Source: Methanothermococcus sp. Ax23
Lineage (GTDB): Archaea > AGJL01 > Methanococci > Methanococcales > Methanococcaceae
Assembly: GCF_049075655.1 (NCBI RefSeq)
Contig: NZ_CP157522.1
Span: forward strand, 1,440,001 to 1,504,000
Direction: 5' to 3'
DNA: 64,000 bases
Translations under genes and position numbers: made by a program
Shown: positions 1-64,000 of the stretch, piece after piece
How the letters are laid out: the number at the start of each line of letters is the position of its first letter
Numbering within the stretch: the first letter of the stretch is position 1
Notes under the pieces: generated by a model
Told to the model about the DNA's origin: nothing
Databases searched by the model: none
The model's input: only the letters and a program-made list of their open reading frames with translations

Positions 1-203
1 TTTGTTGGAATTAATTCAATAATGATGAACAAAAATATTCCATATATCAAAAGAATATACACGCACGTTGGAATAGTTATATATTTATTTAATTGAAGGA
101 AAAATGCCGTTTAAAACTGTTTAGTTTTTTGTGAGTATTTGTAAGTGTATAGGGGCATTTAGTTTTCGAAATGTTTATATAGTATTTTCATGCATAGTTT
201 ATA

Positions 204-368
204 GTGTCAATCTAATCAACCCCAAGACTTTCCTAAACCTCTTTTAAACACATTAAAACAACCAAAATTATCAAATTATTAGGCGGAGTTGGGGTTCCCG
301 TGACTGGGGTGAAGGTCGATGATTTACTCTCCGATGAACCCAGAGGAGAGTTGAGATTGATGACGCCC
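204..368 (+). ncRNA. candidate structured ncRNA with K-turn/K-loop motifs
   Basis: GC-richer non-coding island; TATA-like TTTATATA at 174-181; 5' TCAATC/TCAAC pairs with 3' GTTGA/GATTGA; CTCTCC-GATGAACCCAGA-GGAGAG hairpin at 327-350; three GATGA motifs. Confidence 0.55.
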
Positions 369-389
369 AAGTTCAATGTGAGCATTTAC

Positions 390-734
390 TCACCAACGCT
401 CACATTGGACAGACCCCATAATTATACCCATGCCAATTAATAGAAAAAATCTTAATATATAAAATTTTAATGGATAAAATACCCATTTTTCCTTTAAAAA
501 TTTCCCTTCATGGATTTTATGGAGTTCTTTTTTAAATATTTTTTCAATAATTGATTTACTAATTACATACGACAGTCCAAATAAAAAAACTATAAGAAAT
601 AAAGTAAATAGCCAATAATTGTATGATGACGCAGATATTATCCACAATCCACTAATAAAGGTCATTATTCGGATTGTGAAATCTGCATATTTATCTAAAT
701 TACACCGTTTTAAATAGTAAAATAACCTCCCCAT
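390..734 (-). CDS. hypothetical membrane protein
   Basis: 114-aa ORF with hydrophobic segments, GGGTGA RBS upstream, directly after hef. Confidence 0.6.
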   Translation of the reverse strand: MGRLFYYLKRCNLDKYADFTIRIMTFISGLWIISASSYNYWLFTLFLIVFLFGLSYVISKSIIEKIFKKELHKIHEGKFLKEKWVFYPLKFYILRFFLLIGMGIIMGSVQCERW

Positions 735-755
735 TATTTCACCCTTCTTTTTATT

Positions 756-3110
756 TTATTTCTCATACTTTTCTGTAAGAACTGCTTTTATCTTTTTCGC
801 TGTTATTTTTCCTACTCCCTCTACTTCCATGAGCTCATCCTCAGAAGCATTCACAATGTTTTCAATAGTGCCAAATTTCATAAGTAAATTTTCAGCAGTC
901 AGAGCTCCTACATCTGGGAAACTCTCAACTATAAATCTCTGCCTTTCTTTTAAAGACATCGGTTTTTTTCCTGTTCTTATGGCTATTGTTCGTTTAGTCC
1001 TTAATTGCTCCCTTTCAGCCATTTTTACCAATATATTTGCTGTCTCCTCTGCATCCTTTGAAAACATTACTGGAATATTAAAATCGAGCATTATGGAAAT
1101 TACCGCACCATTTACTATTTTTTCAGATAATCGGAAATAATTGTCCCCTTCTATGATTAAAATAGGTCTTTCATATTTTTTCAAATCCTTCAATTGTTTG
1201 AATAATCTTTTATCTATTATAGAGCTCTCAAAATCCTCTGCGGTTTTTCGTTCTACAATTACCCTATCGCTTAGTATATAGTCCCCATTTTCAAGATTTT
1301 TGAATTCCAGCTCTGCTTTATCGAATAAATACCTACTTACAATTTTTTCTCTGTTATCCACCACTATTTTTATAGGTTTTTGAGCATTTGTATTTTTAAT
1401 TTCAAATTCCGTATTTTTTAAATCTTCTTTTTTATCCCCTTCACATTTAATTTTTTCTTCTTTTTCTTCATCTCCTTTAATTTCTTCCTTAATTATATTA
1501 TCTTCTTTTTCTTTTTTCTCTTTTTTATCTTCCCCATTTTCTTTATTTAAAAGATAATCAAGTGTATTTTTATCCTCAATAATGTATTTATCCCTGTTCC
1601 GTTCTTCAAGTTTTTCATTTAATATTCTTTGCATATCCTTTAAAAGACGCTTCATTTTTCTTTCCTTATTTATCGCAGACCAATAATATCCTTCATCCCT
1701 GCTATCCTTTGTAATTAGAATAATGCACTCTCCACCTTCACCTCTCGAAGCTCTACCCCTTCTCTGTATAAACCTTACCTCAGAAGGCACAGGCTCGTAG
1801 AATATTACATAATTTACGCTCATAATGTCAATACCTTCCTCAGATACGCTGGTGGATACTAAAACATTTATATTGTCGTCATTTTTGAATTTTTCAACTG
1901 CCTCAACCTGTTTCTTTTGAGACATCCCTTTTCCATCCTTATTCGACTGCCCAACAAATGGTATTGCATTTATTCCCTTTGAATTAAGAACATTTACAAT
2001 TTTATCAACCGTATCCCTATACTGTGCAAATATAATTATTTTTTCTTTATTTCCGCTTTCATTATTTTTATTTAAAATATTATTTACAATCTCAATGAGT
2101 TTTTCCATCTTTGGATGCTCAATTTCGGAAGTCCTTAGCTTATACACTGCCTTTAAAACCTTGGCATCCCTTACAATAGCCTTTGCAGATTTTGTATTTT
2201 GACTTCCCAATCTTTCATAGTAGTTTAAAAATGCCTCCTTCCCTTGACATTCCAATGTCTCAATGGCATAATCCAGTTTTATAGCCTCGGAAGCTATTTT
2301 TATGAGCTCATACTTTGAACTATCGGGAATTGTCATAATTTTCTTTTGAAGCATTAGGAGCTCCGATTTATTTACATTCATAGAGTAAATTATTTTATTA
2401 TCTCTCAGCACTTTCAACCTTTCTTTAAAGGCATTTTTAAGTAAATTAATACATTCCCCATATTCCTTTGGGAGCTCCACTTTTACAGGTCTAAGTTTAA
2501 CAGTTTTTATATACTCCCTTACATCTGCATCATCGTAGGTTCTTATTTCCACATGCTCGATTCCCAAATTTTCGCATATTTCAAGTATCTTATCAATATT
2601 TGACCCGGGGGAAGCAGTTAATCCAAGAACATGTGCCTTATTTCTGAATACCGATGCTACAAATGTATAGGAATGGTTTCCAGTTGTATGGTGTGCCTCA
2701 TCTGCAATAAGAAGCACAAAATCATCGGTATTAATTCTATTTGCTACAATATCGTTTTCCACAATCTGCGGAGTGGCAATAAATATCTTTCCTTCTTCCC
2801 AAAGCTTTTTCCTCTTTGTTGGTGCTATTTTTCCAGTTAAAATTATTATTTTATCCTCATCAATATTTAAAAAAGTTTTTAAACTGTTGTAATGCTGTTC
2901 CACCAATGGACGAGACGGAGCAACAATTAAAACCTTCCCATCCTTTTTTGAAAGCATTCCCGCAATTGTTAGAGTAGCAACCGCAGTTTTTCCAAGTCCA
3001 GTCCCCAAAACACATAGAGTGTTCTTTTTTAAAGCATTTGCCACAATTATTTGCTGATATAATCGTGATTCCATGGTGTTTGGTTTTATAAGTGGGTGAT
3101 TGATATACAT
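756..3110 (-). CDS. hef: Hef helicase/ERCC4 nuclease (FANCM/Mph1-like)
   Basis: GTGLGKT, DEAHH, QRRGR helicase motifs; C-terminal ERKT nuclease motif and HhH2; ATG 3110 follows GGTGA. Confidence 0.93.
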   Translation of the reverse strand: MYINHPLIKPNTMESRLYQQIIVANALKKNTLCVLGTGLGKTAVATLTIAGMLSKKDGKVLIVAPSRPLVEQHYNSLKTFLNIDEDKIIILTGKIAPTKRKKLWEEGKIFIATPQIVENDIVANRINTDDFVLLIADEAHHTTGNHSYTFVASVFRNKAHVLGLTASPGSNIDKILEICENLGIEHVEIRTYDDADVREYIKTVKLRPVKVELPKEYGECINLLKNAFKERLKVLRDNKIIYSMNVNKSELLMLQKKIMTIPDSSKYELIKIASEAIKLDYAIETLECQGKEAFLNYYERLGSQNTKSAKAIVRDAKVLKAVYKLRTSEIEHPKMEKLIEIVNNILNKNNESGNKEKIIIFAQYRDTVDKIVNVLNSKGINAIPFVGQSNKDGKGMSQKKQVEAVEKFKNDDNINVLVSTSVSEEGIDIMSVNYVIFYEPVPSEVRFIQRRGRASRGEGGECIILITKDSRDEGYYWSAINKERKMKRLLKDMQRILNEKLEERNRDKYIIEDKNTLDYLLNKENGEDKKEKKEKEDNIIKEEIKGDEEKEEKIKCEGDKKEDLKNTEFEIKNTNAQKPIKIVVDNREKIVSRYLFDKAELEFKNLENGDYILSDRVIVERKTAEDFESSIIDKRLFKQLKDLKKYERPILIIEGDNYFRLSEKIVNGAVISIMLDFNIPVMFSKDAEETANILVKMAEREQLRTKRTIAIRTGKKPMSLKERQRFIVESFPDVGALTAENLLMKFGTIENIVNASEDELMEVEGVGKITAKKIKAVLTEKYEK

Positions 3111-3148
3111 GAGCTCACCAAGGTATAATAATATCATAAGTATAATTA

Positions 3149-3589
3149 TTATAAATCAACAATATACTTTATAACATACTCATCATTTTCCTTTTTAATT
3201 TCCATTTTATGGTATGTAATTGCCTTTACCTCTTCCTTAGGTTCGTGCTTTTCTTTATCCAGTTCTTCGCCGTAAGCTACGCATTTTAAAATATATTCTT
3301 CTTCATTTTCATTTTCCGTTCTGTTTTTTTTATGTATTTTAATATCAAAATCTGAGAATATTAAATACTCGCTGTCCAAGATTATTAGGAGCTCCGTTAA
3401 AAAATCATAAAGCAAACTGTATAAATCCTCTGAACTGATTTCAATTTCCCTTTTAATTCTTTTTTCAACAGTACCTATATTTACCATTAGATTAGATAGT
3501 GCTTTTGCAGATTCCTCAAATGCCTCTTCAAGTGTTTTTCCTCTGGCAATAACGCCCATATCTGCCATAGTTTCAAAGTATTCAAACAT
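3149..3589 (-). CDS. archease
   Basis: [12 protein letters not shown]-terminus, EVKAITYH and terminal IVDL motifs. Confidence 0.93.
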
Positions 3590-3593
3590 TTTT

Positions 3594-4640
3594 TCACCTA
3601 TATTGTGCTATATTTATCATATCGCATTTTATTAAATATCCCTTGCAGTTATTTTTATTATATTCCAAAATATCAAATTTCACATCTAAAAAGCTTTCAA
3701 CAACATATATATTTGTTAAAGTATGGTTTGTAATCTCCGAAACTCCAACGGTAGATTTGGAATAATATAAAAAAGGTATTATCTGGTCTCCCATGTATTT
3801 ATCAAGTGCCATACCAGTTTTCAACTCCTTTAAAAGATTTTCTACCGCAATCTTTCCAACCATCTCAGACCTTAAACCCTTCTCGCCTAAACAGTGAGCT
3901 CCTATTGTTCCACATTTTAAAAATATCCCAACACCAGTGGAAAGACCTTTTGTATTTTCTATTTTTATATTTGGTGTAAATTTATTCTTCATAAGCAAAT
4001 CTATTGCTGATTTTCTAATTCTTCTTGGAATATTCCCATCCAAATTCTGATTAAAAACTATCCCTTCCACAAATTTGCTTTTATCGTGTTCTATTAAATC
4101 CACAGATTTTAATGTTGAAGGATTTAGTTTTAATTTAACTTCCCCGCCCCCTTCTGGATAGAATCCCCTTTTAATTATATCAATACTACCACAGTATCCC
4201 ATTTTACCCAAAATATCCAGTGTAATACTTTTAATATAGTCAATTGGCGGAGCATTTTTCACATCAGTTCCACCTTTTATGGTTATATTTACTGGCTTAT
4301 CTATTACAAGACCCAAAGGCAAAAGTGTTTGGATTACCAAAGAAACACTACCGGCTGTTCCAACATCTAATTTAAAATCTTTTGGAGATATTTTTTTAGG
4401 ATAAAATTCCAATGTCTCAGAACCTACTTTTAATCCTTCTACCTCAGCATTGCACAGTTTTTTAACTGCCTTAACACATGCAACATGTTGATGAGCAAGC
4501 CCCGCATTTCTTCGTTTTTTTCTTATATTTGCTATTTTAACTGGCTTTTGTGTTATTGCAGATAATGAAACCGCTGTTCTAACAATTTGACCGCCACCTT
4601 CTAAATAACTACCATCAATAATAACCACGTCTTTATTCAA
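3594..4640 (-). CDS. rtcA: RNA 3'-terminal phosphate cyclase
   Basis: [31 protein letters not shown] and HTLTN motifs; TTG start after AGGTGAT. Confidence 0.95.
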
Positions 4641-4686
4641 AAAATCACCTTAATAATGTATATCTTAATATTTCATAATATTCTTT

Positions 4687-5112
4687 CTAATCATCTTTTT
4701 TCAATAATCTTTTTATTATAAAGCTAATGGTATCGAGCTCATCATTAGATATTTCCTCAGATTTTATAACATTTAAAATTTTATGAATTTTTAAATAATT
4801 TTTCTTATAAACTTCAAAAATTTTTTCAGAGTTTTCCGTCAATTTATAAATCTTTTTTTCTTTTCCTGTTTTTGTTTTTTCAATAGATTTAACCTCTAAA
4901 CAATTTAATTTTTTTAGTTCCTTTAATGCATTACTTATGGTTTGTTCTTTGACATAATGAGCATAATGATTTTCAATATCAATAGATTTTAGATTTTTAA
5001 TATTTTGATTGAGTTTTTTTGTAATATTGTATATGGTTAATTCATCCCCTTTATTGCCAAGAGTCAGTATATATTCCATTATTTTTAATTTATCATGAAC
5101 TTTTTTTGGCAT
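4687..5112 (-). CDS. putative winged-helix DNA-binding protein
   Basis: TISNALKELKKLNCLE...KKIYKLTE resembles a PadR/MarR-type wing; own RBS. Confidence 0.55.
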   Translation of the reverse strand: MPKKVHDKLKIMEYILTLGNKGDELTIYNITKKLNQNIKNLKSIDIENHYAHYVKEQTISNALKELKKLNCLEVKSIEKTKTGKEKKIYKLTENSEKIFEVYKKNYLKIHKILNVIKSEEISNDELDTISFIIKRLLKKDD

Positions 5113-5283
5113 TACCTATCTCCCCTTTTAAAATAAACTTCAAAATAAAATGCTGGATTTTTTGAATATGTCTTTATATATTTCATAAGTTTAGTATATG
5201 TTAGAACTTAAAAGGGGTGAGACAGTGGCAGCTCCAAGAAAACCAAAAAATCCAAAAAAATAATTATTAATCTTTAAATTACT

Positions 5284-6568
<1,285 letters not shown>

Positions 6569-6577
6569 TATTTCACT

Positions 6578-7432
6578 TTATATTTTGTTAAGATAGATAT
6601 CTGTTGTAGTCATAGGGATAAATCCATAATTATTAGAATGGACAATACATTTTTCTGACATTTTTTCATCATTCACATAATCCAATGTAAGAACGATAAT
6701 ACCATATTTATCTTTTAAGTATTTTAAGTTATTTGCTTGATTATTAACCCATTTTAAATCGTTATTTTCCCAGAAGTGTGCTTTTTTGTGTTTAAAATCA
6801 TAAGTTGTAGTAAAATCCTCAAACAATACTCCATTAATATATGGTGCGGTTTTATCCACAATTTCAAATCCCCTATTTTGTATAATTATTAAATTTGGAT
6901 TTTTTTCCCTAATCTCCTTAATTAATAAAATCGTTTCATCATTTTGATTTGAATATATTGCACTATCTACTGTATCTAAGAATACTCCATCGAATCCCAT
7001 ATTTTTAAACTTTGTGATTTCGTTCAATAGTATATTATGCCATTTTGGTGATTTAATATTTATATAATAAGAACCCCAATTTTGATTTTTTCCTATTGAT
7101 ATATCTTTAACATCATTATAATATGGACGAGATTTGCTAACTTCACCAATACTTAAATATGCAATAACTTTTATGTTTGGATTTAATGATTTTAATTTTT
7201 GAATGTCATCTTTTTTATAATTATATGGTTCAATAATAATTAAATCATATTTTGAAAGTTTTTCTATATTGTTTGAGCCATAATAAACCCAAAAATTGTT
7301 GATATTTAAGTTATTTTTTATATTTGGTTTATCATTAGTTCCATCATTTGTATCATAGATAGTATCTTTTGAATTATTTAAACATCCACAAAATAAAACT
7401 AAAAATAAAAAAATAGGTATGATTTTTTTCAT
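6578..7432 (-). CDS. GH114/PelA-like endo-alpha-1,4-polygalactosaminidase-family lipoprotein
   Basis: lipobox-like FCGCL; AYLSIGE, GFDGVFLDTVD, QNRGF motifs. Confidence 0.8.
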   Translation of the reverse strand: MKKIIPIFLFLVLFCGCLNNSKDTIYDTNDGTNDKPNIKNNLNINNFWVYYGSNNIEKLSKYDLIIIEPYNYKKDDIQKLKSLNPNIKVIAYLSIGEVSKSRPYYNDVKDISIGKNQNWGSYYINIKSPKWHNILLNEITKFKNMGFDGVFLDTVDSAIYSNQNDETILLIKEIREKNPNLIIIQNRGFEIVDKTAPYINGVLFEDFTTTYDFKHKKAHFWENNDLKWVNNQANNLKYLKDKYGIIVLTLDYVNDEKMSEKCIVHSNNYGFIPMTTTDIYLNKI

Positions 7433-7965
7433 TTTCCCACCCTTTTTAAAGTGAGTAATGGGATTGTTATTAATGTTATAATTAAAGCACTTAATGGAAT
7501 TGGAGTTTTCGCTGTTTGATTAGATTCCGTTTGATGAGAACCAAAATCTGATTCTAAAATTCCTCCAAAATGCATTAATTCGCCATCTTCATCCCCCCAC
7601 TGATCATTTGCGGGATTATAACCTACATTGGAAGGATGTTCTCCCGAAGCATTAAATAACTCTGCATTGTATTTTACTGATTTATATCCGTTTATAGTTG
7701 TAACATTGGTATATATTCCATAACTGCCCCCTTCAAGTTTAGCCCAAATTGTAAATCTTGCATAAGGAGTTTCTTTTATGATTGGATTATCCTTAGTGTT
7801 ATCTTTCCATACTTTAACTGAAAAGTTATATGGGGATGATAAAGATGTCCAATTTGCCTCAGTAATTGAATACTTAATAGTTACATCTGCATAACTTTGA
7901 GATATAAAGGCAATTACCAATATCGAAAAAATAATGGATGAAAGTTTATAGTTTCGCATAACCAT
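7429..7965 (-). CDS. secreted surface protein with PIP-CTERM-like sorting signal
   Basis: N-terminal signal peptide; C-terminus TPIP + TM helix + KRVGK. Confidence 0.7.
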   Translation of the reverse strand: MVMRNYKLSSIIFSILVIAFISQSYADVTIKYSITEANWTSLSSPYNFSVKVWKDNTKDNPIIKETPYARFTIWAKLEGGSYGIYTNVTTINGYKSVKYNAELFNASGEHPSNVGYNPANDQWGDEDGELMHFGGILESDFGSHQTESNQTAKTPIPLSALIITLITIPLLTLKRVGK

Positions 7966-8027
7966 CTCCCTGTGTTATTTACGCTTATATTTTTATAGCA
8001 ACTAATATTTAATTTTTTTTTAATTTT

Positions 8028-8993
8028 TTAAATTTTCCATTTATGAACATATCCCCCAAATTTAAATTCATCACTATCGATATAATGCCCATCATCTATT
8101 ACTTTTCCAATTTTTATAGATTTGGTGCTTAGCTTCCGGAGCTCATCCTCAACATCATTATATTTTTTAGTTGTAAATAGGAGCTCGAACTCTTCACCAC
8201 TATTTAAAGCAACATCTATTGGATTTAAATCAAATCTATCGCAAAATTCCATCACATCCTTTGGGAGAGTATTTAAAAGTTTTTTTGATGAGATTTCAAA
8301 GTTCCCAACATAGTATAAATCCTTTCCAAGACCATCAGATATATCACAGCAGGAATTAACATATTTATTTATGGCAATCCCCTCTTTAACCCTTGCTCTT
8401 GGTTCAGATAATTTTTTTATAATATCCGAATATTCATTTAAAAGATTTTTAAAAACCCTTTTATTAATTATTCCTTTATTCTTCATTTCAATGATTTTCA
8501 ATGCACAATAAACCCTTCCAACATCGTTTGTAATCGCTATATCGTCCCCCACTTCACCACCTCTATATATTGGATTATCTGTAATTCCAAAGGCAGTCCC
8601 ACATAATGCCAGTTCTTTTGATTTATTCGTATCTCCTCCAACAACGGGGCATTCATATTCTTTTGCTATGAAATCCATCCCCTTTGTAAGTTCTTCTATA
8701 AATTCCTTTTTTGGATGATTAAAACCCATTGAGACTACAATTCCCAATGGTTTAGCACACATTGCCGCTATATCTGATACATTTGCCGTAATTACCCTCA
8801 TACCAATTTGGAATGGTGTTAAAATCTCTGGAAAATGTGTGGATTTAAACATCATATCCGTTGTAATTGTTAAATACTGATTTCCCAATTTAAAAACCGC
8901 ACAATCATCCCCAATGGTTTTTACTGCCTTTCCAGTATATTTTAAATTACTATATATTGTTTTTATGATATCCAGTTCATTCATTATATCCAT
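8028..8993 (-). CDS. thiL: thiamine-monophosphate kinase
   Basis: IGDDCA, NVSDIAAM, GGDT, DISDGL, GEEFELLFT. Confidence 0.93.
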   Translation of the reverse strand: MDIMNELDIIKTIYSNLKYTGKAVKTIGDDCAVFKLGNQYLTITTDMMFKSTHFPEILTPFQIGMRVITANVSDIAAMCAKPLGIVVSMGFNHPKKEFIEELTKGMDFIAKEYECPVVGGDTNKSKELALCGTAFGITDNPIYRGGEVGDDIAITNDVGRVYCALKIIEMKNKGIINKRVFKNLLNEYSDIIKKLSEPRARVKEGIAINKYVNSCCDISDGLGKDLYYVGNFEISSKKLLNTLPKDVMEFCDRFDLNPIDVALNSGEEFELLFTTKKYNDVEDELRKLSTKSIKIGKVIDDGHYIDSDEFKFGGYVHKWKI

Positions 8994-9070
8994 GAGCTCA
9001 CCTAAATTTTAAATCATCTAAATTTTAAATTTTCAATAACTATATATATTAGTAATACATAATATATTTT

Positions 9071-9128
9071 GGTGGATGATGACCGGAGTAGCTTCTGATT
9101 TATGATGATAGATGGGCGAGCTGACACC
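9071..9128 (+). ncRNA. C/D box methylation guide sRNA
   Basis: GGTG-G-ATGATGA-ccggagtagctt-CTGA-ttt-ATGATGA-tagatgggcgag-CTGA-CACC; TATA run at about 9041-9050; T-tract follows. Confidence 0.93.
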
Positions 9129-9234
9129 GCTTTTTTTAAAAGATTTAATTTTAATTTATAACTTTATAATGACTTTTATTTAGATTAATTTATTTAATTA
9201 TAATAGTTATAATAATTATGATTTTGTGGTATTT

Positions 9235-10560
9235 ATGAAAAATGTGGCACTAATTTATCCAAACAAATTTAAAGGGGGCATCTCTTGTTTAGCAATGCAT
9301 ATTTTACACCACCATTTAAATAAATACCATGATATAAACTGCAATATGTATTTTATCGAGAATTACAACGAAATAAAGAATAAAGATGCTATAATTATCA
9401 CCTTGCAATATGAAAACGATTATTTTAATGTGGTTAAAATAATAGCTGAATTAAGGCAAAAAAACCCAAATGCTGTTTTTATAGGCGGCGGTCCATGTGC
9501 AATTGCCAATCCTCTGCCATTGAGTAGTTTTTTTGATGCCTTTGTAATTGGTGAGATTGAAGACACAGACATAATGTATGAGCTCATCCATAAAAAAACC
9601 GATTTAGATGGTGTTTATTATCCAAAACTTGATGGGACAGATAGGGAAGATTTTAGGAAAATAAAGAGAATTTATCCAAAAAAAATTACAATAGATGATT
9701 ACCCAATAAATCAATTTACCCATCCATCTGGTGCATATGGGGATGCTTTTTTGTTGGAGATTGGAAGGGGATGCCCAAGAAGATGCAAGTTTTGCATGGC
9801 AAAAAACATATACTACCCACCAAGATTTAGAAAACTTGACGATTTAAAGTATCTTGTCGATGAAGGACTAAAACACACAAAAACAAATAAAATTGCGTTA
9901 ATATCCCCATCTGTTGGGGATTATAAATATATAATTGATTTATGCCAGCATATAAAGGAAAAGAATGAGAACATTTCAATATCTCCATCATCACTAAGGG
10001 CAGACACTATAAAGGATGAGCTCCTAAAAATCCTTAACCTTAAAACCCTTACAATAGCACCAGAAGCTGGGAGCGAGAGATTAAGGGAATATATAAAAAA
10101 GGATATATCAAATGATGATATCTTAAATGCCGTGGAAATAGCAAAAAATAACAACATTGATAAGGTAAAATTATATTATATGGTTGGACTTCCAACAGAA
10201 ACCGAAGAAGATATCGAAGAGATAATAAATTTATCCAAGGACATTAAAAAGGATTTTAGGAAGGTAGAAATAAGCGTAAATCCATTTATACCAAAACCAC
10301 ATACTGAATTTGAAAACGAACCATTTAATTTAGAATCAAAAAATAGCATAAAATATATTGAAAAATCCTTAAAAAAATCCAATATAAAGGTAAATTATGA
10401 AAATTTCAACTCCATGATTATTCAATGCGTTTTGTGTCGTGGTGGTGCTGAGCTCGGGGATTTAATAGAAATAGAAAATTATAATAAACCTGTGCAGTTT
10501 TTAAAGTATTTGAAAAAGAATGATATGTTGGAGAACTATCTAAGCAAATATGCGTTTTAG
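9235..10560 (+). CDS. B12-binding-like radical SAM protein
   Basis: GRGCPRRCKFC (CxxxCxxC), APEAGSERLR, FIPKPHT. Confidence 0.88.
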   Translation: MKNVALIYPNKFKGGISCLAMHILHHHLNKYHDINCNMYFIENYNEIKNKDAIIITLQYENDYFNVVKIIAELRQKNPNAVFIGGGPCAIANPLPLSSFFDAFVIGEIEDTDIMYELIHKKTDLDGVYYPKLDGTDREDFRKIKRIYPKKITIDDYPINQFTHPSGAYGDAFLLEIGRGCPRRCKFCMAKNIYYPPRFRKLDDLKYLVDEGLKHTKTNKIALISPSVGDYKYIIDLCQHIKEKNENISISPSSLRADTIKDELLKILNLKTLTIAPEAGSERLREYIKKDISNDDILNAVEIAKNNNIDKVKLYYMVGLPTETEEDIEEIINLSKDIKKDFRKVEISVNPFIPKPHTEFENEPFNLESKNSIKYIEKSLKKSNIKVNYENFNSMIIQCVLCRGGAELGDLIEIENYNKPVQFLKYLKKNDMLENYLSKYAF

Positions 10561-10574
10561 TCAATTAGTCTTAA

Positions 10575-11804
10575 TTATCTACTACCCTTTATAATCTTAA
10601 TTATCTTTTTTAAGTTAATCGATTCATCGTAAATCAGAGCTCCGATTCTAAATAGTTTCACAGAAATAATAAATGACAGCACCGAAAATATAAGCATAAC
10701 TCCCATAGATGCCAAAACCTCCCAGAGCTCTACATGAGTAATGGACATCCTCATCAACATTATTTGCGGAGCTGTAAATGGAACATAGGAGAGAACCTTT
10801 ACAATCCAATGATTAGGATTTGTAAATATGAGAGATAGCATCAATAGTGGTATCATCTGAATCATCAATATTGGGCTTATTATCTGTCCAGCATCCTTTG
10901 GATTTGTAAATAAAGATGCAATTCCACACAGGAGAGAAACATAGAACAGATATGCAAGTATAAAAAATATCACAGCAGAGAGCATTAAAGATAGTGGAAC
11001 ATTTATAGCATATATAAATATAATAGGAAGGGCAAACAACAGCCATATGGACATCTGAACAAATCCAAGAATGGATATTCCAAAAATCTTACCTATAATT
11101 ATGTTTTTAGCATTTGTAAAGGATAGTAGAACTTCCATTATACGGTGCTGTTTTTCCTCGATTATGCTGTTTATACTGAGTCCTGAAACTGATGTAATTG
11201 CAAGATACAGTAGCATAACAAACCCTATTGGCATCATTTGAGAGAATATGTTTTCCTTTTCCTCGCCTTCTTTGCTTATACTGTATATTTCAAGGTTTAA
11301 TGGTGATTTAACACGAATATATGTTTTATTATCTACTTTGTCTTTTAAAATATTTGCAAGCAGTATATCCCTCAGTGTTTCGGTAATTACTGGATTAACC
11401 GATTTTGATTTGGAATATACTGTTATTGTCCCATTATCTAAATAATCCTTTGGAATTATTATAAGAACATCTATTTTGCCATTTAATACATCGTTTTTGC
11501 CTTGTTCAATATTTTTATATTCTTTAAAACTTAATGTAATATTTTTTTGCTGAACAGCGTTGTATTTTATGGCATTATTTGGAATAGACACCCCAAAGTT
11601 ATCAATATATCCTATTTTTTGATTGGTTGCGTATGATGAAAAATAGGCACTAGCCAAGGTAATTGCTACAAATATTATGGGAATAAGCACAGTCATTATA
11701 ATAAATTGCTTCCTTTTTATGTTGCTTAGTATTTCGTGTTTTGCTATGGATTTTATCTTTGAAAAGTTTATTTTATTTTTATCGCCTTTATTACTACTTC
11801 CCAT
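10575..11804 (-). CDS. ABC-2 exporter permease (NatB-like)
   Basis: IIEEKQHRIMEVLLS, GKIFG motifs; multiple TM helices. Confidence 0.85.
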   Translation of the reverse strand: MGSSNKGDKNKINFSKIKSIAKHEILSNIKRKQFIIMTVLIPIIFVAITLASAYFSSYATNQKIGYIDNFGVSIPNNAIKYNAVQQKNITLSFKEYKNIEQGKNDVLNGKIDVLIIIPKDYLDNGTITVYSKSKSVNPVITETLRDILLANILKDKVDNKTYIRVKSPLNLEIYSISKEGEEKENIFSQMMPIGFVMLLYLAITSVSGLSINSIIEEKQHRIMEVLLSFTNAKNIIIGKIFGISILGFVQMSIWLLFALPIIFIYAINVPLSLMLSAVIFFILAYLFYVSLLCGIASLFTNPKDAGQIISPILMIQMIPLLMLSLIFTNPNHWIVKVLSYVPFTAPQIMLMRMSITHVELWEVLASMGVMLIFSVLSFIISVKLFRIGALIYDESINLKKIIKIIKGSR

Positions 11805-12615
11805 TATTCCACCCGCCATTCTTATCCTTTATAAATAAATCTTCCAAAGAAGTTCTCACTTCAAATTTAACAAGGTTCGATATGATGTTATTATTCTGTA
11901 TCAGATTTAAAGCATCCTTATGCGCTAAATTTTTCTTTATTAATTTTCCGTTTTCGATGTATTCAACATATGCGGTTTTATTTTGACATATTTCATCTAA
12001 CCGCCCGTAATGGATAGTTTTTCCTTCCTTTAAAATAAGTATTCTATCGCAAAATCTCTCTATCTTTTCAAGCTGGTGTGTGGATAGTATTATGGATTTT
12101 CCCTCATTCTTTAACTCAAATATTATATCTTTTAAAAGATTTAAATTAATCACATCAAGACCAGAAAAAGGTTCATCAAGTATTATTATGTCAGGATTGT
12201 GAATTATAGAAACTAAAAATTGGATTTTTTGCTGATTTCCTTTTGAAAGTGTTTTTATTTTGCTATTTTTGTATTTGGCAATATTCAACCTGTTCAAATA
12301 ATAATCAATCCTTTTTTCAATGGTTTTATTGTCCATTCCCGATAATTCCCCAAAGAATTTTAAAACATCCTTAACTTTTTCATCCTTATAAAGCCCCCTT
12401 TCTTCTGGAAGATATCCAATTTTTCCGTTTATATAAACCTCTCCGTCGTAATTATCAACTATTCCGCTGATAATTCGTAATGTTGTAGTTTTTCCAGCTC
12501 CATTATGTCCCAATAGTCCGAATATTTCCCCGCTTTTTACATTAAATGATAAATCTTTTATTGCCATCTTTGAGCCGTAGGATTTTGAAACATTTTTTAA
12601 TATGATTCTCTCCAT
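11794..12615 (-). CDS. ABC exporter ATP-binding subunit (NatA-like)
   Basis: GHNGAGKTT, LSKGNQQK, ILDEPFSGLD; ATG 12615 after GGTGGA. Confidence 0.9.
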   Translation of the reverse strand: MERIILKNVSKSYGSKMAIKDLSFNVKSGEIFGLLGHNGAGKTTTLRIISGIVDNYDGEVYINGKIGYLPEERGLYKDEKVKDVLKFFGELSGMDNKTIEKRIDYYLNRLNIAKYKNSKIKTLSKGNQQKIQFLVSIIHNPDIIILDEPFSGLDVINLNLLKDIIFELKNEGKSIILSTHQLEKIERFCDRILILKEGKTIHYGRLDEICQNKTAYVEYIENGKLIKKNLAHKDALNLIQNNNIISNLVKFEVRTSLEDLFIKDKNGGWNNGK

Positions 12616-12738
12616 TCTTCCACCGAATTTATATATTAAATAAATATAATGTAGATACTGATATACATGATTCTTAAATATTTTTAAATAATTTATTATC
12701 GATATATTGATGATTTTTATTTGGCTTAATATTATAAT

Positions 12739-12808
12739 TAAAAGAGAGCGTGAAATATACATAAAATCGAAGATTTTATATTTTTTCACTAAAAGAAAGA
12801 GCGTGAAA
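12739..12808. repeat. imperfect direct duplication flanking a cGAAg hairpin
   Basis: TAAAAGAGAGCGTGAAA (12739-12755) and TAAAAGAAAGAGCGTGAAA (12790-12808) around ATAAAATC-GAA-GATTTTAT (12761-12779). Confidence 0.75.
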
Positions 12809-12810
12809 AC

Positions 12811-13992
12811 ATGGCAATATTAGGACTTGTAGGAAAACCAAATGTGGGAAAATCAACTTTATTCAACGCAATGACAGAAAAAGTGGCAGACATTGGAAAT
12901 TACCCATTTACAACAATAAATCCAAACATTGGAACATCCTTTGTGAGCTCACCCTGTCCATGTAAAGAATTAAACATCCAATGCAACCCAAATAATTCAA
13001 AATGTATTGATGGAATAAGATACATTCCTGTTGAAATAATAGATGTTGCTGGGCTCGTTCCAGAAGCTCATAAAGGAAAAGGTATGGGAAACAAATTTTT
13101 AGATGATTTGAGACAAGCTGATGCTTTTATTGTAGTTGTTGATGCAAGTGGTAAAACAGATTTAGAAGGAAATCCTGCTGAAAATCACGACCCAACCGAA
13201 GATGTTAAATTTTTATTGGATGAGCTCGACATGTGGATTTATGGAATTTTAACTAAAAACTGGGATAAGTTATCGAGAAAGGCACAACAGCAAAAAAACA
13301 CTTCAAAGATAATCTCTGAACAGTTAAGCGGGCTCAATATCTCAGAAGAACAGGTGGAAAATGCCATTCGTAATTTAGACGACAGCCCTATAAAATGGAC
13401 TGATGATGACCTTTTATATTTGGCAAAAACTCTCAGAAAGCTTTCAAAACCTATGATTATAGCCGCAAATAAAGCAGACCATCCCGATGCAGAAGAGAAT
13501 ATCAAAAAATTAAGGGAAGAATTTAAGGATTACATTGTAATACCAACATCAGCAGAGATAGAACTGGCATTGAAGAGAGCAGAAAAGGCGGGAATTATCA
13601 AATACGATAGAACTAAAAATGATTTTGAAATAATAAATGAATCATTAAATGACGCACAGAAAAACGCCTTAAACTACATGAAAGAATACTTAAAAAAACA
13701 TAATGGAACAGGCATACAGGAGCTCCTAAACAGAGCATACTTTGACCTATTGGATATGATTGTTGTATATCCCGTGGAAGATGAAAACAAATACTGCGAT
13801 AAAAAAGGAAATGTTCTTCCAGATGCCTATTTGGTAAAAAAAGGAACCACTGCAAAGGATTTGGCATTTAAAATACATACAGACATAGGAAATAAATTTA
13901 TATATGCCGTTGATGCAAGAAAGAAAATAAGAATTGGTGCAGACCAAGAGTTGAAGGATGGAGATATAATAAAAATCGTATCTGCGGCTTAA
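12811..13992 (+). CDS. Obg/YchF-family translation-associated GTPase with TGS domain
   Basis: GKPNVGKST, YPFTTINPN, DVAGLV, ANKAD, C-terminal IHTDI TGS. Confidence 0.92.
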   Translation: MAILGLVGKPNVGKSTLFNAMTEKVADIGNYPFTTINPNIGTSFVSSPCPCKELNIQCNPNNSKCIDGIRYIPVEIIDVAGLVPEAHKGKGMGNKFLDDLRQADAFIVVVDASGKTDLEGNPAENHDPTEDVKFLLDELDMWIYGILTKNWDKLSRKAQQQKNTSKIISEQLSGLNISEEQVENAIRNLDDSPIKWTDDDLLYLAKTLRKLSKPMIIAANKADHPDAEENIKKLREEFKDYIVIPTSAEIELALKRAEKAGIIKYDRTKNDFEIINESLNDAQKNALNYMKEYLKKHNGTGIQELLNRAYFDLLDMIVVYPVEDENKYCDKKGNVLPDAYLVKKGTTAKDLAFKIHTDIGNKFIYAVDARKKIRIGADQELKDGDIIKIVSAA

Positions 13993-14029
13993 TATTAATT
14001 ATTAATTATATATTATTTACGGTGATATA

Positions 14030-14362
14030 ATGGAAAATGAAGCAAATAAAGAAATAATCGAAAATATGAAGTGCCCAATATGTGGTGGAGATGACTGCAT
14101 AAAAAAATCTGCTGTCGAGCTCTACCTCAACATGATAAAAATGTTCTTCAAATACCAAGATAAAGACAGCGATATAACTTATAGAAAATACCCAACAGTT
14201 GGGGAAATAGGAGAGTGCAAAAAAACATTTAAAAGAATATGGCTTTGCCCATACTGTAAAAAACCATTTGAATCAAACTACGAACTGGGAAAGGTCGTGG
14301 TCAAATGTCCGCACTGTGATGAAACATTATGTATTCCAGTTTCAAACAGAACCTTTTGCTAA
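14030..14362 (+). CDS. zinc-ribbon hypothetical protein
   Basis: CPIC, CPYC, CPHC pairs; GGTGAT RBS. Confidence 0.75.
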   Translation: MENEANKEIIENMKCPICGGDDCIKKSAVELYLNMIKMFFKYQDKDSDITYRKYPTVGEIGECKKTFKRIWLCPYCKKPFESNYELGKVVVKCPHCDETLCIPVSNRTFC

Positions 14363-14404
14363 TCTATTTTTTAAAATAAAATAAATAAAATGAAAATAAA
14401 ACAT

Positions 14405-14875
14405 TTATTTTTTCCTTTTTTTAATGACCTTATCAAATAACTCATCAGGAGTAGGTTTTTCCGCCCCTAGGTATTTAACAACAAGGGAGCCGTATTTTAA
14501 ATACTCCTCTTCAACAGGTAAATCCCCAACGAATAATCCGGGGCAATTATTTAAAAACCATCCATCATAAGTTAATACCAATTTTCCATTTTTCAGCTGT
14601 GGAGAATATGGTCTTAATCTGCAAATTAGCGGTCTTACTTTGTATATGGAGCATTTATTATTTTTTAAAAATACGCATTTACCTTTAATTTCTTTCAACT
14701 CGCCGTATGTTCCATCAAAATATGTTAAATATTTTTTAACCGTTTCTTCAAATGGTATTTTTAAATAACCGCTTATATTTGCTATATCCTTTTTTGTTAT
14801 TGTTGGGGAATCACAGCATTTTCCACACATTCTGCATGTCCATGCTATTCCTTTTGTATCTGCCTTAATTTTCAT
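14405..14875 (-). CDS. YkgJ-family CxxCxxCC cysteine cluster protein
   Basis: CRMCGKCC, CVFL, CSIYKVRPLICRLRP. Confidence 0.88.
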   Translation of the reverse strand: MKIKADTKGIAWTCRMCGKCCDSPTITKKDIANISGYLKIPFEETVKKYLTYFDGTYGELKEIKGKCVFLKNNKCSIYKVRPLICRLRPYSPQLKNGKLVLTYDGWFLNNCPGLFVGDLPVEEEYLKYGSLVVKYLGAEKPTPDELFDKVIKKRKK

Positions 14876-15033
14876 GTTTTCACTTTTTAAATAGTAGTTG
14901 CGAATTTTTCTTATTTTTCCTTTTTTATTTTTGACTAATATTGATTAATTTTGTAATTTAATGAAATTCTTTTTAAGTTTTATAAGTTCGAAAGACCTCC
15001 GGTTTCCTGAATGGTGATTATGTAAAAAACCTT

Positions 15034-15855
15034 TTAAGTTTTAGGTTTTTGTTGCTCACCTACTTTATAAGCAAGTTGAAAATCGCTTCGATAACCAATT
15101 CCTTCGGAATTTATTCCAGTCGGTGAGTCCAAATGATTGGCTTTGATTTCGGTAGTAGTATTTTTTTCACATATTCTTGCACATACGCCATAATGCCCCG
15201 ATAAATAGTTAAGTGCATTGTGTATTTTTAAATGAATATTTTTAGGAAGTCGATATAGAATATATGCAAATATTACCCCAGTAATTACATCAACAATCCA
15301 GTGCTGTCCCATAAATAGGGTCGAAATTGGTATTAATATACCCAGTGCATAGAACAAATACCTTATTTTGCTTTTTTCATCTTTAAAATGCAGTGCCATG
15401 AGAACAGAGTATGCAGTATGCAGGGAAGGAATTTCATAAGTAGGTTTTGTAAATATCCACAAGTAAGGAGTATTTACTAAATCCTGTGCAACACCAACTT
15501 GGAATGGAGATTGAACTATAAAAAATGTATAAATTAACCCTGCTATGAGCCATCCAAGTGCAATATCTATTAAAATTATATCTGCTTTTAGATAATTCTT
15601 TTTTATAATCAAATAATAGCCGATTCCTCCAACTACGCAAATTGTAAATAAATACATATAAACTATTCTAAAAAATTCCACTATCCAATATGGTGATGTT
15701 TGAAGAATATGATAAAATTTAGCATTGCATAAGGGAATATAATGCAAATAATTGGTAAAATCAAAGGGGGTAATTATTTGGGAATACCACATTAATCCCC
15801 CCCACATAATATAGGCAATAGGGTATGTAATTAATCTTATTTTTATCATTTTCAT
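15034..15855 (-). CDS. PAP2-superfamily (Aur1/IPC synthase-like) membrane protein
   Basis: IPSLHTA and HWIVDVITG motifs; C-terminal tail overlaps hairpin modules. Confidence 0.8.
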   Translation of the reverse strand: MKMIKIRLITYPIAYIMWGGLMWYSQIITPFDFTNYLHYIPLCNAKFYHILQTSPYWIVEFFRIVYMYLFTICVVGGIGYYLIIKKNYLKADIILIDIALGWLIAGLIYTFFIVQSPFQVGVAQDLVNTPYLWIFTKPTYEIPSLHTAYSVLMALHFKDEKSKIRYLFYALGILIPISTLFMGQHWIVDVITGVIFAYILYRLPKNIHLKIHNALNYLSGHYGVCARICEKNTTTEIKANHLDSPTGINSEGIGYRSDFQLAYKVGEQQKPKT

Positions 15856-15862
15856 AATATCC

Positions 15863-16918
15863 CTATGGGAAGTATGTATCCAATTCTTTAATACAGGAGC
15901 TCACCAACTTAACAGTTTCATCTAAATCAGATATACCAATTACTTCAACAGGAGTGTGTATATATCTTGAAGGAACTGAAATCACACCAGTTGGAATACC
16001 GTCTCTCGTTAGGTGAATTGCAGTAGCATCTGTTGTTCCACCTTCTCCAACTTCATACTGAACAGAGATATTGTATTTCTTTGATACTTCTTTTATCATA
16101 TCTAAAACCTTTGGATGAGTAATTAAACCTCTTCCAGAAGCATCCACTATACCGACTACTGGACCCTTACCTAATTCAACAGGAGCATCTTCCATTTTTA
16201 TACCCGGATGGTCTCCACAGATTGTCACATCAAGTGCAAGTGCCACATCTGGATTAATGCCAAAAGCTGATGTTCTCGCACCCTTTAATCCAACCTCTTC
16301 CTGAACAGTTCCAACGAAATATATTTGGCAATTTAATTCCATTTCGCTCAATTCCTTTGCAACTTCCAATAAAACAGCACATCCTGCTCTGTCGTCAAAT
16401 GCCTTACATGATATTCTGTTGTTGCCGAGCTCATCAAAATCTGATTTAAATGAAATCCATGAGCCTATCTCTACACCCATATTTTGAGCGTCTTCTCTAT
16501 CTTTTGCCCCAATATCAATAAACATGTCCTCGTATTTTATTAATTTATTTCTTTCACTTTCTTTCATTTTGTGCGGTGGTTTTGAACCTAAAACACCTAC
16601 AATATCCCCTTTGTCAGTATGAACAATTACTTTCTGGTTTAAAAGCATCTGGTCATTTATTCCTCCAATTTTTGTGAATTTTAAGAATCCTTTATCGTCT
16701 ATGTATTTAACCATCAATCCAATTTCATCCATATGTGCCGCAAGCATTATTTTAGGTCCCTTATTTCCTTTTTTTGCAATTAAGTTTCCAAATTTATCTG
16801 TATATACCTCATCGCAGTATTTTTTAAGCTCTCTTTCCATTATGGTTCTTATTCTATCTTCCCTTCCTGAAATACCTTCTGCTGTTGATAGTTCCTTTAA
16901 ATAATCAAGCACAGCCAT
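15863..16918 (-). CDS. M42 family (TET-like) aminopeptidase
   Basis: [33 protein letters not shown]. Confidence 0.93.
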
Positions 16919-17010
16919 TATATCACCTTTTTTAGATTTTAGCAAAAAATATTAAAAATATTATTAAATACGCAAAATACAAGTATGATATTATAATATA
17001 TAACAATTAC

Positions 17011-17328
17011 GATAAACCGCCGAGAAAGCCAACGATTTTAATCGTTGGATGAGAGGCGGACATTATATCGGCTAGTAAGTAGTAAAATATAAATATGAGA
17101 AGATTAATAGTAAGTAACGCTACCAGTCCAAGTTCTAATGGGTAGGGTTAGTGAAAACTCTACCGCTGGTAGTGGTTGGTATCGTGGTTTGTTTTGATAG
17201 AGTAATCTTAGTGATACAGCGTAGCCCTGAATCTCCTAAACGGGGATAGGGGTAGTGGGCTTGGCCACCCATGTAGGGTTAAACCCTGCTAAAAGAACCC
17301 AACGAGTTCACTCGTTGGAGTAGGTCAG
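17011..17328 (+). mobile_element. non-autonomous IS200/IS605 mini-element (same family as 58246-59712), carrying an omega-RNA-like region
   Basis: preceded by TTAC; LE AAAG + CCAACGATT/AATCGTTGG hairpin; RE GAAC + CCAACGAGT/ACTCGTTGG hairpin ending TCAG; both ends near-identical to those of the tnpB element. Confidence 0.92.
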
Positions 17329-17361
17329 AATATGGTGAATAGGTATAAAATATTTATTGAA

Positions 17362-17757
17362 TTATTCCTGCAATTCAAAATAATTCTTCTGCTTAACAAC
17401 TATTATAGGGATGCCCATATCAATAAGCCTTCTTTTTAAATCCTTGTCATTTGTGCATACAACGATTTTATTGCCCTTATCCTTTTGGTATTTTGCATAG
17501 TTTATTATTATCTCATCGGCATACTTTCCAATATTGTAATCATCTGTTTTATATTTTTTAATTAAGGATAATAATAGATTTATTGAAAATTTCTCCTTAC
17601 CTTTTAATTGGGTTTTAAGTTTTTCCAATTCTTCCCTTATGCAATTGAGTATTATAACTTCATAATTATTTAATATTCTGTCGAGCTCATAATCTATATT
17701 TATATTATGTTTAATGGCATATATTAAAAAATTTGTATCTGGTATTACTATTATCAT
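17362..17757 (-). CDS. PIN-domain protein (Fcf1/Utp24-like)
   Basis: VIPDTNFL, ADEII, VCTNDKDLKRR motifs. Confidence 0.88.
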   Translation of the reverse strand: MIIVIPDTNFLIYAIKHNINIDYELDRILNNYEVIILNCIREELEKLKTQLKGKEKFSINLLLSLIKKYKTDDYNIGKYADEIIINYAKYQKDKGNKIVVCTNDKDLKRRLIDMGIPIIVVKQKNYFELQE

Positions 17758-17765
17758 TTTATCAC

Positions 17766-18145
17766 GACTCCTTCGGCAGGAAGCCAACGGCTCCGCAACG
17801 AAGTTGCGACCTAAAACCTTCGGTTTTAAGTTTTCCTCACTTTCGTTCGGAAATGCTATAAAAATCCGAAGGATTTTTATTCAATTAGCCGTTGGAGGAT
17901 GCCGAAAAATTTATATGTTGTATAAACTATATATTGTAATAAACCCTAAGGCACGAAGCTCGGTAGAGTGGATACGGTTGGAAGGGCACATATTAAATGT
18001 GATATTTATAGGGCTGTTGTCAGCCAGCCTAATGTCCTCCGCCCTTATTATTGAGGGAGTTGGATTGAATAAATTCCTTCGGAATTTATAGCTCTCCGCT
18101 TCGCTACGAAGGGCAAGCCAACGACTTTAGTCGTTGGTAGCTGAC
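17766..18145 (+). mobile_element. second-family non-autonomous IS200/IS605 mini-element with nested hairpin insertions
   Basis: preceded by TCAC; LE GAAG + CCAACGGCT...AGCCGTTGG; RE CAAG + CCAACGACT-TT-AGTCGTTGG ending TGAC; guide/cleavage tetramers fit the IS608-type pairing rule. Confidence 0.85.
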
Positions 18146-21130
18146 TTAGGAATTAGTTATTACTGAATCCTCTCCAATCTTTTTTATGTTTATAATATTA
18201 TTTGCCACCTGTTCCAATTCGTTGTGGTGAGATATTACAAAAATCTGAGAAATGGTTTTTATGTTTCCAAAGATGTTTAACAGTTTTTTACGCCTATCTT
18301 CATCAAGGAATGCCGTTGGTTCGTCCAGTATTATACATTGTAGATTATTACAAACCGCTTTTGCTATTCCAAGCCTAAGTGCAAGGGATACTGCTATCTG
18401 CTCACCACCACTTAAAGTTTTTACAGGGAGCTCATCCACAATTATATCATAATCATTCTTAATTTGGATGTGGCTGTATGGCAATTCGAACTCATTAAAT
18501 ATTTCATTGGTGTATCTCTGAATAAGTGGAATATACTTTTCTCTTAAATACTGCTGAAATCCGTTCTTTGAAAAGACATTTTCCCTTATATCTATTAAAT
18601 AACCTATATAATTCTCCAATCTTTCCTTTTCTTTTTCTTTATCGTGCAATTCATTTAGATTATTTATTTGTTTTTGCAGTTGTTCCTCTTTGGAATTTAA
18701 ATATGATGTAATTTCTATAATCTGATTATTTGCATCATTTAATTTGTTGAATATTTTTTCATAATCCTCTTTTAATTTGTTGTGGTAGGTATTGTCATAA
18801 TTTAAATTATCCAGCTCTTCTAAAATATCTTTTTTGTTATCTTTTAATGATTCTATCTCTTTATTTTTATTATTTATAATCTCATTTACCGTATTTTCCA
18901 GTTTGTCAATATCTGTTCCGTATCTTTTGCAATAGTTTTCTAACACCGCAAGGGCATTTTTATATTTGCTGTAAGGTTCTTCATACATTTCCATTTCTTT
19001 TTCTATTTTGGATTTTTTCTGCTCTAATTTGATATATTGCTCTGCGTCTTTCTGTATGTTCTCGATTTCTTTTAAAGTATCAATTAACTCTTTTTCCTTA
19101 TTTTTTTTATCATTCATCAGTATTATAATATTATTTAATTTCCCCAAAACATCATTTAATTCCTTCCTTTTAGCATTTACCTTTATTCTATCATAATTGC
19201 CAACTATTTTCAAAAGATTGTTTTTATTTTCTAAAATTTCCTTTTCATTTGCATTTTTTAAATACTCCACACAAAAATTGTATTTGTTATAGTGCTTTTC
19301 TAAATCATTCTTTTTCTTTTCCAAATCTTCGATTTCCTTTTCAATGCTTACGTATTTGCTAATTTCCTTTCGGAGCTCATATAAATCATATATATGATTA
19401 TCTAAATCCCTATTTATATTTTCTAAATTCTCCTTTTTTTCCTTTAATTTTCCGTATTTGTCTTTTAATTTATTTATTTCTTCAAGCTTCTTTTTTAGTT
19501 CCTTTAATTCATTGTCATAATTGTTATATTTTTTGTTAAGTTTAATTAATACCCGTTCTTCCTTTTCAATATCATTGTGGTATGTGTTTAGGAGCTCCTC
19601 CTTTTTCTTCCCATCAATATCTGACTGACACACAGGACATTTATTATCGGTTTCTTTAAGTTTTTCAATTGCCTCTTTCATCTGGTTTATTCTTGTCTCC
19701 TTTTCAACTATTAATTTGTTAAGATTGCTTATTTTTTCCATTAATTCATCATGCTCTTTTATTAGCTCATTTTCAGTATTTATTTTACTTTCGATTTCAT
19801 CAAAATTTGATAGTTCTTTTAGGAGCTCCTCCTTTTTCTTCTTCAAGGTATCTATTTGAGAATTGATACTTTTTTCTTTTTCCTTTAATTTCCCAAAATC
19901 TACAAGTTTTGCATTTAATTCATTTAATTTTTTATTTAATTCTAAATATTCATAATAATATTTTTCATTATTTTTTAATTCTAGTTTATTTTTATTTATC
20001 TCGTTTAGTCGATTGTTTATCTCGTTCAATTCCGTTAATTTTTCCATTACAATATCTAAATTATTAAGTTCTTTTTTAATATTTTCAATATCTTTGTTTA
20101 TTGTTTCAATGTCTTTGTTTTCTGGATTAAGGTTCTTTAAATTGTTTTCAATATCCTTTAAGTTATCTTCCAAATTTTTCTTTGTGCCTCTTAATATATT
20201 GAATTTATCGTAATATTCCTTATATTTTATAATCTCATTAGATAGTTCCTTTAATTTCTCTTCAATTTCATTGTATTTTATATATCCTTCGTTATTTTCC
20301 ATTAAAATTTCACTGTATTTGTTAATGTCTATTAAGTCTTTATTTAAACTACCAATATCTTTTTCAAGAGTTTCTATTTTATGCCCTATTTCTGTCAATA
20401 TTTTATTTAAATCGTTGAATTTTTTTTCCTTTTCATCATAATGATTTAACTCTTCTTTCTTTTTTGCCTCTAATTTTTTAATGTGCTCGTATTTATTTTG
20501 CAGTTCTTTTAATTCCTTTTCCTTATATGATATTTCTTCTTTTAAATTGTTTATATCTTCCTTTATAATATCAATTTGCTTCAACTCCCCCTTTATATAC
20601 TCCAATTTACCATTGAAATTATTAATTGCCTTCCCCATCTCTTCCCAAGTTTTCTCGTATTTTTCAATGCCAAGAAGCTTACCAATAAGTTTCTTTCTTT
20701 CCGCTGGTTTGAGATTTATAAGATTGCTAATCTCCCCCTGTTTTATGTAAATTGCATTTAAAAATACCTCGTGGTCTATTCCAAGTATTTCCCTTACTTT
20801 ATTATTTACTTCATTATTGCCCTCTGCATAAAGTTTATCATTTATATAGAGCCTATCCACATTACTTCCCCTTCCCCGTCCCCTTACAATTTTATACTCG
20901 TTTCCTCCTATTTCGAATGTGAGCTCTATTAAAAATTGGTTGGTTCCCCTCTTTTTTAAGTCCTCAATTCTAGCGCTGCCTCTTGCATATAGTGCGTAAT
21001 TCATGGCTTCAAATATTGACGATTTTCCACTTCCATTCTGACCTATTATAGTGGTGATTCCTTTATTAAATGATATTTTGGTGTTTTTATGACTTCTAAA
21101 ATTCTTAATGTCAATTCCCTTTATTATCAT
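18146..21130 (-). CDS. rad50: DNA double-strand break repair ATPase Rad50
   Basis: GQNGSGKSS, coiled coil with CPVC zinc hook, LSGGE, LDEPT. Confidence 0.96.
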   Translation of the reverse strand: MIIKGIDIKNFRSHKNTKISFNKGITTIIGQNGSGKSSIFEAMNYALYARGSARIEDLKKRGTNQFLIELTFEIGGNEYKIVRGRGRGSNVDRLYINDKLYAEGNNEVNNKVREILGIDHEVFLNAIYIKQGEISNLINLKPAERKKLIGKLLGIEKYEKTWEEMGKAINNFNGKLEYIKGELKQIDIIKEDINNLKEEISYKEKELKELQNKYEHIKKLEAKKKEELNHYDEKEKKFNDLNKILTEIGHKIETLEKDIGSLNKDLIDINKYSEILMENNEGYIKYNEIEEKLKELSNEIIKYKEYYDKFNILRGTKKNLEDNLKDIENNLKNLNPENKDIETINKDIENIKKELNNLDIVMEKLTELNEINNRLNEINKNKLELKNNEKYYYEYLELNKKLNELNAKLVDFGKLKEKEKSINSQIDTLKKKKEELLKELSNFDEIESKINTENELIKEHDELMEKISNLNKLIVEKETRINQMKEAIEKLKETDNKCPVCQSDIDGKKKEELLNTYHNDIEKEERVLIKLNKKYNNYDNELKELKKKLEEINKLKDKYGKLKEKKENLENINRDLDNHIYDLYELRKEISKYVSIEKEIEDLEKKKNDLEKHYNKYNFCVEYLKNANEKEILENKNNLLKIVGNYDRIKVNAKRKELNDVLGKLNNIIILMNDKKNKEKELIDTLKEIENIQKDAEQYIKLEQKKSKIEKEMEMYEEPYSKYKNALAVLENYCKRYGTDIDKLENTVNEIINNKNKEIESLKDNKKDILEELDNLNYDNTYHNKLKEDYEKIFNKLNDANNQIIEITSYLNSKEEQLQKQINNLNELHDKEKEKERLENYIGYLIDIRENVFSKNGFQQYLREKYIPLIQRYTNEIFNEFELPYSHIQIKNDYDIIVDELPVKTLSGGEQIAVSLALRLGIAKAVCNNLQCIILDEPTAFLDEDRRKKLLNIFGNIKTISQIFVISHHNELEQVANNIINIKKIGEDSVITNS

Positions 21131-21265
21131 TATCCCACCGATTTGGTTATTTTAGTTATAGTTATAGTTAGTTATTAGTTATTTTATCGTTGCTTCATTA
21201 TTTTTTTATTATTTTAATTATTTTAATTATTTTTATTATTTTTTATCTTATTCCTACCTATTTTT

Positions 21266-22447
21266 TTATTTACTTAGTATATTATGCTTAAAATGCTCAA
21301 CAAGGTATGCACATAAGTCCCTATTATTTAAAACTTCATTGTATATTCCATAAACAAAATCTATATCGTAATTTTTGTTTTCAAGGAATTCCCTAAATAT
21401 TTCATCAACATTTTTATTTTGAATGTCAATTATTGTATCCTCTGTTTCATCCTCAACAATGGATAATCTGCTGTAAAGTGCCTTTTTTTCTAAAATATCC
21501 TTTAAATGTCCAAAAAGTTCTTTAACAACATTGCAAATAACCACTGGATTTGATTTTGATTCCATTTCATTTATAAGATTTTCAAAATCCTCTTTATTCA
21601 TGATTTTTTTATCTATTATAAAATCCCTGCATTTTATATCTATTTTATCCACATCGTTTATATCAAAATCCCCTCCACTCATATCAACTAAATAAAACCC
21701 CTTTCCGTTCTTTTCATAGTCCCTGTATTCATCATAAGACCAAATTTCTGTGGAACCGCTGTAAGCAAAGACGCCGTTTGTTGTGTTTGCTGTATTTGTG
21801 TTTATATTTGCCGTATCATCGTTATTTACTGTTTTAAGGATTCTCTGGTGAATATGCCCCCCTGCATAGTAGTTAAATCCCTTTGGAAAGTTGTTCAGTT
21901 GGAGCTCATATATGGGCAAGTTTGAGTAGGAGTAAATACTTTGATGAAACAGCAGTATTTTATTATTATACTTTTTAGATTCATTTTCTATTAGTTTATA
22001 GTCCTCGAAAAGATTGTTTATTTTGCTTTTAAATGTGAAATCAGAGCCCCCTATAAATATTTCCTCACTTCCTTTTCTAAAAATATGGTATTTTCTGCTG
22101 ACAAATGTTTTTAGATTATCGCCTAAAATACCCTTCAATATTTTGAAAGGAGAGCCTTTGGAATTTCTCTTTGGCAAATCATGATTGCCGTGAATAATAT
22201 AAACTGGTATATTATGTCTTTTTAGTCTATTAAACCCCTCTATTGCCGTGTAAATTGCATTAATTGATGGTTCTGGACTTTCAAACAAATCACCACTATG
22301 AACTACAAAATCTGGTTTTATCTCAATTATTTTATCAATGCACTGGTTAAATGAGCTGTAAATATCCCGTTCTCGTTCATCTAAATTATACTGCCTGTAT
22401 CCCAAATGGTTGTCGGATATATGGACAAACTGCAATTTCATCACCAT
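21266..22447 (-). CDS. mre11: DNA double-strand break repair nuclease Mre11
   Basis: SDNHLG, SGDLF, GNHD, GGHIH; adjacent to rad50. Confidence 0.95.
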   Translation of the reverse strand: MVMKLQFVHISDNHLGYRQYNLDERERDIYSSFNQCIDKIIEIKPDFVVHSGDLFESPEPSINAIYTAIEGFNRLKRHNIPVYIIHGNHDLPKRNSKGSPFKILKGILGDNLKTFVSRKYHIFRKGSEEIFIGGSDFTFKSKINNLFEDYKLIENESKKYNNKILLFHQSIYSYSNLPIYELQLNNFPKGFNYYAGGHIHQRILKTVNNDDTANINTNTANTTNGVFAYSGSTEIWSYDEYRDYEKNGKGFYLVDMSGGDFDINDVDKIDIKCRDFIIDKKIMNKEDFENLINEMESKSNPVVICNVVKELFGHLKDILEKKALYSRLSIVEDETEDTIIDIQNKNVDEIFREFLENKNYDIDFVYGIYNEVLNNRDLCAYLVEHFKHNILSK

Positions 22448-22556
22448 AATATTTTATACTTCGTATTCGCATGTAATTATTCATGTGTAATTAATATACA
22501 TTATTATATTATTACTTAGTTTATTAATTTATTTATTTTTCATCCATGGTGAGATT

Positions 22557-23348
22557 GTGGAATTAGGATTAAAGATAGAAGATGCTGTAAAATTGAACAA
22601 AGAATTGCAAAAGTATGCTTTTTATAAAAACGGAAGAATTAGAATAGACTTTAAGAATAAAGAAGCACTGTATCTATATAATAAAACAATTTTAAAACAT
22701 CTGTTTGATTTAGATATGGAATTTCACAAAAATGCACTTATACCTACGCCTATAAATCGATATTTATTCGTTAAAAATGTATTTGAAAATAATAATACTA
22801 ATAATCATCAAATAAAAACAGTTTTAGAGATTGGAACAGGCTCAGGCATAATTTCCATGATGATAGCAAAATACTACAACTGCAAAGTTTATGCAACGGA
22901 AACTGTAAAGGAATATATAAATATGGCAAATGAAAATATCATAAAAAATAATCTAAATAATAGTATAAAAATAATTGATTCAAATAATAAAATTATTGAA
23001 GGTATAGATGAGCTCACCAACAAAAAATTTGATTTAATTATATCCTATCCTCCTTTTTATGACTCCAACTCTGTTCCATCAAAGAGAAGTTTTGGCGGAG
23101 CTCATGCCACAGATGTGGAGCTCATAGGTGGTGGAAAATACGGTGAAGAATTCTCTTTAAAGATAATTGAAGAAGGTGTAAATTATCTAAATAAAGATGG
23201 ATTAATTGCATTAATGTTTCCACATAAACCTGTGGAGAGAAGAAAAGCCGTGGAGAATAAAATAAAAGATGTAGGTTTAATATTAAAAACAGATGAGATT
23301 AAAACTGGCAAAAGAATAAGGCACATTATTAAGGGATATAAAATATAA
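22557..23348 (+). CDS. RlmF-related SAM-dependent N-methyltransferase
   Basis: IDFKNKEAL, LIPTP, LEIGTGSG, SYPPFY. Confidence 0.8.
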   Translation: MELGLKIEDAVKLNKELQKYAFYKNGRIRIDFKNKEALYLYNKTILKHLFDLDMEFHKNALIPTPINRYLFVKNVFENNNTNNHQIKTVLEIGTGSGIISMMIAKYYNCKVYATETVKEYINMANENIIKNNLNNSIKIIDSNNKIIEGIDELTNKKFDLIISYPPFYDSNSVPSKRSFGGAHATDVELIGGGKYGEEFSLKIIEEGVNYLNKDGLIALMFPHKPVERRKAVENKIKDVGLILKTDEIKTGKRIRHIIKGYKI

Positions 23349-23392
23349 CATTATATTTAAAAATATCAAGAATATTAAAATTAGGTGAAAAC

Positions 23393-24013
23393 ATGGCTAG
23401 ATGGACGGCATACAAAATTCATCCAGAAGAATTTTTAAATAGCGAAATTAATGAAAAAGCGTTAATAATAGATGGTAAAAGAATACACAGGGTTAGGCTA
23501 TTGGGAGAAGTAAAAAATGTATCAGTTTCAACTATTATATCCTTTGAATTAGATGGCGTGGTTATCAAAGATTTTGAAAAAAAGGCAGAAGATATTGAAG
23601 AGGGGGATTTTGTAGATATTATAGGAAGAGTGGGGGAGTATGAAGGTTCAAAATATGTTGCATTGGAAGTGTATAAAAAGAGAAATGATGACAAAGAAAA
23701 ATGGAAAGAATTAAGAACCCTTGAAATAGAAAAGACAAGAAAGTATTTAGAAGATGAAGAATCTACATCTCAGTATGGAAGTGAAAAAAGCGATAACTCC
23801 GTAGCTGATGAAGTATTGGAAGATATTTATAGTGATGAAGAATGTCCAAAAGATTTAATTTTAAATATTATAAATGAAAATGACGAAATAACTTATGAAG
23901 AACTAGCTGAAAAGGCTGGAATGGATGAGAAAGAACTCGATAATATATTGGAAGAGTTAATTGATGATGGGGAAATATATGAACCTAAAACCGGAGTATA
24001 TAGAATATTATAA
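23393..24013 (+). CDS. RPA32-like OB-fold + winged-helix ssDNA-binding protein
   Basis: N-terminal OB fold; C-terminal LIDDGEIYEPKTGVY wHTH. Confidence 0.78.
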   Translation: MARWTAYKIHPEEFLNSEINEKALIIDGKRIHRVRLLGEVKNVSVSTIISFELDGVVIKDFEKKAEDIEEGDFVDIIGRVGEYEGSKYVALEVYKKRNDDKEKWKELRTLEIEKTRKYLEDEESTSQYGSEKSDNSVADEVLEDIYSDEECPKDLILNIINENDEITYEELAEKAGMDEKELDNILEELIDDGEIYEPKTGVYRIL

Positions 24014-24076
24014 TTATAGGTTAATAATTATAGGTTATTAAATGGGAATAACATACAATAAAATAAGTGGGGTATT

Positions 24077-25003
24077 ATGAAAAAAATATATTTATTTGCA
24101 GGCGGTGCATTTGTATTAATGATTATAATGGTTATAGCAATGTGTTTATTTTTAATATCTGGTTCAAATGGATGGAACTTCAAATCAGGTGGTGGAAACA
24201 TTGCAGTAATAAACATTGATAACATGCTTGTTTTAAATTCGGCATCCTCAGGAGTATTCAGTGTTAAAGAACCAAGTGTTAAAGACTACATCGGAGCTCT
24301 GGATGATGCAGAAAATGACCCAAATATTAAAGCCATAATTTTAAAAATAAACTGCCCAGGTGGAGAGGTTGTAGCAAGTGAAAAACTTGCAAGAAAGGTT
24401 AAAGAAGTTTCTGAGAAAAAAACCGTGGTAGCTTATGTTGAAACCCTTGGAGCTTCTGGTGCATATATGGCCATTGCTCCTGCAAATTATATTGTAGCTG
24501 AAAAACATTCTATTGTGGGAAGTATTGGAGTTAGGATGGATATGATTCATTATTATGGACTTATGGAAAAGCTTGGTGTGAATGCAACAGTCATAAAAGC
24601 TGGGAAGTATAAAGACATTGGTTCGCCATACAGACCGATGACTCCGGAAGAAAAAGAGTATTTGGAAAAAATGATAAATGAAACCTATATGGATTTTGTT
24701 AAATGGGTTGCAGAAAACAGAAATATGACAATAAATGAAACATTAAAAGTTGCCGATGGTAAAATATACTCAGGTAGTGATGCTAAAAAAGCTGGGCTTG
24801 TTGATGCCGTGGGAACAGAAGAAGATGCCATAAATATAACAGCAGAGATTGCAAATATATCCAATCCTAAAACTGTGGAATACACTCCATTAAAATCCGC
24901 TGGAATTTTCAGCATGATGTCAAATATAGTTTATAATTTGGGATATGGCATAGGAAAAGGTTTTGGTGAAACCGAAAAAAGTAATATTGGAATGTATTAT
25001 TAA
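24077..25003 (+). CDS. sppA: signal peptide peptidase SppA (S49)
   Basis: INCPGG, ASGAY, GSIGV, KAGKYKD, GLVD. Confidence 0.92.
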   Translation: MKKIYLFAGGAFVLMIIMVIAMCLFLISGSNGWNFKSGGGNIAVINIDNMLVLNSASSGVFSVKEPSVKDYIGALDDAENDPNIKAIILKINCPGGEVVASEKLARKVKEVSEKKTVVAYVETLGASGAYMAIAPANYIVAEKHSIVGSIGVRMDMIHYYGLMEKLGVNATVIKAGKYKDIGSPYRPMTPEEKEYLEKMINETYMDFVKWVAENRNMTINETLKVADGKIYSGSDAKKAGLVDAVGTEEDAINITAEIANISNPKTVEYTPLKSAGIFSMMSNIVYNLGYGIGKGFGETEKSNIGMYY

Positions 25004-25125
25004 TACTAAATATTAAATTACGGCACCAAATAAAAAAATAAGAATAAACAAGTATAATATAAATATAATTATAATATAATCACAAATAAACTAAAAAAAT
25101 AAATATAAATAATATTTTACTATTT

Positions 25126-26685
25126 TTAAGGCCAGGTGATTACCTTTGGAATTTCTGGCATTTTTCCTATTTTCTTTTGCACCAATTCAGGCCAGTCGTC
25201 ATAATTAAATCCATATTGTGCCAAGAAACCAATTACCCATCTTGTGAGACCATATCCTGTGCATCCAGTCCATACTTTTCTTCCTTTATAGTCTTTTATT
25301 CCAAATCCTTCAACAAAATGAGTTCCATGAACATTTGCGGATGTTACAGCCACCCCTTTTCTTTCATCCTTTATATGTGGCAACCATAATCTCATTTCAT
25401 ATTTAGGAACTTCTGGGAACTCTATACATCTATCCTCTTTTTTCCTACCTTCAAGATAGAATGGGTCATCTCCAACCTCTGTCCAATATTCCAAATCAAG
25501 CTTTTCAGCAAGTTTTTCAGCATATTTTAATGTTTCATCCCTGGTTTTTTCAACAAATTCTGGACTTCCCATCTCTACGCATTCTATCCTTAAAAACTCA
25601 TTAACTCTATCAAGTCCTTTTGCACCGCCACCTTCCCATCTATATGTCCATCCACTTTTATCTACAAACTTTATAGGTTTATCTACATCAATGAGCTCAT
25701 GGTCAAAGAATTGGTAGAATGGCTCACACTGAGCAGGTGCCAAAACATACCCTGGGTTTCTCAATAAATCATTTAATTTATGGATAGGTATCTCTTTTTT
25801 TATCATCATTTCATTTACAAACTCTCTGAACATTTCAGGGTCTCTTTTTGGAGGGCAGACATAATACATTCCCTCAGGAAGTCCTTCCAAATACCTCATT
25901 TTATACATAACTTCCAATGGAATTAACTTCGGGAACAGACATTCATCAAATCCTATTTTGTTGATACACTCTTCCATTATGAGCTCCTCAAATGCCCTAA
26001 ATAATTTTGTCATAGGCGGAGTATAGAACCACTGCCCCTTTCCAATAAATCTTTTAACCCACCCAAGTTCCTCAGCAACTTCCGTTGGGTCTTTATCAAA
26101 TGTAATTGTCCTTTTTGCTTTATACTCACTAACTATTGTTCCAGGAGCTATCGCACAGACATCAAAGGTTAAATCTTTCTCTTCTTCCTTTTCAAGTTCA
26201 TTTCTTACGAATTTTATCGCTCTATCTACAATATTCCTTTTTAATTCACTATCTCCGATGTTTTCGAATATTATTTTTACGGCATTATTGTCATAATCAA
26301 TCTCAGTTTCGCATTCTGGAACTTTGATGCCCTTTATAGTTTCAAGAACTTCCTTTTCAGCAGGTATTGTTATTTCATAATGTTCTATGACGATATCTCT
26401 TATACCTGTTTTATGTTTTCTTCCAACTTTTTCCATGATAGGTTTTTTCAACCTCATTATTGCCTCATGAGCTCTTGCATAAGTTCCTGATACGATGTTT
26501 AATTTTAATTCCTTTCCCTCAAAATCATAGCTTATTATCTTTGAAGCTTCATCTTCCTTTCCTTTTGGGACTCCTTTTAGAAATATTTCCCTGCTATTGT
26601 CCAATACTTCTATTATATCCTTTTGTGCATCCTCGTTCAATTCCTTGCTAAATATAATTTTCCCATTTAATTCAAACTTCATCAT
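25126..26685 (-). CDS. serS: seryl-tRNA synthetase, methanogen type
   Basis: [34 protein letters not shown]. Confidence 0.95.
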
Positions 26686-26848
26686 TTCACCGTTTTTATA
26701 AATATATAAAATTGATTAATGCCTTGCAATTATACGCATAATAAAAATTAAAAACTAAAAATTAAAAAATTCATTTAATGGAATATTCGTTATTTTATTT
26801 AAATATTTATCATGAGTTTATATACTAATATCCATGATTTTGGATTTA

Positions 26849-27859
26849 TTAACTTCTATTTTTTATTTCCTCAATTATCTTGTCTGTGAGCTCAGTAGTT
26901 TTTAAATTTCCACCTAAATCTGGAGTCATATATCCTTTTTTCAACACTGATTTAACGGAATCTCTTAACAATCTACTTTTTTCTTTCATTCCTAAATAAT
27001 ACAGCATCATAGATGCACTTAATATTGAAGCTATTGGATTTGCTATGCCCTTTCCTGCAATGTCTGGTGCCGAACCATGAACTGGCTCAAATAATCCGTG
27101 TTTATCCCCAATGTTTGCAGATGGTGCCAGCCCAAGACCTCCTAGCAATCCAGAAGCTTCATCGGATAGTATGTCTCCAAACAAGTTTGTAGTTACCATG
27201 ACATCAAACATCTGCGGATTTTTTAGGATATACATAGCAGTGGCATCCACCAAATAATTATCACTATCTATATTAAACTTTTTGTATTGCTCTCCAATCT
27301 CATTAAATATTTTTAAAAAGAGACCGTCAGTTATTCTCAAAATATTTGCCTTATGTATGCAGGATACTTTTTTCCTATGGTGTTTCAGTGCATAATCAAA
27401 TGCAAATTTAATTATTCTGCTACTTCCCTTCTTAGAAATAACTCTTTCTGCAACAGCTATTTCTTTTTCATCGTCATAATATTCCCTATTAACATATAAT
27501 CCTTCGGTATTTTCCCTTATAATTACAAAATCAATATCTTCAAAATTATTGATTGGTCTAACATTTGCGTATAAATCGAGCTCCTTTCGTAGTGTTAATA
27601 TGGGACTTTTATACATCTTCCTTTCTAATTCATCAGGCTTTGGCGTAGTTACTGCACCAAATAATATTGCATCGCACTCCTTGGCAGTTTCAAGGGTTCT
27701 ATCTGGTATAGCACTATTGCATCTCTTAAAACATTCATAGCCTGCATGTTCTTTAATAAATTCAAAATCTCCGAGCTCATTTAAAATTCTTACAGTTTCA
27801 GGAATTACTTCCTTACCTATTCCATCTCCTTCTATAACGCATATTTTATATATTTTCAT
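26849..27859 (-). CDS. aksF: homoisocitrate/isopropylmalate dehydrogenase family, most like AksF
   Basis: EGDGIGKEV, RENTEG, NLFGDILSD, FEPVHGSAPDIAG; ILNELGDF/TTPKP pattern favours AksF over LeuB (from recall). Confidence 0.75.
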   Translation of the reverse strand: MKIYKICVIEGDGIGKEVIPETVRILNELGDFEFIKEHAGYECFKRCNSAIPDRTLETAKECDAILFGAVTTPKPDELERKMYKSPILTLRKELDLYANVRPINNFEDIDFVIIRENTEGLYVNREYYDDEKEIAVAERVISKKGSSRIIKFAFDYALKHHRKKVSCIHKANILRITDGLFLKIFNEIGEQYKKFNIDSDNYLVDATAMYILKNPQMFDVMVTTNLFGDILSDEASGLLGGLGLAPSANIGDKHGLFEPVHGSAPDIAGKGIANPIASILSASMMLYYLGMKEKSRLLRDSVKSVLKKGYMTPDLGGNLKTTELTDKIIEEIKNRS

Positions 27860-28292
27860 TAAATCACCAGTGTGTATAAAATGGGCTAATTATATAATTA
27901 TCGATAATTTCATCAAACTTAAAATCGTGTATAAAAGAGACAAAGAAATTATTTAAAAAATAGATGATAATTTTAATATATATCATTAACCATAGAATAT
28001 TATTATATTAAGTTATATTCATAATATTGTTGATTAATTATACTTATTAATGGTCCATTAATAACTTTTGGTAATGCTTACACTGGACACTAATAACAAT
28101 CAATAAAAAATTAGTGGTGTTTCCAATTTTGCATATACTAGTAATTGATTCTAATAATCTCCATACTACGAATTATTGAATTATAGCAAATGTTTAACAC
28201 TGCCACAATTTGATTAATATTAATATATCATATTGTGGTATATTAATATTATAGTATATTATATGCTCGCAAATTTTAATAGGGAGATATTT

Positions 28293-31200
28293 ATGTATGA
28301 TGATATACCGCAAGAAGAACTTTCAAAATTATTTAAAGAATATTGTGAATTGGATTGGAAAAAGAAATCTGAGGCAGCCCGAATATTGGGACATATTAAC
28401 GACATTAATGAGCTTAAGAAAATACAAGAGCAAATTATAAAATTAGCCCAGGATAAAAACTTAGCTACAAGAGTAAATCTAATGAACTCTATAAAGAAGC
28501 TCATTTTAGACCACCGCATTATTAATGAGGATATATTTGTTTTACTCTATTTTTGGGCCAATTCCTTCAACACCACAACATCAGAATTTGCCAAACAAAT
28601 TATAAACTCCTTAAATGTGAATGTGATTGTCGACTACATCCTCTCATTATCCATAAAACTTTATTCTTCCAATCCTTATGAAGTAGCATATGCCATGGCA
28701 TCCTTAGGATTGATATCAACAGTTACCCCTGAACACTTAACAAATACCCTCCCTGAGATTGTATTAATGTCCAACGGTCATAAATACAAGATACTTCAAG
28801 TGCTTGCTATTGAAATACTTGAAGAATTTAAAACATTGGATAAACATTATCTAATTAATTCGTATTTTATGGTATATCTAGAATACCATAAAAACGTTTT
28901 TGATACTACTGGTTTAGATAATAAATCCCTGAAATTCCTTAAATTTTTATATAATACGTATTTCAAAGAAACTGCTTCCAGAGAAGATATATTAAAAATC
29001 ATAAATGCTCTGGAAAATAGGGAACCTTTTGTAAAATCCATTATTATGGCTACATTATATACTCATGCCGATGTTTTATATCAGATATTAAAGGAGGATA
29101 AAAAATTAAGTAATTACTTGATAGATGAAACAATAAGCTCTTTTAAAAATCCTGACCGGATGATTAGGCTTTCATCCATGTTTTTGTTTATAAAGTTGAT
29201 ATTCTTTGATAAAATATATATTAAAAATGAATACTTAGATATGTTTTTTGACAAAATCCTTGAAAATTTCAATGATAAATATATTGTAAAGGGATTTTCT
29301 CTTGAAATATTATACTACCTATTAAAAAATACAGAATCGAAATATATTAAAAAGAAAGTATCTGAGGTTATTGATAAAATTGATTTAAAAAGTATAATGA
29401 ATGAAGGGCATTTATGCTATTATAATGGGTTATATTTGGCATATGAATTAAAAAAATATGAATGTTTCTCAGCAACATCTTCTCCTAATTTTAATATGGG
29501 TTTTATAGAGGAATTCAAAGATATGGATATATTGGAATTCCAGAAGCTGATTAAATCCCTATATATTGATACAAAAAGAAAAGGCTGGATAAATAGATAC
29601 TACGCTGGAAAATATTTAGGTAATGCAATATATGCAAGACCCGGTTATGCATCCAATATGTTTGATATAATCGATAATATGTTGTATGACAACACATATT
29701 TGGTAAGAAATATGGGAATATGGTTATTGAGAATGATAGTTGAGTTAAACAATGAGACTCCAAATAATCTTATTATTAAATCTACATCTTTGTTTGATGA
29801 TTGGTATTTCGGAAACCGAATCGAATATTTATTATTTTATAATATATTAATAGAGAATTACCCAAATAGTCTTGAAAAAGAAGAAATCAGAAAAAATATT
29901 ATTTCAGCAATTATGACAAAATATTTAACAGATAAACATAGATTTGTAAAAGATATTAGCAAAAACTTATTGGATAAATTATTGATTAAATTTCCAGAAT
30001 ATAAGGAATTTTTAGATTATCATAACATATCTATCAAAGAACGTTTTGATTTAATTGAAAAATATTTAAAATTTCCTGAAACGAGGAAAGCCACCATATT
30101 GCTCGCCAAAATTGAACTAAAGCGACACATCAAAAAGGGCGAGGATAACTCCATTAGAGTGATTTTAAAAGTCTTTGAGAATAATATCTACGAAGAAATA
30201 ATATATATTCTTCCAGAGATCATTGCATTGAAAGGAAAATCTGAAATAGCTAAAAAGATTGTTGAGGATTACATATCAAAATACCCCACATTACCAAAAG
30301 AGATGGATGATATTACATATCGTTTTATTGAGGAACCCATATTTAAAATAAGAAATACTCACTTAAAAAAATTATTAAGATTTATCAAGGAAGGATTGAT
30401 AATAAGCGATAAGTTATTAAACAGAGTTAAAGAATTAATAATATATGAACGTGTAGTTGAGGAAAATATCAATCTTGCATTATCAATACTTGAAGAAATA
30501 AATGAACCTGAAAGTGTAGCCATAATTAAAGAAAAAAGGGAATTAATAGAACATCTGAAAAAGAATCCATTAAATCTTGATAAAATCGAAAATGGAGATA
30601 TTGAATGGGAAAAATACCATATCAAAATAACATATATCCCAACAAAAGATGTTATTAAAATTTTTGGAAGCGACGACATTAAAGATATTGTAAAAACGAT
30701 TATTCACATATTAAATCTTGAAGAAGCAGTAATTTTGAAGATAATGGTCATGGATTTGTTAATTGAAGAGATTTCTAAAAATGGGAAGTTATTGGACGAA
30801 TTATTGTCAAATAATATATATGACATACTATCAAAATTAGCATTATTGGATGGTTATGGATTATTATCAGAAAAAGCATTAGTATTACTTGAAGGAATAG
30901 CATTGAAAAAAGATAACTGGCTGAAAAATAATCTATTAAACAATCCTGGGAAAAAACCCACATTAAAAATTATAAGAAAATTTTTAAGACATAATACATC
31001 AATCTATGTTAAATTGGAAATTATTGAGGTTTTGGAATACCTGCTAAAAAATGACATTATTATATGTGATAAACACACTGCATCTGCATTTATATACACT
31101 CTTGTGAATATTGGTAACGACCAGCCATGGATAGTATTTAAAAAAGCTGTGGATGTTATTGGTTCCTGCCAGTATATACGAGAAGATAAGAAACTTTTAA

Positions 31201-31361
31201 GTAAAATCGTTAAAAAAATTATGGAATATATTGAGGCATCCACATGTCCTGGTGTTAAAGAATATCTAATGAAAGTTCTTGAATCATTAAATGTAGAAAA
31301 AAAACTTGATAAAGATATTGTCGAAGAATATATTGAAGAATACAGTAAATTAAAAAAATAA
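28293..31361 (+). CDS. large HEAT/ARM-like alpha-solenoid protein
   Basis: about 1020 aa with recurring HEAT-like motifs (DKNLATRVN, DNTYLVRNMG, DKHRFVKD); AGGGAG RBS. Confidence 0.65.
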   Translation: MYDDIPQEELSKLFKEYCELDWKKKSEAARILGHINDINELKKIQEQIIKLAQDKNLATRVNLMNSIKKLILDHRIINEDIFVLLYFWANSFNTTTSEFAKQIINSLNVNVIVDYILSLSIKLYSSNPYEVAYAMASLGLISTVTPEHLTNTLPEIVLMSNGHKYKILQVLAIEILEEFKTLDKHYLINSYFMVYLEYHKNVFDTTGLDNKSLKFLKFLYNTYFKETASREDILKIINALENREPFVKSIIMATLYTHADVLYQILKEDKKLSNYLIDETISSFKNPDRMIRLSSMFLFIKLIFFDKIYIKNEYLDMFFDKILENFNDKYIVKGFSLEILYYLLKNTESKYIKKKVSEVIDKIDLKSIMNEGHLCYYNGLYLAYELKKYECFSATSSPNFNMGFIEEFKDMDILEFQKLIKSLYIDTKRKGWINRYYAGKYLGNAIYARPGYASNMFDIIDNMLYDNTYLVRNMGIWLLRMIVELNNETPNNLIIKSTSLFDDWYFGNRIEYLLFYNILIENYPNSLEKEEIRKNIISAIMTKYLTDKHRFVKDISKNLLDKLLIKFPEYKEFLDYHNISIKERFDLIEKYLKFPETRKATILLAKIELKRHIKKGEDNSIRVILKVFENNIYEEIIYILPEIIALKGKSEIAKKIVEDYISKYPTLPKEMDDITYRFIEEPIFKIRNTHLKKLLRFIKEGLIISDKLLNRVKELIIYERVVEENINLALSILEEINEPESVAIIKEKRELIEHLKKNPLNLDKIENGDIEWEKYHIKITYIPTKDVIKIFGSDDIKDIVKTIIHILNLEEAVILKIMVMDLLIEEISKNGKLLDELLSNNIYDILSKLALLDGYGLLSEKALVLLEGIALKKDNWLKNNLLNNPGKKPTLKIIRKFLRHNTSIYVKLEIIEVLEYLLKNDIIICDKHTASAFIYTLVNIGNDQPWIVFKKAVDVIGSCQYIREDKKLLSKIVKKIMEYIEASTCPGVKEYLMKVLESLNVEKKLDKDIVEEYIEEYSKLKK

Positions 31362-31386
31362 TTAAAAAATAAAATTCATATTTAAA

Positions 31387-31944
31387 TTATCTATTAACAA
31401 CATTATCTAGGAAATATTTATAAACTTTATACCCCTCATCCGAGAGCTCCGGATGGAATGCTATTGCCATGTATTTACCTTCCCTTACTCCAACAATATT
31501 ATCTCCCTCTTTTGCTATGATTTCAACAGCATCATCTAAAAGTTCATCTACAACAGGAGCTCTGATAAATACCGCATGAACTTTTTCGCCATCTAACTCA
31601 ATTTCTTCTTCAAAACTTTCCCTCTGGCTACCATAGGCGTTTCTTTTAATGGTTATATTCATTAACTCTAAAAGTGGCTGTTCCCTTCCAGTTCCTTTTG
31701 AAAGCAATACCATACCTGCACAAGTTCCCAATATTGGAAAATCAGAGTTTTTTAAAGCTTCAATAAAGCCATATTTTTTCATAAGTTTCCCCATTGTGGT
31801 GCTTTCTCCACCTGGAATAATAAGTGCATCAATATCATCTAAATCAGCAGGTGTTCTAATCCTTTTTGGCGTGCAATTTATCCTTTTAACCATTTCTTCA
31901 TGCTCTTCAATATCTCCCTGAATACCTAAAATACCTATATTCAT
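31387..31944 (-). CDS. pdxT: pyridoxal 5'-phosphate synthase glutaminase subunit
   Basis: PGGESTT, GTCAG, FIRAP, FHPEL; ATG 31944 after GGTGA. Confidence 0.95.
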
Positions 31945-32110
31945 ACTCTCACCATTTATGTAAATAATATTAGTAAAAATAAAAAAACTTCTAAAATAAA
32001 TAAACACCTCAGAGCTCATACGGTTCATCATATGTTATATATTATATATCAGCAAAATTTATTCATCACAGGTGTTTAATGATTATTATTATAATTATAA
32101 ATTGTTCCCC

Positions 32111-32265
32111 TTTTGAACAATATAAGGTGATATGATGAAATTCTTAATACTCGATGGATGGTCGAACCAAACCTTTAAAAAAGGTTTGGACGAAAATTCA
32201 AAACTCACTTCGTTCGTTTTGAACAATATAAGGTGATATGATGAAATTCTTAATACTCGACGGAT
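32111..32265. repeat. 49-bp direct duplication flanking a 57-nt double-hairpin insert
   Basis: 32111-32159 equals 32217-32265 with one mismatch. Confidence 0.95.
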
Positions 32266-33815
32266 ACACCGATGAACCTGCTGGACTTGGAGTTCCACCA
32301 TATATAGGAACATATCCAAGATATGCCGCAGGTGTCATTTATAAATATAACTATGATGTGCATTATATAACTATCGATAGGTTAAGGGAAGAGATTAAAA
32401 AAGGATTTGATTTTAACAAATTTGATGTAGTCATAGTAATTTGTGGATTTCACACTCCTGGAAAATACCTGAATGCAAATCCCGCAACATTGAGGGAAAT
32501 TGTATCAATTTTATATGATTTTAAAGGATTAAAAATATTAGGGGGTCCTGTTGCAACAAAATTTGGTTCATCGATGGAAGGGGGAAAAATAAAAGACGAA
32601 GAAAAGCTCAAATACTTCTTTGATGTCGTGGCTAGTGGAGACCTTGAAATAGTTTTATCTGATTTAATTGAGAATAATTTCAATATTGAAAAAATAAATC
32701 CTGAAAAATTAAGAAATTACAATCAAATAAAGGAATTTGCAATTAGAGGAGCAAAAATTGTAAAGCAACATCCTGACTATCCTTACATCATTGCAGAAAT
32801 TGAAACATACAGAGGATGTTCAAGAAATACAAGTGGAGGATGTAGCTTTTGCACAGAGCCGAGAAGGTTTGGAAGTCCAAAATACAGAGATGAGAGAGAC
32901 ATAATTGAAGAGGTTAAAGAATTGTATTTAAACGGGATAAAATATTATAGAATAGGGCGACAACCATGTATTTTTTCATACAAGGCGAAAGATAGTGAAA
33001 AGGAGGAGCTCCCAAAACCAAATGTTGATGCAGTTGAAAGATTGTTTAAAGGTATATGTAATAATATTAAACCTGAGGTTTTACATATAGACAATGCAAA
33101 TCCTGCTATAATAGCAAGGCATGAAGATGAGAGTAGGGAAATTGCAAAAATACTTGTAAAATACTGCACAGGAGGAAATGTTGCGGCTTTTGGTGTTGAA
33201 AGTTTTGATGAGAAGGTAATTAAAAAGAATAATTTATTAACCACTCCTGATGATGTTTTAAAAGCTGTAAAAATATTAAATGAAATTGGAGGTAGTAGGA
33301 GCTCAACAGGTCTTCCCTATTTACTTCCCGGCATAAACTTATTATTTGGATTAAGGGGGGAAACAAAGGAAACATTCAATATAAATTATGATTATTTAAA
33401 ACAAATATATGATAGCGGATATATGATAAGGAGAATAAATATAAGGCAAGTTGTCCCATTTTTCGGCACAGATATAAGTATAAACGACATTAAAAAAGCA
33501 AAGAAAAGAAAAAAATTGTTTTTAAGCTTTAAGGAAAAAATCAGAAAGGAAATTGACAATCCAATGCTAAAAAGAGTAGTTCCAGAAGGAACTGTATTAA
33601 AAGATGTATTTGTTGAAGTTATGCAAATCAAAGATTTGCAAAATCCTTCGCTATCGCTCAGGATAAAGGAAAAGGAAACTCTTTATTTTGGGCGACAGTT
33701 TGGGAGCTATCCTATATTGGTTGGTATAATAGATAATGAATTAAAACTTAAAAGTTTCGTTGATGTTGAGATAACAGGATATGGTAGAAGGTCTATAACT
33801 GGAAAACCAATTTAA
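32238..33815 (+). CDS. radical SAM protein with C-terminal TRAM-like domain
   Basis: RGCSRNTSGGCSFC, DGYTDEPAGLGVPPY, DVEITGYGRRSITG. Confidence 0.88.
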   Translation: MMKFLILDGYTDEPAGLGVPPYIGTYPRYAAGVIYKYNYDVHYITIDRLREEIKKGFDFNKFDVVIVICGFHTPGKYLNANPATLREIVSILYDFKGLKILGGPVATKFGSSMEGGKIKDEEKLKYFFDVVASGDLEIVLSDLIENNFNIEKINPEKLRNYNQIKEFAIRGAKIVKQHPDYPYIIAEIETYRGCSRNTSGGCSFCTEPRRFGSPKYRDERDIIEEVKELYLNGIKYYRIGRQPCIFSYKAKDSEKEELPKPNVDAVERLFKGICNNIKPEVLHIDNANPAIIARHEDESREIAKILVKYCTGGNVAAFGVESFDEKVIKKNNLLTTPDDVLKAVKILNEIGGSRSSTGLPYLLPGINLLFGLRGETKETFNINYDYLKQIYDSGYMIRRINIRQVVPFFGTDISINDIKKAKKRKKLFLSFKEKIRKEIDNPMLKRVVPEGTVLKDVFVEVMQIKDLQNPSLSLRIKEKETLYFGRQFGSYPILVGIIDNELKLKSFVDVEITGYGRRSITGKPI

Positions 33816-34082
33816 TCGGATATTTTAATATTTTTTTATTAATTTTTATTATTTCATTATTATATATTCTGTTTTCTTGTTATATATGATATATCCCTAA
33901 ATGTAGTAATTTAATATAGTTAATTTTTTATACAATTATTAATTAAATGTATTTACAAACATATTATTACCAAAAATTTTATATACCACAATTCAATACT
34001 ATTACTAAGAATATAATTTCCTTGTGTTATTGATTATAACGGAAGTATAATTCCTTCAATGATAATAATCGATGGTGATGAT

Positions 34083-34859
34083 ATGAAAAAAAGTCTTCTT
34101 ATAATAGGCATGGGTTTGATAATACTGAGCCTAACAATATCAGGATGCACTGAAAAAGAAAATACTAATGCCTCAATCCATGCCTATGTTGGAGCGGGAA
34201 TGCAACAGCCTATGGATGAAATTGGAAAGGAATTTGAAAAAAAATATAATATAAAGGTTAATTATGACTACGCAGGTAGCGGACCTCTTTATTCAAAAAT
34301 CCTTGCCTCAAATAAGGGAGACATATATATGCCCGGTGCATACTTCTATGTCAGTGAATTGAGTAAAAAAGGGTATATTATTGAATATAGCAATATAACA
34401 AAACATATTCCAGTAATTGTTGTTGAAAAAGGAAATCCAAAAAATATTACTTCACTTGAAGATTTAGGAAAACCTGGGGTAAAATTATCACTTGGTGAAG
34501 AAAACATTGCAATAGGAAGAACATTTAATAAGATATTGACCAAGGCAGAAAAAGATTATCCTGGCATAACTCAAAAAATAAAAAATAACACTGTTGTTAG
34601 AGGAGCTACTGTAAAACAAACACTACTTTATGTAGAGCTCGGTCAAGCTGATGCCGCAGTGGTTTGGAGGGCTGATGCTCTAAGCAGTGATAAAGTGGAA
34701 ATAATACAAATAAATCCAAAATACAACATAATTAAAACTGTCCCAATAGCTATACTAAATACGACTGAAAATAAAGAAAACGCAAAATTATTTTATGATT
34801 TCGTAAATACCGAAGGAAAAGAGATATTCAAAAAATACGGGTTCGAAGTGATAGAATAA
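34083..34859 (+). CDS. modA: molybdate/tungstate ABC transporter substrate-binding lipoprotein
   Basis: ISGC lipobox, YAGSGPL, GNPKNITSLEDL, GQADAAVVW. Confidence 0.88.
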   Translation: MKKSLLIIGMGLIILSLTISGCTEKENTNASIHAYVGAGMQQPMDEIGKEFEKKYNIKVNYDYAGSGPLYSKILASNKGDIYMPGAYFYVSELSKKGYIIEYSNITKHIPVIVVEKGNPKNITSLEDLGKPGVKLSLGEENIAIGRTFNKILTKAEKDYPGITQKIKNNTVVRGATVKQTLLYVELGQADAAVVWRADALSSDKVEIIQINPKYNIIKTVPIAILNTTENKENAKLFYDFVNTEGKEIFKKYGFEVIE

Positions 34860-34918
34860 TAATTGTTAATGGCAACATAAGTGGTAATAATGTAATAATG
34901 TAAAAAATTAGGGATAAC

Positions 34919-35719
34919 ATGAGAACAAATCTATTAAAATTCTTTTCCTTATCTGCTTTATCCATTTTTATTGTGTTAATTCTTTTCATTGTGCTGGCGA
35001 TTGTTGGTAAAGTATCCATAGGAACACTTCAAGAAGCCATATTTTCAAAAGAAATCCAATTTGCCGTAAAACTTAGCTTAATGACTGCATCAATTGCTAC
35101 TTTACTTGGTGTCATAGTAGGAGCTCCTTCTGCCTATGCCCTTGCAAGATACAACTTTAAAGGAAAGGAATTAATCGACAGTTTGATAGACCTGCCGGTG
35201 ATACTTCCACCACTTATATCAGGTTTTGCCCTTCTTGTGTTTTTTGGAAATACATTGATTGGAAGAGTCATAACTGAAAACATAATAAATGTGGTATTTA
35301 GTCCCACAGGAATAATTGTTGCACAGTTCTTTGTTGCAACACCGTTTATTATTAAAACATCAAAGGCAGTATTTGAGGGCATTGATGAGAAATACGAGCA
35401 TATAGCACAGAGTTTAGGAATGACAAAACTTAAAACTTTCTTTAAGGTTGTTCTTCCAATGGCAAAAAATGGTATTCTTGCAGGTATGATTCTTGCATGG
35501 GCAAGGAGTATGGGGGAATTTGGAGCCACACTAATGCTTGCAGGAGCCACAAAGATGAAAACCGAGACACTGCCTATTGCAGTATTTTTAAATATATCCG
35601 TGGGTAAGTTAGAGCTCGCACTATCAGTAGCATTTATATTTCTTGTAGTTGCAGTATTAACTATATTCTCAATAAAAACGATAGTTAAAATAGGCGGTGA
35701 TGATTATGATAAATATTAA
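34919..35719 (+). CDS. modB: molybdate ABC transporter permease
   Basis: DLPVILPP, WARSMGEFGAT. Confidence 0.9.
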   Translation: MRTNLLKFFSLSALSIFIVLILFIVLAIVGKVSIGTLQEAIFSKEIQFAVKLSLMTASIATLLGVIVGAPSAYALARYNFKGKELIDSLIDLPVILPPLISGFALLVFFGNTLIGRVITENIINVVFSPTGIIVAQFFVATPFIIKTSKAVFEGIDEKYEHIAQSLGMTKLKTFFKVVLPMAKNGILAGMILAWARSMGEFGATLMLAGATKMKTETLPIAVFLNISVGKLELALSVAFIFLVVAVLTIFSIKTIVKIGGDDYDKY

Positions 35720-36419
35720 AGAAGAACTTAAAAAGATTGCAGAAGAAAATAATCTGTTGGATGAACCAATTGAGGCACGACCTATAAATGTTCAGTTAGA
35801 TACTGCAAGAATAAGCGACTATCCGCTGTTAAATGGGAAAGAATTTTTATTAAGGGCATTTTTTAAGGGCTGTGTTGGAGATGCCTTTACAGGAGATTTA
35901 AGAGAATTTAAAGGAACTATTGCAGAGGTATTGGAATCAGATTATAATCCACTTGTTGTAGCAACATTAAATGCCGTTATGAAATACTTGGGACATATTG
36001 AAAAAACAGAGCACTGCACAAAAGATGAGCCTGAAATATGTGCAAAAAAACTTTCTGAATATCTATTGAATGAATATGGGAAAGATATAACCGTGGGCAT
36101 AATTGGATACCACCCTGCAATAATTAAGCAGATGGTGGAAACATTTGGAAAGGGCAATGTGATAATTACGGACTTAGATTTTAACAATATAGGAAGAATA
36201 AAATATGGTGCTGTGATATATCACGCAGATATGAACGAATATTTAATAAAAAATTCCGATGTTGTTCTTTCAACAGGAAGCACAACGGCAAATGGAACGA
36301 TATTTGATATTATTGAATTGGCTGAAAAATACAATAAAAGAGTAATATTTTATGGAACAACAGTTGCAGGTATTGCAAAAATGTTGAATCTTGAAAGATT
36401 CTGCGAATGCGGAAAATAA
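35706..36419 (+). CDS. DUF364-like Rossmann-fold protein
   Basis: ATLNAV, VGIIGY, DVVLSTGSTTANGT, FYGTT. Confidence 0.7.
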   Translation: MINIKEELKKIAEENNLLDEPIEARPINVQLDTARISDYPLLNGKEFLLRAFFKGCVGDAFTGDLREFKGTIAEVLESDYNPLVVATLNAVMKYLGHIEKTEHCTKDEPEICAKKLSEYLLNEYGKDITVGIIGYHPAIIKQMVETFGKGNVIITDLDFNNIGRIKYGAVIYHADMNEYLIKNSDVVLSTGSTTANGTIFDIIELAEKYNKRVIFYGTTVAGIAKMLNLERFCECGK

Positions 36420-36518
36420 TTTAAATATAATTTTATTAATTTCCCTTCATTTATTGTTCTATTCTTATTTTATTTATTTTTTCTTTTTCATTGGCTTTAA
36501 TCCAAATCGAGGGATATT

Positions 36519-37568
36519 ATGCTTGAAATTAAAAATTTAAAAAAGAAATTGAATAATTTTACATTGGAAATTAATAATCTTAAAATAGAAAATAATGATT
36601 ACTTTGTATTTCTTGGATTAAGTGGAAGTGGGAAAACTACACTTTTAGAAATAATAGCAGGATTTAGAAAGGCGGATGAGGGGAAATTAATTCTTAACGG
36701 TGAAGATATTACTAAAAAGCCCATCAATGAAAGGAAAATTGTAATGTGCAATGGAAGGTATCTTTTTCCCCATTTAACAGTAAAGGAAAATATAGGATTC
36801 GGCATAATAAAAGAAAAAAACAATAAAAAGATAGAAAAAATTAAAAACATCTGTAAAATATTAAAAATAGAGCATCTATTGAATAGATATCCAAAAAATC
36901 TCAGTATGGGGGAACAACAACGAGTCGCCTTAGCAATGGCACTTGTTCTAGAACCTGAAATAATTCTCCTTGATGAGCCCCTGAGCTCCCTTGATAGATT
37001 GATACATGAAAAATTATTATATGAGCTCCGGGAAATATACAATAATTCAAATATAACATTTATCCATGTCACTCATGATTTTAACGAGGCAATAGCCCTT
37101 GCAAAACACATGGCAATTATAAGAAATGGAAAAATTGAACAGATGGGGACTGTTGATGAAATACTGAAAAAACCGAAGAATAAATTTATAGCAGAATTCA
37201 CAGGGGTGAGGAATTTATTAAATGGAAGCATTAGGGAAGAAAATGGGAAATACATATTCAGCAATGGAAAAATAGATATTCATATAGATTATGAATGTCA
37301 ATGTGGCGGAGCTCTGATAGGAATAAGACCCGAAGACATAATGATAATAAGCCATTGTAAATGTAATTATAGAAACGAAAATATATACTCTGGAAAAATC
37401 GTTGAAATATTTCCTTCCAGTTTATGCACCTATCGAGTAATATTAAATGTTAATGGTTTAAATTTAAATTGTGAAGTGGTTAAGTGCAAAGCTGATAAAA
37501 TGCAACTCAAAAAAGACTCTGATGTAAATTTCTGCATAACTACTGCAATACCTATAAAGGAACTCTGA
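36519..37568 (+). CDS. modC: molybdate ABC transporter ATPase with TOBE domain
   Basis: GLSGSGKTT, LSMGEQQR, LLDEP, GIRPED. Confidence 0.85.
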   Translation: MLEIKNLKKKLNNFTLEINNLKIENNDYFVFLGLSGSGKTTLLEIIAGFRKADEGKLILNGEDITKKPINERKIVMCNGRYLFPHLTVKENIGFGIIKEKNNKKIEKIKNICKILKIEHLLNRYPKNLSMGEQQRVALAMALVLEPEIILLDEPLSSLDRLIHEKLLYELREIYNNSNITFIHVTHDFNEAIALAKHMAIIRNGKIEQMGTVDEILKKPKNKFIAEFTGVRNLLNGSIREENGKYIFSNGKIDIHIDYECQCGGALIGIRPEDIMIISHCKCNYRNENIYSGKIVEIFPSSLCTYRVILNVNGLNLNCEVVKCKADKMQLKKDSDVNFCITTAIPIKEL

Positions 37569-37757
37569 TTTATTTTTTAGGTCATTAAGTTTGTCATTAT
37601 AAATCATTACAAATTTCAACAATCAGCCAAAACACAATGGCGGTAAAAACAGCAACACAACAATTAATTAATAATTAGATACTTACTTACATGGCAATTT
37701 TGGTATTATCCTAATTAACCAATAAGGCAATTCTTCCGTTTTTATATATTACATTAT

Positions 37758-37919
37758 TTACAACAATATTGATGCTATTGTCAATATACCAACCACATAA
37801 GCAAGTATCTCTACTGTTTTGTCCCCCCTGTATGGTCTTTTCAAATCATTTGAGAACTCTTCAATTTCTTTCAATCTTTCATCATTTTTCACTGGGTGTA
37901 TGTTTAATTTTACGTTCAT
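37758..37919 (-). CDS. small 53-aa membrane protein (below the ORF track cutoff)
   Basis: AAGGTGAT RBS, ATG, MNVKLNIHPVKNDERLKEIEEFSNDLKRPYRGDKTVEILAYVVGILTIASILL. Confidence 0.7.
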   Translation of the reverse strand: MNVKLNIHPVKNDERLKEIEEFSNDLKRPYRGDKTVEILAYVVGILTIASILL

Positions 37920-38129
37920 AATATCACCTTTTTTTAATTTATTTATTTCTCCTTGATTATAGTAGTGTAAAAACTAATATATATACTTTTTTGCTCATGA
38001 TAAATCATGACAATTGTTTTTAATGAAAAATAATGACAAATAGGGCTTTTTTAATATAATGATTAATCATGATAAATTGAAATAATATATAAATAATGTG
38101 AAAATAATAAATGGATGAATGGTGATAAT

Positions 38130-38837
38130 ATGTTCAGCATAAAAATGAGGGCGTCAAAAAAGGGAAATCATATATCGGGAGCTGAAACCATTGTGGATGA
38201 TGAAAAATATATAGAGCTCACCACAAATGAATTTATAAAAAGGGCATTATCCCATGAAAACGGAGCTCCGGATTTTATAAATATAAAGATTGAAAGAATC
38301 AATAAAAACGAGATAACATATATCAACCATTTGCCGATAAAAACCATAAACTGCAAAAATAAAGAGGAAGCAAGGGAAATAGCAAAGGACATATTAAAAA
38401 ATGAAGGAATAAACGATGATTTAATAAAAAAGGCATTTAAAATAATTGATAAAGGAGGAATGAGGGGAGCTTCTATTTTAAATTTAAAGGGGGAAAGGTT
38501 AGAACCAGACAAAGAAAGGGGCGTAAGAGTTAAAAACATCTCCACAACAAAGGAATTAAAAGAAAAAATTTTAAAAAACAATATTGGAACAGATAGAACA
38601 GTTGATGCCATAGCAATTGCATCTAAGGTAATAAGTTTAGGTGTGATTGCTGAGCTCTGCACATCGGATAATAAATCATACACCACAGGATATATAGCCA
38701 CAAAGGACGGGTATTTTAGAATTACCAATTTAAAAAGGGGAAATGAAAAGGGCGGAAGGGTATTTTTTGTTAAAAATGATGTAAATATCGATGATTTGAT
38801 TTATAAATTGGAAAATAAACCATATATTGTTAAATAA
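38130..38837 (+). CDS. bioW: 6-carboxyhexanoate-CoA ligase
   Basis: SIKMRAS, HISGAE, AELCTSD, YTTGY, GGRVFF. Confidence 0.93.
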
Positions 38838-38849
38838 AAAGGGATTCTT

Positions 38850-39968
38850 ATGTTCAAAAGAGAGCTTCAAAAGGAAATTGAAAATATAAAAAATAACAAT
38901 TTATACAGATTTTTAAGAAAAAAAGACAATACCAATAATATTTTAGATTTCTCTTCAAATGATTATTTATGCCTTTCAAAGCATCCAGAAGTAATAGATG
39001 CCGTAAAGGATGGTTTAAAATACGGATTTGGTTCAACGGGCTCACGACTAACATCAGGAGATATAAATCATCAAATATTGGAGGAAAAGATAGCAGAGTT
39101 TAAGGGAACTGAGGGAGCTCTGGTATATTCCACAGGTTATGCTACAAATGTTGGGGTAATAAGTTCTTTATGTAAAAAGGGAGATTTGATTTTAAGCGAT
39201 AAATTGAACCATGCTTCAATAATAGATGGTTGTAGATTGAGTAAATCGGATGTTCTAATTTATAACCACTGCGATGTAAATCATTTAAGGGATTTGATTG
39301 AAGAAAATGGAAACAATTATAATAATTTATTTATTATTACGGATGGAGTTTTCTCTATGGATGGGGATATTGCCCCATTGGATAAATTAAAAAAGATTGC
39401 CGACGAATACAATGGAATATTAATAATAGATGATGCCCACGGCACAGGGGTTTTAGGGAATGGAAGGGGAACCTTAAAACATTTTAATTTAAAACCATCG
39501 GACAATATAATCCAAATAGGCACATTATCAAAGGCAGTTGGTGGATTGGGGGGTTTTGTATGTGGGATTGAGGAATTAATTGAATATCTTATAAACACAT
39601 CTCGGAGTTTTATATATTCCACATCACTTCCACCTTGTGTGGTGAGTGGATGTATTAAAAGTTTAGAGCTCATGGAAAGAGGGGACTTAACTAAAAAATT
39701 ACAAAAAAACATCAAAACAGCAAATAAGATTTTTAAGGAATACAACTTCATAAAAGAAGATAACCTAACACCCATTTATCCACTTATTTTTAAAGAAAAA
39801 ACTATGGAAATTTCTGAAAATTTGATAAAGAACAATATCTTTTGTGTTGGGATTAGATATCCAACTGTTCCAAAGGGCTTGGAGAGGTTGAGGGTAAGTA
39901 TAAATATAGGGCATAGTGAGGGGGATTTTGGGGTTTTATGCGAATGTATTAAAAAAGTTTTAAATTAA
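38850..39968 (+). CDS. bioF: 8-amino-7-oxononanoate synthase
   Basis: SSNDYL, NHASIIDG, DGVFSMDGD, DDAHG, GTLSKA. Confidence 0.95.
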   Translation: MFKRELQKEIENIKNNNLYRFLRKKDNTNNILDFSSNDYLCLSKHPEVIDAVKDGLKYGFGSTGSRLTSGDINHQILEEKIAEFKGTEGALVYSTGYATNVGVISSLCKKGDLILSDKLNHASIIDGCRLSKSDVLIYNHCDVNHLRDLIEENGNNYNNLFIITDGVFSMDGDIAPLDKLKKIADEYNGILIIDDAHGTGVLGNGRGTLKHFNLKPSDNIIQIGTLSKAVGGLGGFVCGIEELIEYLINTSRSFIYSTSLPPCVVSGCIKSLELMERGDLTKKLQKNIKTANKIFKEYNFIKEDNLTPIYPLIFKEKTMEISENLIKNNIFCVGIRYPTVPKGLERLRVSINIGHSEGDFGVLCECIKKVLN

Positions 39969-40153
39969 AATTTTTTTCTTCTTTCCATGCTTCTTCCCTT
40001 GCTTTTTCAAAGTCCTTTAAATCATCTTTTGTTAAATCCAATTCTTTAACTAATTTTTCTAATAATATTTTTTTCAATAATCGTTCCCTTTTTTGTAATT
40101 GTTTTAATATCTTCAATTGAAAGATTTTTAATATTTTCAGTTTCAATTGGCAT
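39949..40153 (-). pseudogene. frameshifted small antitoxin-like gene
   Basis: GGTGGA RBS + MPIETENIKNLSIEDIKT in one frame; acidic helical tail ELDLTKDDLKDFEKAREEAWKE in another frame; shift near an A-run at about 40090. Confidence 0.45.
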
Positions 40154-40344
40154 AATTCCACCGAAATTTTAATATAATTATTTTTTATTAAACATTGGTA
40201 TTAATGTAAATATATAAATATATGTTATAGCGAGGGGATTTTAGGTTTTGTGAGAAAATAAATTTAAATAATAATGTATAAAAAATAATATTTATTCTCA
40301 AAATTTGGGGTGGTAATATAGTATTTAATTTTATTAAAAGTATT

Positions 40345-43005
40345 TTGGAAAGATACGGGTTTTTTAGAATTTTTTTAGGACTATTGGGAGCATTATTTTT
40401 TATATTAACAATATATGGATTAGATGTATTGAATATAGTAAATCAATTGGTGGGAATTATATTGAAGTATTGGGATGAAATATCAAGATTATGCATTGGT
40501 TTTTTAACCATTGCAATTATACTCAATTATTTAAAATCAGTTAATACAATATTTAATAGTAGAGCTCATCTAAAGAATATGGATACAATAAAATCTTCTG
40601 AAGATGTGAGCGATAAATTAGATAAATTAGACTATAAATATAGATACTCAACATCAATTTACTGTTTTCTCAATGTTTTTTTATATGTATTATTTTATTC
40701 GATGAATTTACCAATTTCTAATTATATTATGTTATTCTTAATTAGTATATCGGTGATATTTCTAGTATTTCTACTACCGAGGTTTGGATTTTATAAATAT
40801 GTTAAAATCTCTAAACTTATTTCCTTTTTAGTTTTTATAGGGATTGCAGGAGTTTTAATAAAATATTCTCAATATTTATTCGCATCTGATATTTTACTAG
40901 CTTTTTGTTATCTTGGAGGTTTGGTTATAGCAATTGCATATTATTGGAATAATTTAATTTATGAGTCCGGTAAATTTCATTGTGTTATTCAATTCCTATT
41001 AAGAATGTTTAATAATATATATTATTTTAATCCATTTAAAGATTATGTTATTGAAAACTACAACCATTGTAAAGATGAAGATATAGAAGTAAATGATAAA
41101 ACGGATTGTTTTGGAACATTAAATAAAATAAATATGATTGAAGAAGGATTTAAAAATAAAATTCTACATAATCATAAAATTATAGCATTATATGGAAATT
41201 GGGGTAGTGGTAAAAGTAGTATAATTAGAACATTAATCGAAAAATTTGATGAATCTCGAAATTTTGATGAAAATGCTGAAATTAAAAGATTATGGGAATC
41301 GTTTAAAGATTTTATTCATATATTTAGACCTTCAATAGAAAAACATGAATCTATCTTGTGCATTAAATTTGACGCTTGGGAATATGAAAATGAAGAAAAT
41401 ATATCTTATGCCTTATTGTGCCATATCGTTAATGAATTGGAAAAAAATGCAGACGTTAAGTTTGGAATTAGAGCTATAAAAAATGAAGTTTTAAAATCGG
41501 GTGCAGTAGTTTTAAAATCTGTTGGTGTTAGTGTAGAACATTTTAATTTTAATTTTAATTTTGAATGCGATAGCGAAGAAAAATATAAGGAAGTAGAAAA
41601 TTTAAAAAATGGGCTTAATAAAATTTCTGAGATACTTAGCGAAAATAATAAACGGCTTATAGTTTTTATTGATGAGCTCGACAGATGCGAAAGGGAGAAT
41701 ATTTTAAAATTTTTATCATCTCTTAAATTATTTTTTACCAGTGGAGGTAATATAAATTACATTTGTGCAGTGGATAAAGAAGCAGTAGCAGAAGCACTTG
41801 AACATAAATACAACGATGGAAAAAAAGCGGAGGAATATTTGGAAAAAATTTTTAATTTTTCATTTAACATGCCTAAAAAATTTAATAATGTGGAGAAATT
41901 TATTAGACAATATGAATATTTTAATAATGATGAAATTGCTGAAAAACTTGCAAAATTCTTTGAAGCAATTAATTTTACAATCCCAAGGCATTTAAAGAAG
42001 GTTTTAAATAAATACAATTATTTAGTTAAAATCAAAACATCAAACAAAATAGATAAGGATTTAAAAAATTTAATTCCTGATATAATAAGATATCCTCACA
42101 TGATGCAAATATCTAAAATAACACTTTCAGAATATCATTATTATATTAAAAAAAATAAACAATTATATAATGAGTATATATTTGATACAATTTTTGTTTT
42201 ATATTTTATAATTATTTATGAATTTTATTATAAAAAATATTTGGAAATAAGTAATATTGATGATAAATTAAATAATTATGCACAATATTTTAAAAACATT
42301 GGATGGGATGAATTAAATAATAGCAATCTTCATAATAAACCACAAAAAGCAATTATAGAACAAATATTAAAAAAATATATAGATAGTAATGAATTTAATA
42401 AATCTTTTTACAATTTGTTTGAAAAATATGATGCATTTAAACCATATAATAATGAGGAATTTGTGTTTAATCTATACGATGAAAATAAAACATACAATGA
42501 ACTTGAAAAATTATGGTATAAAAATAAAGAACTACTAAAATTAATAAATATATTTACGCCAATGATTAATAATAAAAAAGGTGAATATGGTATTTATGAT
42601 ATATCATTAAAAAAAATAATTCCACCAATTGATAACTGGGAGTATGTGGATGATGAATTTTTAGAATCTCCTGATTATATAAGTAATTTTACTATTGATA
42701 GTAGTATGCAGTCATATCGTTATAAATGTATATCAGATTTCGATGCATATTCATATAATATGGATGATATGAAAGAAACAGAAATCAACAGTATGGTATA
42801 TGATATGAGCAAAGATGCAATAATTTCAAATCTAAATAAATATATTGAACAATTTGAATACAAAAACAATGAAATTCTTATAGATTTTTGTAAATATTTA
42901 ATATCTAATGAATTCTTTGAAATAATTGAAAAAGAAAAAAGAACATATAAAAACGATAATTATAACTTTAAAACATTATTTGAGATGGTGGAAACACTAC
43001 TTTAA
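40345..43005 (+). CDS. KAP-family P-loop NTPase with N-terminal TM helices
   Basis: ALYGNWGSGKSS, FDAWEY, LIVFIDELDRC, YLEKIF motifs. Confidence 0.88.
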   Translation: MERYGFFRIFLGLLGALFFILTIYGLDVLNIVNQLVGIILKYWDEISRLCIGFLTIAIILNYLKSVNTIFNSRAHLKNMDTIKSSEDVSDKLDKLDYKYRYSTSIYCFLNVFLYVLFYSMNLPISNYIMLFLISISVIFLVFLLPRFGFYKYVKISKLISFLVFIGIAGVLIKYSQYLFASDILLAFCYLGGLVIAIAYYWNNLIYESGKFHCVIQFLLRMFNNIYYFNPFKDYVIENYNHCKDEDIEVNDKTDCFGTLNKINMIEEGFKNKILHNHKIIALYGNWGSGKSSIIRTLIEKFDESRNFDENAEIKRLWESFKDFIHIFRPSIEKHESILCIKFDAWEYENEENISYALLCHIVNELEKNADVKFGIRAIKNEVLKSGAVVLKSVGVSVEHFNFNFNFECDSEEKYKEVENLKNGLNKISEILSENNKRLIVFIDELDRCERENILKFLSSLKLFFTSGGNINYICAVDKEAVAEALEHKYNDGKKAEEYLEKIFNFSFNMPKKFNNVEKFIRQYEYFNNDEIAEKLAKFFEAINFTIPRHLKKVLNKYNYLVKIKTSNKIDKDLKNLIPDIIRYPHMMQISKITLSEYHYYIKKNKQLYNEYIFDTIFVLYFIIIYEFYYKKYLEISNIDDKLNNYAQYFKNIGWDELNNSNLHNKPQKAIIEQILKKYIDSNEFNKSFYNLFEKYDAFKPYNNEEFVFNLYDENKTYNELEKLWYKNKELLKLINIFTPMINNKKGEYGIYDISLKKIIPPIDNWEYVDDEFLESPDYISNFTIDSSMQSYRYKCISDFDAYSYNMDDMKETEINSMVYDMSKDAIISNLNKYIEQFEYKNNEILIDFCKYLISNEFFEIIEKEKRTYKNDNYNFKTLFEMVETLL

Positions 43006-43051
43006 TTTTTAAAAAATTACCATAAGGTAAATATAAATATTCGGCGATAGT

Positions 43052-43219
43052 ATGAGCTCACCAATATTAAAACGAATTTCAAAAATGCCCGAAGAGATTC
43101 CCGAAGACAGAGGATTTAATGAAATTACAAAAGAAGAGCTGGAAAATAATTATAAAAAACTTAAAAATAAAGATTTTTAGGGAACAGAAGAAGAATTATT
43201 TGAATTATTGGAAAACTAA
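43052..43219 (+). pseudogene. small antitoxin-like ORF with internal TAG
   Basis: MSSPILKRISKMPEEIPEDRGFNEITKEELENNYKKLKNKDF*GTEEELFELLEN; RBS and TATA upstream. Confidence 0.45.
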
Positions 43220-43226
43220 AAATTAA

Positions 43227-43880
<654 letters not shown>

Positions 43881-43883
43881 TAA

Positions 43884-46000
43884 TTAATTAATTGCCTTCA
43901 ATATACTTTCAGAAGATAAATCATCTATTTTGTAGTATTTAAATCCATATTTTTTAGCAATATTTTCCCCAATTCCTATTTTTACGAATGATTTTGGTTC
44001 AGTGTCTATCAGTATAACATTTATCTCATCCTCTGCGAGTTTTTCGCAAATCTCATAAACCTCAGTTATATAATCCTCCTTCATGGCAACATTTGGCTTG
44101 AAATCACTTATAAATACAACTACTGGAATAATATTTGGGTTTTTTCTCATGCTGTTTTTAATCACTTCATAAGATTTTAAAAATGCCTTTGAAAGTGGGG
44201 TTTTTCCACCAGTTGGGGTCTCCCTTAAACATTTCTCTGCGAGCTCGACAGAGGATGTGAATGGTAGGAGGAGCTCCGCACTATCCTTCCTAAATGTAAT
44301 CATAGATACTTTGTTTCTCTTTTGGTAGGCATCCATTAGGAGGGATAAAACCGCCCCTTTTGCAGCTTCCATTCTTTTCATAGCACCCATGGAACCGCTT
44401 GCATCCACACTGAAAAGTATATTTGTTGAAATTTTTTTCTCCCTTACCTTTTCCCTTAAATCCTCCTTTTTAAGATATAATGCTACATTCTCATTGTTGG
44501 ATTTTTCCCTTCTCTCTTTTTGATATAATGCACTTGCCCTTAGGGTAGCATCAAATGCTATATCATTTGGTTTTCCCCTTGGAATCCTGTATTTTATATA
44601 CCTCCCTTTTTTACTTATACTTTTCACATGCCTTCCGCTTGAATATCTGCTTATGCTGTCTTTGAGCTGTATTTTTACTATATTGGGATTTATATTTCCA
44701 TTGGCGTTAAACATCTGTTCTTGACTGTTGCCGTTGCCGTTATCGTCGTTATCGTCGTTATTATCGCCATTGGTGTTTTGGTCATTTTTATTGTTTTCAT
44801 TTTCTGGACTATCTTCTTTATCATCATGTTCATCTTTTTCTCCTTCCCGTTCCTCATGTCCTTCATTGTTATCATTGTCGTGTTCAGCGTCATTTCCATT
44901 TAGTTTTTTTTTAAATCATTGTTGTTGTTTTCTTTTTCATCCTTATTCTCATTTTGATTATCGTCATTATTACTGTTATTATTATTTTCTTCAAAATTGT
45001 TTATCATTTCCTCTATTTTCTCATTGTTTAATTGTGGTGGTTCAAATGGTTTTCTTCTCATCCTATGGGGCAATGCCAAATCACATGCTTCCTTGATATC
45101 ATCGCTATTAACATAATCCCTTCCATTAAATGAAGCTATGGTTTTTGCAGTCCTTGCCACAGTTATATCTGCCCTATTTGTGGGAATATTTAATTCTATA
45201 CAAATTCTTGAAATTAATTCTAATAAATCATCACTAATTTTTACATCATCTAAAATTTTCCTTGCATTTTCTATCTTTTCCCTTAATTTAATCTGTTCTT
45301 CTTCATACCGACTATAAACTTCATTTGGATTTTTGTTAAACTCCTCAACTCTCTTAATTACCTCAACTCTCTGTTTAACATCATTCAGTCCTTCCACATC
45401 AACCATTAAACCAAATCTATCCAATATCTGAGGTCGGAGCTCCCCCTCCTCTGGATTCATTGTTCCAACTAAAATAAATTTAGACGGATGTTTAACCTTT
45501 ATACCTTCTCTTTCAATGGTATTCCATCCCATAGCCGCCGCATCCAAAAGAATATCAACAATATGGTCATCCAATAAATTTACTTCATCGATATATAGTA
45601 TATTTCGGTTTGCATCCGCCAATATTCCCGGTTCCAGTGCCTTTACACCTTCTTTTATCGCCTTTTCTATATCCAGCGTTCCAATTACCCTATCCTCTGT
45701 GCTTCCTATTGGCAAATCAACAACCTTCATTTTTCTTTTAGTGGTTTTTAATGTTCCCTTCTCACTGTTTTCTTTACATATATCGCACATATCGCCCCTT
45801 GGATTGCAGTTAAAAGGACAGTTCTCCACAACTTCAATTTCTGGTAGGAGCTCCGCCAATGCCCTAACTGCTGTGGATTTCGCTGTTCCTTTTTCTCCTC
45901 TAATCAAAACACCGCCTATTTTTGGATTAATTGCGTTTAAAATCAATGCTTTTTTCATTTTTTCCTGCCCAACTATTGCCGTAAATGGAAATGCCGTCAT
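43884..46000 (-). CDS. chlD: ChlI/ChlD-type chelatase subunit gene with -1 frameshift (AAA+ part 44900-46000; acidic linker + vWA in the -1 frame to 43884)
   Basis: [22 protein letters not shown]; slippery TTA AAA AAA AAC TAA; -1 frame is open into the vWA motif DASGSMG. Confidence 0.88.
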
Positions 46001-46202
46001 GAAATTACCTCTTTTTAAATTTTAACTATTATTATTAAACTCAATTTAATTATATCACAATTATACTTTAATTGTATATATTTATATCTTTCTTTTTAAT
46101 TCTTCATTATTAATCATTATAATAATAACAACCTATATATAATATTAACCATTATTTTTTAATATTATTATAATAATTATATTAATATATTATGGTGAAA
46201 GT

Positions 46203-49200
46203 ATGAAAAGTAGTAAAAGAAGTATTACTAAATATAAAAAGCAGGATGTTTCAATGACTATAATAATGTGGGCATCATACTGCTCAATAATGAATAATGC
46301 CTATGAATCATTGAAAAAAGAACTTAAACATAAATACAATATCAACCTTAATTTAAATATTTACTCCACAAGGGACATATCTGATAAATTAGACGAGTTT
46401 TTAAATGATGCAAAAAAATCCGATATTGTTTTTATGTATAGGACTTCATCCGATGAGTTTTATGACAATATAGAATTGAATTTTAAAAATTTAGTAATTA
46501 CCGGTCAAGACCCAACATATTGGAATTCTAAATTATCCTCAAAAGCTTATTTATACACAGCTTATGGAGGCATTGAAAACTTTAAAAATTTAATACTATA
46601 TTTATTGGCGAATAGTAGTAATATTGGTAGTAATAGTAATAATAGTGGTAATTTTGGGGAAATAGATTACAATGAACCAGTAAAACTTCCATTTCAGGGA
46701 ATATATTTAAAAAATGAATCCTCCGATAAAGGAACAGTTTATGAAAAATTAGATGATTTCTTAAAAAACGGTAAGTTTGATAAGGAAAATACCATTGGTG
46801 TTTTATTTTCAAGGCACTATCTTGTAAATAATGATATGGAAGTTATAAATGAGTTAATAAATAAATTAAGCAGATATTTCAATGTCGTTCCAGTATTTAC
46901 CTATGGGGCAAAGGATGAAGATTTAGGTGCATTAGGGAGTGGAGAGAGTGTTTTAAAATATTTCTTTAAGGATAATGTCCCCATAATCGATGCACTGGTT
47001 AATTTATTATCATTTCCATTGGGGACAGTTAAGGATAAACACACATTGAAGAAAATAACAGGCATTGAAATATTAAAGAAATTAAATGTTCCAGTTTTCC
47101 ACCCAATAATGAGTTATTATAAATCCTACGATGAATGGAAAAATGATATTCAAGGGTTATCCTCTGAAATTGGATGGAACATTGCATTACCTGAATTTGA
47201 GGGAGTTATTGAACCAATAATCATAGGAACTACTGAAAAAAATAGGAGTTTGGAGAAAAAAAAGTCCATTGAAGATAGAATCGACAAGGTTGTTAATAGA
47301 ATAAAAAGATGGATTGATTTAAAAAATAAGCATAAGAAAGATAGAAAAGTAATATTTATACTACATAATGCCGCATGTGCTTCTGTTGAGGCAACAGTTG
47401 GAAGTGCCGCACATTTAGACACATTTCAGAGTTTAATAAACATTATGAACAGAATGAAGGAGGAAGGCTACTATATTGAAAATATTCCAAAAAATGGGGA
47501 CGAACTGGCAAAGATGATTTTAGATAAAAAGGCAATATCGGAATTTAGATGGACAACGGTAAATGAAATAGCTTCTAAGGGGGGAGCTCTACATCTAATG
47601 GATGAAACGGAATATATGGATTATTTCAATACCATTCCTGAAAGCGTTAAAAATAAGATATTGGATACATGGGGGGATTTGAATGGAAAGGACATTCCTG
47701 CATCTATGGTTTATAAGGATGAGAACAATAAAAATAAAATTGTAATCACTGGTTTGAAATTTGGAAATATATACATCTGCGTTCAACCAAAAAGAGGGTG
47801 TGCTGGTGCAAGATGCGATGGAAATGTATGTAAAATACTTCACGACCCCGAATGCCCACCAACTCATCAATATATTGCATCCTACAAATATTTTAATGAA
47901 ATTGGAGATGTAATTGTCCATGTGGGAACCCATGGAAGTTTGGAGTTTTTACCTGGAAAAAATGTCGGATTATCCAATGAATGCTATCCAGATATATGTA
48001 TAAACGATACTCCACATCTCTATATCTACAATTCAGATAATCCACCAGAGGGAACCACTGCAAAGAGAAGGAGCTATGCAACATTAATTGACCACATGCA
48101 AACAGTTATGGTTGATGCATTTTATAAAGAGTTGGAAACTCTGGATAATCATGTTAATGAATATTTAAAGGAAATGGATATATCAAGGAGACATCAATTG
48201 GAGCATTTAATCGTTGAGGAGGTTAAAAAAACCAATTTATTAAAAATTAAGGAAAAGATTGAAGATATTGAAAAGGACAGTAATAAATCCATTCATGGTA
48301 ATTTTGATGAAATATTTGATGATTTAAGAAATACCTTGGAAATGATAAAAACATCTAAATGCAACGATGGAATGCATATATTTGGTGAGCTCCCGCAGGG
48401 GGATAAAAGAATTGAGTTTATAAATGCAATCTTGGAGTTTGATTATAAAAACAAAAATCTAAAAGATATCTCACTTAGGGAGAGTATAAAAAAAGTGTTA
48501 AATAATGAAGATGAAAATATAAGGGATAAAAATTTAAAAGAAAGAATAATTGACCTAAATAAAAAAATAGATGATTCAAAAGAGATAGAAAGCCTTTTAA
48601 ATGGATTTGATGCAAAATATATTGAACCTGGACCATCTGGATTAATTACGAGAGGGAGGGACGATATTTTACCAACTGGAAGGAATTTTTATTCATTAGA
48701 CCCATACAAAGTTCCAACAAAGGCAAGTTATAGAATTGGAGTTTTACTTGCTGAGAAACTTATAAGTAAATATTTAGAAGAAGAAGGCAATTATCCAGAA
48801 AATGTAGCCATGTATTGGATGTGTTCTGATATTATGTGGGCAGATGGGGAGGGGATGGCTCAAATACTGCATCTATTGGGAACAAAACCAAAATGGAAAA
48901 ATGGTAAAGTTGTTGGAGTTGAAATAATCCCATTGAAAGAATTAAAAAGACCAAGAATTGATATAACATTAAGGGTAAGTGGAATTTTAAGGGATAATTT
49001 CCCAAACTGTATGGAAATTGTTGATGAGGCAGTTTCAAAGGTTGCAAAGCTTGATGAACCCAATGAAATGAATTTTGTTAAAAAGCATGTGATAGAAGGT
49101 TTAAATAATGGATTATCATTCAGGGAGGCGACATATAGAATATTCTCTTCAAAACCTGGAACCTATGGAAACGGTGTTAAATACGCAGTATATGCAAGTG

Positions 49201-49946
49201 CATGGGAAAATGAAGAGGATTTAAAAGATGCGTTCATGTTTTGGAATTCTTATGCCTACGGAAAGGGCGTTTATGGAGATAATGCAAAAAAATCATTTGA
49301 AAATATATTAAAAAGTGTAGATTTGACATTTAATAAAACTGTAAGCGATGAATACGATTTATTTGGATGTTGCTGTTATTTTGGAACACATGGTGGATTG
49401 ACAAATGCCGCAAGGGTTATTTCAAAAAAGGACGTTAAAGCATACTATGGAGACACAAGAAATCCAAATAATGTGGAAATGAGGACTTTAAATGAAGAGA
49501 TTGAAAGGGTCTCACTGTCAAAACTATTAAATCCTAAATGGATTGAAGGCATGAAAAAGCACGGCTATAAAGGAGCAGGGGATATATCAAAAAGAGTTGG
49601 AAGGATATTTGGTTGGAGTGCAACAACAAAAGAAGTTGATAACTGGATTTTTGATGAAATATACAATACATATGTGAAAAATGAAGAAAACAAAGAATTT
49701 TTTAGAAAAAATAATCCTTATGCTCTTGAAGAAATTGGAAGAAGATTGTTGGAGGCATATCAAAGAGGACTTTGGAAAACTGATGAAAATAATATCGAAG
49801 ATTTAAAAAGAATATATATGGAGATTGAAGGAGATATTGAAGATACTTATGGAGATATTGATATTGGAGAGTTTCAAGGAGGTAGCATCGATATCGATAT
49901 GATTTGGAAGGAAAAATTAAAGGCAAATTATTATGCACGATTTTAA
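46203..49946 (+). CDS. cobN: cobaltochelatase large subunit
   Basis: PEFEG, HVGTHGSLEFLPGK, LPTGRNFY, RPRID, LLNPKWIEGM. Confidence 0.93.
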   Translation: MKSSKRSITKYKKQDVSMTIIMWASYCSIMNNAYESLKKELKHKYNINLNLNIYSTRDISDKLDEFLNDAKKSDIVFMYRTSSDEFYDNIELNFKNLVITGQDPTYWNSKLSSKAYLYTAYGGIENFKNLILYLLANSSNIGSNSNNSGNFGEIDYNEPVKLPFQGIYLKNESSDKGTVYEKLDDFLKNGKFDKENTIGVLFSRHYLVNNDMEVINELINKLSRYFNVVPVFTYGAKDEDLGALGSGESVLKYFFKDNVPIIDALVNLLSFPLGTVKDKHTLKKITGIEILKKLNVPVFHPIMSYYKSYDEWKNDIQGLSSEIGWNIALPEFEGVIEPIIIGTTEKNRSLEKKKSIEDRIDKVVNRIKRWIDLKNKHKKDRKVIFILHNAACASVEATVGSAAHLDTFQSLINIMNRMKEEGYYIENIPKNGDELAKMILDKKAISEFRWTTVNEIASKGGALHLMDETEYMDYFNTIPESVKNKILDTWGDLNGKDIPASMVYKDENNKNKIVITGLKFGNIYICVQPKRGCAGARCDGNVCKILHDPECPPTHQYIASYKYFNEIGDVIVHVGTHGSLEFLPGKNVGLSNECYPDICINDTPHLYIYNSDNPPEGTTAKRRSYATLIDHMQTVMVDAFYKELETLDNHVNEYLKEMDISRRHQLEHLIVEEVKKTNLLKIKEKIEDIEKDSNKSIHGNFDEIFDDLRNTLEMIKTSKCNDGMHIFGELPQGDKRIEFINAILEFDYKNKNLKDISLRESIKKVLNNEDENIRDKNLKERIIDLNKKIDDSKEIESLLNGFDAKYIEPGPSGLITRGRDDILPTGRNFYSLDPYKVPTKASYRIGVLLAEKLISKYLEEEGNYPENVAMYWMCSDIMWADGEGMAQILHLLGTKPKWKNGKVVGVEIIPLKELKRPRIDITLRVSGILRDNFPNCMEIVDEAVSKVAKLDEPNEMNFVKKHVIEGLNNGLSFREATYRIFSSKPGTYGNGVKYAVYASAWENEEDLKDAFMFWNSYAYGKGVYGDNAKKSFENILKSVDLTFNKTVSDEYDLFGCCCYFGTHGGLTNAARVISKKDVKAYYGDTRNPNNVEMRTLNEEIERVSLSKLLNPKWIEGMKKHGYKGAGDISKRVGRIFGWSATTKEVDNWIFDEIYNTYVKNEENKEFFRKNNPYALEEIGRRLLEAYQRGLWKTDENNIEDLKRIYMEIEGDIEDTYGDIDIGEFQGGSIDIDMIWKEKLKANYYARF

Positions 49947-50080
49947 ATCATTTTAAATCATTTTTTAATTATATATAAATATTAGTGGATATAAATTACA
50001 TAAATTAACTAAAATAAATAGTATTAATATTTAAGTTAGCAATCCTTAGAATTTGCTTAAATAATTAAAAGGGTAATATC

Positions 50081-50782
50081 ATGAAAGCAGTATGTGTTTT
50101 AAGCGGTGGTTTAGATTCCGTTGTATCTATGATGGTAGCAAAAAAAGAAACATCAGAATTATATGCCATAACATTTGACTACGGTCAAAGGGCAGTATTG
50201 AGAGAAATAAACGCTTCAAAAAAGATATCTGAAATATTAGGGGCTGAACACAAAGTTATCAAACTCCCATTCGTAAAAGAATTTAGTAAAAGTGCCTTAA
50301 CCATGGGTCAGGATGTTCCCACTATGAAAGAGGAGGAGCTCGACAACATAGAAAGGGCTACTGAGACAATGAAATCTGTATGGGTTCCAGCAAGAAATAT
50401 GATTTTATTTTCAATAGCATCAGGATTTGCGGAGTTCGTAGGGGCTGATGAAATATACGCGGGATTAAACAAAGAAGAAGGCGTGACCTTTCCAGATAAC
50501 ACCGTAGAGTTTATGGAAAGGTTCAACAGTGCGTTGGAATATGGAACCTTAAACAAGGTTAAAATGAGAGCTCCACTATATGAATTAACCAAAACCGAAA
50601 TTGTTAAACTTGGTAAGAAGCTTGAAGAGGAACTTGGTTTAGAGGTTTTAAAATACAGTTATTCATGCTACCACGATAACGGGGAAGATTTTTTGCACTG
50701 CGGAACATGTGAAAGTTGCATGAGGAGAAAGAGGGCATTTAAAGAAGCTGGTGTTGAAGACCCTACAAAATATATAGAATAA
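50081..50782 (+). CDS. queC: 7-cyano-7-deazaguanine synthase
   Basis: SGGLDS, FDYGQR, VPARN, CY...HCGTCESC. Confidence 0.95.
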   Translation: MKAVCVLSGGLDSVVSMMVAKKETSELYAITFDYGQRAVLREINASKKISEILGAEHKVIKLPFVKEFSKSALTMGQDVPTMKEEELDNIERATETMKSVWVPARNMILFSIASGFAEFVGADEIYAGLNKEEGVTFPDNTVEFMERFNSALEYGTLNKVKMRAPLYELTKTEIVKLGKKLEEELGLEVLKYSYSCYHDNGEDFLHCGTCESCMRRKRAFKEAGVEDPTKYIE

Positions 50783-50826
50783 GAAAATAAATATTAGTAT
50801 AATACACAAATAAATTTGGTGATAAA

Positions 50827-51432
50827 ATGTATATCGGTAGATTCTTAGTAGTAGGAAAGACAGAAAATGGAAAACCTTTTGTATCATACAGAGTTTCAAG
50901 TAGAAGTTTTCCAAATAGAAAAGCAGTTTTAAAGGACAATACGGTATCAATTATACCTAATGATTTAAACGAAATATTTTCTAACCCATATATTACATAC
51001 AACTGTATAAAAGTCGTAGATAATACAATAATTGCAACAAACGGTTCCCAAACTGATGTAATAGCTGATAAAATTAAACTGGGGCTTCCAATAAGGGATG
51101 CATTAGCATATTCCTTAATCACGATGGATTATGAAAAGGATGACTACAACACACCAAGAATAGCAGTAGTTTTAAATGATAGCGAATGTTATATTGGATA
51201 TGTAAGACACGATGGCATGGGCGTTGAAAAGGTTGAATTGGAAAATGGAAAAGGATACTACATAGGAGTTTATAATTCATGTAAAATATCAAATAATCAA
51301 ATTATAGATGTTGTTGGAGAAGAGCCAGAAGAAATTTGTAAATATATAATGGAATATAATGAATTTGAACATCCAGTATGCTGTGCGGCAGCTGTTATTG
51401 ATGGTGGAAAAATAAAAATAGAAACATTATAG
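50827..51432 (+). CDS. purO: archaeal IMP cyclohydrolase
   Basis: [29 protein letters not shown]. Confidence 0.95.
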
Positions 51433-51481
51433 TTTTTTAGAAATTCTTATTTTTTAGTTTATTTTATTGTATTTATTATCA

Positions 51482-52504
51482 TCATCTTTTCAAATATTCA
51501 CAAACCTTTTCAAACATTAAATCTGTTGGGTCTTCGAGCTCTATACTGTTGTTTCTTTTCCCGATATTATCTATGACATAATTAACTATTCTATCAACAG
51601 ATTTTGTATGAATCATCCTTCCCTTTTTTATTAGATACTTATCTACTCCAAGTATGTTCTCAGGATAGCACGAAACTGTTGGAACTCCAAGCACAGCAGC
51701 TTCTCTGTTCATTGTTCCTCCTGCTCCAACCATGGCGTCTGAATAATACAGCAATGAAATTGAATCAACAGTTTCTGGAACAACAACATTCATGGAGATA
51801 TACAATTTTTTCTGTTTTTCATCTCTCGGGAATGCCACAATATTGCAGTCCATCTTTTTATTTAATTTTTTAATTATTTCAGGCAATATGTCCCTTTTCC
51901 CATTACAATAGGATGAATTGGGACTTGACCTCATTACAATAATTGGCAGGTCGTTATTTAACCCTAATTCATCAACTATCTTCGTGTTTAATGGCAAAAT
52001 ATTGTTTAATCTTGAATTTACATTTGCAACCTCACAGGTGCCATCGAATGTTAAAAAAGTTCTTCCACCCTGTTTTCTTAAAATAGTTTTATTTATGCCA
52101 TCAGGGGTTATAATATTATTTACAATTGGCAGGGTTAATCTATTTTGAGCATCGGCATATTCGTTATCCACTATAAAAATAGATGGAATATTTAATCCAA
52201 ATGCTACCCTTGGGAGCTCCACGGAATGTTTTGTAATGGCAACTTTTGGTTTTTTATCTTTTACTATCTTTGTCAATTCAATTATTCTCTTTGCCGAGTT
52301 TATCAATTTTTCGTCAAGACTATCCCCATGAGCTCCGACTGAAATGGGATTGTTCATGTATGTGTAAAACTTAATAATATTTTCCAAACTTTGAAACTTT
52401 CTCAATGTTATGAGATAATCAATTCCTTCCTTTTCGAATTTTTTTATGAGTTGAGAAAAATAATGAACATGAGGTGAGTTTGTTAAATCAATCCATACAT
52501 CCAT
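51482..52504 (-). CDS. DUF354 glycosyltransferase-like protein
   Basis: VWIDLTNSPHVHYF, GGTMNREAAVLGVP. Confidence 0.85.
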   Translation of the reverse strand: MDVWIDLTNSPHVHYFSQLIKKFEKEGIDYLITLRKFQSLENIIKFYTYMNNPISVGAHGDSLDEKLINSAKRIIELTKIVKDKKPKVAITKHSVELPRVAFGLNIPSIFIVDNEYADAQNRLTLPIVNNIITPDGINKTILRKQGGRTFLTFDGTCEVANVNSRLNNILPLNTKIVDELGLNNDLPIIVMRSSPNSSYCNGKRDILPEIIKKLNKKMDCNIVAFPRDEKQKKLYISMNVVVPETVDSISLLYYSDAMVGAGGTMNREAAVLGVPTVSCYPENILGVDKYLIKKGRMIHTKSVDRIVNYVIDNIGKRNNSIELEDPTDLMFEKVCEYLKR

Positions 52505-53016
52505 GTAATCACCGAAAATGAGCAGTATATCTTTTTATATATCTAATCTTATATAATAACCTAATTTATGAAAATTTATCAATCCAATATATGCAAATTG
52601 GTATATAAATATTACATAAGTGAGATATAAATTCTATAACTAATTAAACAGTTCATACCACCTAACAAAATTTTTGAAGATATATAGTTTAAAAGACTAT
52701 ACAATATGGTTCGATTATTTTTTAAATTAACTCGATATTATTAAATAATAAAAATCCCTAAGGCAGCTTTTTTCCCCAATATCTATTCCTGGCAATTTAC
52801 AATTTTTCCCAGCCTCTTATGTTAAAATAAATATATGATATCAATCTTCATTTAAATATATGATTGTTATGTTTCAATTTTTCATTTGATTTAAATCGAA
52901 AACTTTATATATAAGATGGTTGTTTATAGTAGTGTATGTAGAATACATAACCATAAATAACTAACATTTAAATACTTTAAAAACAAAACTATATTTGTAA
53001 TTAATAGGGTGATACT

Positions 53017-53700
53017 ATGGAGATTAAAGAACTCGGTAAAAAGATGGAAGAATTAATGGGATTAGAATACCCAGCAGTTGCTGTAAAACTTGTAAAATCC
53101 AGCGAAGAAATACCAGAAGGATATAACGAACTTGAAGAACAGGCAAGACATTGTGAAATGATTCAAATTGCAAGAAAGGAGGGTAAAAAATTCTATGCTA
53201 CAATTGATAAGCACATGTGTAAAGGAGGGGCTTATGCAATAGGTGTTCTACACGATGCACCAGAACCATTGGCAACAGGTAAATTATACCACAAATTAGG
53301 AAACTTTGCAACCGAAGATGGGGCGGTAAAAACAGTTGGGGCAATTCCAAAAGTAAAAGAACAGATGTATGCAAGCGTCTATGCACCATTGAGTGATGCA
53401 GACTTTAATCCAGATTCAATAGTTGTAATTACCTCACCAAAGAAAGGGTTGAGATTGGCTCAGGCATTGTTATATAAAGAAGGTGGAAGATTCCAGGCAG
53501 ACTTTGCAGGTATCCAATCATTATGTGCTGATGCTGTTGCAGCTGTTAAAGTTAGAGGCGTAGCAAATGCAACACTTGGATGTAATGGTTCAAGAAAATA
53601 TGCTGAAATAGACGATGGTGAAATGATATTCGCATTCCCACCATCAGAATTGGAAAATATAATCGAAGCATTAGAGCACTTTAAGGAAATTTGGGGATAA
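53017..53700 (+). CDS. DUF169 family protein
   Basis: PAVAVKL, HCEM, QSLCADAV, LGCNGSR. Confidence 0.82.
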   Translation: MEIKELGKKMEELMGLEYPAVAVKLVKSSEEIPEGYNELEEQARHCEMIQIARKEGKKFYATIDKHMCKGGAYAIGVLHDAPEPLATGKLYHKLGNFATEDGAVKTVGAIPKVKEQMYASVYAPLSDADFNPDSIVVITSPKKGLRLAQALLYKEGGRFQADFAGIQSLCADAVAAVKVRGVANATLGCNGSRKYAEIDDGEMIFAFPPSELENIIEALEHFKEIWG

Positions 53701-53765
53701 ATATATCCCCTAATATATTAATACCTGATAAATAAAATAAATACAAAAATAAAGGGTGATTATAA

Positions 53766-54014
53766 ATGGTAAAAATAGAGGTATTCACATCACCAATGTG
53801 CCCACACTGTCCAGCGGCAAAAAGAGTAGTTGAAGAAGTAGCATCAGGAATGGAAGGCGTAGAAATTGAACATGTAGATGTAATGAAAGAACCTGAAAGA
53901 GCCGCAAACTATGGAATAATGGCAGTGCCTACAATAGTAATTGATGGGGAGGTTAAATTTGTAGGAGCTCCTACAAAGGAAGCATTAAAGGATGAGCTCG
54001 CTAAATACTTGTAA
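53766..54014 (+). CDS. archaeal thioredoxin/glutaredoxin-like protein
   Basis: SPMCPHC, AVPT, FVGAP. Confidence 0.92.
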   Translation: MVKIEVFTSPMCPHCPAAKRVVEEVASGMEGVEIEHVDVMKEPERAANYGIMAVPTIVIDGEVKFVGAPTKEALKDELAKYL

Positions 54015-54100
54015 TATAATAATTACAATGAATTATTATATTACATTATTATAAGCAGTTGTGCAAATATATGACATAACTTCAATAAATTGTGGAGATT

Positions 54101-54286
54101 ATGAAATTAGTCATTATTTGTAAAGACGATACTAAAAATAAAAAATCAGAAAATGAAAATTTAATTATAAAATGTGGTATATGCAGGGGAGAAGACACTA
54201 AAACCACAATTAAGATGATTATGGAAGATTATGGGGATGAAATAGACGAAATAGTTTATCCAAATTGTAATATTGTTAAAAAATAG
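54101..54286 (+). CDS. small Cys-containing hypothetical protein
   Basis: GGAG RBS, CGIC motif, co-oriented within the cluster. Confidence 0.55.
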   Translation: MKLVIICKDDTKNKKSENENLIIKCGICRGEDTKTTIKMIMEDYGDEIDEIVYPNCNIVKK

Positions 54287-54311
54287 TATTATTTGTTAAG
54301 AGGGTGATTAT

Positions 54312-55130
54312 ATGATAAGAGAAATTTCTGTTAAATGTTTAAGAAGTCCAGAGTTGCTAGTGGATGCAGTATTAAGCAAAATGAATGAAGGATTATTAAT
54401 TGTCGAGACAGATGGGGAAGAACAGATAAAAGTTATAGAAAATCTTGTAAAAAAACTTGGATACAAGATGGAAGTTGATGGAAACAAAGTAAAAATACAT
54501 GTTGGTGAGATTGTGGCATCAAAAACATTAAATGTAGTTGGAGCAACCTGTCCTGGACCTATAATGATGGTTTCAGATATTCTTGAAAAGATGGAAGTTG
54601 GAGAATTGTTGGAAATAACCGCAAGTAAAAACGCACTTACGGATTTGACAGAAGGATTAAAAGGTATGGGTCATGAGGTTTTATCTGTTGAAGAGCTCGG
54701 TGATGGAAATTATAAAATATTAATCAAAAAAGGAGAGAAAAAAGAAGAAGGGGCAGCATCTGTAAATATTGATGAAGTATTTATAATAAACACCACAGGA
54801 ACGGGGAATGCAGAAAAGGCATACTCCACATTTATGATGGCAGATATTGCTCAAAAGATGAAATTAAAACCTACAATATTTTTAATGCTCGATGGTGCAA
54901 GTTTGGCACAGAAAGGAGAATGCGACAAAGTTAAGCATCCGGCATTTCCAAAATTAAGCGAATTGGTAAAAAATGCGCTTAACAGCGGTGTAAAAGTATA
55001 TGTCTGTGAATTAAGTGCAGAATTCAGAGGCATCAGTCAGAAAAATTTGGAAGATGGATTTGAAATTGCAGGAGCTCCTACATTCTTTAACTACCTGTCA
55101 AAGCCAAATGTCAGACCAGTATGGTTGTAA
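54312..55130 (+). CDS. TusA/SirA + DsrE domain fusion (sulfur relay-like)
   Basis: GATCPGP TusA motif; FLMLDGA and VYVCE DsrE motifs. Confidence 0.8.
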   Translation: MIREISVKCLRSPELLVDAVLSKMNEGLLIVETDGEEQIKVIENLVKKLGYKMEVDGNKVKIHVGEIVASKTLNVVGATCPGPIMMVSDILEKMEVGELLEITASKNALTDLTEGLKGMGHEVLSVEELGDGNYKILIKKGEKKEEGAASVNIDEVFIINTTGTGNAEKAYSTFMMADIAQKMKLKPTIFLMLDGASLAQKGECDKVKHPAFPKLSELVKNALNSGVKVYVCELSAEFRGISQKNLEDGFEIAGAPTFFNYLSKPNVRPVWL

Positions 55131-55139
55131 GGTGATATT

Positions 55140-55472
55140 ATGAACGAAATTATCTCTTTAATATCCTTGTCGGTAATTTTCGGAAGCATGCTTTCGGGAT
55201 TTGCCACATTTAGGATGACAGGGATGAGGTTAATGCCCCATTTCGTAGTACTCATACTTGCATTTGTATTTACATTGGCCTCCCTGATAATTGATAATAA
55301 TATTGTATTCTATATTGCAATAGCATTACAAATAATTACACCATTCACCATATGTGGAACGATATGCAATATACTAAAAACCCAATTCCAAAATACAGGA
55401 ATTTATTCCGCACATTTAGGATTTATGGGAATTATGCTAGTTCTCGCAATTGGAAACCTATTAATTGGTTAA
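55140..55472 (+). CDS. hypothetical membrane protein
   Basis: 110 aa, about 4 TM segments, AGGTGAT RBS. Confidence 0.75.
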   Translation: MNEIISLISLSVIFGSMLSGFATFRMTGMRLMPHFVVLILAFVFTLASLIIDNNIVFYIAIALQIITPFTICGTICNILKTQFQNTGIYSAHLGFMGIMLVLAIGNLLIG

Positions 55473-55537
55473 ATTCTATTTTTTCTTTTAATTTTAAATT
55501 ATATTACAGATTATATGTTCATTAGTTTTTACGGGAT

Positions 55538-55625
55538 TTAACTACCTCGACTAATCAAAAAACCTGGTTTTACAACTCACAGTAGGCTTCGTTCATTACG
55601 GAGTTTGGCTCCTGCCTAGGGAGTC
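55538..55625 (-). mobile_element. degenerate IS200/IS605 end remnant
   Basis: minus strand TCAT-GACTCCCTAGGCAGGAGCCAA resembles the LE at 17762 (TCAC-GACTCCTTCGGCAGGAAGCCAA); GAAGCCTAC...TTAGTCGAGGTAGTT resembles an RE. Confidence 0.5.
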
Positions 55626-55682
55626 ATGAAGTAAAAGTTATATATTTTCAAAAGATAATATCTTTTAAAAAAAGGTAGTAAT

Positions 55683-56243
55683 ATGTTAGAACCAATTGTT
55701 AATTTAGATATTAACTTATTATATTATATAAATAGCATAAATTATCATTTACTAAATATTTTAATGGTTTTTATAACCAATACAACCTATTTGTTCATTC
55801 TTTTAGTAATGGCACTTTTATTCTTCAAAAACAGGGAAGTATTTTTAAATATATTCATCGTTATGGCATTAATTGCCATTACTGCCTATGCCTTAAAATA
55901 TGGTATAAATGAACCAAGACCTTATTTTGTATTAGATAATCTTCATGTGCTTGTGCCTATGGAAAACGAACCATCATTTCCAAGCGGACATACAACATTT
56001 GCATTTGGATTATGGTGTGCTATAACACTAAATTTAAAGAAAATGAATATTAAAAAAGAATTAAATATGACCGTTCCACTTGTTTTGTTAATATGGGCAT
56101 TTCTTGTAGCTTTCAGCAGAGTATATGTCGGAGCTCACTATCCACACGATGTTATTGGGGGAATGATATTGGGTGTTGTAGGAGCTCTCATATATACTAA
56201 AATTATTCCCGATAAAATCTTAAAAAATACTGTATTTTCCTAA
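55683..56243 (+). CDS. PAP2-family phosphatase (undecaprenyl/dolichyl pyrophosphatase-like)
   Basis: KYGINEPRP, SFPSGH, SRVYVGAHYPHD. Confidence 0.92.
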   Translation: MLEPIVNLDINLLYYINSINYHLLNILMVFITNTTYLFILLVMALLFFKNREVFLNIFIVMALIAITAYALKYGINEPRPYFVLDNLHVLVPMENEPSFPSGHTTFAFGLWCAITLNLKKMNIKKELNMTVPLVLLIWAFLVAFSRVYVGAHYPHDVIGGMILGVVGALIYTKIIPDKILKNTVFS

Positions 56244-57122
56244 ATGCTTTATATATGAAACGTGATTTTTCAGAGCCCCCATGAGCTCATCTTCATCTTT
56301 TGGAGTTTCATAATCTATATAAAATATATAATTTCCAAGCTTTCTTTTTGAAGGTCTCGATTCTATTCTGGTTAAATTAATGCCGCGGTTATTAAACTCT
56401 TTTAAAACATCGTATAAAGCACCAGGTCTATTTTCTTTTAATTCAAGTATTATTGTGGATTTTTGTTTAAGTTTATTATCGGCATGATTCTGATTATTAT
56501 GATTATAATCATTGTTGGTTTCCTTATTTTCATTGGATTTAAGTTCGTTTATTTTTAATATGTTATCCAAAGATTTTGAATTCTCATTTCCAATTAAAAT
56601 AAATCGTGTGGTGTTATTTGGATAATCCTGAATATCTTCATCAAGCACTTTTAAATTATACAATTCAGCAGTTTCTTTTGAAGCTATTGCCCCAAATTCT
56701 TCGTTTTTCATTTCAAATACTTTTTTAACAGCTTTCGCAGTGCTTAAAACTGGTATTGTCTCCCATCCGTGTTTTTTTATATATTTCCTACACTGTGCCA
56801 ATGCCTGTGGATGGGATAATATTTTTTTTATTTTATTTTTATCATATCCAATTAAACAGTGGTTTATATTAATATCCACTTCTCCATATATTTTAACTGG
56901 AAACTCCAACAGTAAATCCTGTGTTAAGGACACCGAACCTTCTATGGAATTTTCAGAAGGAACCACGCCGTAAATATTATTATCTTCCTTTTCCATATCC
57001 ACGAGCTCGAAAACTTCATATATGGAATTGCAGTAAATAATATCTTTATCATTTATTAGTTTTGAAAATATTTCAGCCGCTTTTCCCGTATAACTTCCCG
57101 CAGGTCCCAAACAATAAATCAT
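56220..57122 (-). CDS. pheA: prephenate dehydratase
   Basis: LGPAGSY, ENSIEG, SHPQALAQC, NTTRF, LTRIESRP. Confidence 0.95.
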   Translation of the reverse strand: MIYCLGPAGSYTGKAAEIFSKLINDKDIIYCNSIYEVFELVDMEKEDNNIYGVVPSENSIEGSVSLTQDLLLEFPVKIYGEVDININHCLIGYDKNKIKKILSHPQALAQCRKYIKKHGWETIPVLSTAKAVKKVFEMKNEEFGAIASKETAELYNLKVLDEDIQDYPNNTTRFILIGNENSKSLDNILKINELKSNENKETNNDYNHNNQNHADNKLKQKSTIILELKENRPGALYDVLKEFNNRGINLTRIESRPSKRKLGNYIFYIDYETPKDEDELMGALKNHVSYIKHLGKYSIF

Positions 57123-57204
57123 ATATTCACCATATTTCTTTTTTGTTTCTTTCTTTTAAATCCTTTTTTCTATTATTTTTCTATACTTTTTATCTTTTTC
57201 ATTT

Positions 57205-57924
57205 TTATTTTTCCTTTTTCAGAACGACATATAAAAATTGACCTTTTCTTTTAAATATTCTGCCTAATTTACTGTCCAATCCATTGTAAAATACATTTGA
57301 GATTTTTTCTAAAATCACCGTTGGAAATACTTTTAAAATGGGCGGAATGAAATAAAAAGTTTTGTAATCTTTTAAATAAAATCCCTCAGTATTGAAATCT
57401 TTTAAACATAATGGTTTATGATATATTGTGAAATCATTAAAAATTTCCTCATTTATAAAACTTTCACTATTCACAACAACAAATATTGCGATTCCATCAT
57501 TTTTTAAAACCCTTTTTATCTCATTTAGTGCATTTTTGTAATCTATTATATGCTCTAAAACATTTATACACAAAACTAAATCAAAAGAACCATTTTTAAA
57601 AGGAAGATTTGAAACATCTCCGCAGATTTTGTTTGTTTTTAAATTATGGATATTCTCAAATTTTTTTAATAAATTAAATGAAAAATCAAGATAAAGGGTA
57701 TTCAGATTTTTTGTTAAATTATAAAAGGAACCAAATCCACATCCGCAATCTAATATTACAGCATTTTTTTTCTTTTTAATATTGTTAAAATCCTCTAAAT
57801 TGGTTATTATATCTACAATTAGTTTTTCCTCCAATTCCATCAATATTTTAATATACTTTGGAAGGTTTTCCACCTCCCAATTTTCATAAAAATCTTTTAT
57901 TTTTTTATCCGCCCCATTATTCAT
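57205..57924 (-). CDS. class I SAM-dependent methyltransferase
   Basis: ILDCGCGFG, LPFKNGSFD, VLEHI. Confidence 0.88.
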   Translation of the reverse strand: MNNGADKKIKDFYENWEVENLPKYIKILMELEEKLIVDIITNLEDFNNIKKKKNAVILDCGCGFGSFYNLTKNLNTLYLDFSFNLLKKFENIHNLKTNKICGDVSNLPFKNGSFDLVLCINVLEHIIDYKNALNEIKRVLKNDGIAIFVVVNSESFINEEIFNDFTIYHKPLCLKDFNTEGFYLKDYKTFYFIPPILKVFPTVILEKISNVFYNGLDSKLGRIFKRKGQFLYVVLKKEK

Positions 57925-58210
57925 AAATCTCACAATTTAAGCTATAAACAATAGTATCCTCTGGAAAGAGATTCTTAATTTTTTCTTTAATTTCATCGAG
58001 CTCAGCACTACTTAACATCTCATCGATTTCTTTATCAAGTGTAAATCCACATCTGTAATAGTATGTATCTCCAACTACTGCCCCAATTTCTGGAAACTCC
58101 AATGACCTTGTGATAATATCTTCTCCAACTATTTCTATGATTCCCTTTAATATGTTTTCAAAATCTATTATTTCTTTATTGTAAAATACTCCATCAATCA
58201 TAATCTTCAT
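57917..58210 (-). CDS. hypothetical acidic protein
   Basis: ATG 58210 after GGTGA; the longer ORF-track start lies inside the IS end. Confidence 0.7.
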   Translation of the reverse strand: MKIMIDGVFYNKEIIDFENILKGIIEIVGEDIITRSLEFPEIGAVVGDTYYYRCGFTLDKEIDEMLSSAELDEIKEKIKNLFPEDTIVYSLNCEIYE

Positions 58211-58245
58211 TTTTTCACCGAATTTATGTTTGTATTTTCTTTTCT

Positions 58246-59712
58246 CTGACCTACTCCCACGACTAAAGTCGTGGGGTTCTTTAGTAGGGTCTAACCCTAC
58301 ATGGGTGGCCAAACCCACTACCCCTATCTCCGTTTAGGAGATTCAGGGCTACGCTACATGAAAATACTTTTTTCAAAATATTCAAAGCACCATTAACATC
58401 AGCATTCAAAACCATACCACACTCACTACAAACATACAAACCCCTATACTTTCTATTGCTCTTTTTAACTACACCACAATTACTGCAAGTTTGAGAAGTA
58501 TAAGCTTCATTAACCTGTTCTACTGTTAATCCCTTTTCCTCTGCTTTATACTGTATCATACTTACTAACCTACCAAAAGGTATCTTGTGTATTTTCTCGT
58601 TGTTCTTTCTACCAATATCAATACTTGAAATGCCCTTGTTTAACTCACCGATTACAATCCTTGAAACTTTGTTATCCACTGCAAACTCAACAATCATTTT
58701 ACTAACCTTATGCAAATAATCCTTAGTATAATTCTTTTCTCTTACTGTTAAGCAGGATAATCGCTTATTATTCTTTAACTGTTTCCGTGTTAGTTTGGAC
58801 TGTAGTTCCCCCTTAGTTTTAGCAAACCATCGGAATTTAGAAATTAGTCTCCTTCCATCGTAGATTACTGCACTGCCCGTATTGGTTACTACTGTTGCTA
58901 AATTCTTAATTCCTAAATCAATACTTAATATATTACCTTCTTTGATAGGTTCTTGAATTACTGGTTTCTTATAGATTAAGTGAAGTATGTAGTAGGTTAT
59001 CCCGTAGATAGTCTGCGGAACTATCTCAACTTCTTTAACTTGCATGGTATCAAGCGGTAGAGTTTTCGATAACCCTACCCATAGATACCTGCACTTGATA
59101 CCATGCTTCTCTTTGAGATAGTTTTTAGTTTGTTTAGATAAGGATAATCTTAACTTATTGCCTATGATTTTGAAACCTTGCTTCTTCCATTTTACGGGAA
59201 AGTGTCCATCTTTTGGTTGGTATCGTGGTCTTTTAGTGTGTTGTTTGAAGTAGTTTTGCCATGCTATCGCTTGCGTAGCAAGCGAGCAACGAAAACCGAA
59301 GGTTTTCGTCTAATTGAGAGTTTTTGACATACTGCCTGTGCTGACTGTGAGTGCAGGTTTTTAAACCAGAAGTTATTCTTCATTTGAACATCTATCTTAC
59401 TAGGTTTAATGTTTCGTTGTATTACTTCGTAGTTAGATACATTCCAGAGTTTTGATGCTGAATAGGTTAAATGGTTTATGATTGTTAATTGTTCATTATT
59501 TAAACTTCTGGTTAGGTTTATTGTCAGCACTCTGGTTACTTGCATGGAATTCACCAAATTTATATATATGCTATTATTCTAATTACACTCATATATTATG
59601 TAGTGGAGTATATAAAAAAATGATGTCCGCCTATCATCCAATCTCATAAGAGATTTTACAAAACCTTGTTTTGTATAACGATTAAAATCGTTGGCTTTCT
59701 CGGCGGTTTATC
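58246..59712 (-). mobile_element. IS200/IS605-family element, tnpB only (IS1341-like)
   Basis: TTAC target 5' of LE (GTAA at 59713-59716); RE hairpin CCCACGACT-TT-AGTCGTGGG ending TCAG; no tnpA. Confidence 0.93.
58281..59545 (-). pseudogene. tnpB: TnpB RNA-guided nuclease, frameshifted by a 47-nt insertion
   Basis: SIDLGIKN, IGEL, CSNC..CSEC, NADVNGALNI; deleting 59266-59312 joins the two ORF pieces into about 405 aa. Confidence 0.92.
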
Positions 59713-59795
59713 GTAAAATATTTATTAAAATACATTAAAAAATATAAAAATGAATATTAAAATAAAATATTAAGGAATAATTAAATTAATTAAAA

Positions 59796-60770
59796 TCAGC
59801 ACCCGCAAATATATTCCCTATCAAAATCAAATAAAACTTCCTTATCTTTTCCATCGGTTATTATCAATTGCTTATTTTCTATAACCTCACCACACACTTC
59901 GGCAGTTATATTTACAAATTCTAAAACTTCTTTTAACCTATCAATTTTATCCTCTGGTGCAGTGAATACAAACCCGCATCCAGGATATAGTTTTAACCAC
60001 TGAATCATTGGAACACTTTCATTTCTTGGAATTTTTGTAATATCAACATGAGCTCCTTTTTTCGAAACCTCCAAAAGCATACCCAATGTTCCCAGAGCTC
60101 CGGGGTTGCTTATATCTTTACAGGCAGTGGCAAGTTTTTCCTCACCAACTATTTCAAGGGCTTTTAACTGGTCTCTAACAAGTTTTTTTGATTTCATTGT
60201 TGTAGTGTCCCAATTCAAATTAAATTTTTCATGTATTTTTCCATCCAAATCATAGGCAAAAACTATTTTATCTCCAATTTGTGCAGTGTCGCTTCTTAAT
60301 ACATTATCCTTTTTAACCACTCCTGTGATTGAAACATCGAGAACATTGCAGGTAGCATCTGGATGTGTATGTCCCCCAACCATGGGAATTCCAAATTTTT
60401 CTACGCCGTCTTTTATGCCTCTTAAAACCTCTCTTCCAATATCGCAATCTTTTATTCCTATTATATTTGTCATGGCTATGGATTTACCACCCATTGCTGC
60501 TATGTCATTTGCATTTACTAAAACAGAGCAGTATCCTGCCCACCATGGGTCAGATTCCAATAGCTTTCCCCAAATACCATCTGCGGCCAATAATATGGCG
60601 TTTTCACCATCTATACCAATTATTGCAGCATCATCTCCAAAGTCGGAAATAATATTAAAATAATAATCGTTATCTTCAAATTTAAAATTGGATATGACAT
60701 TTTTTATTTCTTTTTTTCTTAAAACTCCTTCGAAATTTTTTAATTCATTTACTATCTCTTTTAAATTCAT
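59796..60770 (-). CDS. methanogenesis marker protein 2 (AIR synthase-like)
   Basis: GDDAAII, DPWWAGYCSVLVNANDIAAMGG, GGHTHPD, KDISNPG. Confidence 0.88.
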   Translation of the reverse strand: MNLKEIVNELKNFEGVLRKKEIKNVISNFKFEDNDYYFNIISDFGDDAAIIGIDGENAILLAADGIWGKLLESDPWWAGYCSVLVNANDIAAMGGKSIAMTNIIGIKDCDIGREVLRGIKDGVEKFGIPMVGGHTHPDATCNVLDVSITGVVKKDNVLRSDTAQIGDKIVFAYDLDGKIHEKFNLNWDTTTMKSKKLVRDQLKALEIVGEEKLATACKDISNPGALGTLGMLLEVSKKGAHVDITKIPRNESVPMIQWLKLYPGCGFVFTAPEDKIDRLKEVLEFVNITAEVCGEVIENKQLIITDGKDKEVLFDFDREYICGC

Positions 60771-60948
60771 AAAATCCCCTATTTTATTTTAAATTATAAA
60801 AATGTTAATATATTATATAAAAATTTAATTATTAATTTAATTAAGTTTAATTATTAATCATTTCGTATTATATATGTTGAATAAAATAATATAAAATAAT
60901 ATAAATTAGCTATTGAATATTTATATCTTATTATTTTTTTATTTTGAA

Positions 60949-62193
60949 TTACTTTTTATATTTTTGATAAGATTCCTTTAAAAGTTCAATAACTGGAAGT
61001 TTTTTTCCAGCTAAAAACTCTATGCAGGCTCCACCCCCGGTGCTTATGTGGTCCAACTTATCTGAAACTCCCACAACACCTGCGGCAGCTGATAAATGAC
61101 CTCCGCCTATGACAGTAAATGCCTCCGACTTTGCCATGCTGTTTAAAAGCTCTTCTGTTCCTTTCAAGAAGTTTTTATTCTCAAAAACACCTGCTGGACC
61201 ATTTGCAACTATTGTTTTTGCATTGGATATAATTTCATCATATAATTTTATGGTTTCGCTTCCTATATCATGTATTGGATGAGTAATTTCTTCATTAAGG
61301 TTTAATTTTACTTCTTCTCTGTTTCCATTAACATTCAATGCTGCATCTATTGGCATCACTATCTTATCGCCGTGTTTATCCAACAATTCCCTTGCAATTT
61401 CTATCTGATTCAAATAACCCATATCTTCTATTACTTTTTTATTAGGTCCTATGTTGTAGCCCTTGGCAACTAAAAAGACATTTGCTACAATTCCTGTGAT
61501 TAATACCTTATCAGCGGAATTATTATTTAAAACATTTTTAATAACATCGATACTATCGTCAGCTTTTGCTCCGCCCAATACAAAAATAGATGGTCTTTCA
61601 GGGTTTTGTATAACCTTGCTAAGTATTTTTATCTCTTTTTCCATAATTCTTCCAGCAATTGCAGGCATGTAATAAGCAAGACCTACCAACGATGGCTGAG
61701 CTCGGTGTGCCGCAGCAAATGCATCATTTATAAAATAGTCAAATAGTGAGTAAATTCTTTTTAACATTATGGTTTTTGCCTGTTTTTTTGGAGTAATGTC
61801 TTCCCATTTTTTCCAGTCCTTCAATACTTCCTCAGAATAAAATCTAACATTTTCAAGTAATAGTATATCTCCATTATCCATCCTCTTTATCGAATTTATC
61901 GCATGGGAGCCAAACATATCATCAATATATTCAACTTCCTTTCCCAATACCTCAGATAATTTTACAGCGTGAGACTGTAATGTTGTGAAGTCCTTTTTTC
62001 CAGGTCTGCTCTGGTGTGCCAATATTACTACCTTGGCTCCTTTATTGGAGAGCTCCTTTATTGTATCGACACATGCCTTAATCCTCGTATCATCCAATAT
62101 GATTTCACTATTTACATCTATTGGACTGTTTATATCTACTCTCAATGCAACAGTTTTTCCATTAAAATCAAAATCATCTATGGTCAATAACAT
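60949..62193 (-). CDS. pgk: phosphoglycerate kinase
   Basis: [38 protein letters not shown]. Confidence 0.97.
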
Positions 62194-62466
62194 TATATCC
62201 CTCCAATGCTAAAATAATAACACCTGATAACATAAGTTTAGAACATATTTATAATTTGTAGAATTTATCATGATTTTTATATTTTATGTATTTATAATTT
62301 ACACATAAATAATTATCACACACCACATATTGATAAAGCACCTGAAAGCCTTTTTGGATTAAATGAATTTTAAAATGTATATGCTAATTATAATCATGAA
62401 ACAAAATTTAAACTTTTTCTAATTTAATTTTATTATTTTTATTATGTTATAATACATGGTGATATT

Positions 62467-62892
62467 ATGAAAGGAGAATTTTTAGCCTTAATTGTGGCTA
62501 CACTATGGGGAATTACGCCCCTAATCGAGAAAAAGGCACTTGATTACATTGACCCATTAACAGCTGTTTTTATTATAATATGTATGAATTTTTTAATAAT
62601 ATCCTCAGTTTTCATCATGTTTGGCAAAATTAATATAGCTGATTTATCATCCATTCCAATAAAACCCATTATTTATTTGGCAATGGTTTCAATACTTGCT
62701 GGCGTTGCTGCACAATATCTATTTTATAGAGCTCTTGAAGCATCATCCCCTTCAAAAGTTGTAATAATTACAAGCATGTACCCATTAATTACCATACTTG
62801 CTACAAGCATAATTTCAAAGGAATTTCCATCCATTAAAATGGTATGTGGTGCTTTTTTAGTATTTATGGGCATTTTCCTGGTCATGGATTAA
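62467..62892 (+). CDS. EamA/DMT-family transporter
   Basis: ATLWGITP...K, YRAL...SKVV...YPL; about 5 TM. Confidence 0.85.
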   Translation: MKGEFLALIVATLWGITPLIEKKALDYIDPLTAVFIIICMNFLIISSVFIMFGKINIADLSSIPIKPIIYLAMVSILAGVAAQYLFYRALEASSPSKVVIITSMYPLITILATSIISKEFPSIKMVCGAFLVFMGIFLVMD

Positions 62893-63094
62893 ATTATCTG
62901 TATAATATTACATTATATTATCAATACATAATTTATATAAATATATAAAAATAAAATAATAATGATATAAATATCATAAAACATATGTAATATTAGGGAA
63001 AAATATTAATATTGATATAATTATAAGTTTATAAATAATCATTTTATAATATTATATAATTTATTATCAATATTACGGCATAGGAGGATGGCAT

Positions 63095-63586
63095 ATGTTA
63101 AAAAAAATAAAAAAAGCTATTTTTGGAAATGACGAACCCCCTGTCCAGGTTCCTGTTCAGGACGATGAATATATAGTAATTGGTGAGGAACCTTCAGCTT
63201 ATGAGATAAAAGAAAATAAAGAAATTCCGCTCCCAGAACCTAAGCCTGAGCCTAAAATAGAAGTGGAAAAATCAGAAGAAAAAATTGATGTTAAAAAACC
63301 AGAACCTGAGGTAAAAATAATTACCAAAAAAATCATGCCCAAAATACTAACAACTAGGATAAAATCCCCTGAGGATTTTAAAAACCTAAAAACGATTATA
63401 GAGCACGATATAATTATAATAAATCTTGAAGATGTGCCAGTTGAAGCTATTGAAAAAGAATTCTTAGATTTTAAGAAATACTTGGAAACATTGAATTACA
63501 ACCTTGGAAAAGTTGATGACAACGTAATTCTTGCAATTAAATCTGGAATAAATATTGACAAATATACTTCGAATGTAGCTGAATAA
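63095..63586 (+). CDS. SepF-like protein
   Basis: amphipathic N-terminus, Pro/Glu-rich linker, C-terminal alpha/beta domain resembling archaeal SepF. Confidence 0.55.
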   Translation: MLKKIKKAIFGNDEPPVQVPVQDDEYIVIGEEPSAYEIKENKEIPLPEPKPEPKIEVEKSEEKIDVKKPEPEVKIITKKIMPKILTTRIKSPEDFKNLKTIIEHDIIIINLEDVPVEAIEKEFLDFKKYLETLNYNLGKVDDNVILAIKSGINIDKYTSNVAE

Positions 63587-64000
63587 TTGGTGGTAAAAAT
63601 TAAAATAGCAATAACTGGAACTCCCGGAGTTGGAAAATCCACGGCATCTAAACTATTGGTCAAAAAATTGAATGAATCAGATGATGCTGAAAGATTATGG
63701 GGACGTCAAAATTTTGAATATATAAATATAACTGATGCTGTAAAAGAAAACAAATTATACAGCGAAAAAGATGAAGAAATGGATTCCTATGTGGTGGATT
63801 TCCAAAAACTTAACGATTACATAGATAACATAATTAAATCTAAATCCAAAAATCTCATAGTTGATGGACATATAAGTCATTTGCTCGATGTGAATTATAT
63901 TGTAGTATTAAGATGCAATCCTGAGATAATATTAAAGAGATTAGAAGAGCGAAATTATCATAAAAACAAAATTAAGGAAAATGTGGAAGCTGAAATATTG
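63587..64000 (+). CDS. AK6/Fap7-type adenylate kinase (truncated by the window end)
   Basis: KIAITGTPGVGKST, VDGHISH, VLRCNP, KIKENVEAEIL. Confidence 0.9.
   Translation, partial: MVVKIKIAITGTPGVGKSTASKLLVKKLNESDDAERLWGRQNFEYINITDAVKENKLYSEKDEEMDSYVVDFQKLNDYIDNIIKSKSKNLIVDGHISHLLDVNYIVVLRCNPEIILKRLEERNYHKNKIKENVEAEIL

Follow-up and report, generated by a model that had tools for sequence, protein, structure and literature searches.

The hexamer GAGCTC represents an archaeal case of a highly iterated palindrome, kept in the long-resident chromosomal and plasmid DNA of five related Methanococcaceae genomes, which carry it about 17-28x above expectation. The window (the whole 64-kb stretch of DNA analysed, G+C 0.24-0.32) contains exactly 88 copies (1.4 per kb), the first at 831 and the last at 62729-62734, in agreement with the initial annotation, which had counted about 85-90 by hand against about 4 expected. 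Dinucleotide-preserving shuffles of the window (n = 100) gave a mean of 3.39 copies (sd 1.86, largest 9), and 0/100 reached 88. Extension of the count to G000, the genome of the vent methanogen studied and source of the window, revealed 2,089 sites in the 1,670,680 bp searched, corresponding to 1.25 per kb and to an O/E of 16.8 from base composition or 19.7 from a first-order Markov model; the genome-wide check proposed in the annotation thus returned an O/E of 17-20. GAGCTC is the sole enriched palindromic hexamer of G000, the next-highest O/E being 1.8, and its flanks show no extended consensus. A plasmid of 7.7 kb carries 4 copies, compared with about 0.35 expected by composition arithmetic. 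A literature search for published reports of archaeal GAGCTC over-representation found none.

Within the coding sequence of G000, sites occur in every reading frame, with 1,092 as GAG-CTC, 616 as xGA-GCT-Cxx and 218 as xxG-AGC-TCx. The excess could follow from codon, dicodon or amino-acid usage, or reflect a dispersed repeat containing GAGCTC: in-frame GAG-CTC makes up 57% of the coding sites (1,092/1,926), and a fourth-order Markov model already yields 1,306 expected sites, the constituent pentamers being enriched too. However, GAG and CTC are both minor codons, and both codon-level nulls fall short 3-10 fold. Synonymous-codon shuffles (n = 30) gave 186 expected and 217 at most, against 1,926 observed, and a dicodon null (first-order codon Markov), itself inflated by the motif, predicted 185.5 against 616 and 54.9 against 218 sites in the two out-of-frame phases. 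In non-coding DNA, 158 sites occur where its composition predicts 9.3, a 17-fold enrichment of the same strength as in coding DNA. The lack of a flanking consensus and the missing excess in relatives of similar codon usage also count against this explanation. A codon, dicodon or amino-acid by-product is therefore ruled out by the synonymous null, the dicodon null and the non-coding enrichment, and we put the chance of a usage or repeat origin at practically nil. The annotation had argued that codon use alone is an unlikely explanation and that all frames are used, both of which hold, and the dicodon-aware null that it named as a challenge does not remove the excess.

The motif leaves its mark on the proteome. 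GAG-CTC spells 1,092/3,903 (28%) of Glu-Leu dipeptides, although GAG accounts for 25% of Glu codons and CTC for 7% of Leu codons. Glu-Leu is over-used by about 30%, with an o/e of 1.14-1.26 in four enriched genomes compared with 0.88-0.92 in G005 and G004.

Features of the window that bear on the distribution of GAGCTC are collected in Table 1. As the annotation had noted, the palindrome also occupies spacers between ribosome-binding site and start codon, and the minus strand reads GGTGAGCTCATG at both 3111 and 8994; 12 genes of G000 carry GAGCTC exactly 6 nt upstream of their called start. The annotation had further described the IS elements, the interval 6300-8100 and a HEAT gene as free of sites. 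The stretch 6235-8138, the IS605-type TnpB gene and the 1,042-aa ORF indeed contain no site; this ORF has no Pfam match at E<=1e-5 that would confirm it as a HEAT protein. It lies in the longest site-free gap of the window (27779-31443), and a segment of it (window 29052-29859) recurs elsewhere in G000.

Table 1. GAGCTC sites and site-poor or site-bearing features of the 64-kb window.
Feature	Position	Strand	Remarks
GAGCTC copies, n=88	831..62734	.	exact palindrome spread across window
GAGCTC site in GGTGAGCTCATG	3111..3116	-	between Shine-Dalgarno-like GGTGA and ATG, 5' end of Hef-like gene
Second GGTGAGCTCATG arrangement	8994..8999	-	directly upstream of ORF 8028-8993
Hef-like helicase/ERCC4 nuclease gene	756..3137	-	DEAD, Helicase_C, ERCC4, HhH; resident core gene, 7 sites
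Rad50 gene	18146..21130	-	AAA_23, Rad50_zn_hook; resident core gene, 5 sites
IS605-family TnpB (OrfB) gene	58281..59045	-	0 sites; within repeated block G000:C1:1498245-1499769, window 58245-59769
1,042-aa ORF, no Pfam match	28233..31361	+	0 sites
Site-free stretch	6235..8138	.	GH114-family gene (6578-7432) and 178-aa ORF without Pfam match

The same pattern holds genome-wide: the repeated and IS DNA of G000 (93.7 kb) contains 14 sites against 117 expected, and low-GC islands, the type III R-M locus among them, are GAGCTC deserts. The pull towards GAGCTC is thus cell-intrinsic and time-dependent, being evident on the plasmid and missing from IS copies and low-GC islands. Sites are evenly distributed along genes and randomly placed along the chromosome. 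Next-neighbour distances are exponential, with a Poisson-like CV of 1.09, and the pair-spacing histogram up to 3 kb has an sd of 10.9 against a Poisson value of 11.6; these two measures revealed no phasing, periodicity or clustering near gene ends in G000.

Among 40 Methanococcales genomes, enrichment is present in 5 and absent from 35, with a contrast of about 20-fold between enriched and non-enriched relatives. The carriers include G012 (2,070 sites) and G010 (1,645 sites), the latter probably M. aeolicus. Sister genomes avoid AGCT (o/e 0.13 in G005 and 0.43 in G004), and all GAGCTN spellings are nearly absent from G005; GAGCTC depletion in these genomes is AGCT avoidance. AGCT-specific systems therefore probably circulate in the group. 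Such avoidance, the footprint of restriction-modification, leaves the host word under-represented, whereas GAGCTC is over-represented in G000.

Between G000 and G012, sites in the three frames are conserved at 0.76, 0.85 and 0.73 while hexamers overall reach 0.425, which places GAGCTC 17th of 1,170, 1st of 1,174 and 26th of 1,186, respectively. Conservation exceeds that of the codons involved, inside compared with outside the motif being 0.78/0.41 for GAG, 0.82/0.20 for CTC, 0.87/0.56 for GCT and 0.76/0.37 for AGC. Recognition of GAGCTC is all-or-none, with one-mismatch words at expectation: in non-coding DNA, the O/E is 17-29 for GAGCTC and 0.82-1.17 for the whole one-mismatch class. The unchanged fraction of one-mismatch words is 0.13-0.40, and Glu-Leu spellings one mismatch away rank lowest in stability (0-23% conserved). 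The most depleted spellings are GAGCTT (0.32), GAACTC (0.45) and GAACTT (0.53).

Sites are won and lost via point substitutions, chiefly transitions, which account for exchange with motif neighbours of 8-19% at all three half-site positions, compared with 0-5% for transversions. The A:T position exchanges at a rate similar to that of the G:C positions (6/46). This counts against a purely mutational orphan T:G repair, which would shield only the four G:C positions. With S = ln(O/E) = 2.9-3.8, a relative loss rate of 0.09-0.17 is predicted; the measured -ln(conservation) amounts to 0.16-0.31 for GAGCTC against 0.62-1.47 for Glu-Leu controls, and comparable words are retained four to six times less well than existing sites. 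An excess of this size corresponds to a weak population-scaled bias (S about 3 per site), and a bias of that strength also suffices to lift Glu-Leu usage by about 30%.

The annotation's comparison with cyanobacterial HIP1 is borne out by an exact palindrome in more than 10-fold excess, in all frames and spacers, conserved beyond codons and rare in mobile DNA. HIP1 (GCGATCGC) and alternate cyanobacterial HIPs (Elhai 2015, PMC4390886; Xu et al. 2018, PMC5861425) are likewise enriched more than 10-fold, across all reading frames and non-coding DNA alike, and by the test of Xu et al. 2018 HIP1 is conserved between genomes beyond its own codons. Both words are lineage-specific, present or absent among relatives, and seldom found in mobile DNA or in DNA acquired recently. 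GAGCTC differs in having six bases rather than eight and in occurring in an archaeon with 32% G+C. Its spacing is random whereas that of HIP1 is quasi-periodic (Xu et al. 2018), and one-mismatch sites are conserved for HIP1 (PMC5861425) but neither enriched nor conserved for GAGCTC. A further difference is the lack of a cognate methyltransferase common to GAGCTC carriers, within a Pfam-based census and with m5C invisible to SMRT; the published model for highly iterated palindromes expects a palindrome-specific methyltransferase wherever they are abundant (Elhai 2015, PMC4390886).

The annotation had offered a methylation-directed repair bias as one of two possible causes. In the very-short-patch form of this model, a GAGCTC or AGCT methyltransferase and an enzyme repairing T:G to C:G would create and keep sites, as proposed for HIPs (PMC4390886). 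Gene content does not support this. Profile searches of G000 detected no C5 methyltransferase (PF00145) and no Vsr (PF03852, 0 matches; the control matched in 3/14 genomes), and among G012, G010, G013, G003 and G005 a C5 methylase exceeded the cut-off only in G013. In G012 no beta-class or C5 DNA methyltransferase was found, the single DNA methyltransferase of G010 has no counterpart in G000, and every G000 enzyme is lacking in one or more of the other enriched genomes. Pfam models combined with a catalytic-motif screen, a census that a real enzyme could escape, identified no methyltransferase orthologue common to G000, G012 and G010, contrary to the co-distributed methyltransferase or Vsr-like gene that the annotation had suggested looking for. 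No NucS was detected across the five enriched genomes, no HhH-GPD paralogue is specific to them, and none of the NucS, Mig-type, SacI-type, ComEC/DprA and TctA genes tracks enrichment. A T:G to C:G correction like that of the Dcm/Vsr system of E. coli would yield the observed drain of T-for-C neighbours, of which GAGCTT and GAACTC are the top depleted, together with site protection, and recognition has the same restriction-enzyme sharpness. The GAGCTC effect is far larger than that on CCWGG in E. coli, and it involves the A:T position too. The avoidance of AGCT in sister genomes speaks for methylation-directed repair, and an m5C mark would escape SMRT sequencing, which does not read this base. 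In the published SMRT methylome of M. aeolicus (PMC10113651), all five methyltransferases are assigned to other motifs, the single m5C enzyme to ACGT, and GAGCTC is not listed; the same source describes M.MaeIII as a real methyltransferase that escaped standard annotation. We consider methylation-directed repair very unlikely as the cause, and the earlier interpretation as a whole is partly supported.

GAGCTC might instead mark own-clade DNA for uptake or recombination, in the manner of USS/DUS or Chi, with preferred uptake or integration acting as a molecular drive. The USS of Pasteurellaceae and DUS of Neisseriaceae also occur about once per kb, run through genes in several frames and are clade-confined, and they are thought to build up by weak drive, not by site-by-site selection. 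The density of GAGCTC, its uniform spread along genes and random placement along the chromosome, the weak per-site force and the dearth of sites in IS copies and islands are consistent with such a signal, and the contrast with non-enriched relatives could tell self from foreign DNA. However, uptake sequences are longer (9-12 bases), non-palindromic and graded, with many near-matches, whereas GAGCTC is a 6-base palindrome without a halo; Chi needs an asymmetric, oriented word, and GAGCTC can carry no orientation because it is its own reverse complement. A role in uptake or transformation is now proposed for HIP1, which is reported to raise transformation and to correlate with transformation genes (10.1101/2024.09.10.611283, PMC13756078). 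That effect depends on methylation, however, and our census detected no methylase for GAGCTC. Methanococcus maripaludis is naturally transformable (PMC10133366), yet no archaeal uptake signal is known, 'uptake sequence' occurring 0 times in that paper. ComEC (0/40 genomes) and DprA (1/40, a non-enriched genome) are uninformative because both are generally missing from archaea (PMC10133366). A TctA-like candidate transporter is present in 5/5 enriched genomes but is near-universal (35/40), so it does not follow the trait, and it is split into two frames in G012. On balance, an exchange signal is unlikely. Distinctly improbable, in our assessment, is the annotation's second suggestion of a chromosome-wide binding signal, taken here as selected binding sites for an abundant lineage-specific nucleoid or chromosome-organising protein, with weak selection keeping about 1 site per 800 bp. 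A palindrome is expected for a dimer, and conservation beyond codons, equal enrichment of coding and non-coding DNA, presence on the plasmid and amino-acid changes tolerated to fit sites would all suit this role. The Poisson spacing, without phasing or gene-end clustering, does not; all-or-none specificity without partial matches would be atypical of architectural proteins, and selection would have to hold about 2,000 sites that are each nearly neutral (S about 3). No candidate protein was found.

The best reading, which we hold tentatively, is that some factor performs a biased conversion or repair that is all-or-none, specific to the motif and independent of methylation. The agent may be a dimeric protein that recognises GAGCTC with the precision of a restriction enzyme and would act on DNA with mismatches or heteroduplex stretches while it is repaired or recombined, whether among the copies of the genome or between cells. 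GAGCTC-bearing alleles would then be preferentially restored or transmitted, the outcome being motif-specific biased gene conversion, a process akin to very-short-patch repair or GC-biased conversion that dispenses with methylation. GC-biased gene conversion is a weak, selection-like fixation bias with S of a few units that arises from biased heteroduplex repair and, like the GAGCTC bias, can override codon preference and even alter proteins. It favours G/C anywhere, whereas the GAGCTC bias would need specificity for one hexamer. The biased-conversion step is inferred, and the same equilibrium and conservation figures would be expected if binding or uptake sites were under weak selection. That a methylation-independent, restriction-grade system writes and maintains one word genome-wide via biased conversion among genome copies, as a new sequence-specific molecular drive, is conceivable but rather doubtful.

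The hyper-abundant palindromes of cyanobacteria have been an open problem for three decades, with orphan methyltransferases and, lately, transformation as the leading ideas. GAGCTC provides an archaeal counterpart of HIP1 in cultivable methanogens, with an on/off contrast between close relatives, a six-base word and S about 3. Judging from gene content and one published methylome, no methyltransferase accompanies it. This uncouples the phenomenon from methylation and leaves a sequence-specific factor of repair, recombination or binding to be sought. If the drive is indeed methylation-independent, the methyltransferase link of cyanobacterial HIP1 would not be essential to the phenomenon. GAGCTC also marks resident as opposed to recently acquired DNA, IS copies and islands being nearly free of it, and the distortion of codon-pair and dipeptide statistics (28% of Glu-Leu) matters for codon-usage modelling, gene design and SacI cloning.

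The palindromic hexamer GAGCTC occurs 88 times in the window, from position 831 to 62734, against an expectation of 3.39 from 100 dinucleotide-preserving shuffles (sd 1.86, largest 9; 88 reached in 0 of 100), in agreement with the 85–90 sites estimated in the initial annotation. In the genome of Methanothermococcus sp. Ax23 (1,670,680 bp; second contig 7.7 kb), whose contig C1 contains the window at 1440001-1504000, 2,089 copies were counted, corresponding to an O/E of 16.8 from base composition and 19.7 under a first-order Markov model; each of the remaining palindromic hexamers has an O/E of at most 1.8. A fourth-order Markov model gives a high expectation of 1,306, but only through the hexamer's own effect on the counts of its pentamers GAGCT and AGCTC; about four in five GAGCT pentamers continue with C. 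The exact hexamer forms the core of the signal, with single-mismatch variants 5–100 times rarer. The flanks show a mild preference for G at −1 and C at +6 (37–39%), presumably imposed by the frame xGA-GCT-Cxx (hyphens separating codons) with GGA.

To examine the contribution of coding, 1,513 long ORFs covering 85% of the genome were used as proxy genes. Sites fall in all reading frames, as claimed earlier, with 1,092 as GAG-CTC, 616 as xGA-GCT-Cxx and 218 as xxG-AGC-TCx, and these 1,926 coding sites compare with 186 (largest 217) in 30 synonymous-codon shuffles that preserve each protein and each gene's codon counts. GAG-CTC spells 28% of Glu-Leu dipeptides (1,092 of 3,903), although GAG accounts for only 25% of Glu codons and CTC for 7% of Leu codons, and GAG precedes 1,092 of the 2,807 CTC codons. 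Over-representation beyond codon use persisted under a dicodon-aware null, which had been named as a possible refutation: a first-order Markov chain on codons, with pair counts already inflated by the motif, predicts 185.5 and 54.9 sites in the two three-codon phases, compared with 616 and 218 observed. The next codon begins with C in 72% of cases after xGA-GCT, versus 14% after other GCT codons. Non-coding DNA (248 kb, 25.7% G+C) contains 158 sites where 9.3 are expected, so that the excess is 17-fold both here and in genes. The probability that the GAGCTC excess is a coding artefact is negligible.

Distances between neighbouring sites are exponential (mean 797 bp, CV 1.09), the sole departure being a slight excess of gaps longer than 5 kb (11 versus 3.9), and no periodicity was detected in the pair-spacing histogram up to 3 kb (sd 10.9 versus a Poisson value of 11.6). 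Site density is even along genes and slightly lower in the first decile. The sites noted earlier in RBS-start spacers belong to a genome-wide set of 12 genes with the arrangement GGTGAGCTC-ATG, in which the GA of a Shine-Dalgarno-like GGTGA forms part of the word. Long site-free gaps are low in G+C (0.26–0.30), and one of them is a type III restriction-modification locus. Repeated DNA, defined as blocks of at least 300 bp at at least 85% identity (93.7 kb, mostly IS-sized), carries 14 sites against 117 expected; two 4.9-kb repeated blocks, taken to be rRNA operons, hold 2 sites each. The plasmid contig carries 4 sites in 7,732 bp, where about 0.35 would be expected from its composition by our own arithmetic. 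With sites in core genes and on the plasmid, and few in repeats and islands, the word thus pervades DNA that has long been resident, on chromosome and plasmid alike, and is lacking from sequence that is young or imported.

The IS elements, the 6300–8100 region and a so-called HEAT gene had been described as site-free, and the TnpB gene, the stretch 6235-8138 and the 1,042-aa ORF called HEAT indeed lack GAGCTC; the HEAT identity itself found no support in the Pfam search. This ORF shares an 808-bp segment, at no less than 85% identity, with sequence elsewhere in the genome and is probably a recent or mobile gene. The 115 repeat blocks of the chromosome, most of them 1–1.6 kb long, add up to about 94 kb (5.6%), and two lie in the window. 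Within the window, G+C is lowest over 40001-44000 (0.236); a KAP-family P-loop NTPase gene lies there and may belong to an imported, defence-like island.

Coordinates and GAGCTC content of the features discussed
Feature	Location	Remarks
Window stretch	window 6235-8138	site-free
1,042-aa orphan ORF (so-called HEAT gene)	window 28233-31361	site-free; no Pfam match at E<=1e-5
Repeated part of the 1,042-aa ORF	window 29052-29859	
KAP-family P-loop NTPase gene	window 40345-43005	only 2 sites in 2.7 kb
Repeat block	window 58245-59769	
TnpB gene	window 58281-59045	site-free
Hef gene	window	7 sites
Rad50 gene	window	5 sites
L001, 300-aa SPPY beta-class DNA methyltransferase with convergent 245-aa ORF	Ax23 C1:1437541-1439159	0.8-2.5 kb upstream of window
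Other Ax23 DNA methyltransferases: type III Mod; type I HsdM; L006, type IIG fusion; L007, Eco57I-type; 1,069-aa type IIG-like		
TctA-like gene of G012	G012 C1:516935-518076	split into two frames, 149 and 305 aa

Enrichment was found in 5 of the 40 Methanococcales genomes analysed, namely Ax23 and the relatives coded G012 (2,070 sites), G010 (1,645) and G003 (1,321, counted in a 90% complete genome), all of genus g1, together with G013 (1,515) of genus g2. The remaining 35 genomes contain 4–229 sites each, and some congeners lie far below expectation (G005, 14; G008, 9; G002, 16; G007, 4). G005 makes almost no use of any of the four GAGCTN spellings of Glu-Leu (0–5 observed versus 45–96 expected), and AGCT has an o/e of 0.13 in G005 and 0.43 in G004. 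The low counts in sister genomes are therefore attributed to ordinary avoidance of the four-base AGCT, and a GAGCTC-specific restriction-modification system inferred from these genomes was rejected, since G005 and G004 avoid AGCT as such. This avoidance points to AluI-like restriction pressure in the G005 lineage. G005 over-uses GAACTT and GAGTTG, compensating for the missing GAGCTN spellings.

A tree of six genes common to five sampled genomes (1,923 columns) is a star, with G005, G010 and G013 departing at equal depth from the Ax23–G012 pair and the inner fork unresolved. At positions of Ax23 sites, G005 carries GAACTT in 36% and GAACTC in 15% of cases (12% and 5% elsewhere), and its CTN codons are over-represented there (odds ratio 3.7, p = 4e-8). 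These spellings could be intermediates on the way to the word or remnants of sites lost once that lineage started to avoid AGCT; on these data, one origin followed by erasure is as likely as parallel gains.

To assess conservation, about 400 kb each of G012, G010, G013 and G005 (about 25% of each) and 100 kb of G004 were sampled, and codon alignments were made of 262, 301, 296, 263 and 64 reciprocal best hit pairs, respectively, with median amino-acid identities to Ax23 of 88, 76, 76, 72 and 70%. CobN was discarded as a distance ruler, being confounded by paralogues. Aligned Ax23 sites are also sites in G012 in 323 of 409 cases (79%), in G010 in 111 of 405 (27%), in G013 in 89 of 402 (22%) and in G005 in 1 of 369; a partner without the site mostly has an alternative Glu-Leu spelling. 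Between Ax23 and G012, motif identity by frame is 0.76, 0.85 and 0.73, compared with 0.425 over all hexamers, ranking 17th of 1,170, 1st of 1,174 and 26th of 1,186, and the controls gave 0.54 for the preferred spelling GAATTA and 0–0.23 for one-mismatch spellings. Codons are better conserved inside than outside the motif (GAG, 0.78 versus 0.41; CTC, 0.82 versus 0.20; GCT, 0.87 versus 0.56; AGC, 0.76 versus 0.37), the test applied by Xu et al. to HIP1, the highly iterated palindrome of cyanobacteria (PMC5861425). Motif conservation toward G010 and G013 is at background level. At positions encoding Glu-Leu in both genomes, sharing exceeds independence for G010 (0.36 versus 0.09, OR 6), G013 (0.27 versus 0.12, OR 2.7) and G012 (OR 95). 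Since their split, Ax23 and G012 have come to differ by 37 and 39 private sites beside 203 shared ones, and only 4 and 6 of these are outgroup-marked losses. Because the outgroups share only 29% of old sites, we infer that gains and losses have been roughly balanced.

Further comparisons addressed the shape of the underlying force. The O/E of the exact word in non-coding DNA is 17–29, against 0.82–1.17 for the whole one-mismatch class and 0.86–1.06 for the two-mismatch class; with near-matches at expectation, recognition is all-or-none, as in restriction and modification enzymes. The most depleted Glu-Leu spellings of Ax23 are one or two transitions away from the word (GAGCTT 0.32, GAACTC 0.45, GAACTT 0.53), and transversion neighbours are less depleted (GAGCTA 0.60, GAGCTG 0.92), an order that is the same in G012 and partially kept in G010 and G013. 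For one-mismatch words in the Ax23–G012 comparison, transitions at the first, second and third positions of the half-site are paired with the motif in 9 of 112, 6 of 46 and 21 of 112 cases, versus 3 of 194, 0 of 35 and 4 of 86 for transversions. Transition exchange at all half-site positions indicates that all six positions are involved, the A:T pair included.

Differences involving the motif span at least two bases in 75% of 102 cases; the corresponding shares are 37% in other hexamers and 23% in synonymous Glu-Leu pairs. The cleanly outgroup-polarised gains of GAGCTC are multi-base in 7 of 7, with GAATTA and GAAATT (Glu-Ile) among the starting words. One-step patch writing of the word may occur. 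Multi-base changes were not taken as proof of concerted patch conversion, since they are equally explained by unstable rare-codon intermediates, and also by conditioning on a conserved outgroup state. We read the pattern as two attractors, the codon-preferred spellings and the motif, parted by short-lived rare-codon intermediates, which the conservation of only 20% for CTC outside the motif fits.

Treating the excess as a mutation-bias equilibrium, the population-scaled bias per site, S = ln(O/E), is 2.9–3.8, with a predicted relative loss rate of 0.09–0.17. The observed −ln(conservation) is 0.16–0.31 for the motif versus 0.62–1.47 for Glu-Leu controls, and motif retention is consistent with the equilibrium prediction. 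The o/e of the Glu-Leu dipeptide is 1.21 in Ax23, 1.24 in G012, 1.26 in G010 and 1.14 in G013, versus 0.92 in G005 and 0.88 in G004, and the reverse dipeptide Leu-Glu showed no rise in these proteomes, indicating that the pull is strong enough to alter proteins. Leu-Glu is under-used in Ax23, G012 and G010 (o/e 0.86–0.89) versus about 1.0 in G013, G005 and G004, which accompanies a near absence of CTCGAG.

The initial annotation had suggested a methylation-directed repair bias, to be checked by looking for a co-distributed methyltransferase or Vsr-like gene. A C5 methyltransferase (PF00145) and a Vsr (PF03852) were sought in Ax23 and neither was found, and its sole D12-class match is a Trm5-type tRNA enzyme. 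Besides Ax23, the L001 pair occurs in G003, where it has internal stops, and in five genomes belonging to the other family, and is absent from G012, G010 and G013. Searches for L007 in G012 and G010, and for L006 in G010, gave no match; those for the 1,069-aa type IIG-like protein were negative in G010 and G003 and positive in the non-enriched G005, G006 and G011. Four further loci (L003, L004, L008 and L010) were rejected as DNA methylases, since Pfam makes them RNA or protein methyltransferases, and a catalytic-motif screen of all Ax23 ORFs of at least 100 aa returned 20 matches and no further DNA methylase. In G012 the search detected neither a C5 enzyme nor a DNA methylase of the beta class, just two HsdM-like genes and a plasmid type IIG gene. 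G010 has one 453-aa beta-class enzyme without an Ax23 counterpart, and three N6_Mtase matches, all weak, whose size and matched profile region suggest that they are counterparts of Ax23 RNA or protein methyltransferases. A co-distributed methyltransferase was thus rejected for every Ax23 candidate, each being missing from some enriched genome. To our knowledge, a six-base palindrome is not an expected target of type I, type III or type IIG enzymes. The L001 pair looks like a mobile type II restriction-modification system with an endonuclease outside described families; the pair has 68–77% identity in the five other-family genomes, and the 245-aa ORF has no Pfam match.

G010 may be M. aeolicus, with which its 30% G+C agrees. 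The SMRT methylome of M. aeolicus PL15/Hp describes m4C at CTAG and m6A at the MaeIII site GTNAC, GCACY and CGAG, with m5C inferred at ACGT and all five methyltransferases assigned to the reported motifs; neither GAGCTC nor AGCT occurs in the main text of that paper, in which M.MaeIII escaped standard annotation and m5C is invisible to SMRT (PMC10113651).

Among other candidate agents, a SacI-type endonuclease (PF09566) was detected in 0 of 31 genomes, with 14 control genomes silent as well. A Mig-type glycosylase (HhH-GPD) was rejected, as Ax23, G010 and G013 have only the universal member and no enriched-specific paralogue; an HhH-GPD paralogue of about 220 aa is scattered across enriched and non-enriched genomes. 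NucS/EndoMS, present in 10 of 40 genomes, occurs in none that is enriched.

GAGCTC is a real, exact and lineage-specific word, kept by a weak, pervasive and direction-giving process that acts on any DNA long resident in these cells, independently of coding and of detectable methyltransferases. We tentatively propose that a hypothetical dimeric protein would recognise GAGCTC with all-or-none specificity and, when mismatched or heteroduplex DNA is repaired, favour the outcome that carries the word, amounting to motif-specific biased gene conversion. Methanococcus is described as polyploid, with gene conversion, and the two together would give such a bias scope to act between copies of the genome. 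This biased-conversion reading fits the all-or-none landscape, a flux dominated by transitions, the sites on the plasmid and an S of about 3.

A role in marking DNA for uptake or recombination, a recent proposal for HIP1 (PMC13756078; 10.1101/2024.09.10.611283), seems unlikely. ComEC was found in 0 and DprA in 1 of 40 genomes, as expected for archaea, and a TctA-like transporter is present in 35 of 40, including all five enriched, and is thus not discriminating; ComEC is reported missing in archaea, with the TctA-like protein as the proposed transporter (PMC10133366). The TctA-like gene is split in G012, which still has 2,070 sites, and its M. maripaludis homologue is reported to be essential for natural transformation. 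That the copies are selected binding sites of a putative architectural protein is rather doubtful, and methylation-directed repair, the model of the initial annotation and of Elhai (PMC4390886), is improbable. The likeness to HIP1 drawn at the outset stands in part. As in HIP, GAGCTC is over-represented everywhere and conserved beyond its codons; unlike HIP, it has neither a detected cognate methyltransferase nor periodicity, and its one-mismatch variants are not conserved, whereas those of HIP1 are (PMC5861425). With two of these features shared and three at odds, GAGCTC is not a strict HIP member. Literature searches returned no description of GAGCTC, or of an iterated palindrome of any kind, from Methanococcales or elsewhere in the archaea.

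Other palindromes are strongly avoided in Ax23, including all that contain GATC, CTAG or GTAC, the GTNNAC and CTNNAG sets, CTGCAG (18 copies) and CTCGAG (8). All four GTNNAC words (4–23 copies) and all four CTNNAG words (8–29 copies) are depleted 10–25 fold, which, beside the depletion of GATC, CTAG and GTAC words, suggests restriction systems, past or present, that target degenerate six-base sites.

Follow-up and report, generated by a model that had tools for sequence, protein, structure and literature searches.

Families of very small hairpin elements, probably mobile and non-autonomous, in Methanothermococcus sp. Ax23

We investigated short DNA hairpins in a 64-kb stretch of the Methanothermococcus sp. 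Ax23 chromosome (the window) and in the genome that contains it, G000. The hairpin sites probably represent several families of mobile DNA elements, non-autonomous and very small, whose members carry one to three mini-hairpins of a kind that is stable as a single strand. These elements of 40-70 bases occur in this heat-vent methanogen and in some of its relatives, and are located in intergenic DNA, within transposons and, without a shift of the reading frame, within genes. Eight window sites singled out in a preliminary description hold the sequences reported there, and the modules named as recurring between them were also found. Seven of the eight are proven or likely insertions.

Hairpin counts and element families

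The 1.66-Mb chromosome contains 116 c-GAA-g/TTC hairpins with a C-G-closed perfect stem of at least 6 bp, compared with 1-4 in simulated sequences, the background being nine Markov simulations, three each of orders 1, 3 and 5. The c-GTA-g/c-TAC-g hairpins number 17, against 0-4 in the simulations; c-GCA-g (4) and c-GGA-g (4) hairpins showed no chromosome-wide enrichment. The expectation that perfect-stem hairpins with GNA loops exceed the background thus holds genome-wide for GAA and GTA, whereas several of the window loops are of another kind: AAA at 33622 and 32167, CTA at 18091, and AAG and TTAT at 59641-59678. Since the eight c-GAA-g/c-GTA-g hairpins of the window correspond to about the genome-average density, the window is not special. 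The 133 GAA/GTA hairpins comprise 63 distinct sequences; 76 lie in single-copy surroundings, 15 in repeats of 2-4 copies and 42 in repeats of at least five copies. Hairpins placed side by side with a gap of 1-7 nt form 99 pairs, compared with 0, 3 and 5 in three simulations. DNA folding of the eight window stretches gave structures better than all 200 shuffles for seven of them (z from −3.6 to −6.1), the exception being the 15097 stretch (z −0.21, with 77 of 200 shuffles folding as well).

The hairpins are modular and nest in one another, as first described, and carry the motifs of stable single-stranded DNA; the GCGAAGC and GCGATAGC mini-hairpins are reported as stable and nuclease-resistant (PMC13037366). 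Because the sites have common ends, they form discrete families of elements instead of free modules: contrary to the initial impression that common termini are lacking, conserved ends and spacers characterise families A, B and M. Family A (46-52 nt) consists of ATTAG, hairpin, TGC, hairpin, with two hairpins unlike each other, starts with ATTAG, ends with ...GA and is not accompanied by a target duplication. Family B consists of CTTG, hairpin, AAGTC, hairpin, TCGA. The family-A pattern is present in 14 of 40 Methanococcales genomes, representing four of the five genera, with 0 matches for reverse-pattern controls, and also in a sister family of genomes. Stems go on pairing as their sequence drifts, the two-hairpin framework existing in 19 distinct versions whose stem sequences differ yet stay paired, and loops flip in place, as at one orthologous site (L047 versus L066).

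Filled and empty alleles

The sister-genome comparison proposed in the preliminary description yielded empty alleles in two sister genomes, G003 and G012. Over the 787,684 nt aligned between G000 and G003, GC-containing hairpins lie in 49 of the 357 indels of at least 12 nt, and the genomes that differ in element content are 92 % identical. An A'-type element of 48 nt, in a gene at C1:1064237, is missing from G003, and 51-nt family-A and 57-nt family-B elements present in G003 are missing from G000. Within reading frames, 7 of 11 hairpin indels are multiples of three, the in-frame insertions being 30-57 nt long. Empty alleles alone would also be compatible with precise hairpin loss; insertion as the direction of change is suggested by alignment with distant orthologues, for the radical-SAM site and the IS copies only.

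Two IS200/605-type miniature elements lie on the plus strand of the window. The first (17011..17329), missing from G003, consists of the left and right ends of the TnpB IS (matching IS positions 5-44 and 1366-1476), is found directly 3' of TTAC with no duplication, and is devoid of the 38-nt double hairpin present in most left ends. The second (17766..18145), missing from G012, is a 251-nt core, of which a clean copy is found at C1:1266115-1266367, with two additions: four hairpins of about 95 nt (17793-17885) within the loop of the left-end hairpin, and a 45-nt double hairpin (18065-18109) within the right end. Only these two elements combine the shared IS ends, fixed word and absence of duplication of IS200/605-derived miniatures. 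Five miniature copies, including window positions 17007-17046, match the IS at positions 1-44 only.

The IS200/605-family element itself, with tnpB only, is on the minus strand (58245..59712; target TTAC at 59713-59716, minus strand). A family-A double hairpin (ATTAG, hairpin, TGC, hairpin) within its tnpB (59267..59314, minus strand) breaks the reading frame; seven of nine close IS copies carry it and two do not, and the open frame is 341-358 aa long with the hairpin and 415-426 aa without. The left end contains a 38-nt double hairpin (59641..59678, minus strand), which is missing from IS copy c432. The interpretation of hairpins as insertions, drawn earlier from the tnpB frame and the left-end comparison, is borne out. 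The bias towards IS605 proposed at the same time is not: 31 of 37 family-A matches lie in IS or MITE copies amplified after one insertion, and the apparent bias is mostly hitch-hiking because it is the transposon copies carrying elements that were amplified. Inserted elements are carried along when their host transposon multiplies.

In the radical-SAM gene, a 49-nt two-hairpin module (33619..33667, plus strand) is translated, and nine relatives align as two pieces leaving out the module. A 96 % identical copy is found at C1:1387522-1387570, in a different gene and a different reading frame; the module is present in G003 and decayed in G012. One and the same family-B element occurs in three unrelated genes, in a single frame. 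Reading-frame calls contain 49 of the 133 GAA/GTA hairpins, in both orientations (sense-strand loops TTC in 23, GAA in 18). Proteins gain 10-19 residues through the elements, which also disrupt or reshape TnpB elements and their guide-RNA regions. Archaeal bulge-helix-bulge introns were dropped as an explanation for in-gene copies, no such motif being visible by eye.

Between divergent genes, the window carries a single c-GAA-g hairpin with an 8-bp stem (12761..12779), and stretches of 16-19 nt resembling it at 12740-12755 and 12791-12809. This hairpin is common to three genomes, and as G003 and G012 hold variants (an AAA loop and a shorter form, respectively), it is an old feature rather than a recent insertion. 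A G000-specific stretch of about 270 nt (14890..15185, approximate borders, minus strand), located where a PAP2-family gene has its 3' end, is missing from G003 and G012; it lengthens the reading frame, includes the weak 15097-15111 hairpin and has no second copy anywhere in the G000 genome.

The elements thus enter transposon ends, loops of existing hairpins, intergenic DNA and, in frame, genes. The insertions of families A and B are clean and leave the target unduplicated; no target motif was found for these families, whose insertion points show variable 5' flanks and no conserved base context. We consider it very improbable that the hairpins arise de novo through fold-back or template-switch synthesis at breaks or stalled forks, instead of being copied from other elements, since the same ends, spacers and stems recur at unrelated places in four genera and empty sites hold no half-template. 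Such synthesis would agree with a G000-only 49-nt insertion at C1:38671, whose first bases are the reverse complement of the adjoining flank and which is accompanied by a duplication of 13 nt, with the in-place flipping of loops, with the match between the 3' arm of hairpin A in the window family-M element and its target-derived 5' arm, and with hairpin-free tandem duplications of 46-50 nt. Template switching, put forward in the preliminary description, is consistent with one local inverted duplication, but no local template exists for the common modules.

Family M and its target duplications

Family M (about 66 nt) is flanked at every locus examined by a target duplication, of variable and not fixed length (16-73 nt). 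In the window, a family-M element (32159..32216, minus strand) comprises hairpin A, with tandem G.A pairs and a GAA tip, and hairpin B, with a T-rich loop. It lies between two 48-nt target copies that differ at one position in 48: copy 1 (32111..32158) repeats the radical-SAM gene's ribosome site and initial codons, and copy 2 (32217..32264) is the working start of this gene, with the ATG at 32238. The element is present in G003; G012 keeps hairpin A and the duplication, without hairpin B. Comparison with empty alleles showed that element and duplication come together, the duplication being 22 nt long at C1:535977 and 25 nt long at a tRNA. Five family-M insertions are found only in G003 and one only in G000, and the family also forms 112-132-nt tandem arrays, among them a 112-nt array at C1:869077-869921.

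Of about 17 family-M loci, eight have their start at a tRNA T-loop. The right copy begins at the T-loop in these eight, and in seven of them it reads GTTTGAATC irrespective of the tRNA sequence. The non-tRNA loci resemble the T-loop motif at 4-6 of 9 bases, a likeness read by eye with no chance control. Family M duplicates a target of 16-73 nt from a T-loop-like motif, and can grow into tandem arrays. As the stretch duplicated at tRNAs is locus-specific and includes the trailer, we rejected a tyrosine-integrase origin for it.

Hairpin B of family M contains a T-run, and the family is often found directly 3' of genes and tRNAs and at C1:535977 provides a stop codon. These features, together with the 12761 site kept in three genomes, would suit fixed host signals, i.e. 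transcript ends, RNA stabilisers or protein-binding sites, in place of mobile DNA. Such a role is hardly credible for the elements as a whole, which are gained and lost between 92 % identical genomes, lie in both orientations within genes, break tnpB and are translated in differing frames. At the gathering threshold, the single Rfam match in the 64-kb window is a C/D-box RNA, the hairpins matching no Rfam family; no tRNA gene was found in the window.

The insertion mode of family M, as a mobile element, may be new. We infer that the elements would act as folded single strands in replication or repair, and that family M would enter by means of a flap. Its 3' tail, GTTTGAATC, would pair with a T-loop-like site and then be extended, and strand displacement would leave a hairpin flap which, being resistant to flap removal, would then be ligated. 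In this model, extension and hairpin-flap ligation would account for the variable length of the duplication; if true, it would explain the duplications of 16-73 nt as well as the 112-132-nt arrays. Variable duplications of tens of bases, with hairpin flaps that resist removal, are familiar from FEN1 (rad27) mutants and hairpin-flap expansion. Unlike family M, these are not known to carry a mobile insert or to have a fixed start motif. In its most far-reaching form, the proposal makes family M a new transposase-free prokaryotic mobile element, in which a nuclease-resistant hairpin oligonucleotide primes on the lagging-strand template at tRNA genes or look-alikes via a 9-nt T-loop-like tail and is sealed as an uncleavable flap, c-GNA-g mini-hairpins spreading more broadly in AT-rich genomes by nuclease survival and capture at nicks; we regard this form as speculative and rather unlikely.

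Mobilising enzymes and known systems

No mobilising enzyme was found by the Y1_Tnp or RVT_1 searches. The HUH/RAYT-like activity suggested in the preliminary description has no candidate gene: the Y1_Tnp profile (PF01797), whose controls matched in 6 of 14 genomes, gave no match in the 98.9 %-complete G000 genome. Among 40 genomes of the order, intact copies are restricted to G014, G023 and G038, which are hairpin-poor (3, 2 and 5 hairpin-pattern matches); G010 and G003 contain only fragments, and none was found in G037 (65 hairpin matches), G039 (31) or G000 (46). These results argue against REP/REPIN-like or minimal IS200/605-like units whose single strands are cut and pasted by a Y1 HUH TnpA/RAYT. 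So do the lack of a conserved context at insertion points, the absence of resemblance between the hairpin modules and resident IS ends, and the frequency of hairpins in reading frames, unlike REPs. We consider this mechanism unlikely, even though it would be in keeping with the clean insertion, with the conserved 5' TTAG before the palindrome, which we take to recall the GTAG of REPs, with the proximity of elements to IS200/605 elements inserting after TTAC, and with nesting in hairpin loops, themselves single-stranded.

Reverse transcriptase was likewise not found, RVT_1 giving no match in G000, G003, G012 and G010; of the SINE-like features, a variable target duplication is seen in family M only. 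The Y2_Tnp profile (PF04986) gave no match in five genomes, its controls being likewise silent. The TnpB copy number does not track the hairpin load (3 TnpB matches and 65 hairpin-pattern matches in G037, 10 and 2 in G022). In viral contigs, none of the 12 pattern matches has a paired first hairpin, and consequently no viral carrier was found. With regard to classical MITEs, families A and B have neither terminal inverted repeats matching an autonomous element nor a fixed-length short target duplication.

Among known elements, coding palindromic repeats (MJRE, RPE), REP elements and organelle GC clusters come nearest to those described here. The MJRE1-3 families of Methanocaldococcus jannaschii (Suyama, Lathe and Bork 2005) are cited in PMC2229807 and PMC2996958. 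Like the present elements, MJREs belong to the same archaeal order, form palindromic families that are intergenic and genic in frame, and have no known mobiliser. They are said to average about 100 nt, with reportedly neither target duplication nor tRNA targeting. Compared by description only, family A may be identical to an MJRE group, part of one or distinct from it. As far as its account bears on these archaea, RepRanger (PMC12306157) counts palindromes in two Methanocaldococcus genomes and does only that. Our literature searches on these archaea found no further account of such elements.

Rickettsia RPEs and Wolbachia coding palindromes are described as selfish palindromes in frame in housekeeping genes (PMC2996958). 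As with RPEs, a family is here both intergenic and in frame in unrelated genes, the same element being read within different genes. RPEs are 100-150 nt long and bacterial, whereas the present units are 46-57 nt, archaeal and built on c-GNA-g mini-hairpins. REP/REPIN and IS200/605 miniatures share the short conserved 5' word, the absence of target duplication and the single-strand-like behaviour; here, in contrast, there is no Y1 transposase gene, no confinement to intergenic DNA and no IS-end likeness. Yeast mitochondrial GC clusters, Allomyces double-hairpin elements and green-algal organelle palindromes are described as GC-richer hairpins in AT-rich genomes that nest, cluster and are sometimes in frame, but they belong to organelle genomes and have unrelated sequences. 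We know of no long target duplication described for them. The cyanobacterial SDRs, which Elhai et al. are said to have described in 2008, are reportedly 21-27 nt long, with an RNA intermediate proposed. They resemble the present elements as mobile units of less than 60 nt with shared structure, compensating changes and nesting, including in small transposons, but differ in that the motifs here are those of DNA-type mini-hairpins. Unlike integron attC sites, the present elements are scattered, outside cassette arrays.

The descriptions of RPEs, MJREs and organelle GC clusters raised the question of how 40-70-base elements move. For its study, the present lineage provides sharply defined families and many filled and empty alleles between 92 % identical genomes, and the junctions of family M record its entry: the start is fixed at a T-loop-like motif, the duplication varies in length and the bases at the joint are mixed. 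Some relatives from the order are genetically manipulable, and the mechanism is therefore directly testable. In a scan of all species, the pattern gave 71 matches, about the chance number by a hand estimate; four of these look real, three being records named Methanothermococcus or Methanocaldococcus and one a Bacteroidales-binned contig.

Genome-wide excess of hairpins

The Ax23 genome consists of a 1.66-Mb chromosome (C1) and a 7.7-kb second contig (C2), with 32 % G+C; the window is C1:1440001-1504000. The sequences at all eight hairpin sites of the window are as the preliminary description gave them, including the modules shared from site to site. The hairpin at 12761 lies between divergent genes and that at 15097 where a PAP2-family gene ends; the sites 17794-18111 adjoin a PIN-domain gene, 32167 is immediately upstream of a radical-SAM gene, 33622 is within that same radical-SAM gene, and the sites 59267-59675 fall in an IS200/605-family element with tnpB only (the TnpB IS). 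The sole Rfam match in the window is the C/D-box small RNA sR2 at 9072-9126 (+) (RF01139, 55 bits). C2 carries two long reading frames of ~590 and ~670 aa, and no transposase-like frame is evident on it by eye.

We counted perfect stems of at least 6 bp with 3-nt loops over the whole AT-rich genome. The two commonest classes were C-TTC-G (61) and C-GAA-G (55), together 116 hairpins compared to 1-4 in nine Markov simulations, and c-GTA-g hairpins numbered 17 against 0-4. No enrichment over the simulations was observed for c-GCA-g, c-GGA-g or g-GAA-c hairpins. The 133 GAA/GTA hairpins comprise 63 distinct sequences, 76 of the 133 being in single-copy context, and adjacent hairpin pairs numbered 99 against 0, 3 and 5 in simulations. 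Upon folding as DNA, seven of the eight window stretches were better than all of 200 shuffles; the 15097 stretch did not beat all 200. The excess of hairpins beyond chance is genome-wide, and the hairpin observation made from the window is confirmed.

Sites with and without hairpins

The tnpB frame, and the left end compared with the copy at 17011, had been taken as signs of insertion. In an alignment of ten copies of the TnpB IS, filled and hairpin-free copies do both exist. A 38-nt left-end double hairpin is absent from one full copy and from five miniature copies, window 17007-17046 among them. Within tnpB, a double hairpin of family A (described below) is carried by 7 of the 9 close copies and a second one, of 48 nt, by 3 of the 9; in a diverged copy, a similar element whose loop is inverted lies 25 nt off. 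The tnpB open frame is of 415-426 aa without the family-A insertion, compared to 341-358 aa with it, and the 48-nt insertion adds 16 codons with the frame kept.

The sister genomes G003 and G012 provide further empty sites. The miniature element 17011-17329, preceded by TTAC and without duplication, is missing in G003. The 380-nt element 17766-18145, missing in G012, corresponds to a clean 251-nt miniature element known elsewhere in Ax23 plus two additions: the right end holds a 45-nt double hairpin, and the loop of the hairpin at the left end holds ~95 nt with four hairpins. Nine orthologues of the radical-SAM gene from further afield lack its module 33619-33667, and a 96 % identical copy of the module lies in another gene, in a different frame. 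The case for insertion is weaker at 12761, where the hairpin is common to G003 and G012 with changes, and at 15097, which is within a 270-nt segment specific to Ax23.

Of 1,034,371 nt fetched from G003, 787,684 nt were aligned to Ax23, at ~92 % identity. This sample contained 357 indels of at least 12 nt, 49 of them with GC-containing hairpins (1 of 236 at 12-29 nt, 11 of 43 at 30-69 nt). Clean examples inside genes are a 48-nt element at C1:1064237, found in Ax23 only, and elements of 51 and 57 nt found in G003 only. A 378-nt island at C1:560125-560504, made nearly entirely of concatenated hairpins with TCGA-like spacers, is present in Ax23 and absent in G003, and at one site hairpins were added beside a pre-existing hairpin. 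Eleven hairpin indels fall within reading frames; seven have lengths divisible by three, and the remaining four occur at the ends of genes or in ragged stretches of the alignment.

Two other Ax23-only segments were noted in this comparison. A 49-nt insertion at C1:38671 has a 13-nt duplication, and its opening bases are the reverse complement of the adjacent flank; this is the mark left by local fold-back copying. G003 also lacks a 1662-nt segment within a gene (C1:1180448-1182111) whose end, on visual inspection, resembles an intein junction.

Families A and B

Family A elements are 46-52 nt long and have two hairpins: the first is preceded by ATTAG (or ATCAG), and the second, which starts with TC and ends with GA, is separated from it by TGC or TAC. 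The strict pattern has 37 copies in Ax23 and occurs in 14 of the 40 Methanococcales genomes compared and in 4 of 5 genera, the reverse-pattern controls giving zero. Among its 19 distinct versions the stem sequences differ, yet both stems stay paired; two genomes share the stem at one orthologous site but differ there in the loop, GAA against TTC. Family B (CTTG, hairpin, AAGTC, hairpin, TCGA) occurs six times in Ax23 and also in five other genomes, and enters three unrelated genes in one and the same frame. Both families show fixed ends, contrary to the earlier statement that common termini are lacking; neither target duplication nor a common target word was seen at the compared sites.

In Ax23, 31 of the 37 family-A copies lie inside IS or miniature copies. 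Amplification multiplied one insertion, at a miniature element's right end, ~24 times and the one in tnpB 7 times. The apparent bias towards IS605 elements is mostly explained by this amplification of single insertions together with their hosts.

Two family-A elements from different genera, L058 (genome G037) and L065 (genome G010), have identical flanks over 60 nt upstream and ~90 nt downstream, which suggests a recently shared mobile segment. A complete family-A element in L215, a contig binned as Bacteroidales, reflects either a binning error or transfer.

Family M and a proposed mode of insertion

The element immediately upstream of the radical-SAM gene is a member of family M (~66 nt), which is found in Ax23, G003 and G012 only. 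The first hairpin in this family contains tandem G.A pairs and has a GAA/GATA/GAAG tip; the second has a T-rich loop. All loci examined are bordered by 16-73-nt direct repeats of local target sequence. As empty alleles show, the duplication is acquired along with the element, as at C1:535977 in Ax23 (63 + 22 nt) and at a tRNA in G003 (25-nt duplication). The Ax23/G003 sample holds five G003-only insertions and one Ax23-only insertion, two of which carry a nested double hairpin. By our count, tRNA genes are 8 of the ~17 distinct loci, and there the T-loop is the exact start of the right-hand copy, which reads GTTTGAATC in 7 of the 8, compared to GTTCAAATC or GTTCGAATC in the tRNA itself. Elsewhere, too, the right copy departs from the left one over its initial 5-10 bases. 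The tract C1:869077-869921 is a tandem array of seven perfect 112-nt units, each combining one element with the final 48 nt of a gene, and is followed by a decayed unit and an IS left end; G012 has arrays of three 132-nt and two 112-nt units, and G003 one of two units. Another small hairpin element (GGGAAAAACC... stem, then TACTGTTATCACCATA) is inserted in G003 only, at L034:4930 and L102:10671, with 23-24-nt target duplications.

Hairpin elements are gained and lost with their structure kept, and nest in hairpin loops; the junctions are clean in families A and B, whereas the family M duplication has a fixed starting point and varies in length. DNA mini-hairpins of the GCGAAGC and GCGATAGC type are described in PMC13037366 as nuclease-resistant, melting at 71-76 °C and present at phage-origin priming sites. 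We propose that each element functions as a folded single strand. The family M tail would anneal to a T-loop-like site and be extended, strand displacement from the upstream strand would set the duplication length, and the hairpin flap would be ligated in instead of removed. This insertion mode is the part of the finding most likely to be new.

By analogy, the behaviour of the elements matches that of coding palindromic repeats (RPE; MJRE of a related archaeon), the likeness to MJRE being one of described behaviour. They also resemble REP elements, organelle GC clusters and cyanobacterial small dispersed repeats, and they fail at least one defining feature of each of the MITE, REP-RAYT, IS200/605-derivative and SINE kinds.

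The preliminary description had inferred a hairpin-writing or hairpin-mobilising activity, either an HUH/RAYT-like enzyme or template switching or primer-independent synthesis at breaks, with a bias towards IS605 elements. This interpretation is supported in part: insertion, modularity and nesting stand; the HUH/RAYT-like enzyme and the bias are not supported. No Y1 HUH transposase is present in Ax23. Intact Y1 copies occur in three genomes of the order only, all hairpin-poor. No reverse transcriptase was found in the four genomes searched, and a Y2 transposase search gave no match, with its controls silent too. TnpB copy number does not track hairpin load across genomes, and no carrier was found in the viral contigs scanned by pattern.

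IS200/605-type miniature elements and tnpB-only copies have inserted in Ax23 after its divergence from G003, at least five of them Ax23-only within the initial 233 kb of the comparison, the genome nonetheless being without Y1 TnpA; examples are C1 1520821-1521141, 1051227-1051605 and 1266115-1266367, and window 17011-17329. Additionally, a ~1.15-kb IS with terminal inverted repeats and a 140-aa frame has five copies, 99 % alike; the one at C1:55512-56668 is missing in G003, and its frame contains a c-GAA-g palindrome.

Follow-up and report, generated by a model that had tools for sequence, protein, structure and literature searches.

The tnpB gene of an IS605/IS1341-type transposon in Methanothermococcus sp. 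Ax23 contains a structured unit in the middle of its reading frame (59042-59106, minus strand, which is the sense strand), recognized from the letters, from RNA folding, and from covariation. Our comparisons are best explained if the sense transcript of the transposon contains this unit as a conserved RNA domain that folds on its own, and if the unit is a third cis-acting part of this IS605/IS1341 (TnpB) family beside the element ends and the omega-RNA scaffold. Coordinates without a prefix refer to the window, the whole stretch of 64,000 nt that was analysed (positions 1,440,001 to 1,504,000 of contig NZ_CP157522.1).

The host element is a full-length, tnpB-only copy of IS605/IS1341 type on the minus strand (58246-59712), with its left end at 59712, its right end at about 58246, and TTAC (59713-59716) preceding the left end. 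It aligned end to end with eight other copies at 87-93% identity. The 1.67 Mb genome contained ten full copies and 28 gene-less mini-elements. Three of the ten full copies had an unbroken tnpB frame; the other seven, including the window's (58281-59545, minus strand), were frame-shifted by a single 47-nt insertion. An intact sister copy (L008:1678-2889) encoded a 404-aa TnpB that matched PF01385 (OrfB_IS605, 1.8e-21) and PF07282 (Cas12f1-like TNB, 3.3e-24) as well as solved TnpB and Cas12f chains, and the host element is an IS200/IS605 element with a TnpB of RuvC-like core and zinc ribbon (TNB). Its ends were also those of an IS200/IS605 element, with subterminal hairpins, no terminal inverted repeats, and insertion at a fixed motif: hairpins at both ends and TTAC before the left end were seen by eye in all nine aligned copies of this genome and in the mini-elements of relatives. 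The left end with its subterminal hairpin (59613-59712, minus strand) was 94-97% identical to the left ends of the mini-elements. The omega-RNA scaffold and right-end hairpin (58246-58352, minus strand) were located by a collapse of synonymous change and by a below-threshold sot0042 match to the homologous stretch of the mini-elements of relatives. The Y1 transposase profile PF01797 had no match in this genome; in relatives, an ORF with an HUH-like motif (tnpA-like) lay directly upstream of tnpB. Past the window end, 4.5 kb from the window's copy, was a further full copy in the opposite orientation (G000:C1:1504248-1505736).

The unit consists of an outer helix, P1, a perfect 13-bp inverted repeat (59106-59094 paired with 59054-59042); a one-sided internal loop of 14 nt (59080-59093); an inner hairpin, P2 (59056-59079), whose 9-bp stem is capped by an apical loop of 6 nt; and a single unpaired G (59055) between P1 and P2. 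Read off the forward-strand letters, the perfect 13-bp stem, bulge, and hairpin were as the initial annotation had described them, and its estimate of about 800 nt to the right end agreed with a measured distance of ~800-860 nt from the unit to 58246. The fold is beyond chance: the sense RNA reached -35.1 kcal/mol (z -7.58), which none of 200 shuffles equalled, and the antisense strand folded more weakly as RNA (-28.4, z -5.69). With the right end set aside, the unit was the top local fold in an intact copy. Both ends of the internal loop were conserved in coding and non-coding copies, as invariant alignment columns showed, and the mini-elements of relatives agreed.

Within the gene the unit is in frame and encodes ordinary TnpB residues (~131-152). 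Since a 37%-identical paralogue aligned through the segment with only four residues fewer, the unit is not an insertion, and we rejected a nested palindromic insertion of the double-hairpin or RPE type: the unit was present in all ten full copies and in all orthologues. A 254-aa frame called by the ORF finder begins at an ATG inside the unit and runs to the tnpB stop. The P1 3' strand (59042-59051, minus strand) repeats 10 letters around the tnpB start (59536-59547, minus strand), ATG included and in frame. A similar fold at the same place in the distant, single-copy paralogue was sought and rejected, as only a 7-bp hairpin was there. That paralogue has a strong two-helix mid-gene fold of its own (G000:C1:1425085-1425150), ~190 nt downstream of the homologous position, which we regard as unrelated and whose outer arms resemble those of the unit in mini-elements.

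The frame-breaking insertion of the window's copy (59266-59312, minus strand), delimited by alignment with intact copies, is a G+C-rich double-hairpin module of 47 nt and is not part of the unit. Modules of this kind, ~44-52 nt long, often with UUCG loops and with covarying stems, also occurred in L066, L065, L100, L108, and L114. Their sites in the family were the left end; at least three positions in tnpB (the frame-breaking one in 7/10 copies of this genome, the others in frame); two apical loops, one in the unit and one in the first scaffold hairpin; and the interval between the last two scaffold hairpins. About ten modules lay elsewhere in the genome, among 45 pattern matches. The apical loop of the unit takes double-hairpin insertions of 44-45 nt in many mini-elements and, in frame, in one tnpB.

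The mini-elements have both ends, no protein gene, and many copies, and are thus PATE/MITE derivatives. The 28 copies of this genome were ~250-330 nt long, and together with those of eight other genomes they had one layout: TTAC, left-end hairpin, TATA box, unit, linker, scaffold, and right-end hairpin. In the window, the 318-bp mini-element reported in the initial annotation was recovered at 17011-17329 (plus strand, ~318 nt), with a TATA-like octamer (17087-17094, 6/8 consensus positions), the unit (17116-17178), and the omega-RNA scaffold with the right end (17221-17329). It had the same inner hairpin as the full element, and its outer arms, different in sequence, still paired over 9-11 bp including one G.U. 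As a whole this copy of the unit folded less strikingly than that of the full element (z -2.78, reached by 2/200 shuffles). The linker from unit to scaffold measured 12-15 nt, except in a long-linker subtype of 42-45 nt made up of 4/28 mini-elements, the window's among them.

The TATA box of the mini-elements in this genome was weak, at 6/8 positions. The gap from the box to the unit was 15-23 nt with a mode of 20, in a count that left out seven matches (one mini-element of this genome, one degenerate copy, two mini-elements of relatives that were missed, and three chance matches). In the available text of a study of M. jannaschii promoters, transcription started 23 +/- 2 nt after the box in 126/134 cases (PMC2699501). 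Combined with the gap length, this spacing rule places the predicted start of mini-element transcripts in the opening bases of the outer helix. The P1 5' strand of the mini-elements resembled, by eye, the first codons of tnpB in this genome and the first codons of tnpA in relatives, and in each case the P1 3' strand, also aligned by eye, was complementary to the new 5' strand. These sequences suggest two deletion lineages of mini-elements, each of which rebuilt the outer helix, while a single origin of both kinds would also be compatible with them. A small ORF at the 5' end was seen by eye in some mini-elements of relatives and was absent from those of this genome. In one mini-element (G000:C1:1542608-1544039), ~1.1 kb separated the left end from the unit, possibly through a nested insertion.

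Retention of the unit was complete among the copies of this genome, as all ten full copies and 28/28 mini-elements carried it. A covariance model built from 29 unit sequences was run on 40 genomes of the order, and the phylum-level search covered the same 40. It placed the unit in 12/40 genomes (this one and 11 others), in tnpB orthologues and in mini-elements, with 9/17 genomes of one other genus and 2/2 of another represented. Neither the unit nor a close tnpB was found in any of the 12 other genomes of the host's own genus, and this absence suggests that the family reached the genome by horizontal transfer. Five genomes searched by scaffold had 6, 3, 3, 2, and 1 mini-elements with the unit, and every multi-copy mini-element in G007, G014, G017, and G039 retained it. 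The unit was absent from three derivatives (L122, L123, and L124), all single-copy and decayed, one of them a left end fused to a truncated scaffold. A pattern scan of metagenomes returned 24 stretches (17 distinct; 18 of mini-element type and 6 of full type) with one common layout and no new context, and the same pattern returned none from the viral contigs scanned.

Pairing within the unit was maintained by compensatory change. Our first alignment held 29 distinct units, from seven full copies of this genome, eight orthologues in seven other genomes, and 14 mini-elements of this genome. Of its 638 cells, 92.3% paired, against 31.7-47.6% when the 3' partners were slid by 1-3 columns; 11/22 pairs had changes on both sides, and none of 500 shuffles reached the observed values. 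A second alignment of 43 distinct units, which is model-fitted and so favours the structure, paired in 92.3% of 938 cells with both-side changes in 16/22 pairs. The covariation claimed by the initial annotation was therefore borne out. Because copies within a genome are kin that descend from few ancestors, their counts are not independent, and we put the weight on comparisons between genomes. Some compensations altered the protein, with a Lys-to-Glu change matched by Thr-to-Ala and a silent His change matched by Met-to-Val.

The kinds of pairs indicate which strand folds. The 18 inner pairs comprised 771 cells, of which 701 were Watson-Crick, 60 G.U, 3 A.C, and 7 others. The excess of G.U over A.C means that the sense strand folds, either as RNA or as the top DNA strand of the same polarity. 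G.U prevailed at two pairs, one midway along the P2 stem and one in the outer stem; judged by sequence, such pairs suit RNA better than DNA, short of proof.

Synonymous change gave a second line of evidence for constraint at the nucleotide level. Across nine orthologous tnpB genes the pairwise synonymous difference was 0.386 overall. In 12-codon windows it had two minima, one of 0.14-0.25 at codons ~126-158, which is the unit including its loop, and one of 0.01-0.12 at codons ~377-403, which is the omega-RNA scaffold in the last ~25 codons; every remaining window was at 0.23 or above. The two minima are exactly the regions kept by the mini-elements. An internal promoter ahead of the unit in tnpB was considered and rejected: by eye, there was no TATA-like box at the right distance, and synonymous change there was 0.4-0.54.

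The unit lies outside the known omega-RNA scaffold. Rfam returned no family for 58100-59800 at E <= 1. In the mini-elements of relatives, the first position of the sot0042 model fell immediately 3' of the unit and its linker; the match scored 35-40 bits, below the gathering threshold of 88, and on this alignment the unit is not part of the known sot/omega scaffold. In full copies, ~750 nt of ordinarily evolving coding sequence separated the two. A split or very long omega-RNA, or else a third cis-acting structure, had been proposed in the initial annotation, and the proposal holds in part. The third cis-acting structure is supported by covariation, by suppressed synonymous change, and by retention in every multiplied mini-element lineage. 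The split omega-RNA is not, as both the sot0042 model and the synonymous profile set the 5' edge of the scaffold 3' of the unit. A very long omega-RNA is plausible for mini-elements only, where the unit stands at the predicted start and 12-45 nt before the scaffold; a primary mini-element transcript would, given that position, carry both.

In a predicted mini-element RNA of 195 nt, the unit stayed a separate 5' domain when folded at 37 and at 65 C. The RNA evidence is thin: contigs from vent metatranscriptomes covered the unit of mini-elements and two X2 contigs bridged unit and scaffold; these contigs give neither ends nor strand, and carry-over of DNA is possible. Contig depth in full copies had no step at the unit, and depth of contigs cannot rank parts of a gene. 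For a kissing interaction, RNAduplex gave -11.3 kcal/mol between the 5' part of the unit's internal loop and the second scaffold hairpin's loop; the idea was dropped because one-base variants of the unit loop occur with an identical scaffold loop, and conversely, with no covariation. A search for the complement of the unit loop elsewhere in the genome, for example in rRNA, returned six matches scattered in coding sequence and, apart from those, nothing but the antisense strand of the units themselves. Known self-cleaving ribozymes, K-turns, H/ACA and C/D guides, and BHB motifs were rejected as identities for the unit, none having an Rfam match; informally and by eye, the unit lacked GA pairs opposite the loop, ACA and C/D boxes, and any pair of 3-nt bulges around a 4-bp helix.

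Two observations concern the scaffold itself. By eye, 9-10 letters of the P2 5' strand (59071-59082, minus strand) recur in the 5' strand of the third scaffold hairpin (58280-58300, minus strand) in the lineage of this genome, and in a diverged copy (G000:C1:946179-947359) similar G-to-A changes are seen in both hairpins. Chance or gene conversion could account for this likeness, as could a binding partner common to both or a potential for pairing across the hairpins. HgcC is an Rfam family found in M. jannaschii by its G+C content. It matched the right-end hairpin and the end of the mini-elements of relatives (L108, L114, and L107) below threshold, at 25-32 bits against 50. HgcC RNAs may thus be omega-RNAs or PATE transcripts of related elements, a link hinted at in the accessible portion of Gomes-Filho 2015 (PMC4615843).

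We consider the chances about even that the unit serves as an accessory cis-acting RNA domain of the guide-RNA system. In mini-elements, the left-end TATA box would drive transcription beginning at the foot of the outer helix, and the primary RNA would consist, in order, of unit, short linker, omega scaffold, and guide. The guide-RNA precursor would then have the unit as its accessory 5' domain: the unit may shield the 5' end from 5'-to-3' decay and from ribosome loading, it may prevent the leader from misfolding with the scaffold, and its conserved internal loop may be where TnpB or a host protein docks. For full copies, which have the unit ~390 nt from the start of the tnpB mRNA, its target would be the mRNA itself or the RNP of that mRNA. 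Some of our results sit less well with an accessory guide-RNA domain: a plain protective hairpin needs no sequence-conserved internal loop, tnpB has no TATA-like box or conserved stretch upstream of the unit, and the G.U bias cannot tell sense RNA from the top DNA strand of the same polarity.

That last ambiguity leaves room for a DNA function. IS200/IS605 elements move as single-stranded DNA and use DNA hairpins at both ends, and the unit could be a fold on the excised or lagging top strand that aids TnpA-driven peel-and-paste, for example by drawing the two ends together or by making the single-stranded intermediate more stable. TTAC precedes the left end on the sense strand, so the top strand has the polarity of the sense RNA and the observed strand bias fits; multi-copy status was found only in mini-elements with the unit; and relatives have the tnpA-like ORF beside tnpB. 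Nevertheless we consider a DNA role unlikely. A G.T majority midway along the 9-bp stem, and likewise in the outer stem, would be costly in DNA hairpins at vent temperatures and is tolerated in RNA; to our knowledge the known IS200/IS605 systems require only the two ends; this genome lacks any PF01797 (Y1) match; and a DNA role would not account for the fact that, in two mini-element lineages, transcripts are predicted to start at the foot of the outer helix. If RNA is the active form, as these points suggest, the unit might still be more than accessory: it might contact TnpB as an integral portion of a long or bipartite omega-RNA on which cleavage depends. The position of the unit directly before the scaffold in mini-elements, the RNA-library contigs that bridge the two, and the resemblance by eye of the P2 5' strand to a scaffold hairpin in the lineage of this genome, with parallel change in the diverged copy, all point that way. 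Such a role is quite improbable given that sot0042 aligned from its first position 3' of the unit and linker, that the linker varies from 12 to 45 nt, that the apical loop tolerates insertions of 44-45 nt, and that the unit of full copies is ~750 nt away across sequence with ordinary synonymous change. Trimming of the omega-RNA 5' side by TnpB, reported in the available text of PMC10278001, also argues against it.

Two further readings give the unit no part in guide-RNA biology. One is regulation of tnpB translation, in which the fold would pause ribosomes or mask an internal start that yields a truncated TnpB, and would be no more than a handy stable hairpin in mini-elements. The fold is stable, and the P1 3' strand does hold an in-frame ATG (GTG in one lineage) that opens the 254-aa frame to the stop. 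However, that codon is ACG in three copies of this genome, inspection by eye found nothing like a Shine-Dalgarno run ahead of the internal start, and mini-elements without the ATG still keep the loop sequence and rebuild the helix, which makes translational control very doubtful. The other is the absence of any function, with a palindrome kept by templated mutation or gene conversion and passed to mini-elements by descent. Quasi-palindromes can be corrected by template switching, and copies within one genome are close kin; but orthologues in eight other genomes differ at many pairs and keep the pairing, partly through amino-acid changes, and the suppression of synonymous change spans the loop as well as the stems. 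Correction at the DNA level makes perfect pairs, under which 60 G.U against 3 A.C would be unexpected. We regard this last explanation as extremely improbable.

Several known systems resemble the proposed accessory domain in part. Protective 5' stem-loops of bacterial transcripts and the leader stem-loop of IS200 tnpA are stable helices at or near the first base, as the unit would be in mini-elements; unlike the unit, these stem-loops need no conserved internal loop and are not coding elsewhere in the element. By analogy only, the in-ORF cis elements of RNA viruses are likewise selected structures with suppressed synonymous change and compensations, although they serve as replication signals and belong to other organisms. 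The omega-RNA or sotRNA of IS1341-type TnpB (Rfam RF02656, sot0042; HgcC, RF00062) is like the unit in being a sense-strand structure that overlaps tnpB and is kept in gene-less derivatives. It overlaps only the 3' end of tnpB, whereas the unit of full copies lies ~750 nt farther upstream, and that of mini-elements precedes the first position of the model.

PATEs are gene-less IS200/IS605 derivatives, and the mini-elements likewise have both ends, no gene, many copies, and a guide scaffold for TnpB supplied in trans. PATEs with omega-RNAs or guide scaffolds are already known, according to the available text of a preprint (Meers 2023, PMC10055086) and of Gomes-Filho 2015 (PMC4615843). As described in those texts, PATEs are fused ends with or without a scaffold; the mini-elements here also hold a promoter and a mid-tnpB piece with a rebuilt helix. 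The nearest functional precedent, by analogy, would be a mid-ORF region of the AmaTnpB mRNA (nt 825-875), which was inhibitory to the RNP in vitro and presumably pairs with the scaffold (Nety 2023, PMC10278001, available text). Like the unit, it is an mRNA stretch from the middle of a TnpB ORF for which a cis effect on the TnpB-omega-RNA complex is proposed. The AmaTnpB region was defined in vitro and occupies a different position in the gene, and the accessible part of that article reports no conservation, covariation, or retention in mini-elements. In the literature searched, which was outside subscription journals and supplements, we found no description of a conserved mid-tnpB fold or of PATEs retaining one.

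TnpB transposons are usually credited with two cis elements, TnpA being served by the ends and TnpB by the 3' omega-RNA scaffold. The third element described here is clearly selected, enough to shape the amino-acid choices of TnpB, and is the sole internal piece besides the scaffold in the successful gene-less derivatives. Going further, we tentatively suggest as one possibility that in this lineage the OMEGA systems include a second RNA module whose conserved loop is recognized sequence-specifically by a protein, either TnpB or some host factor; this module might function as an operator in the tnpB mRNA and as a loading or maturation handle in mini-elements. An operator inside the tnpB mRNA would imply feedback on translation or on RNP activity, and a loading or maturation handle would enable gene-less mini-elements to compete for TnpB made elsewhere. 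If the unit affects guide-RNA stability, maturation, or TnpB loading, it would bear on competition from non-autonomous elements, on the natural control of TnpB, and on the design of TnpB guide RNAs for thermophiles.
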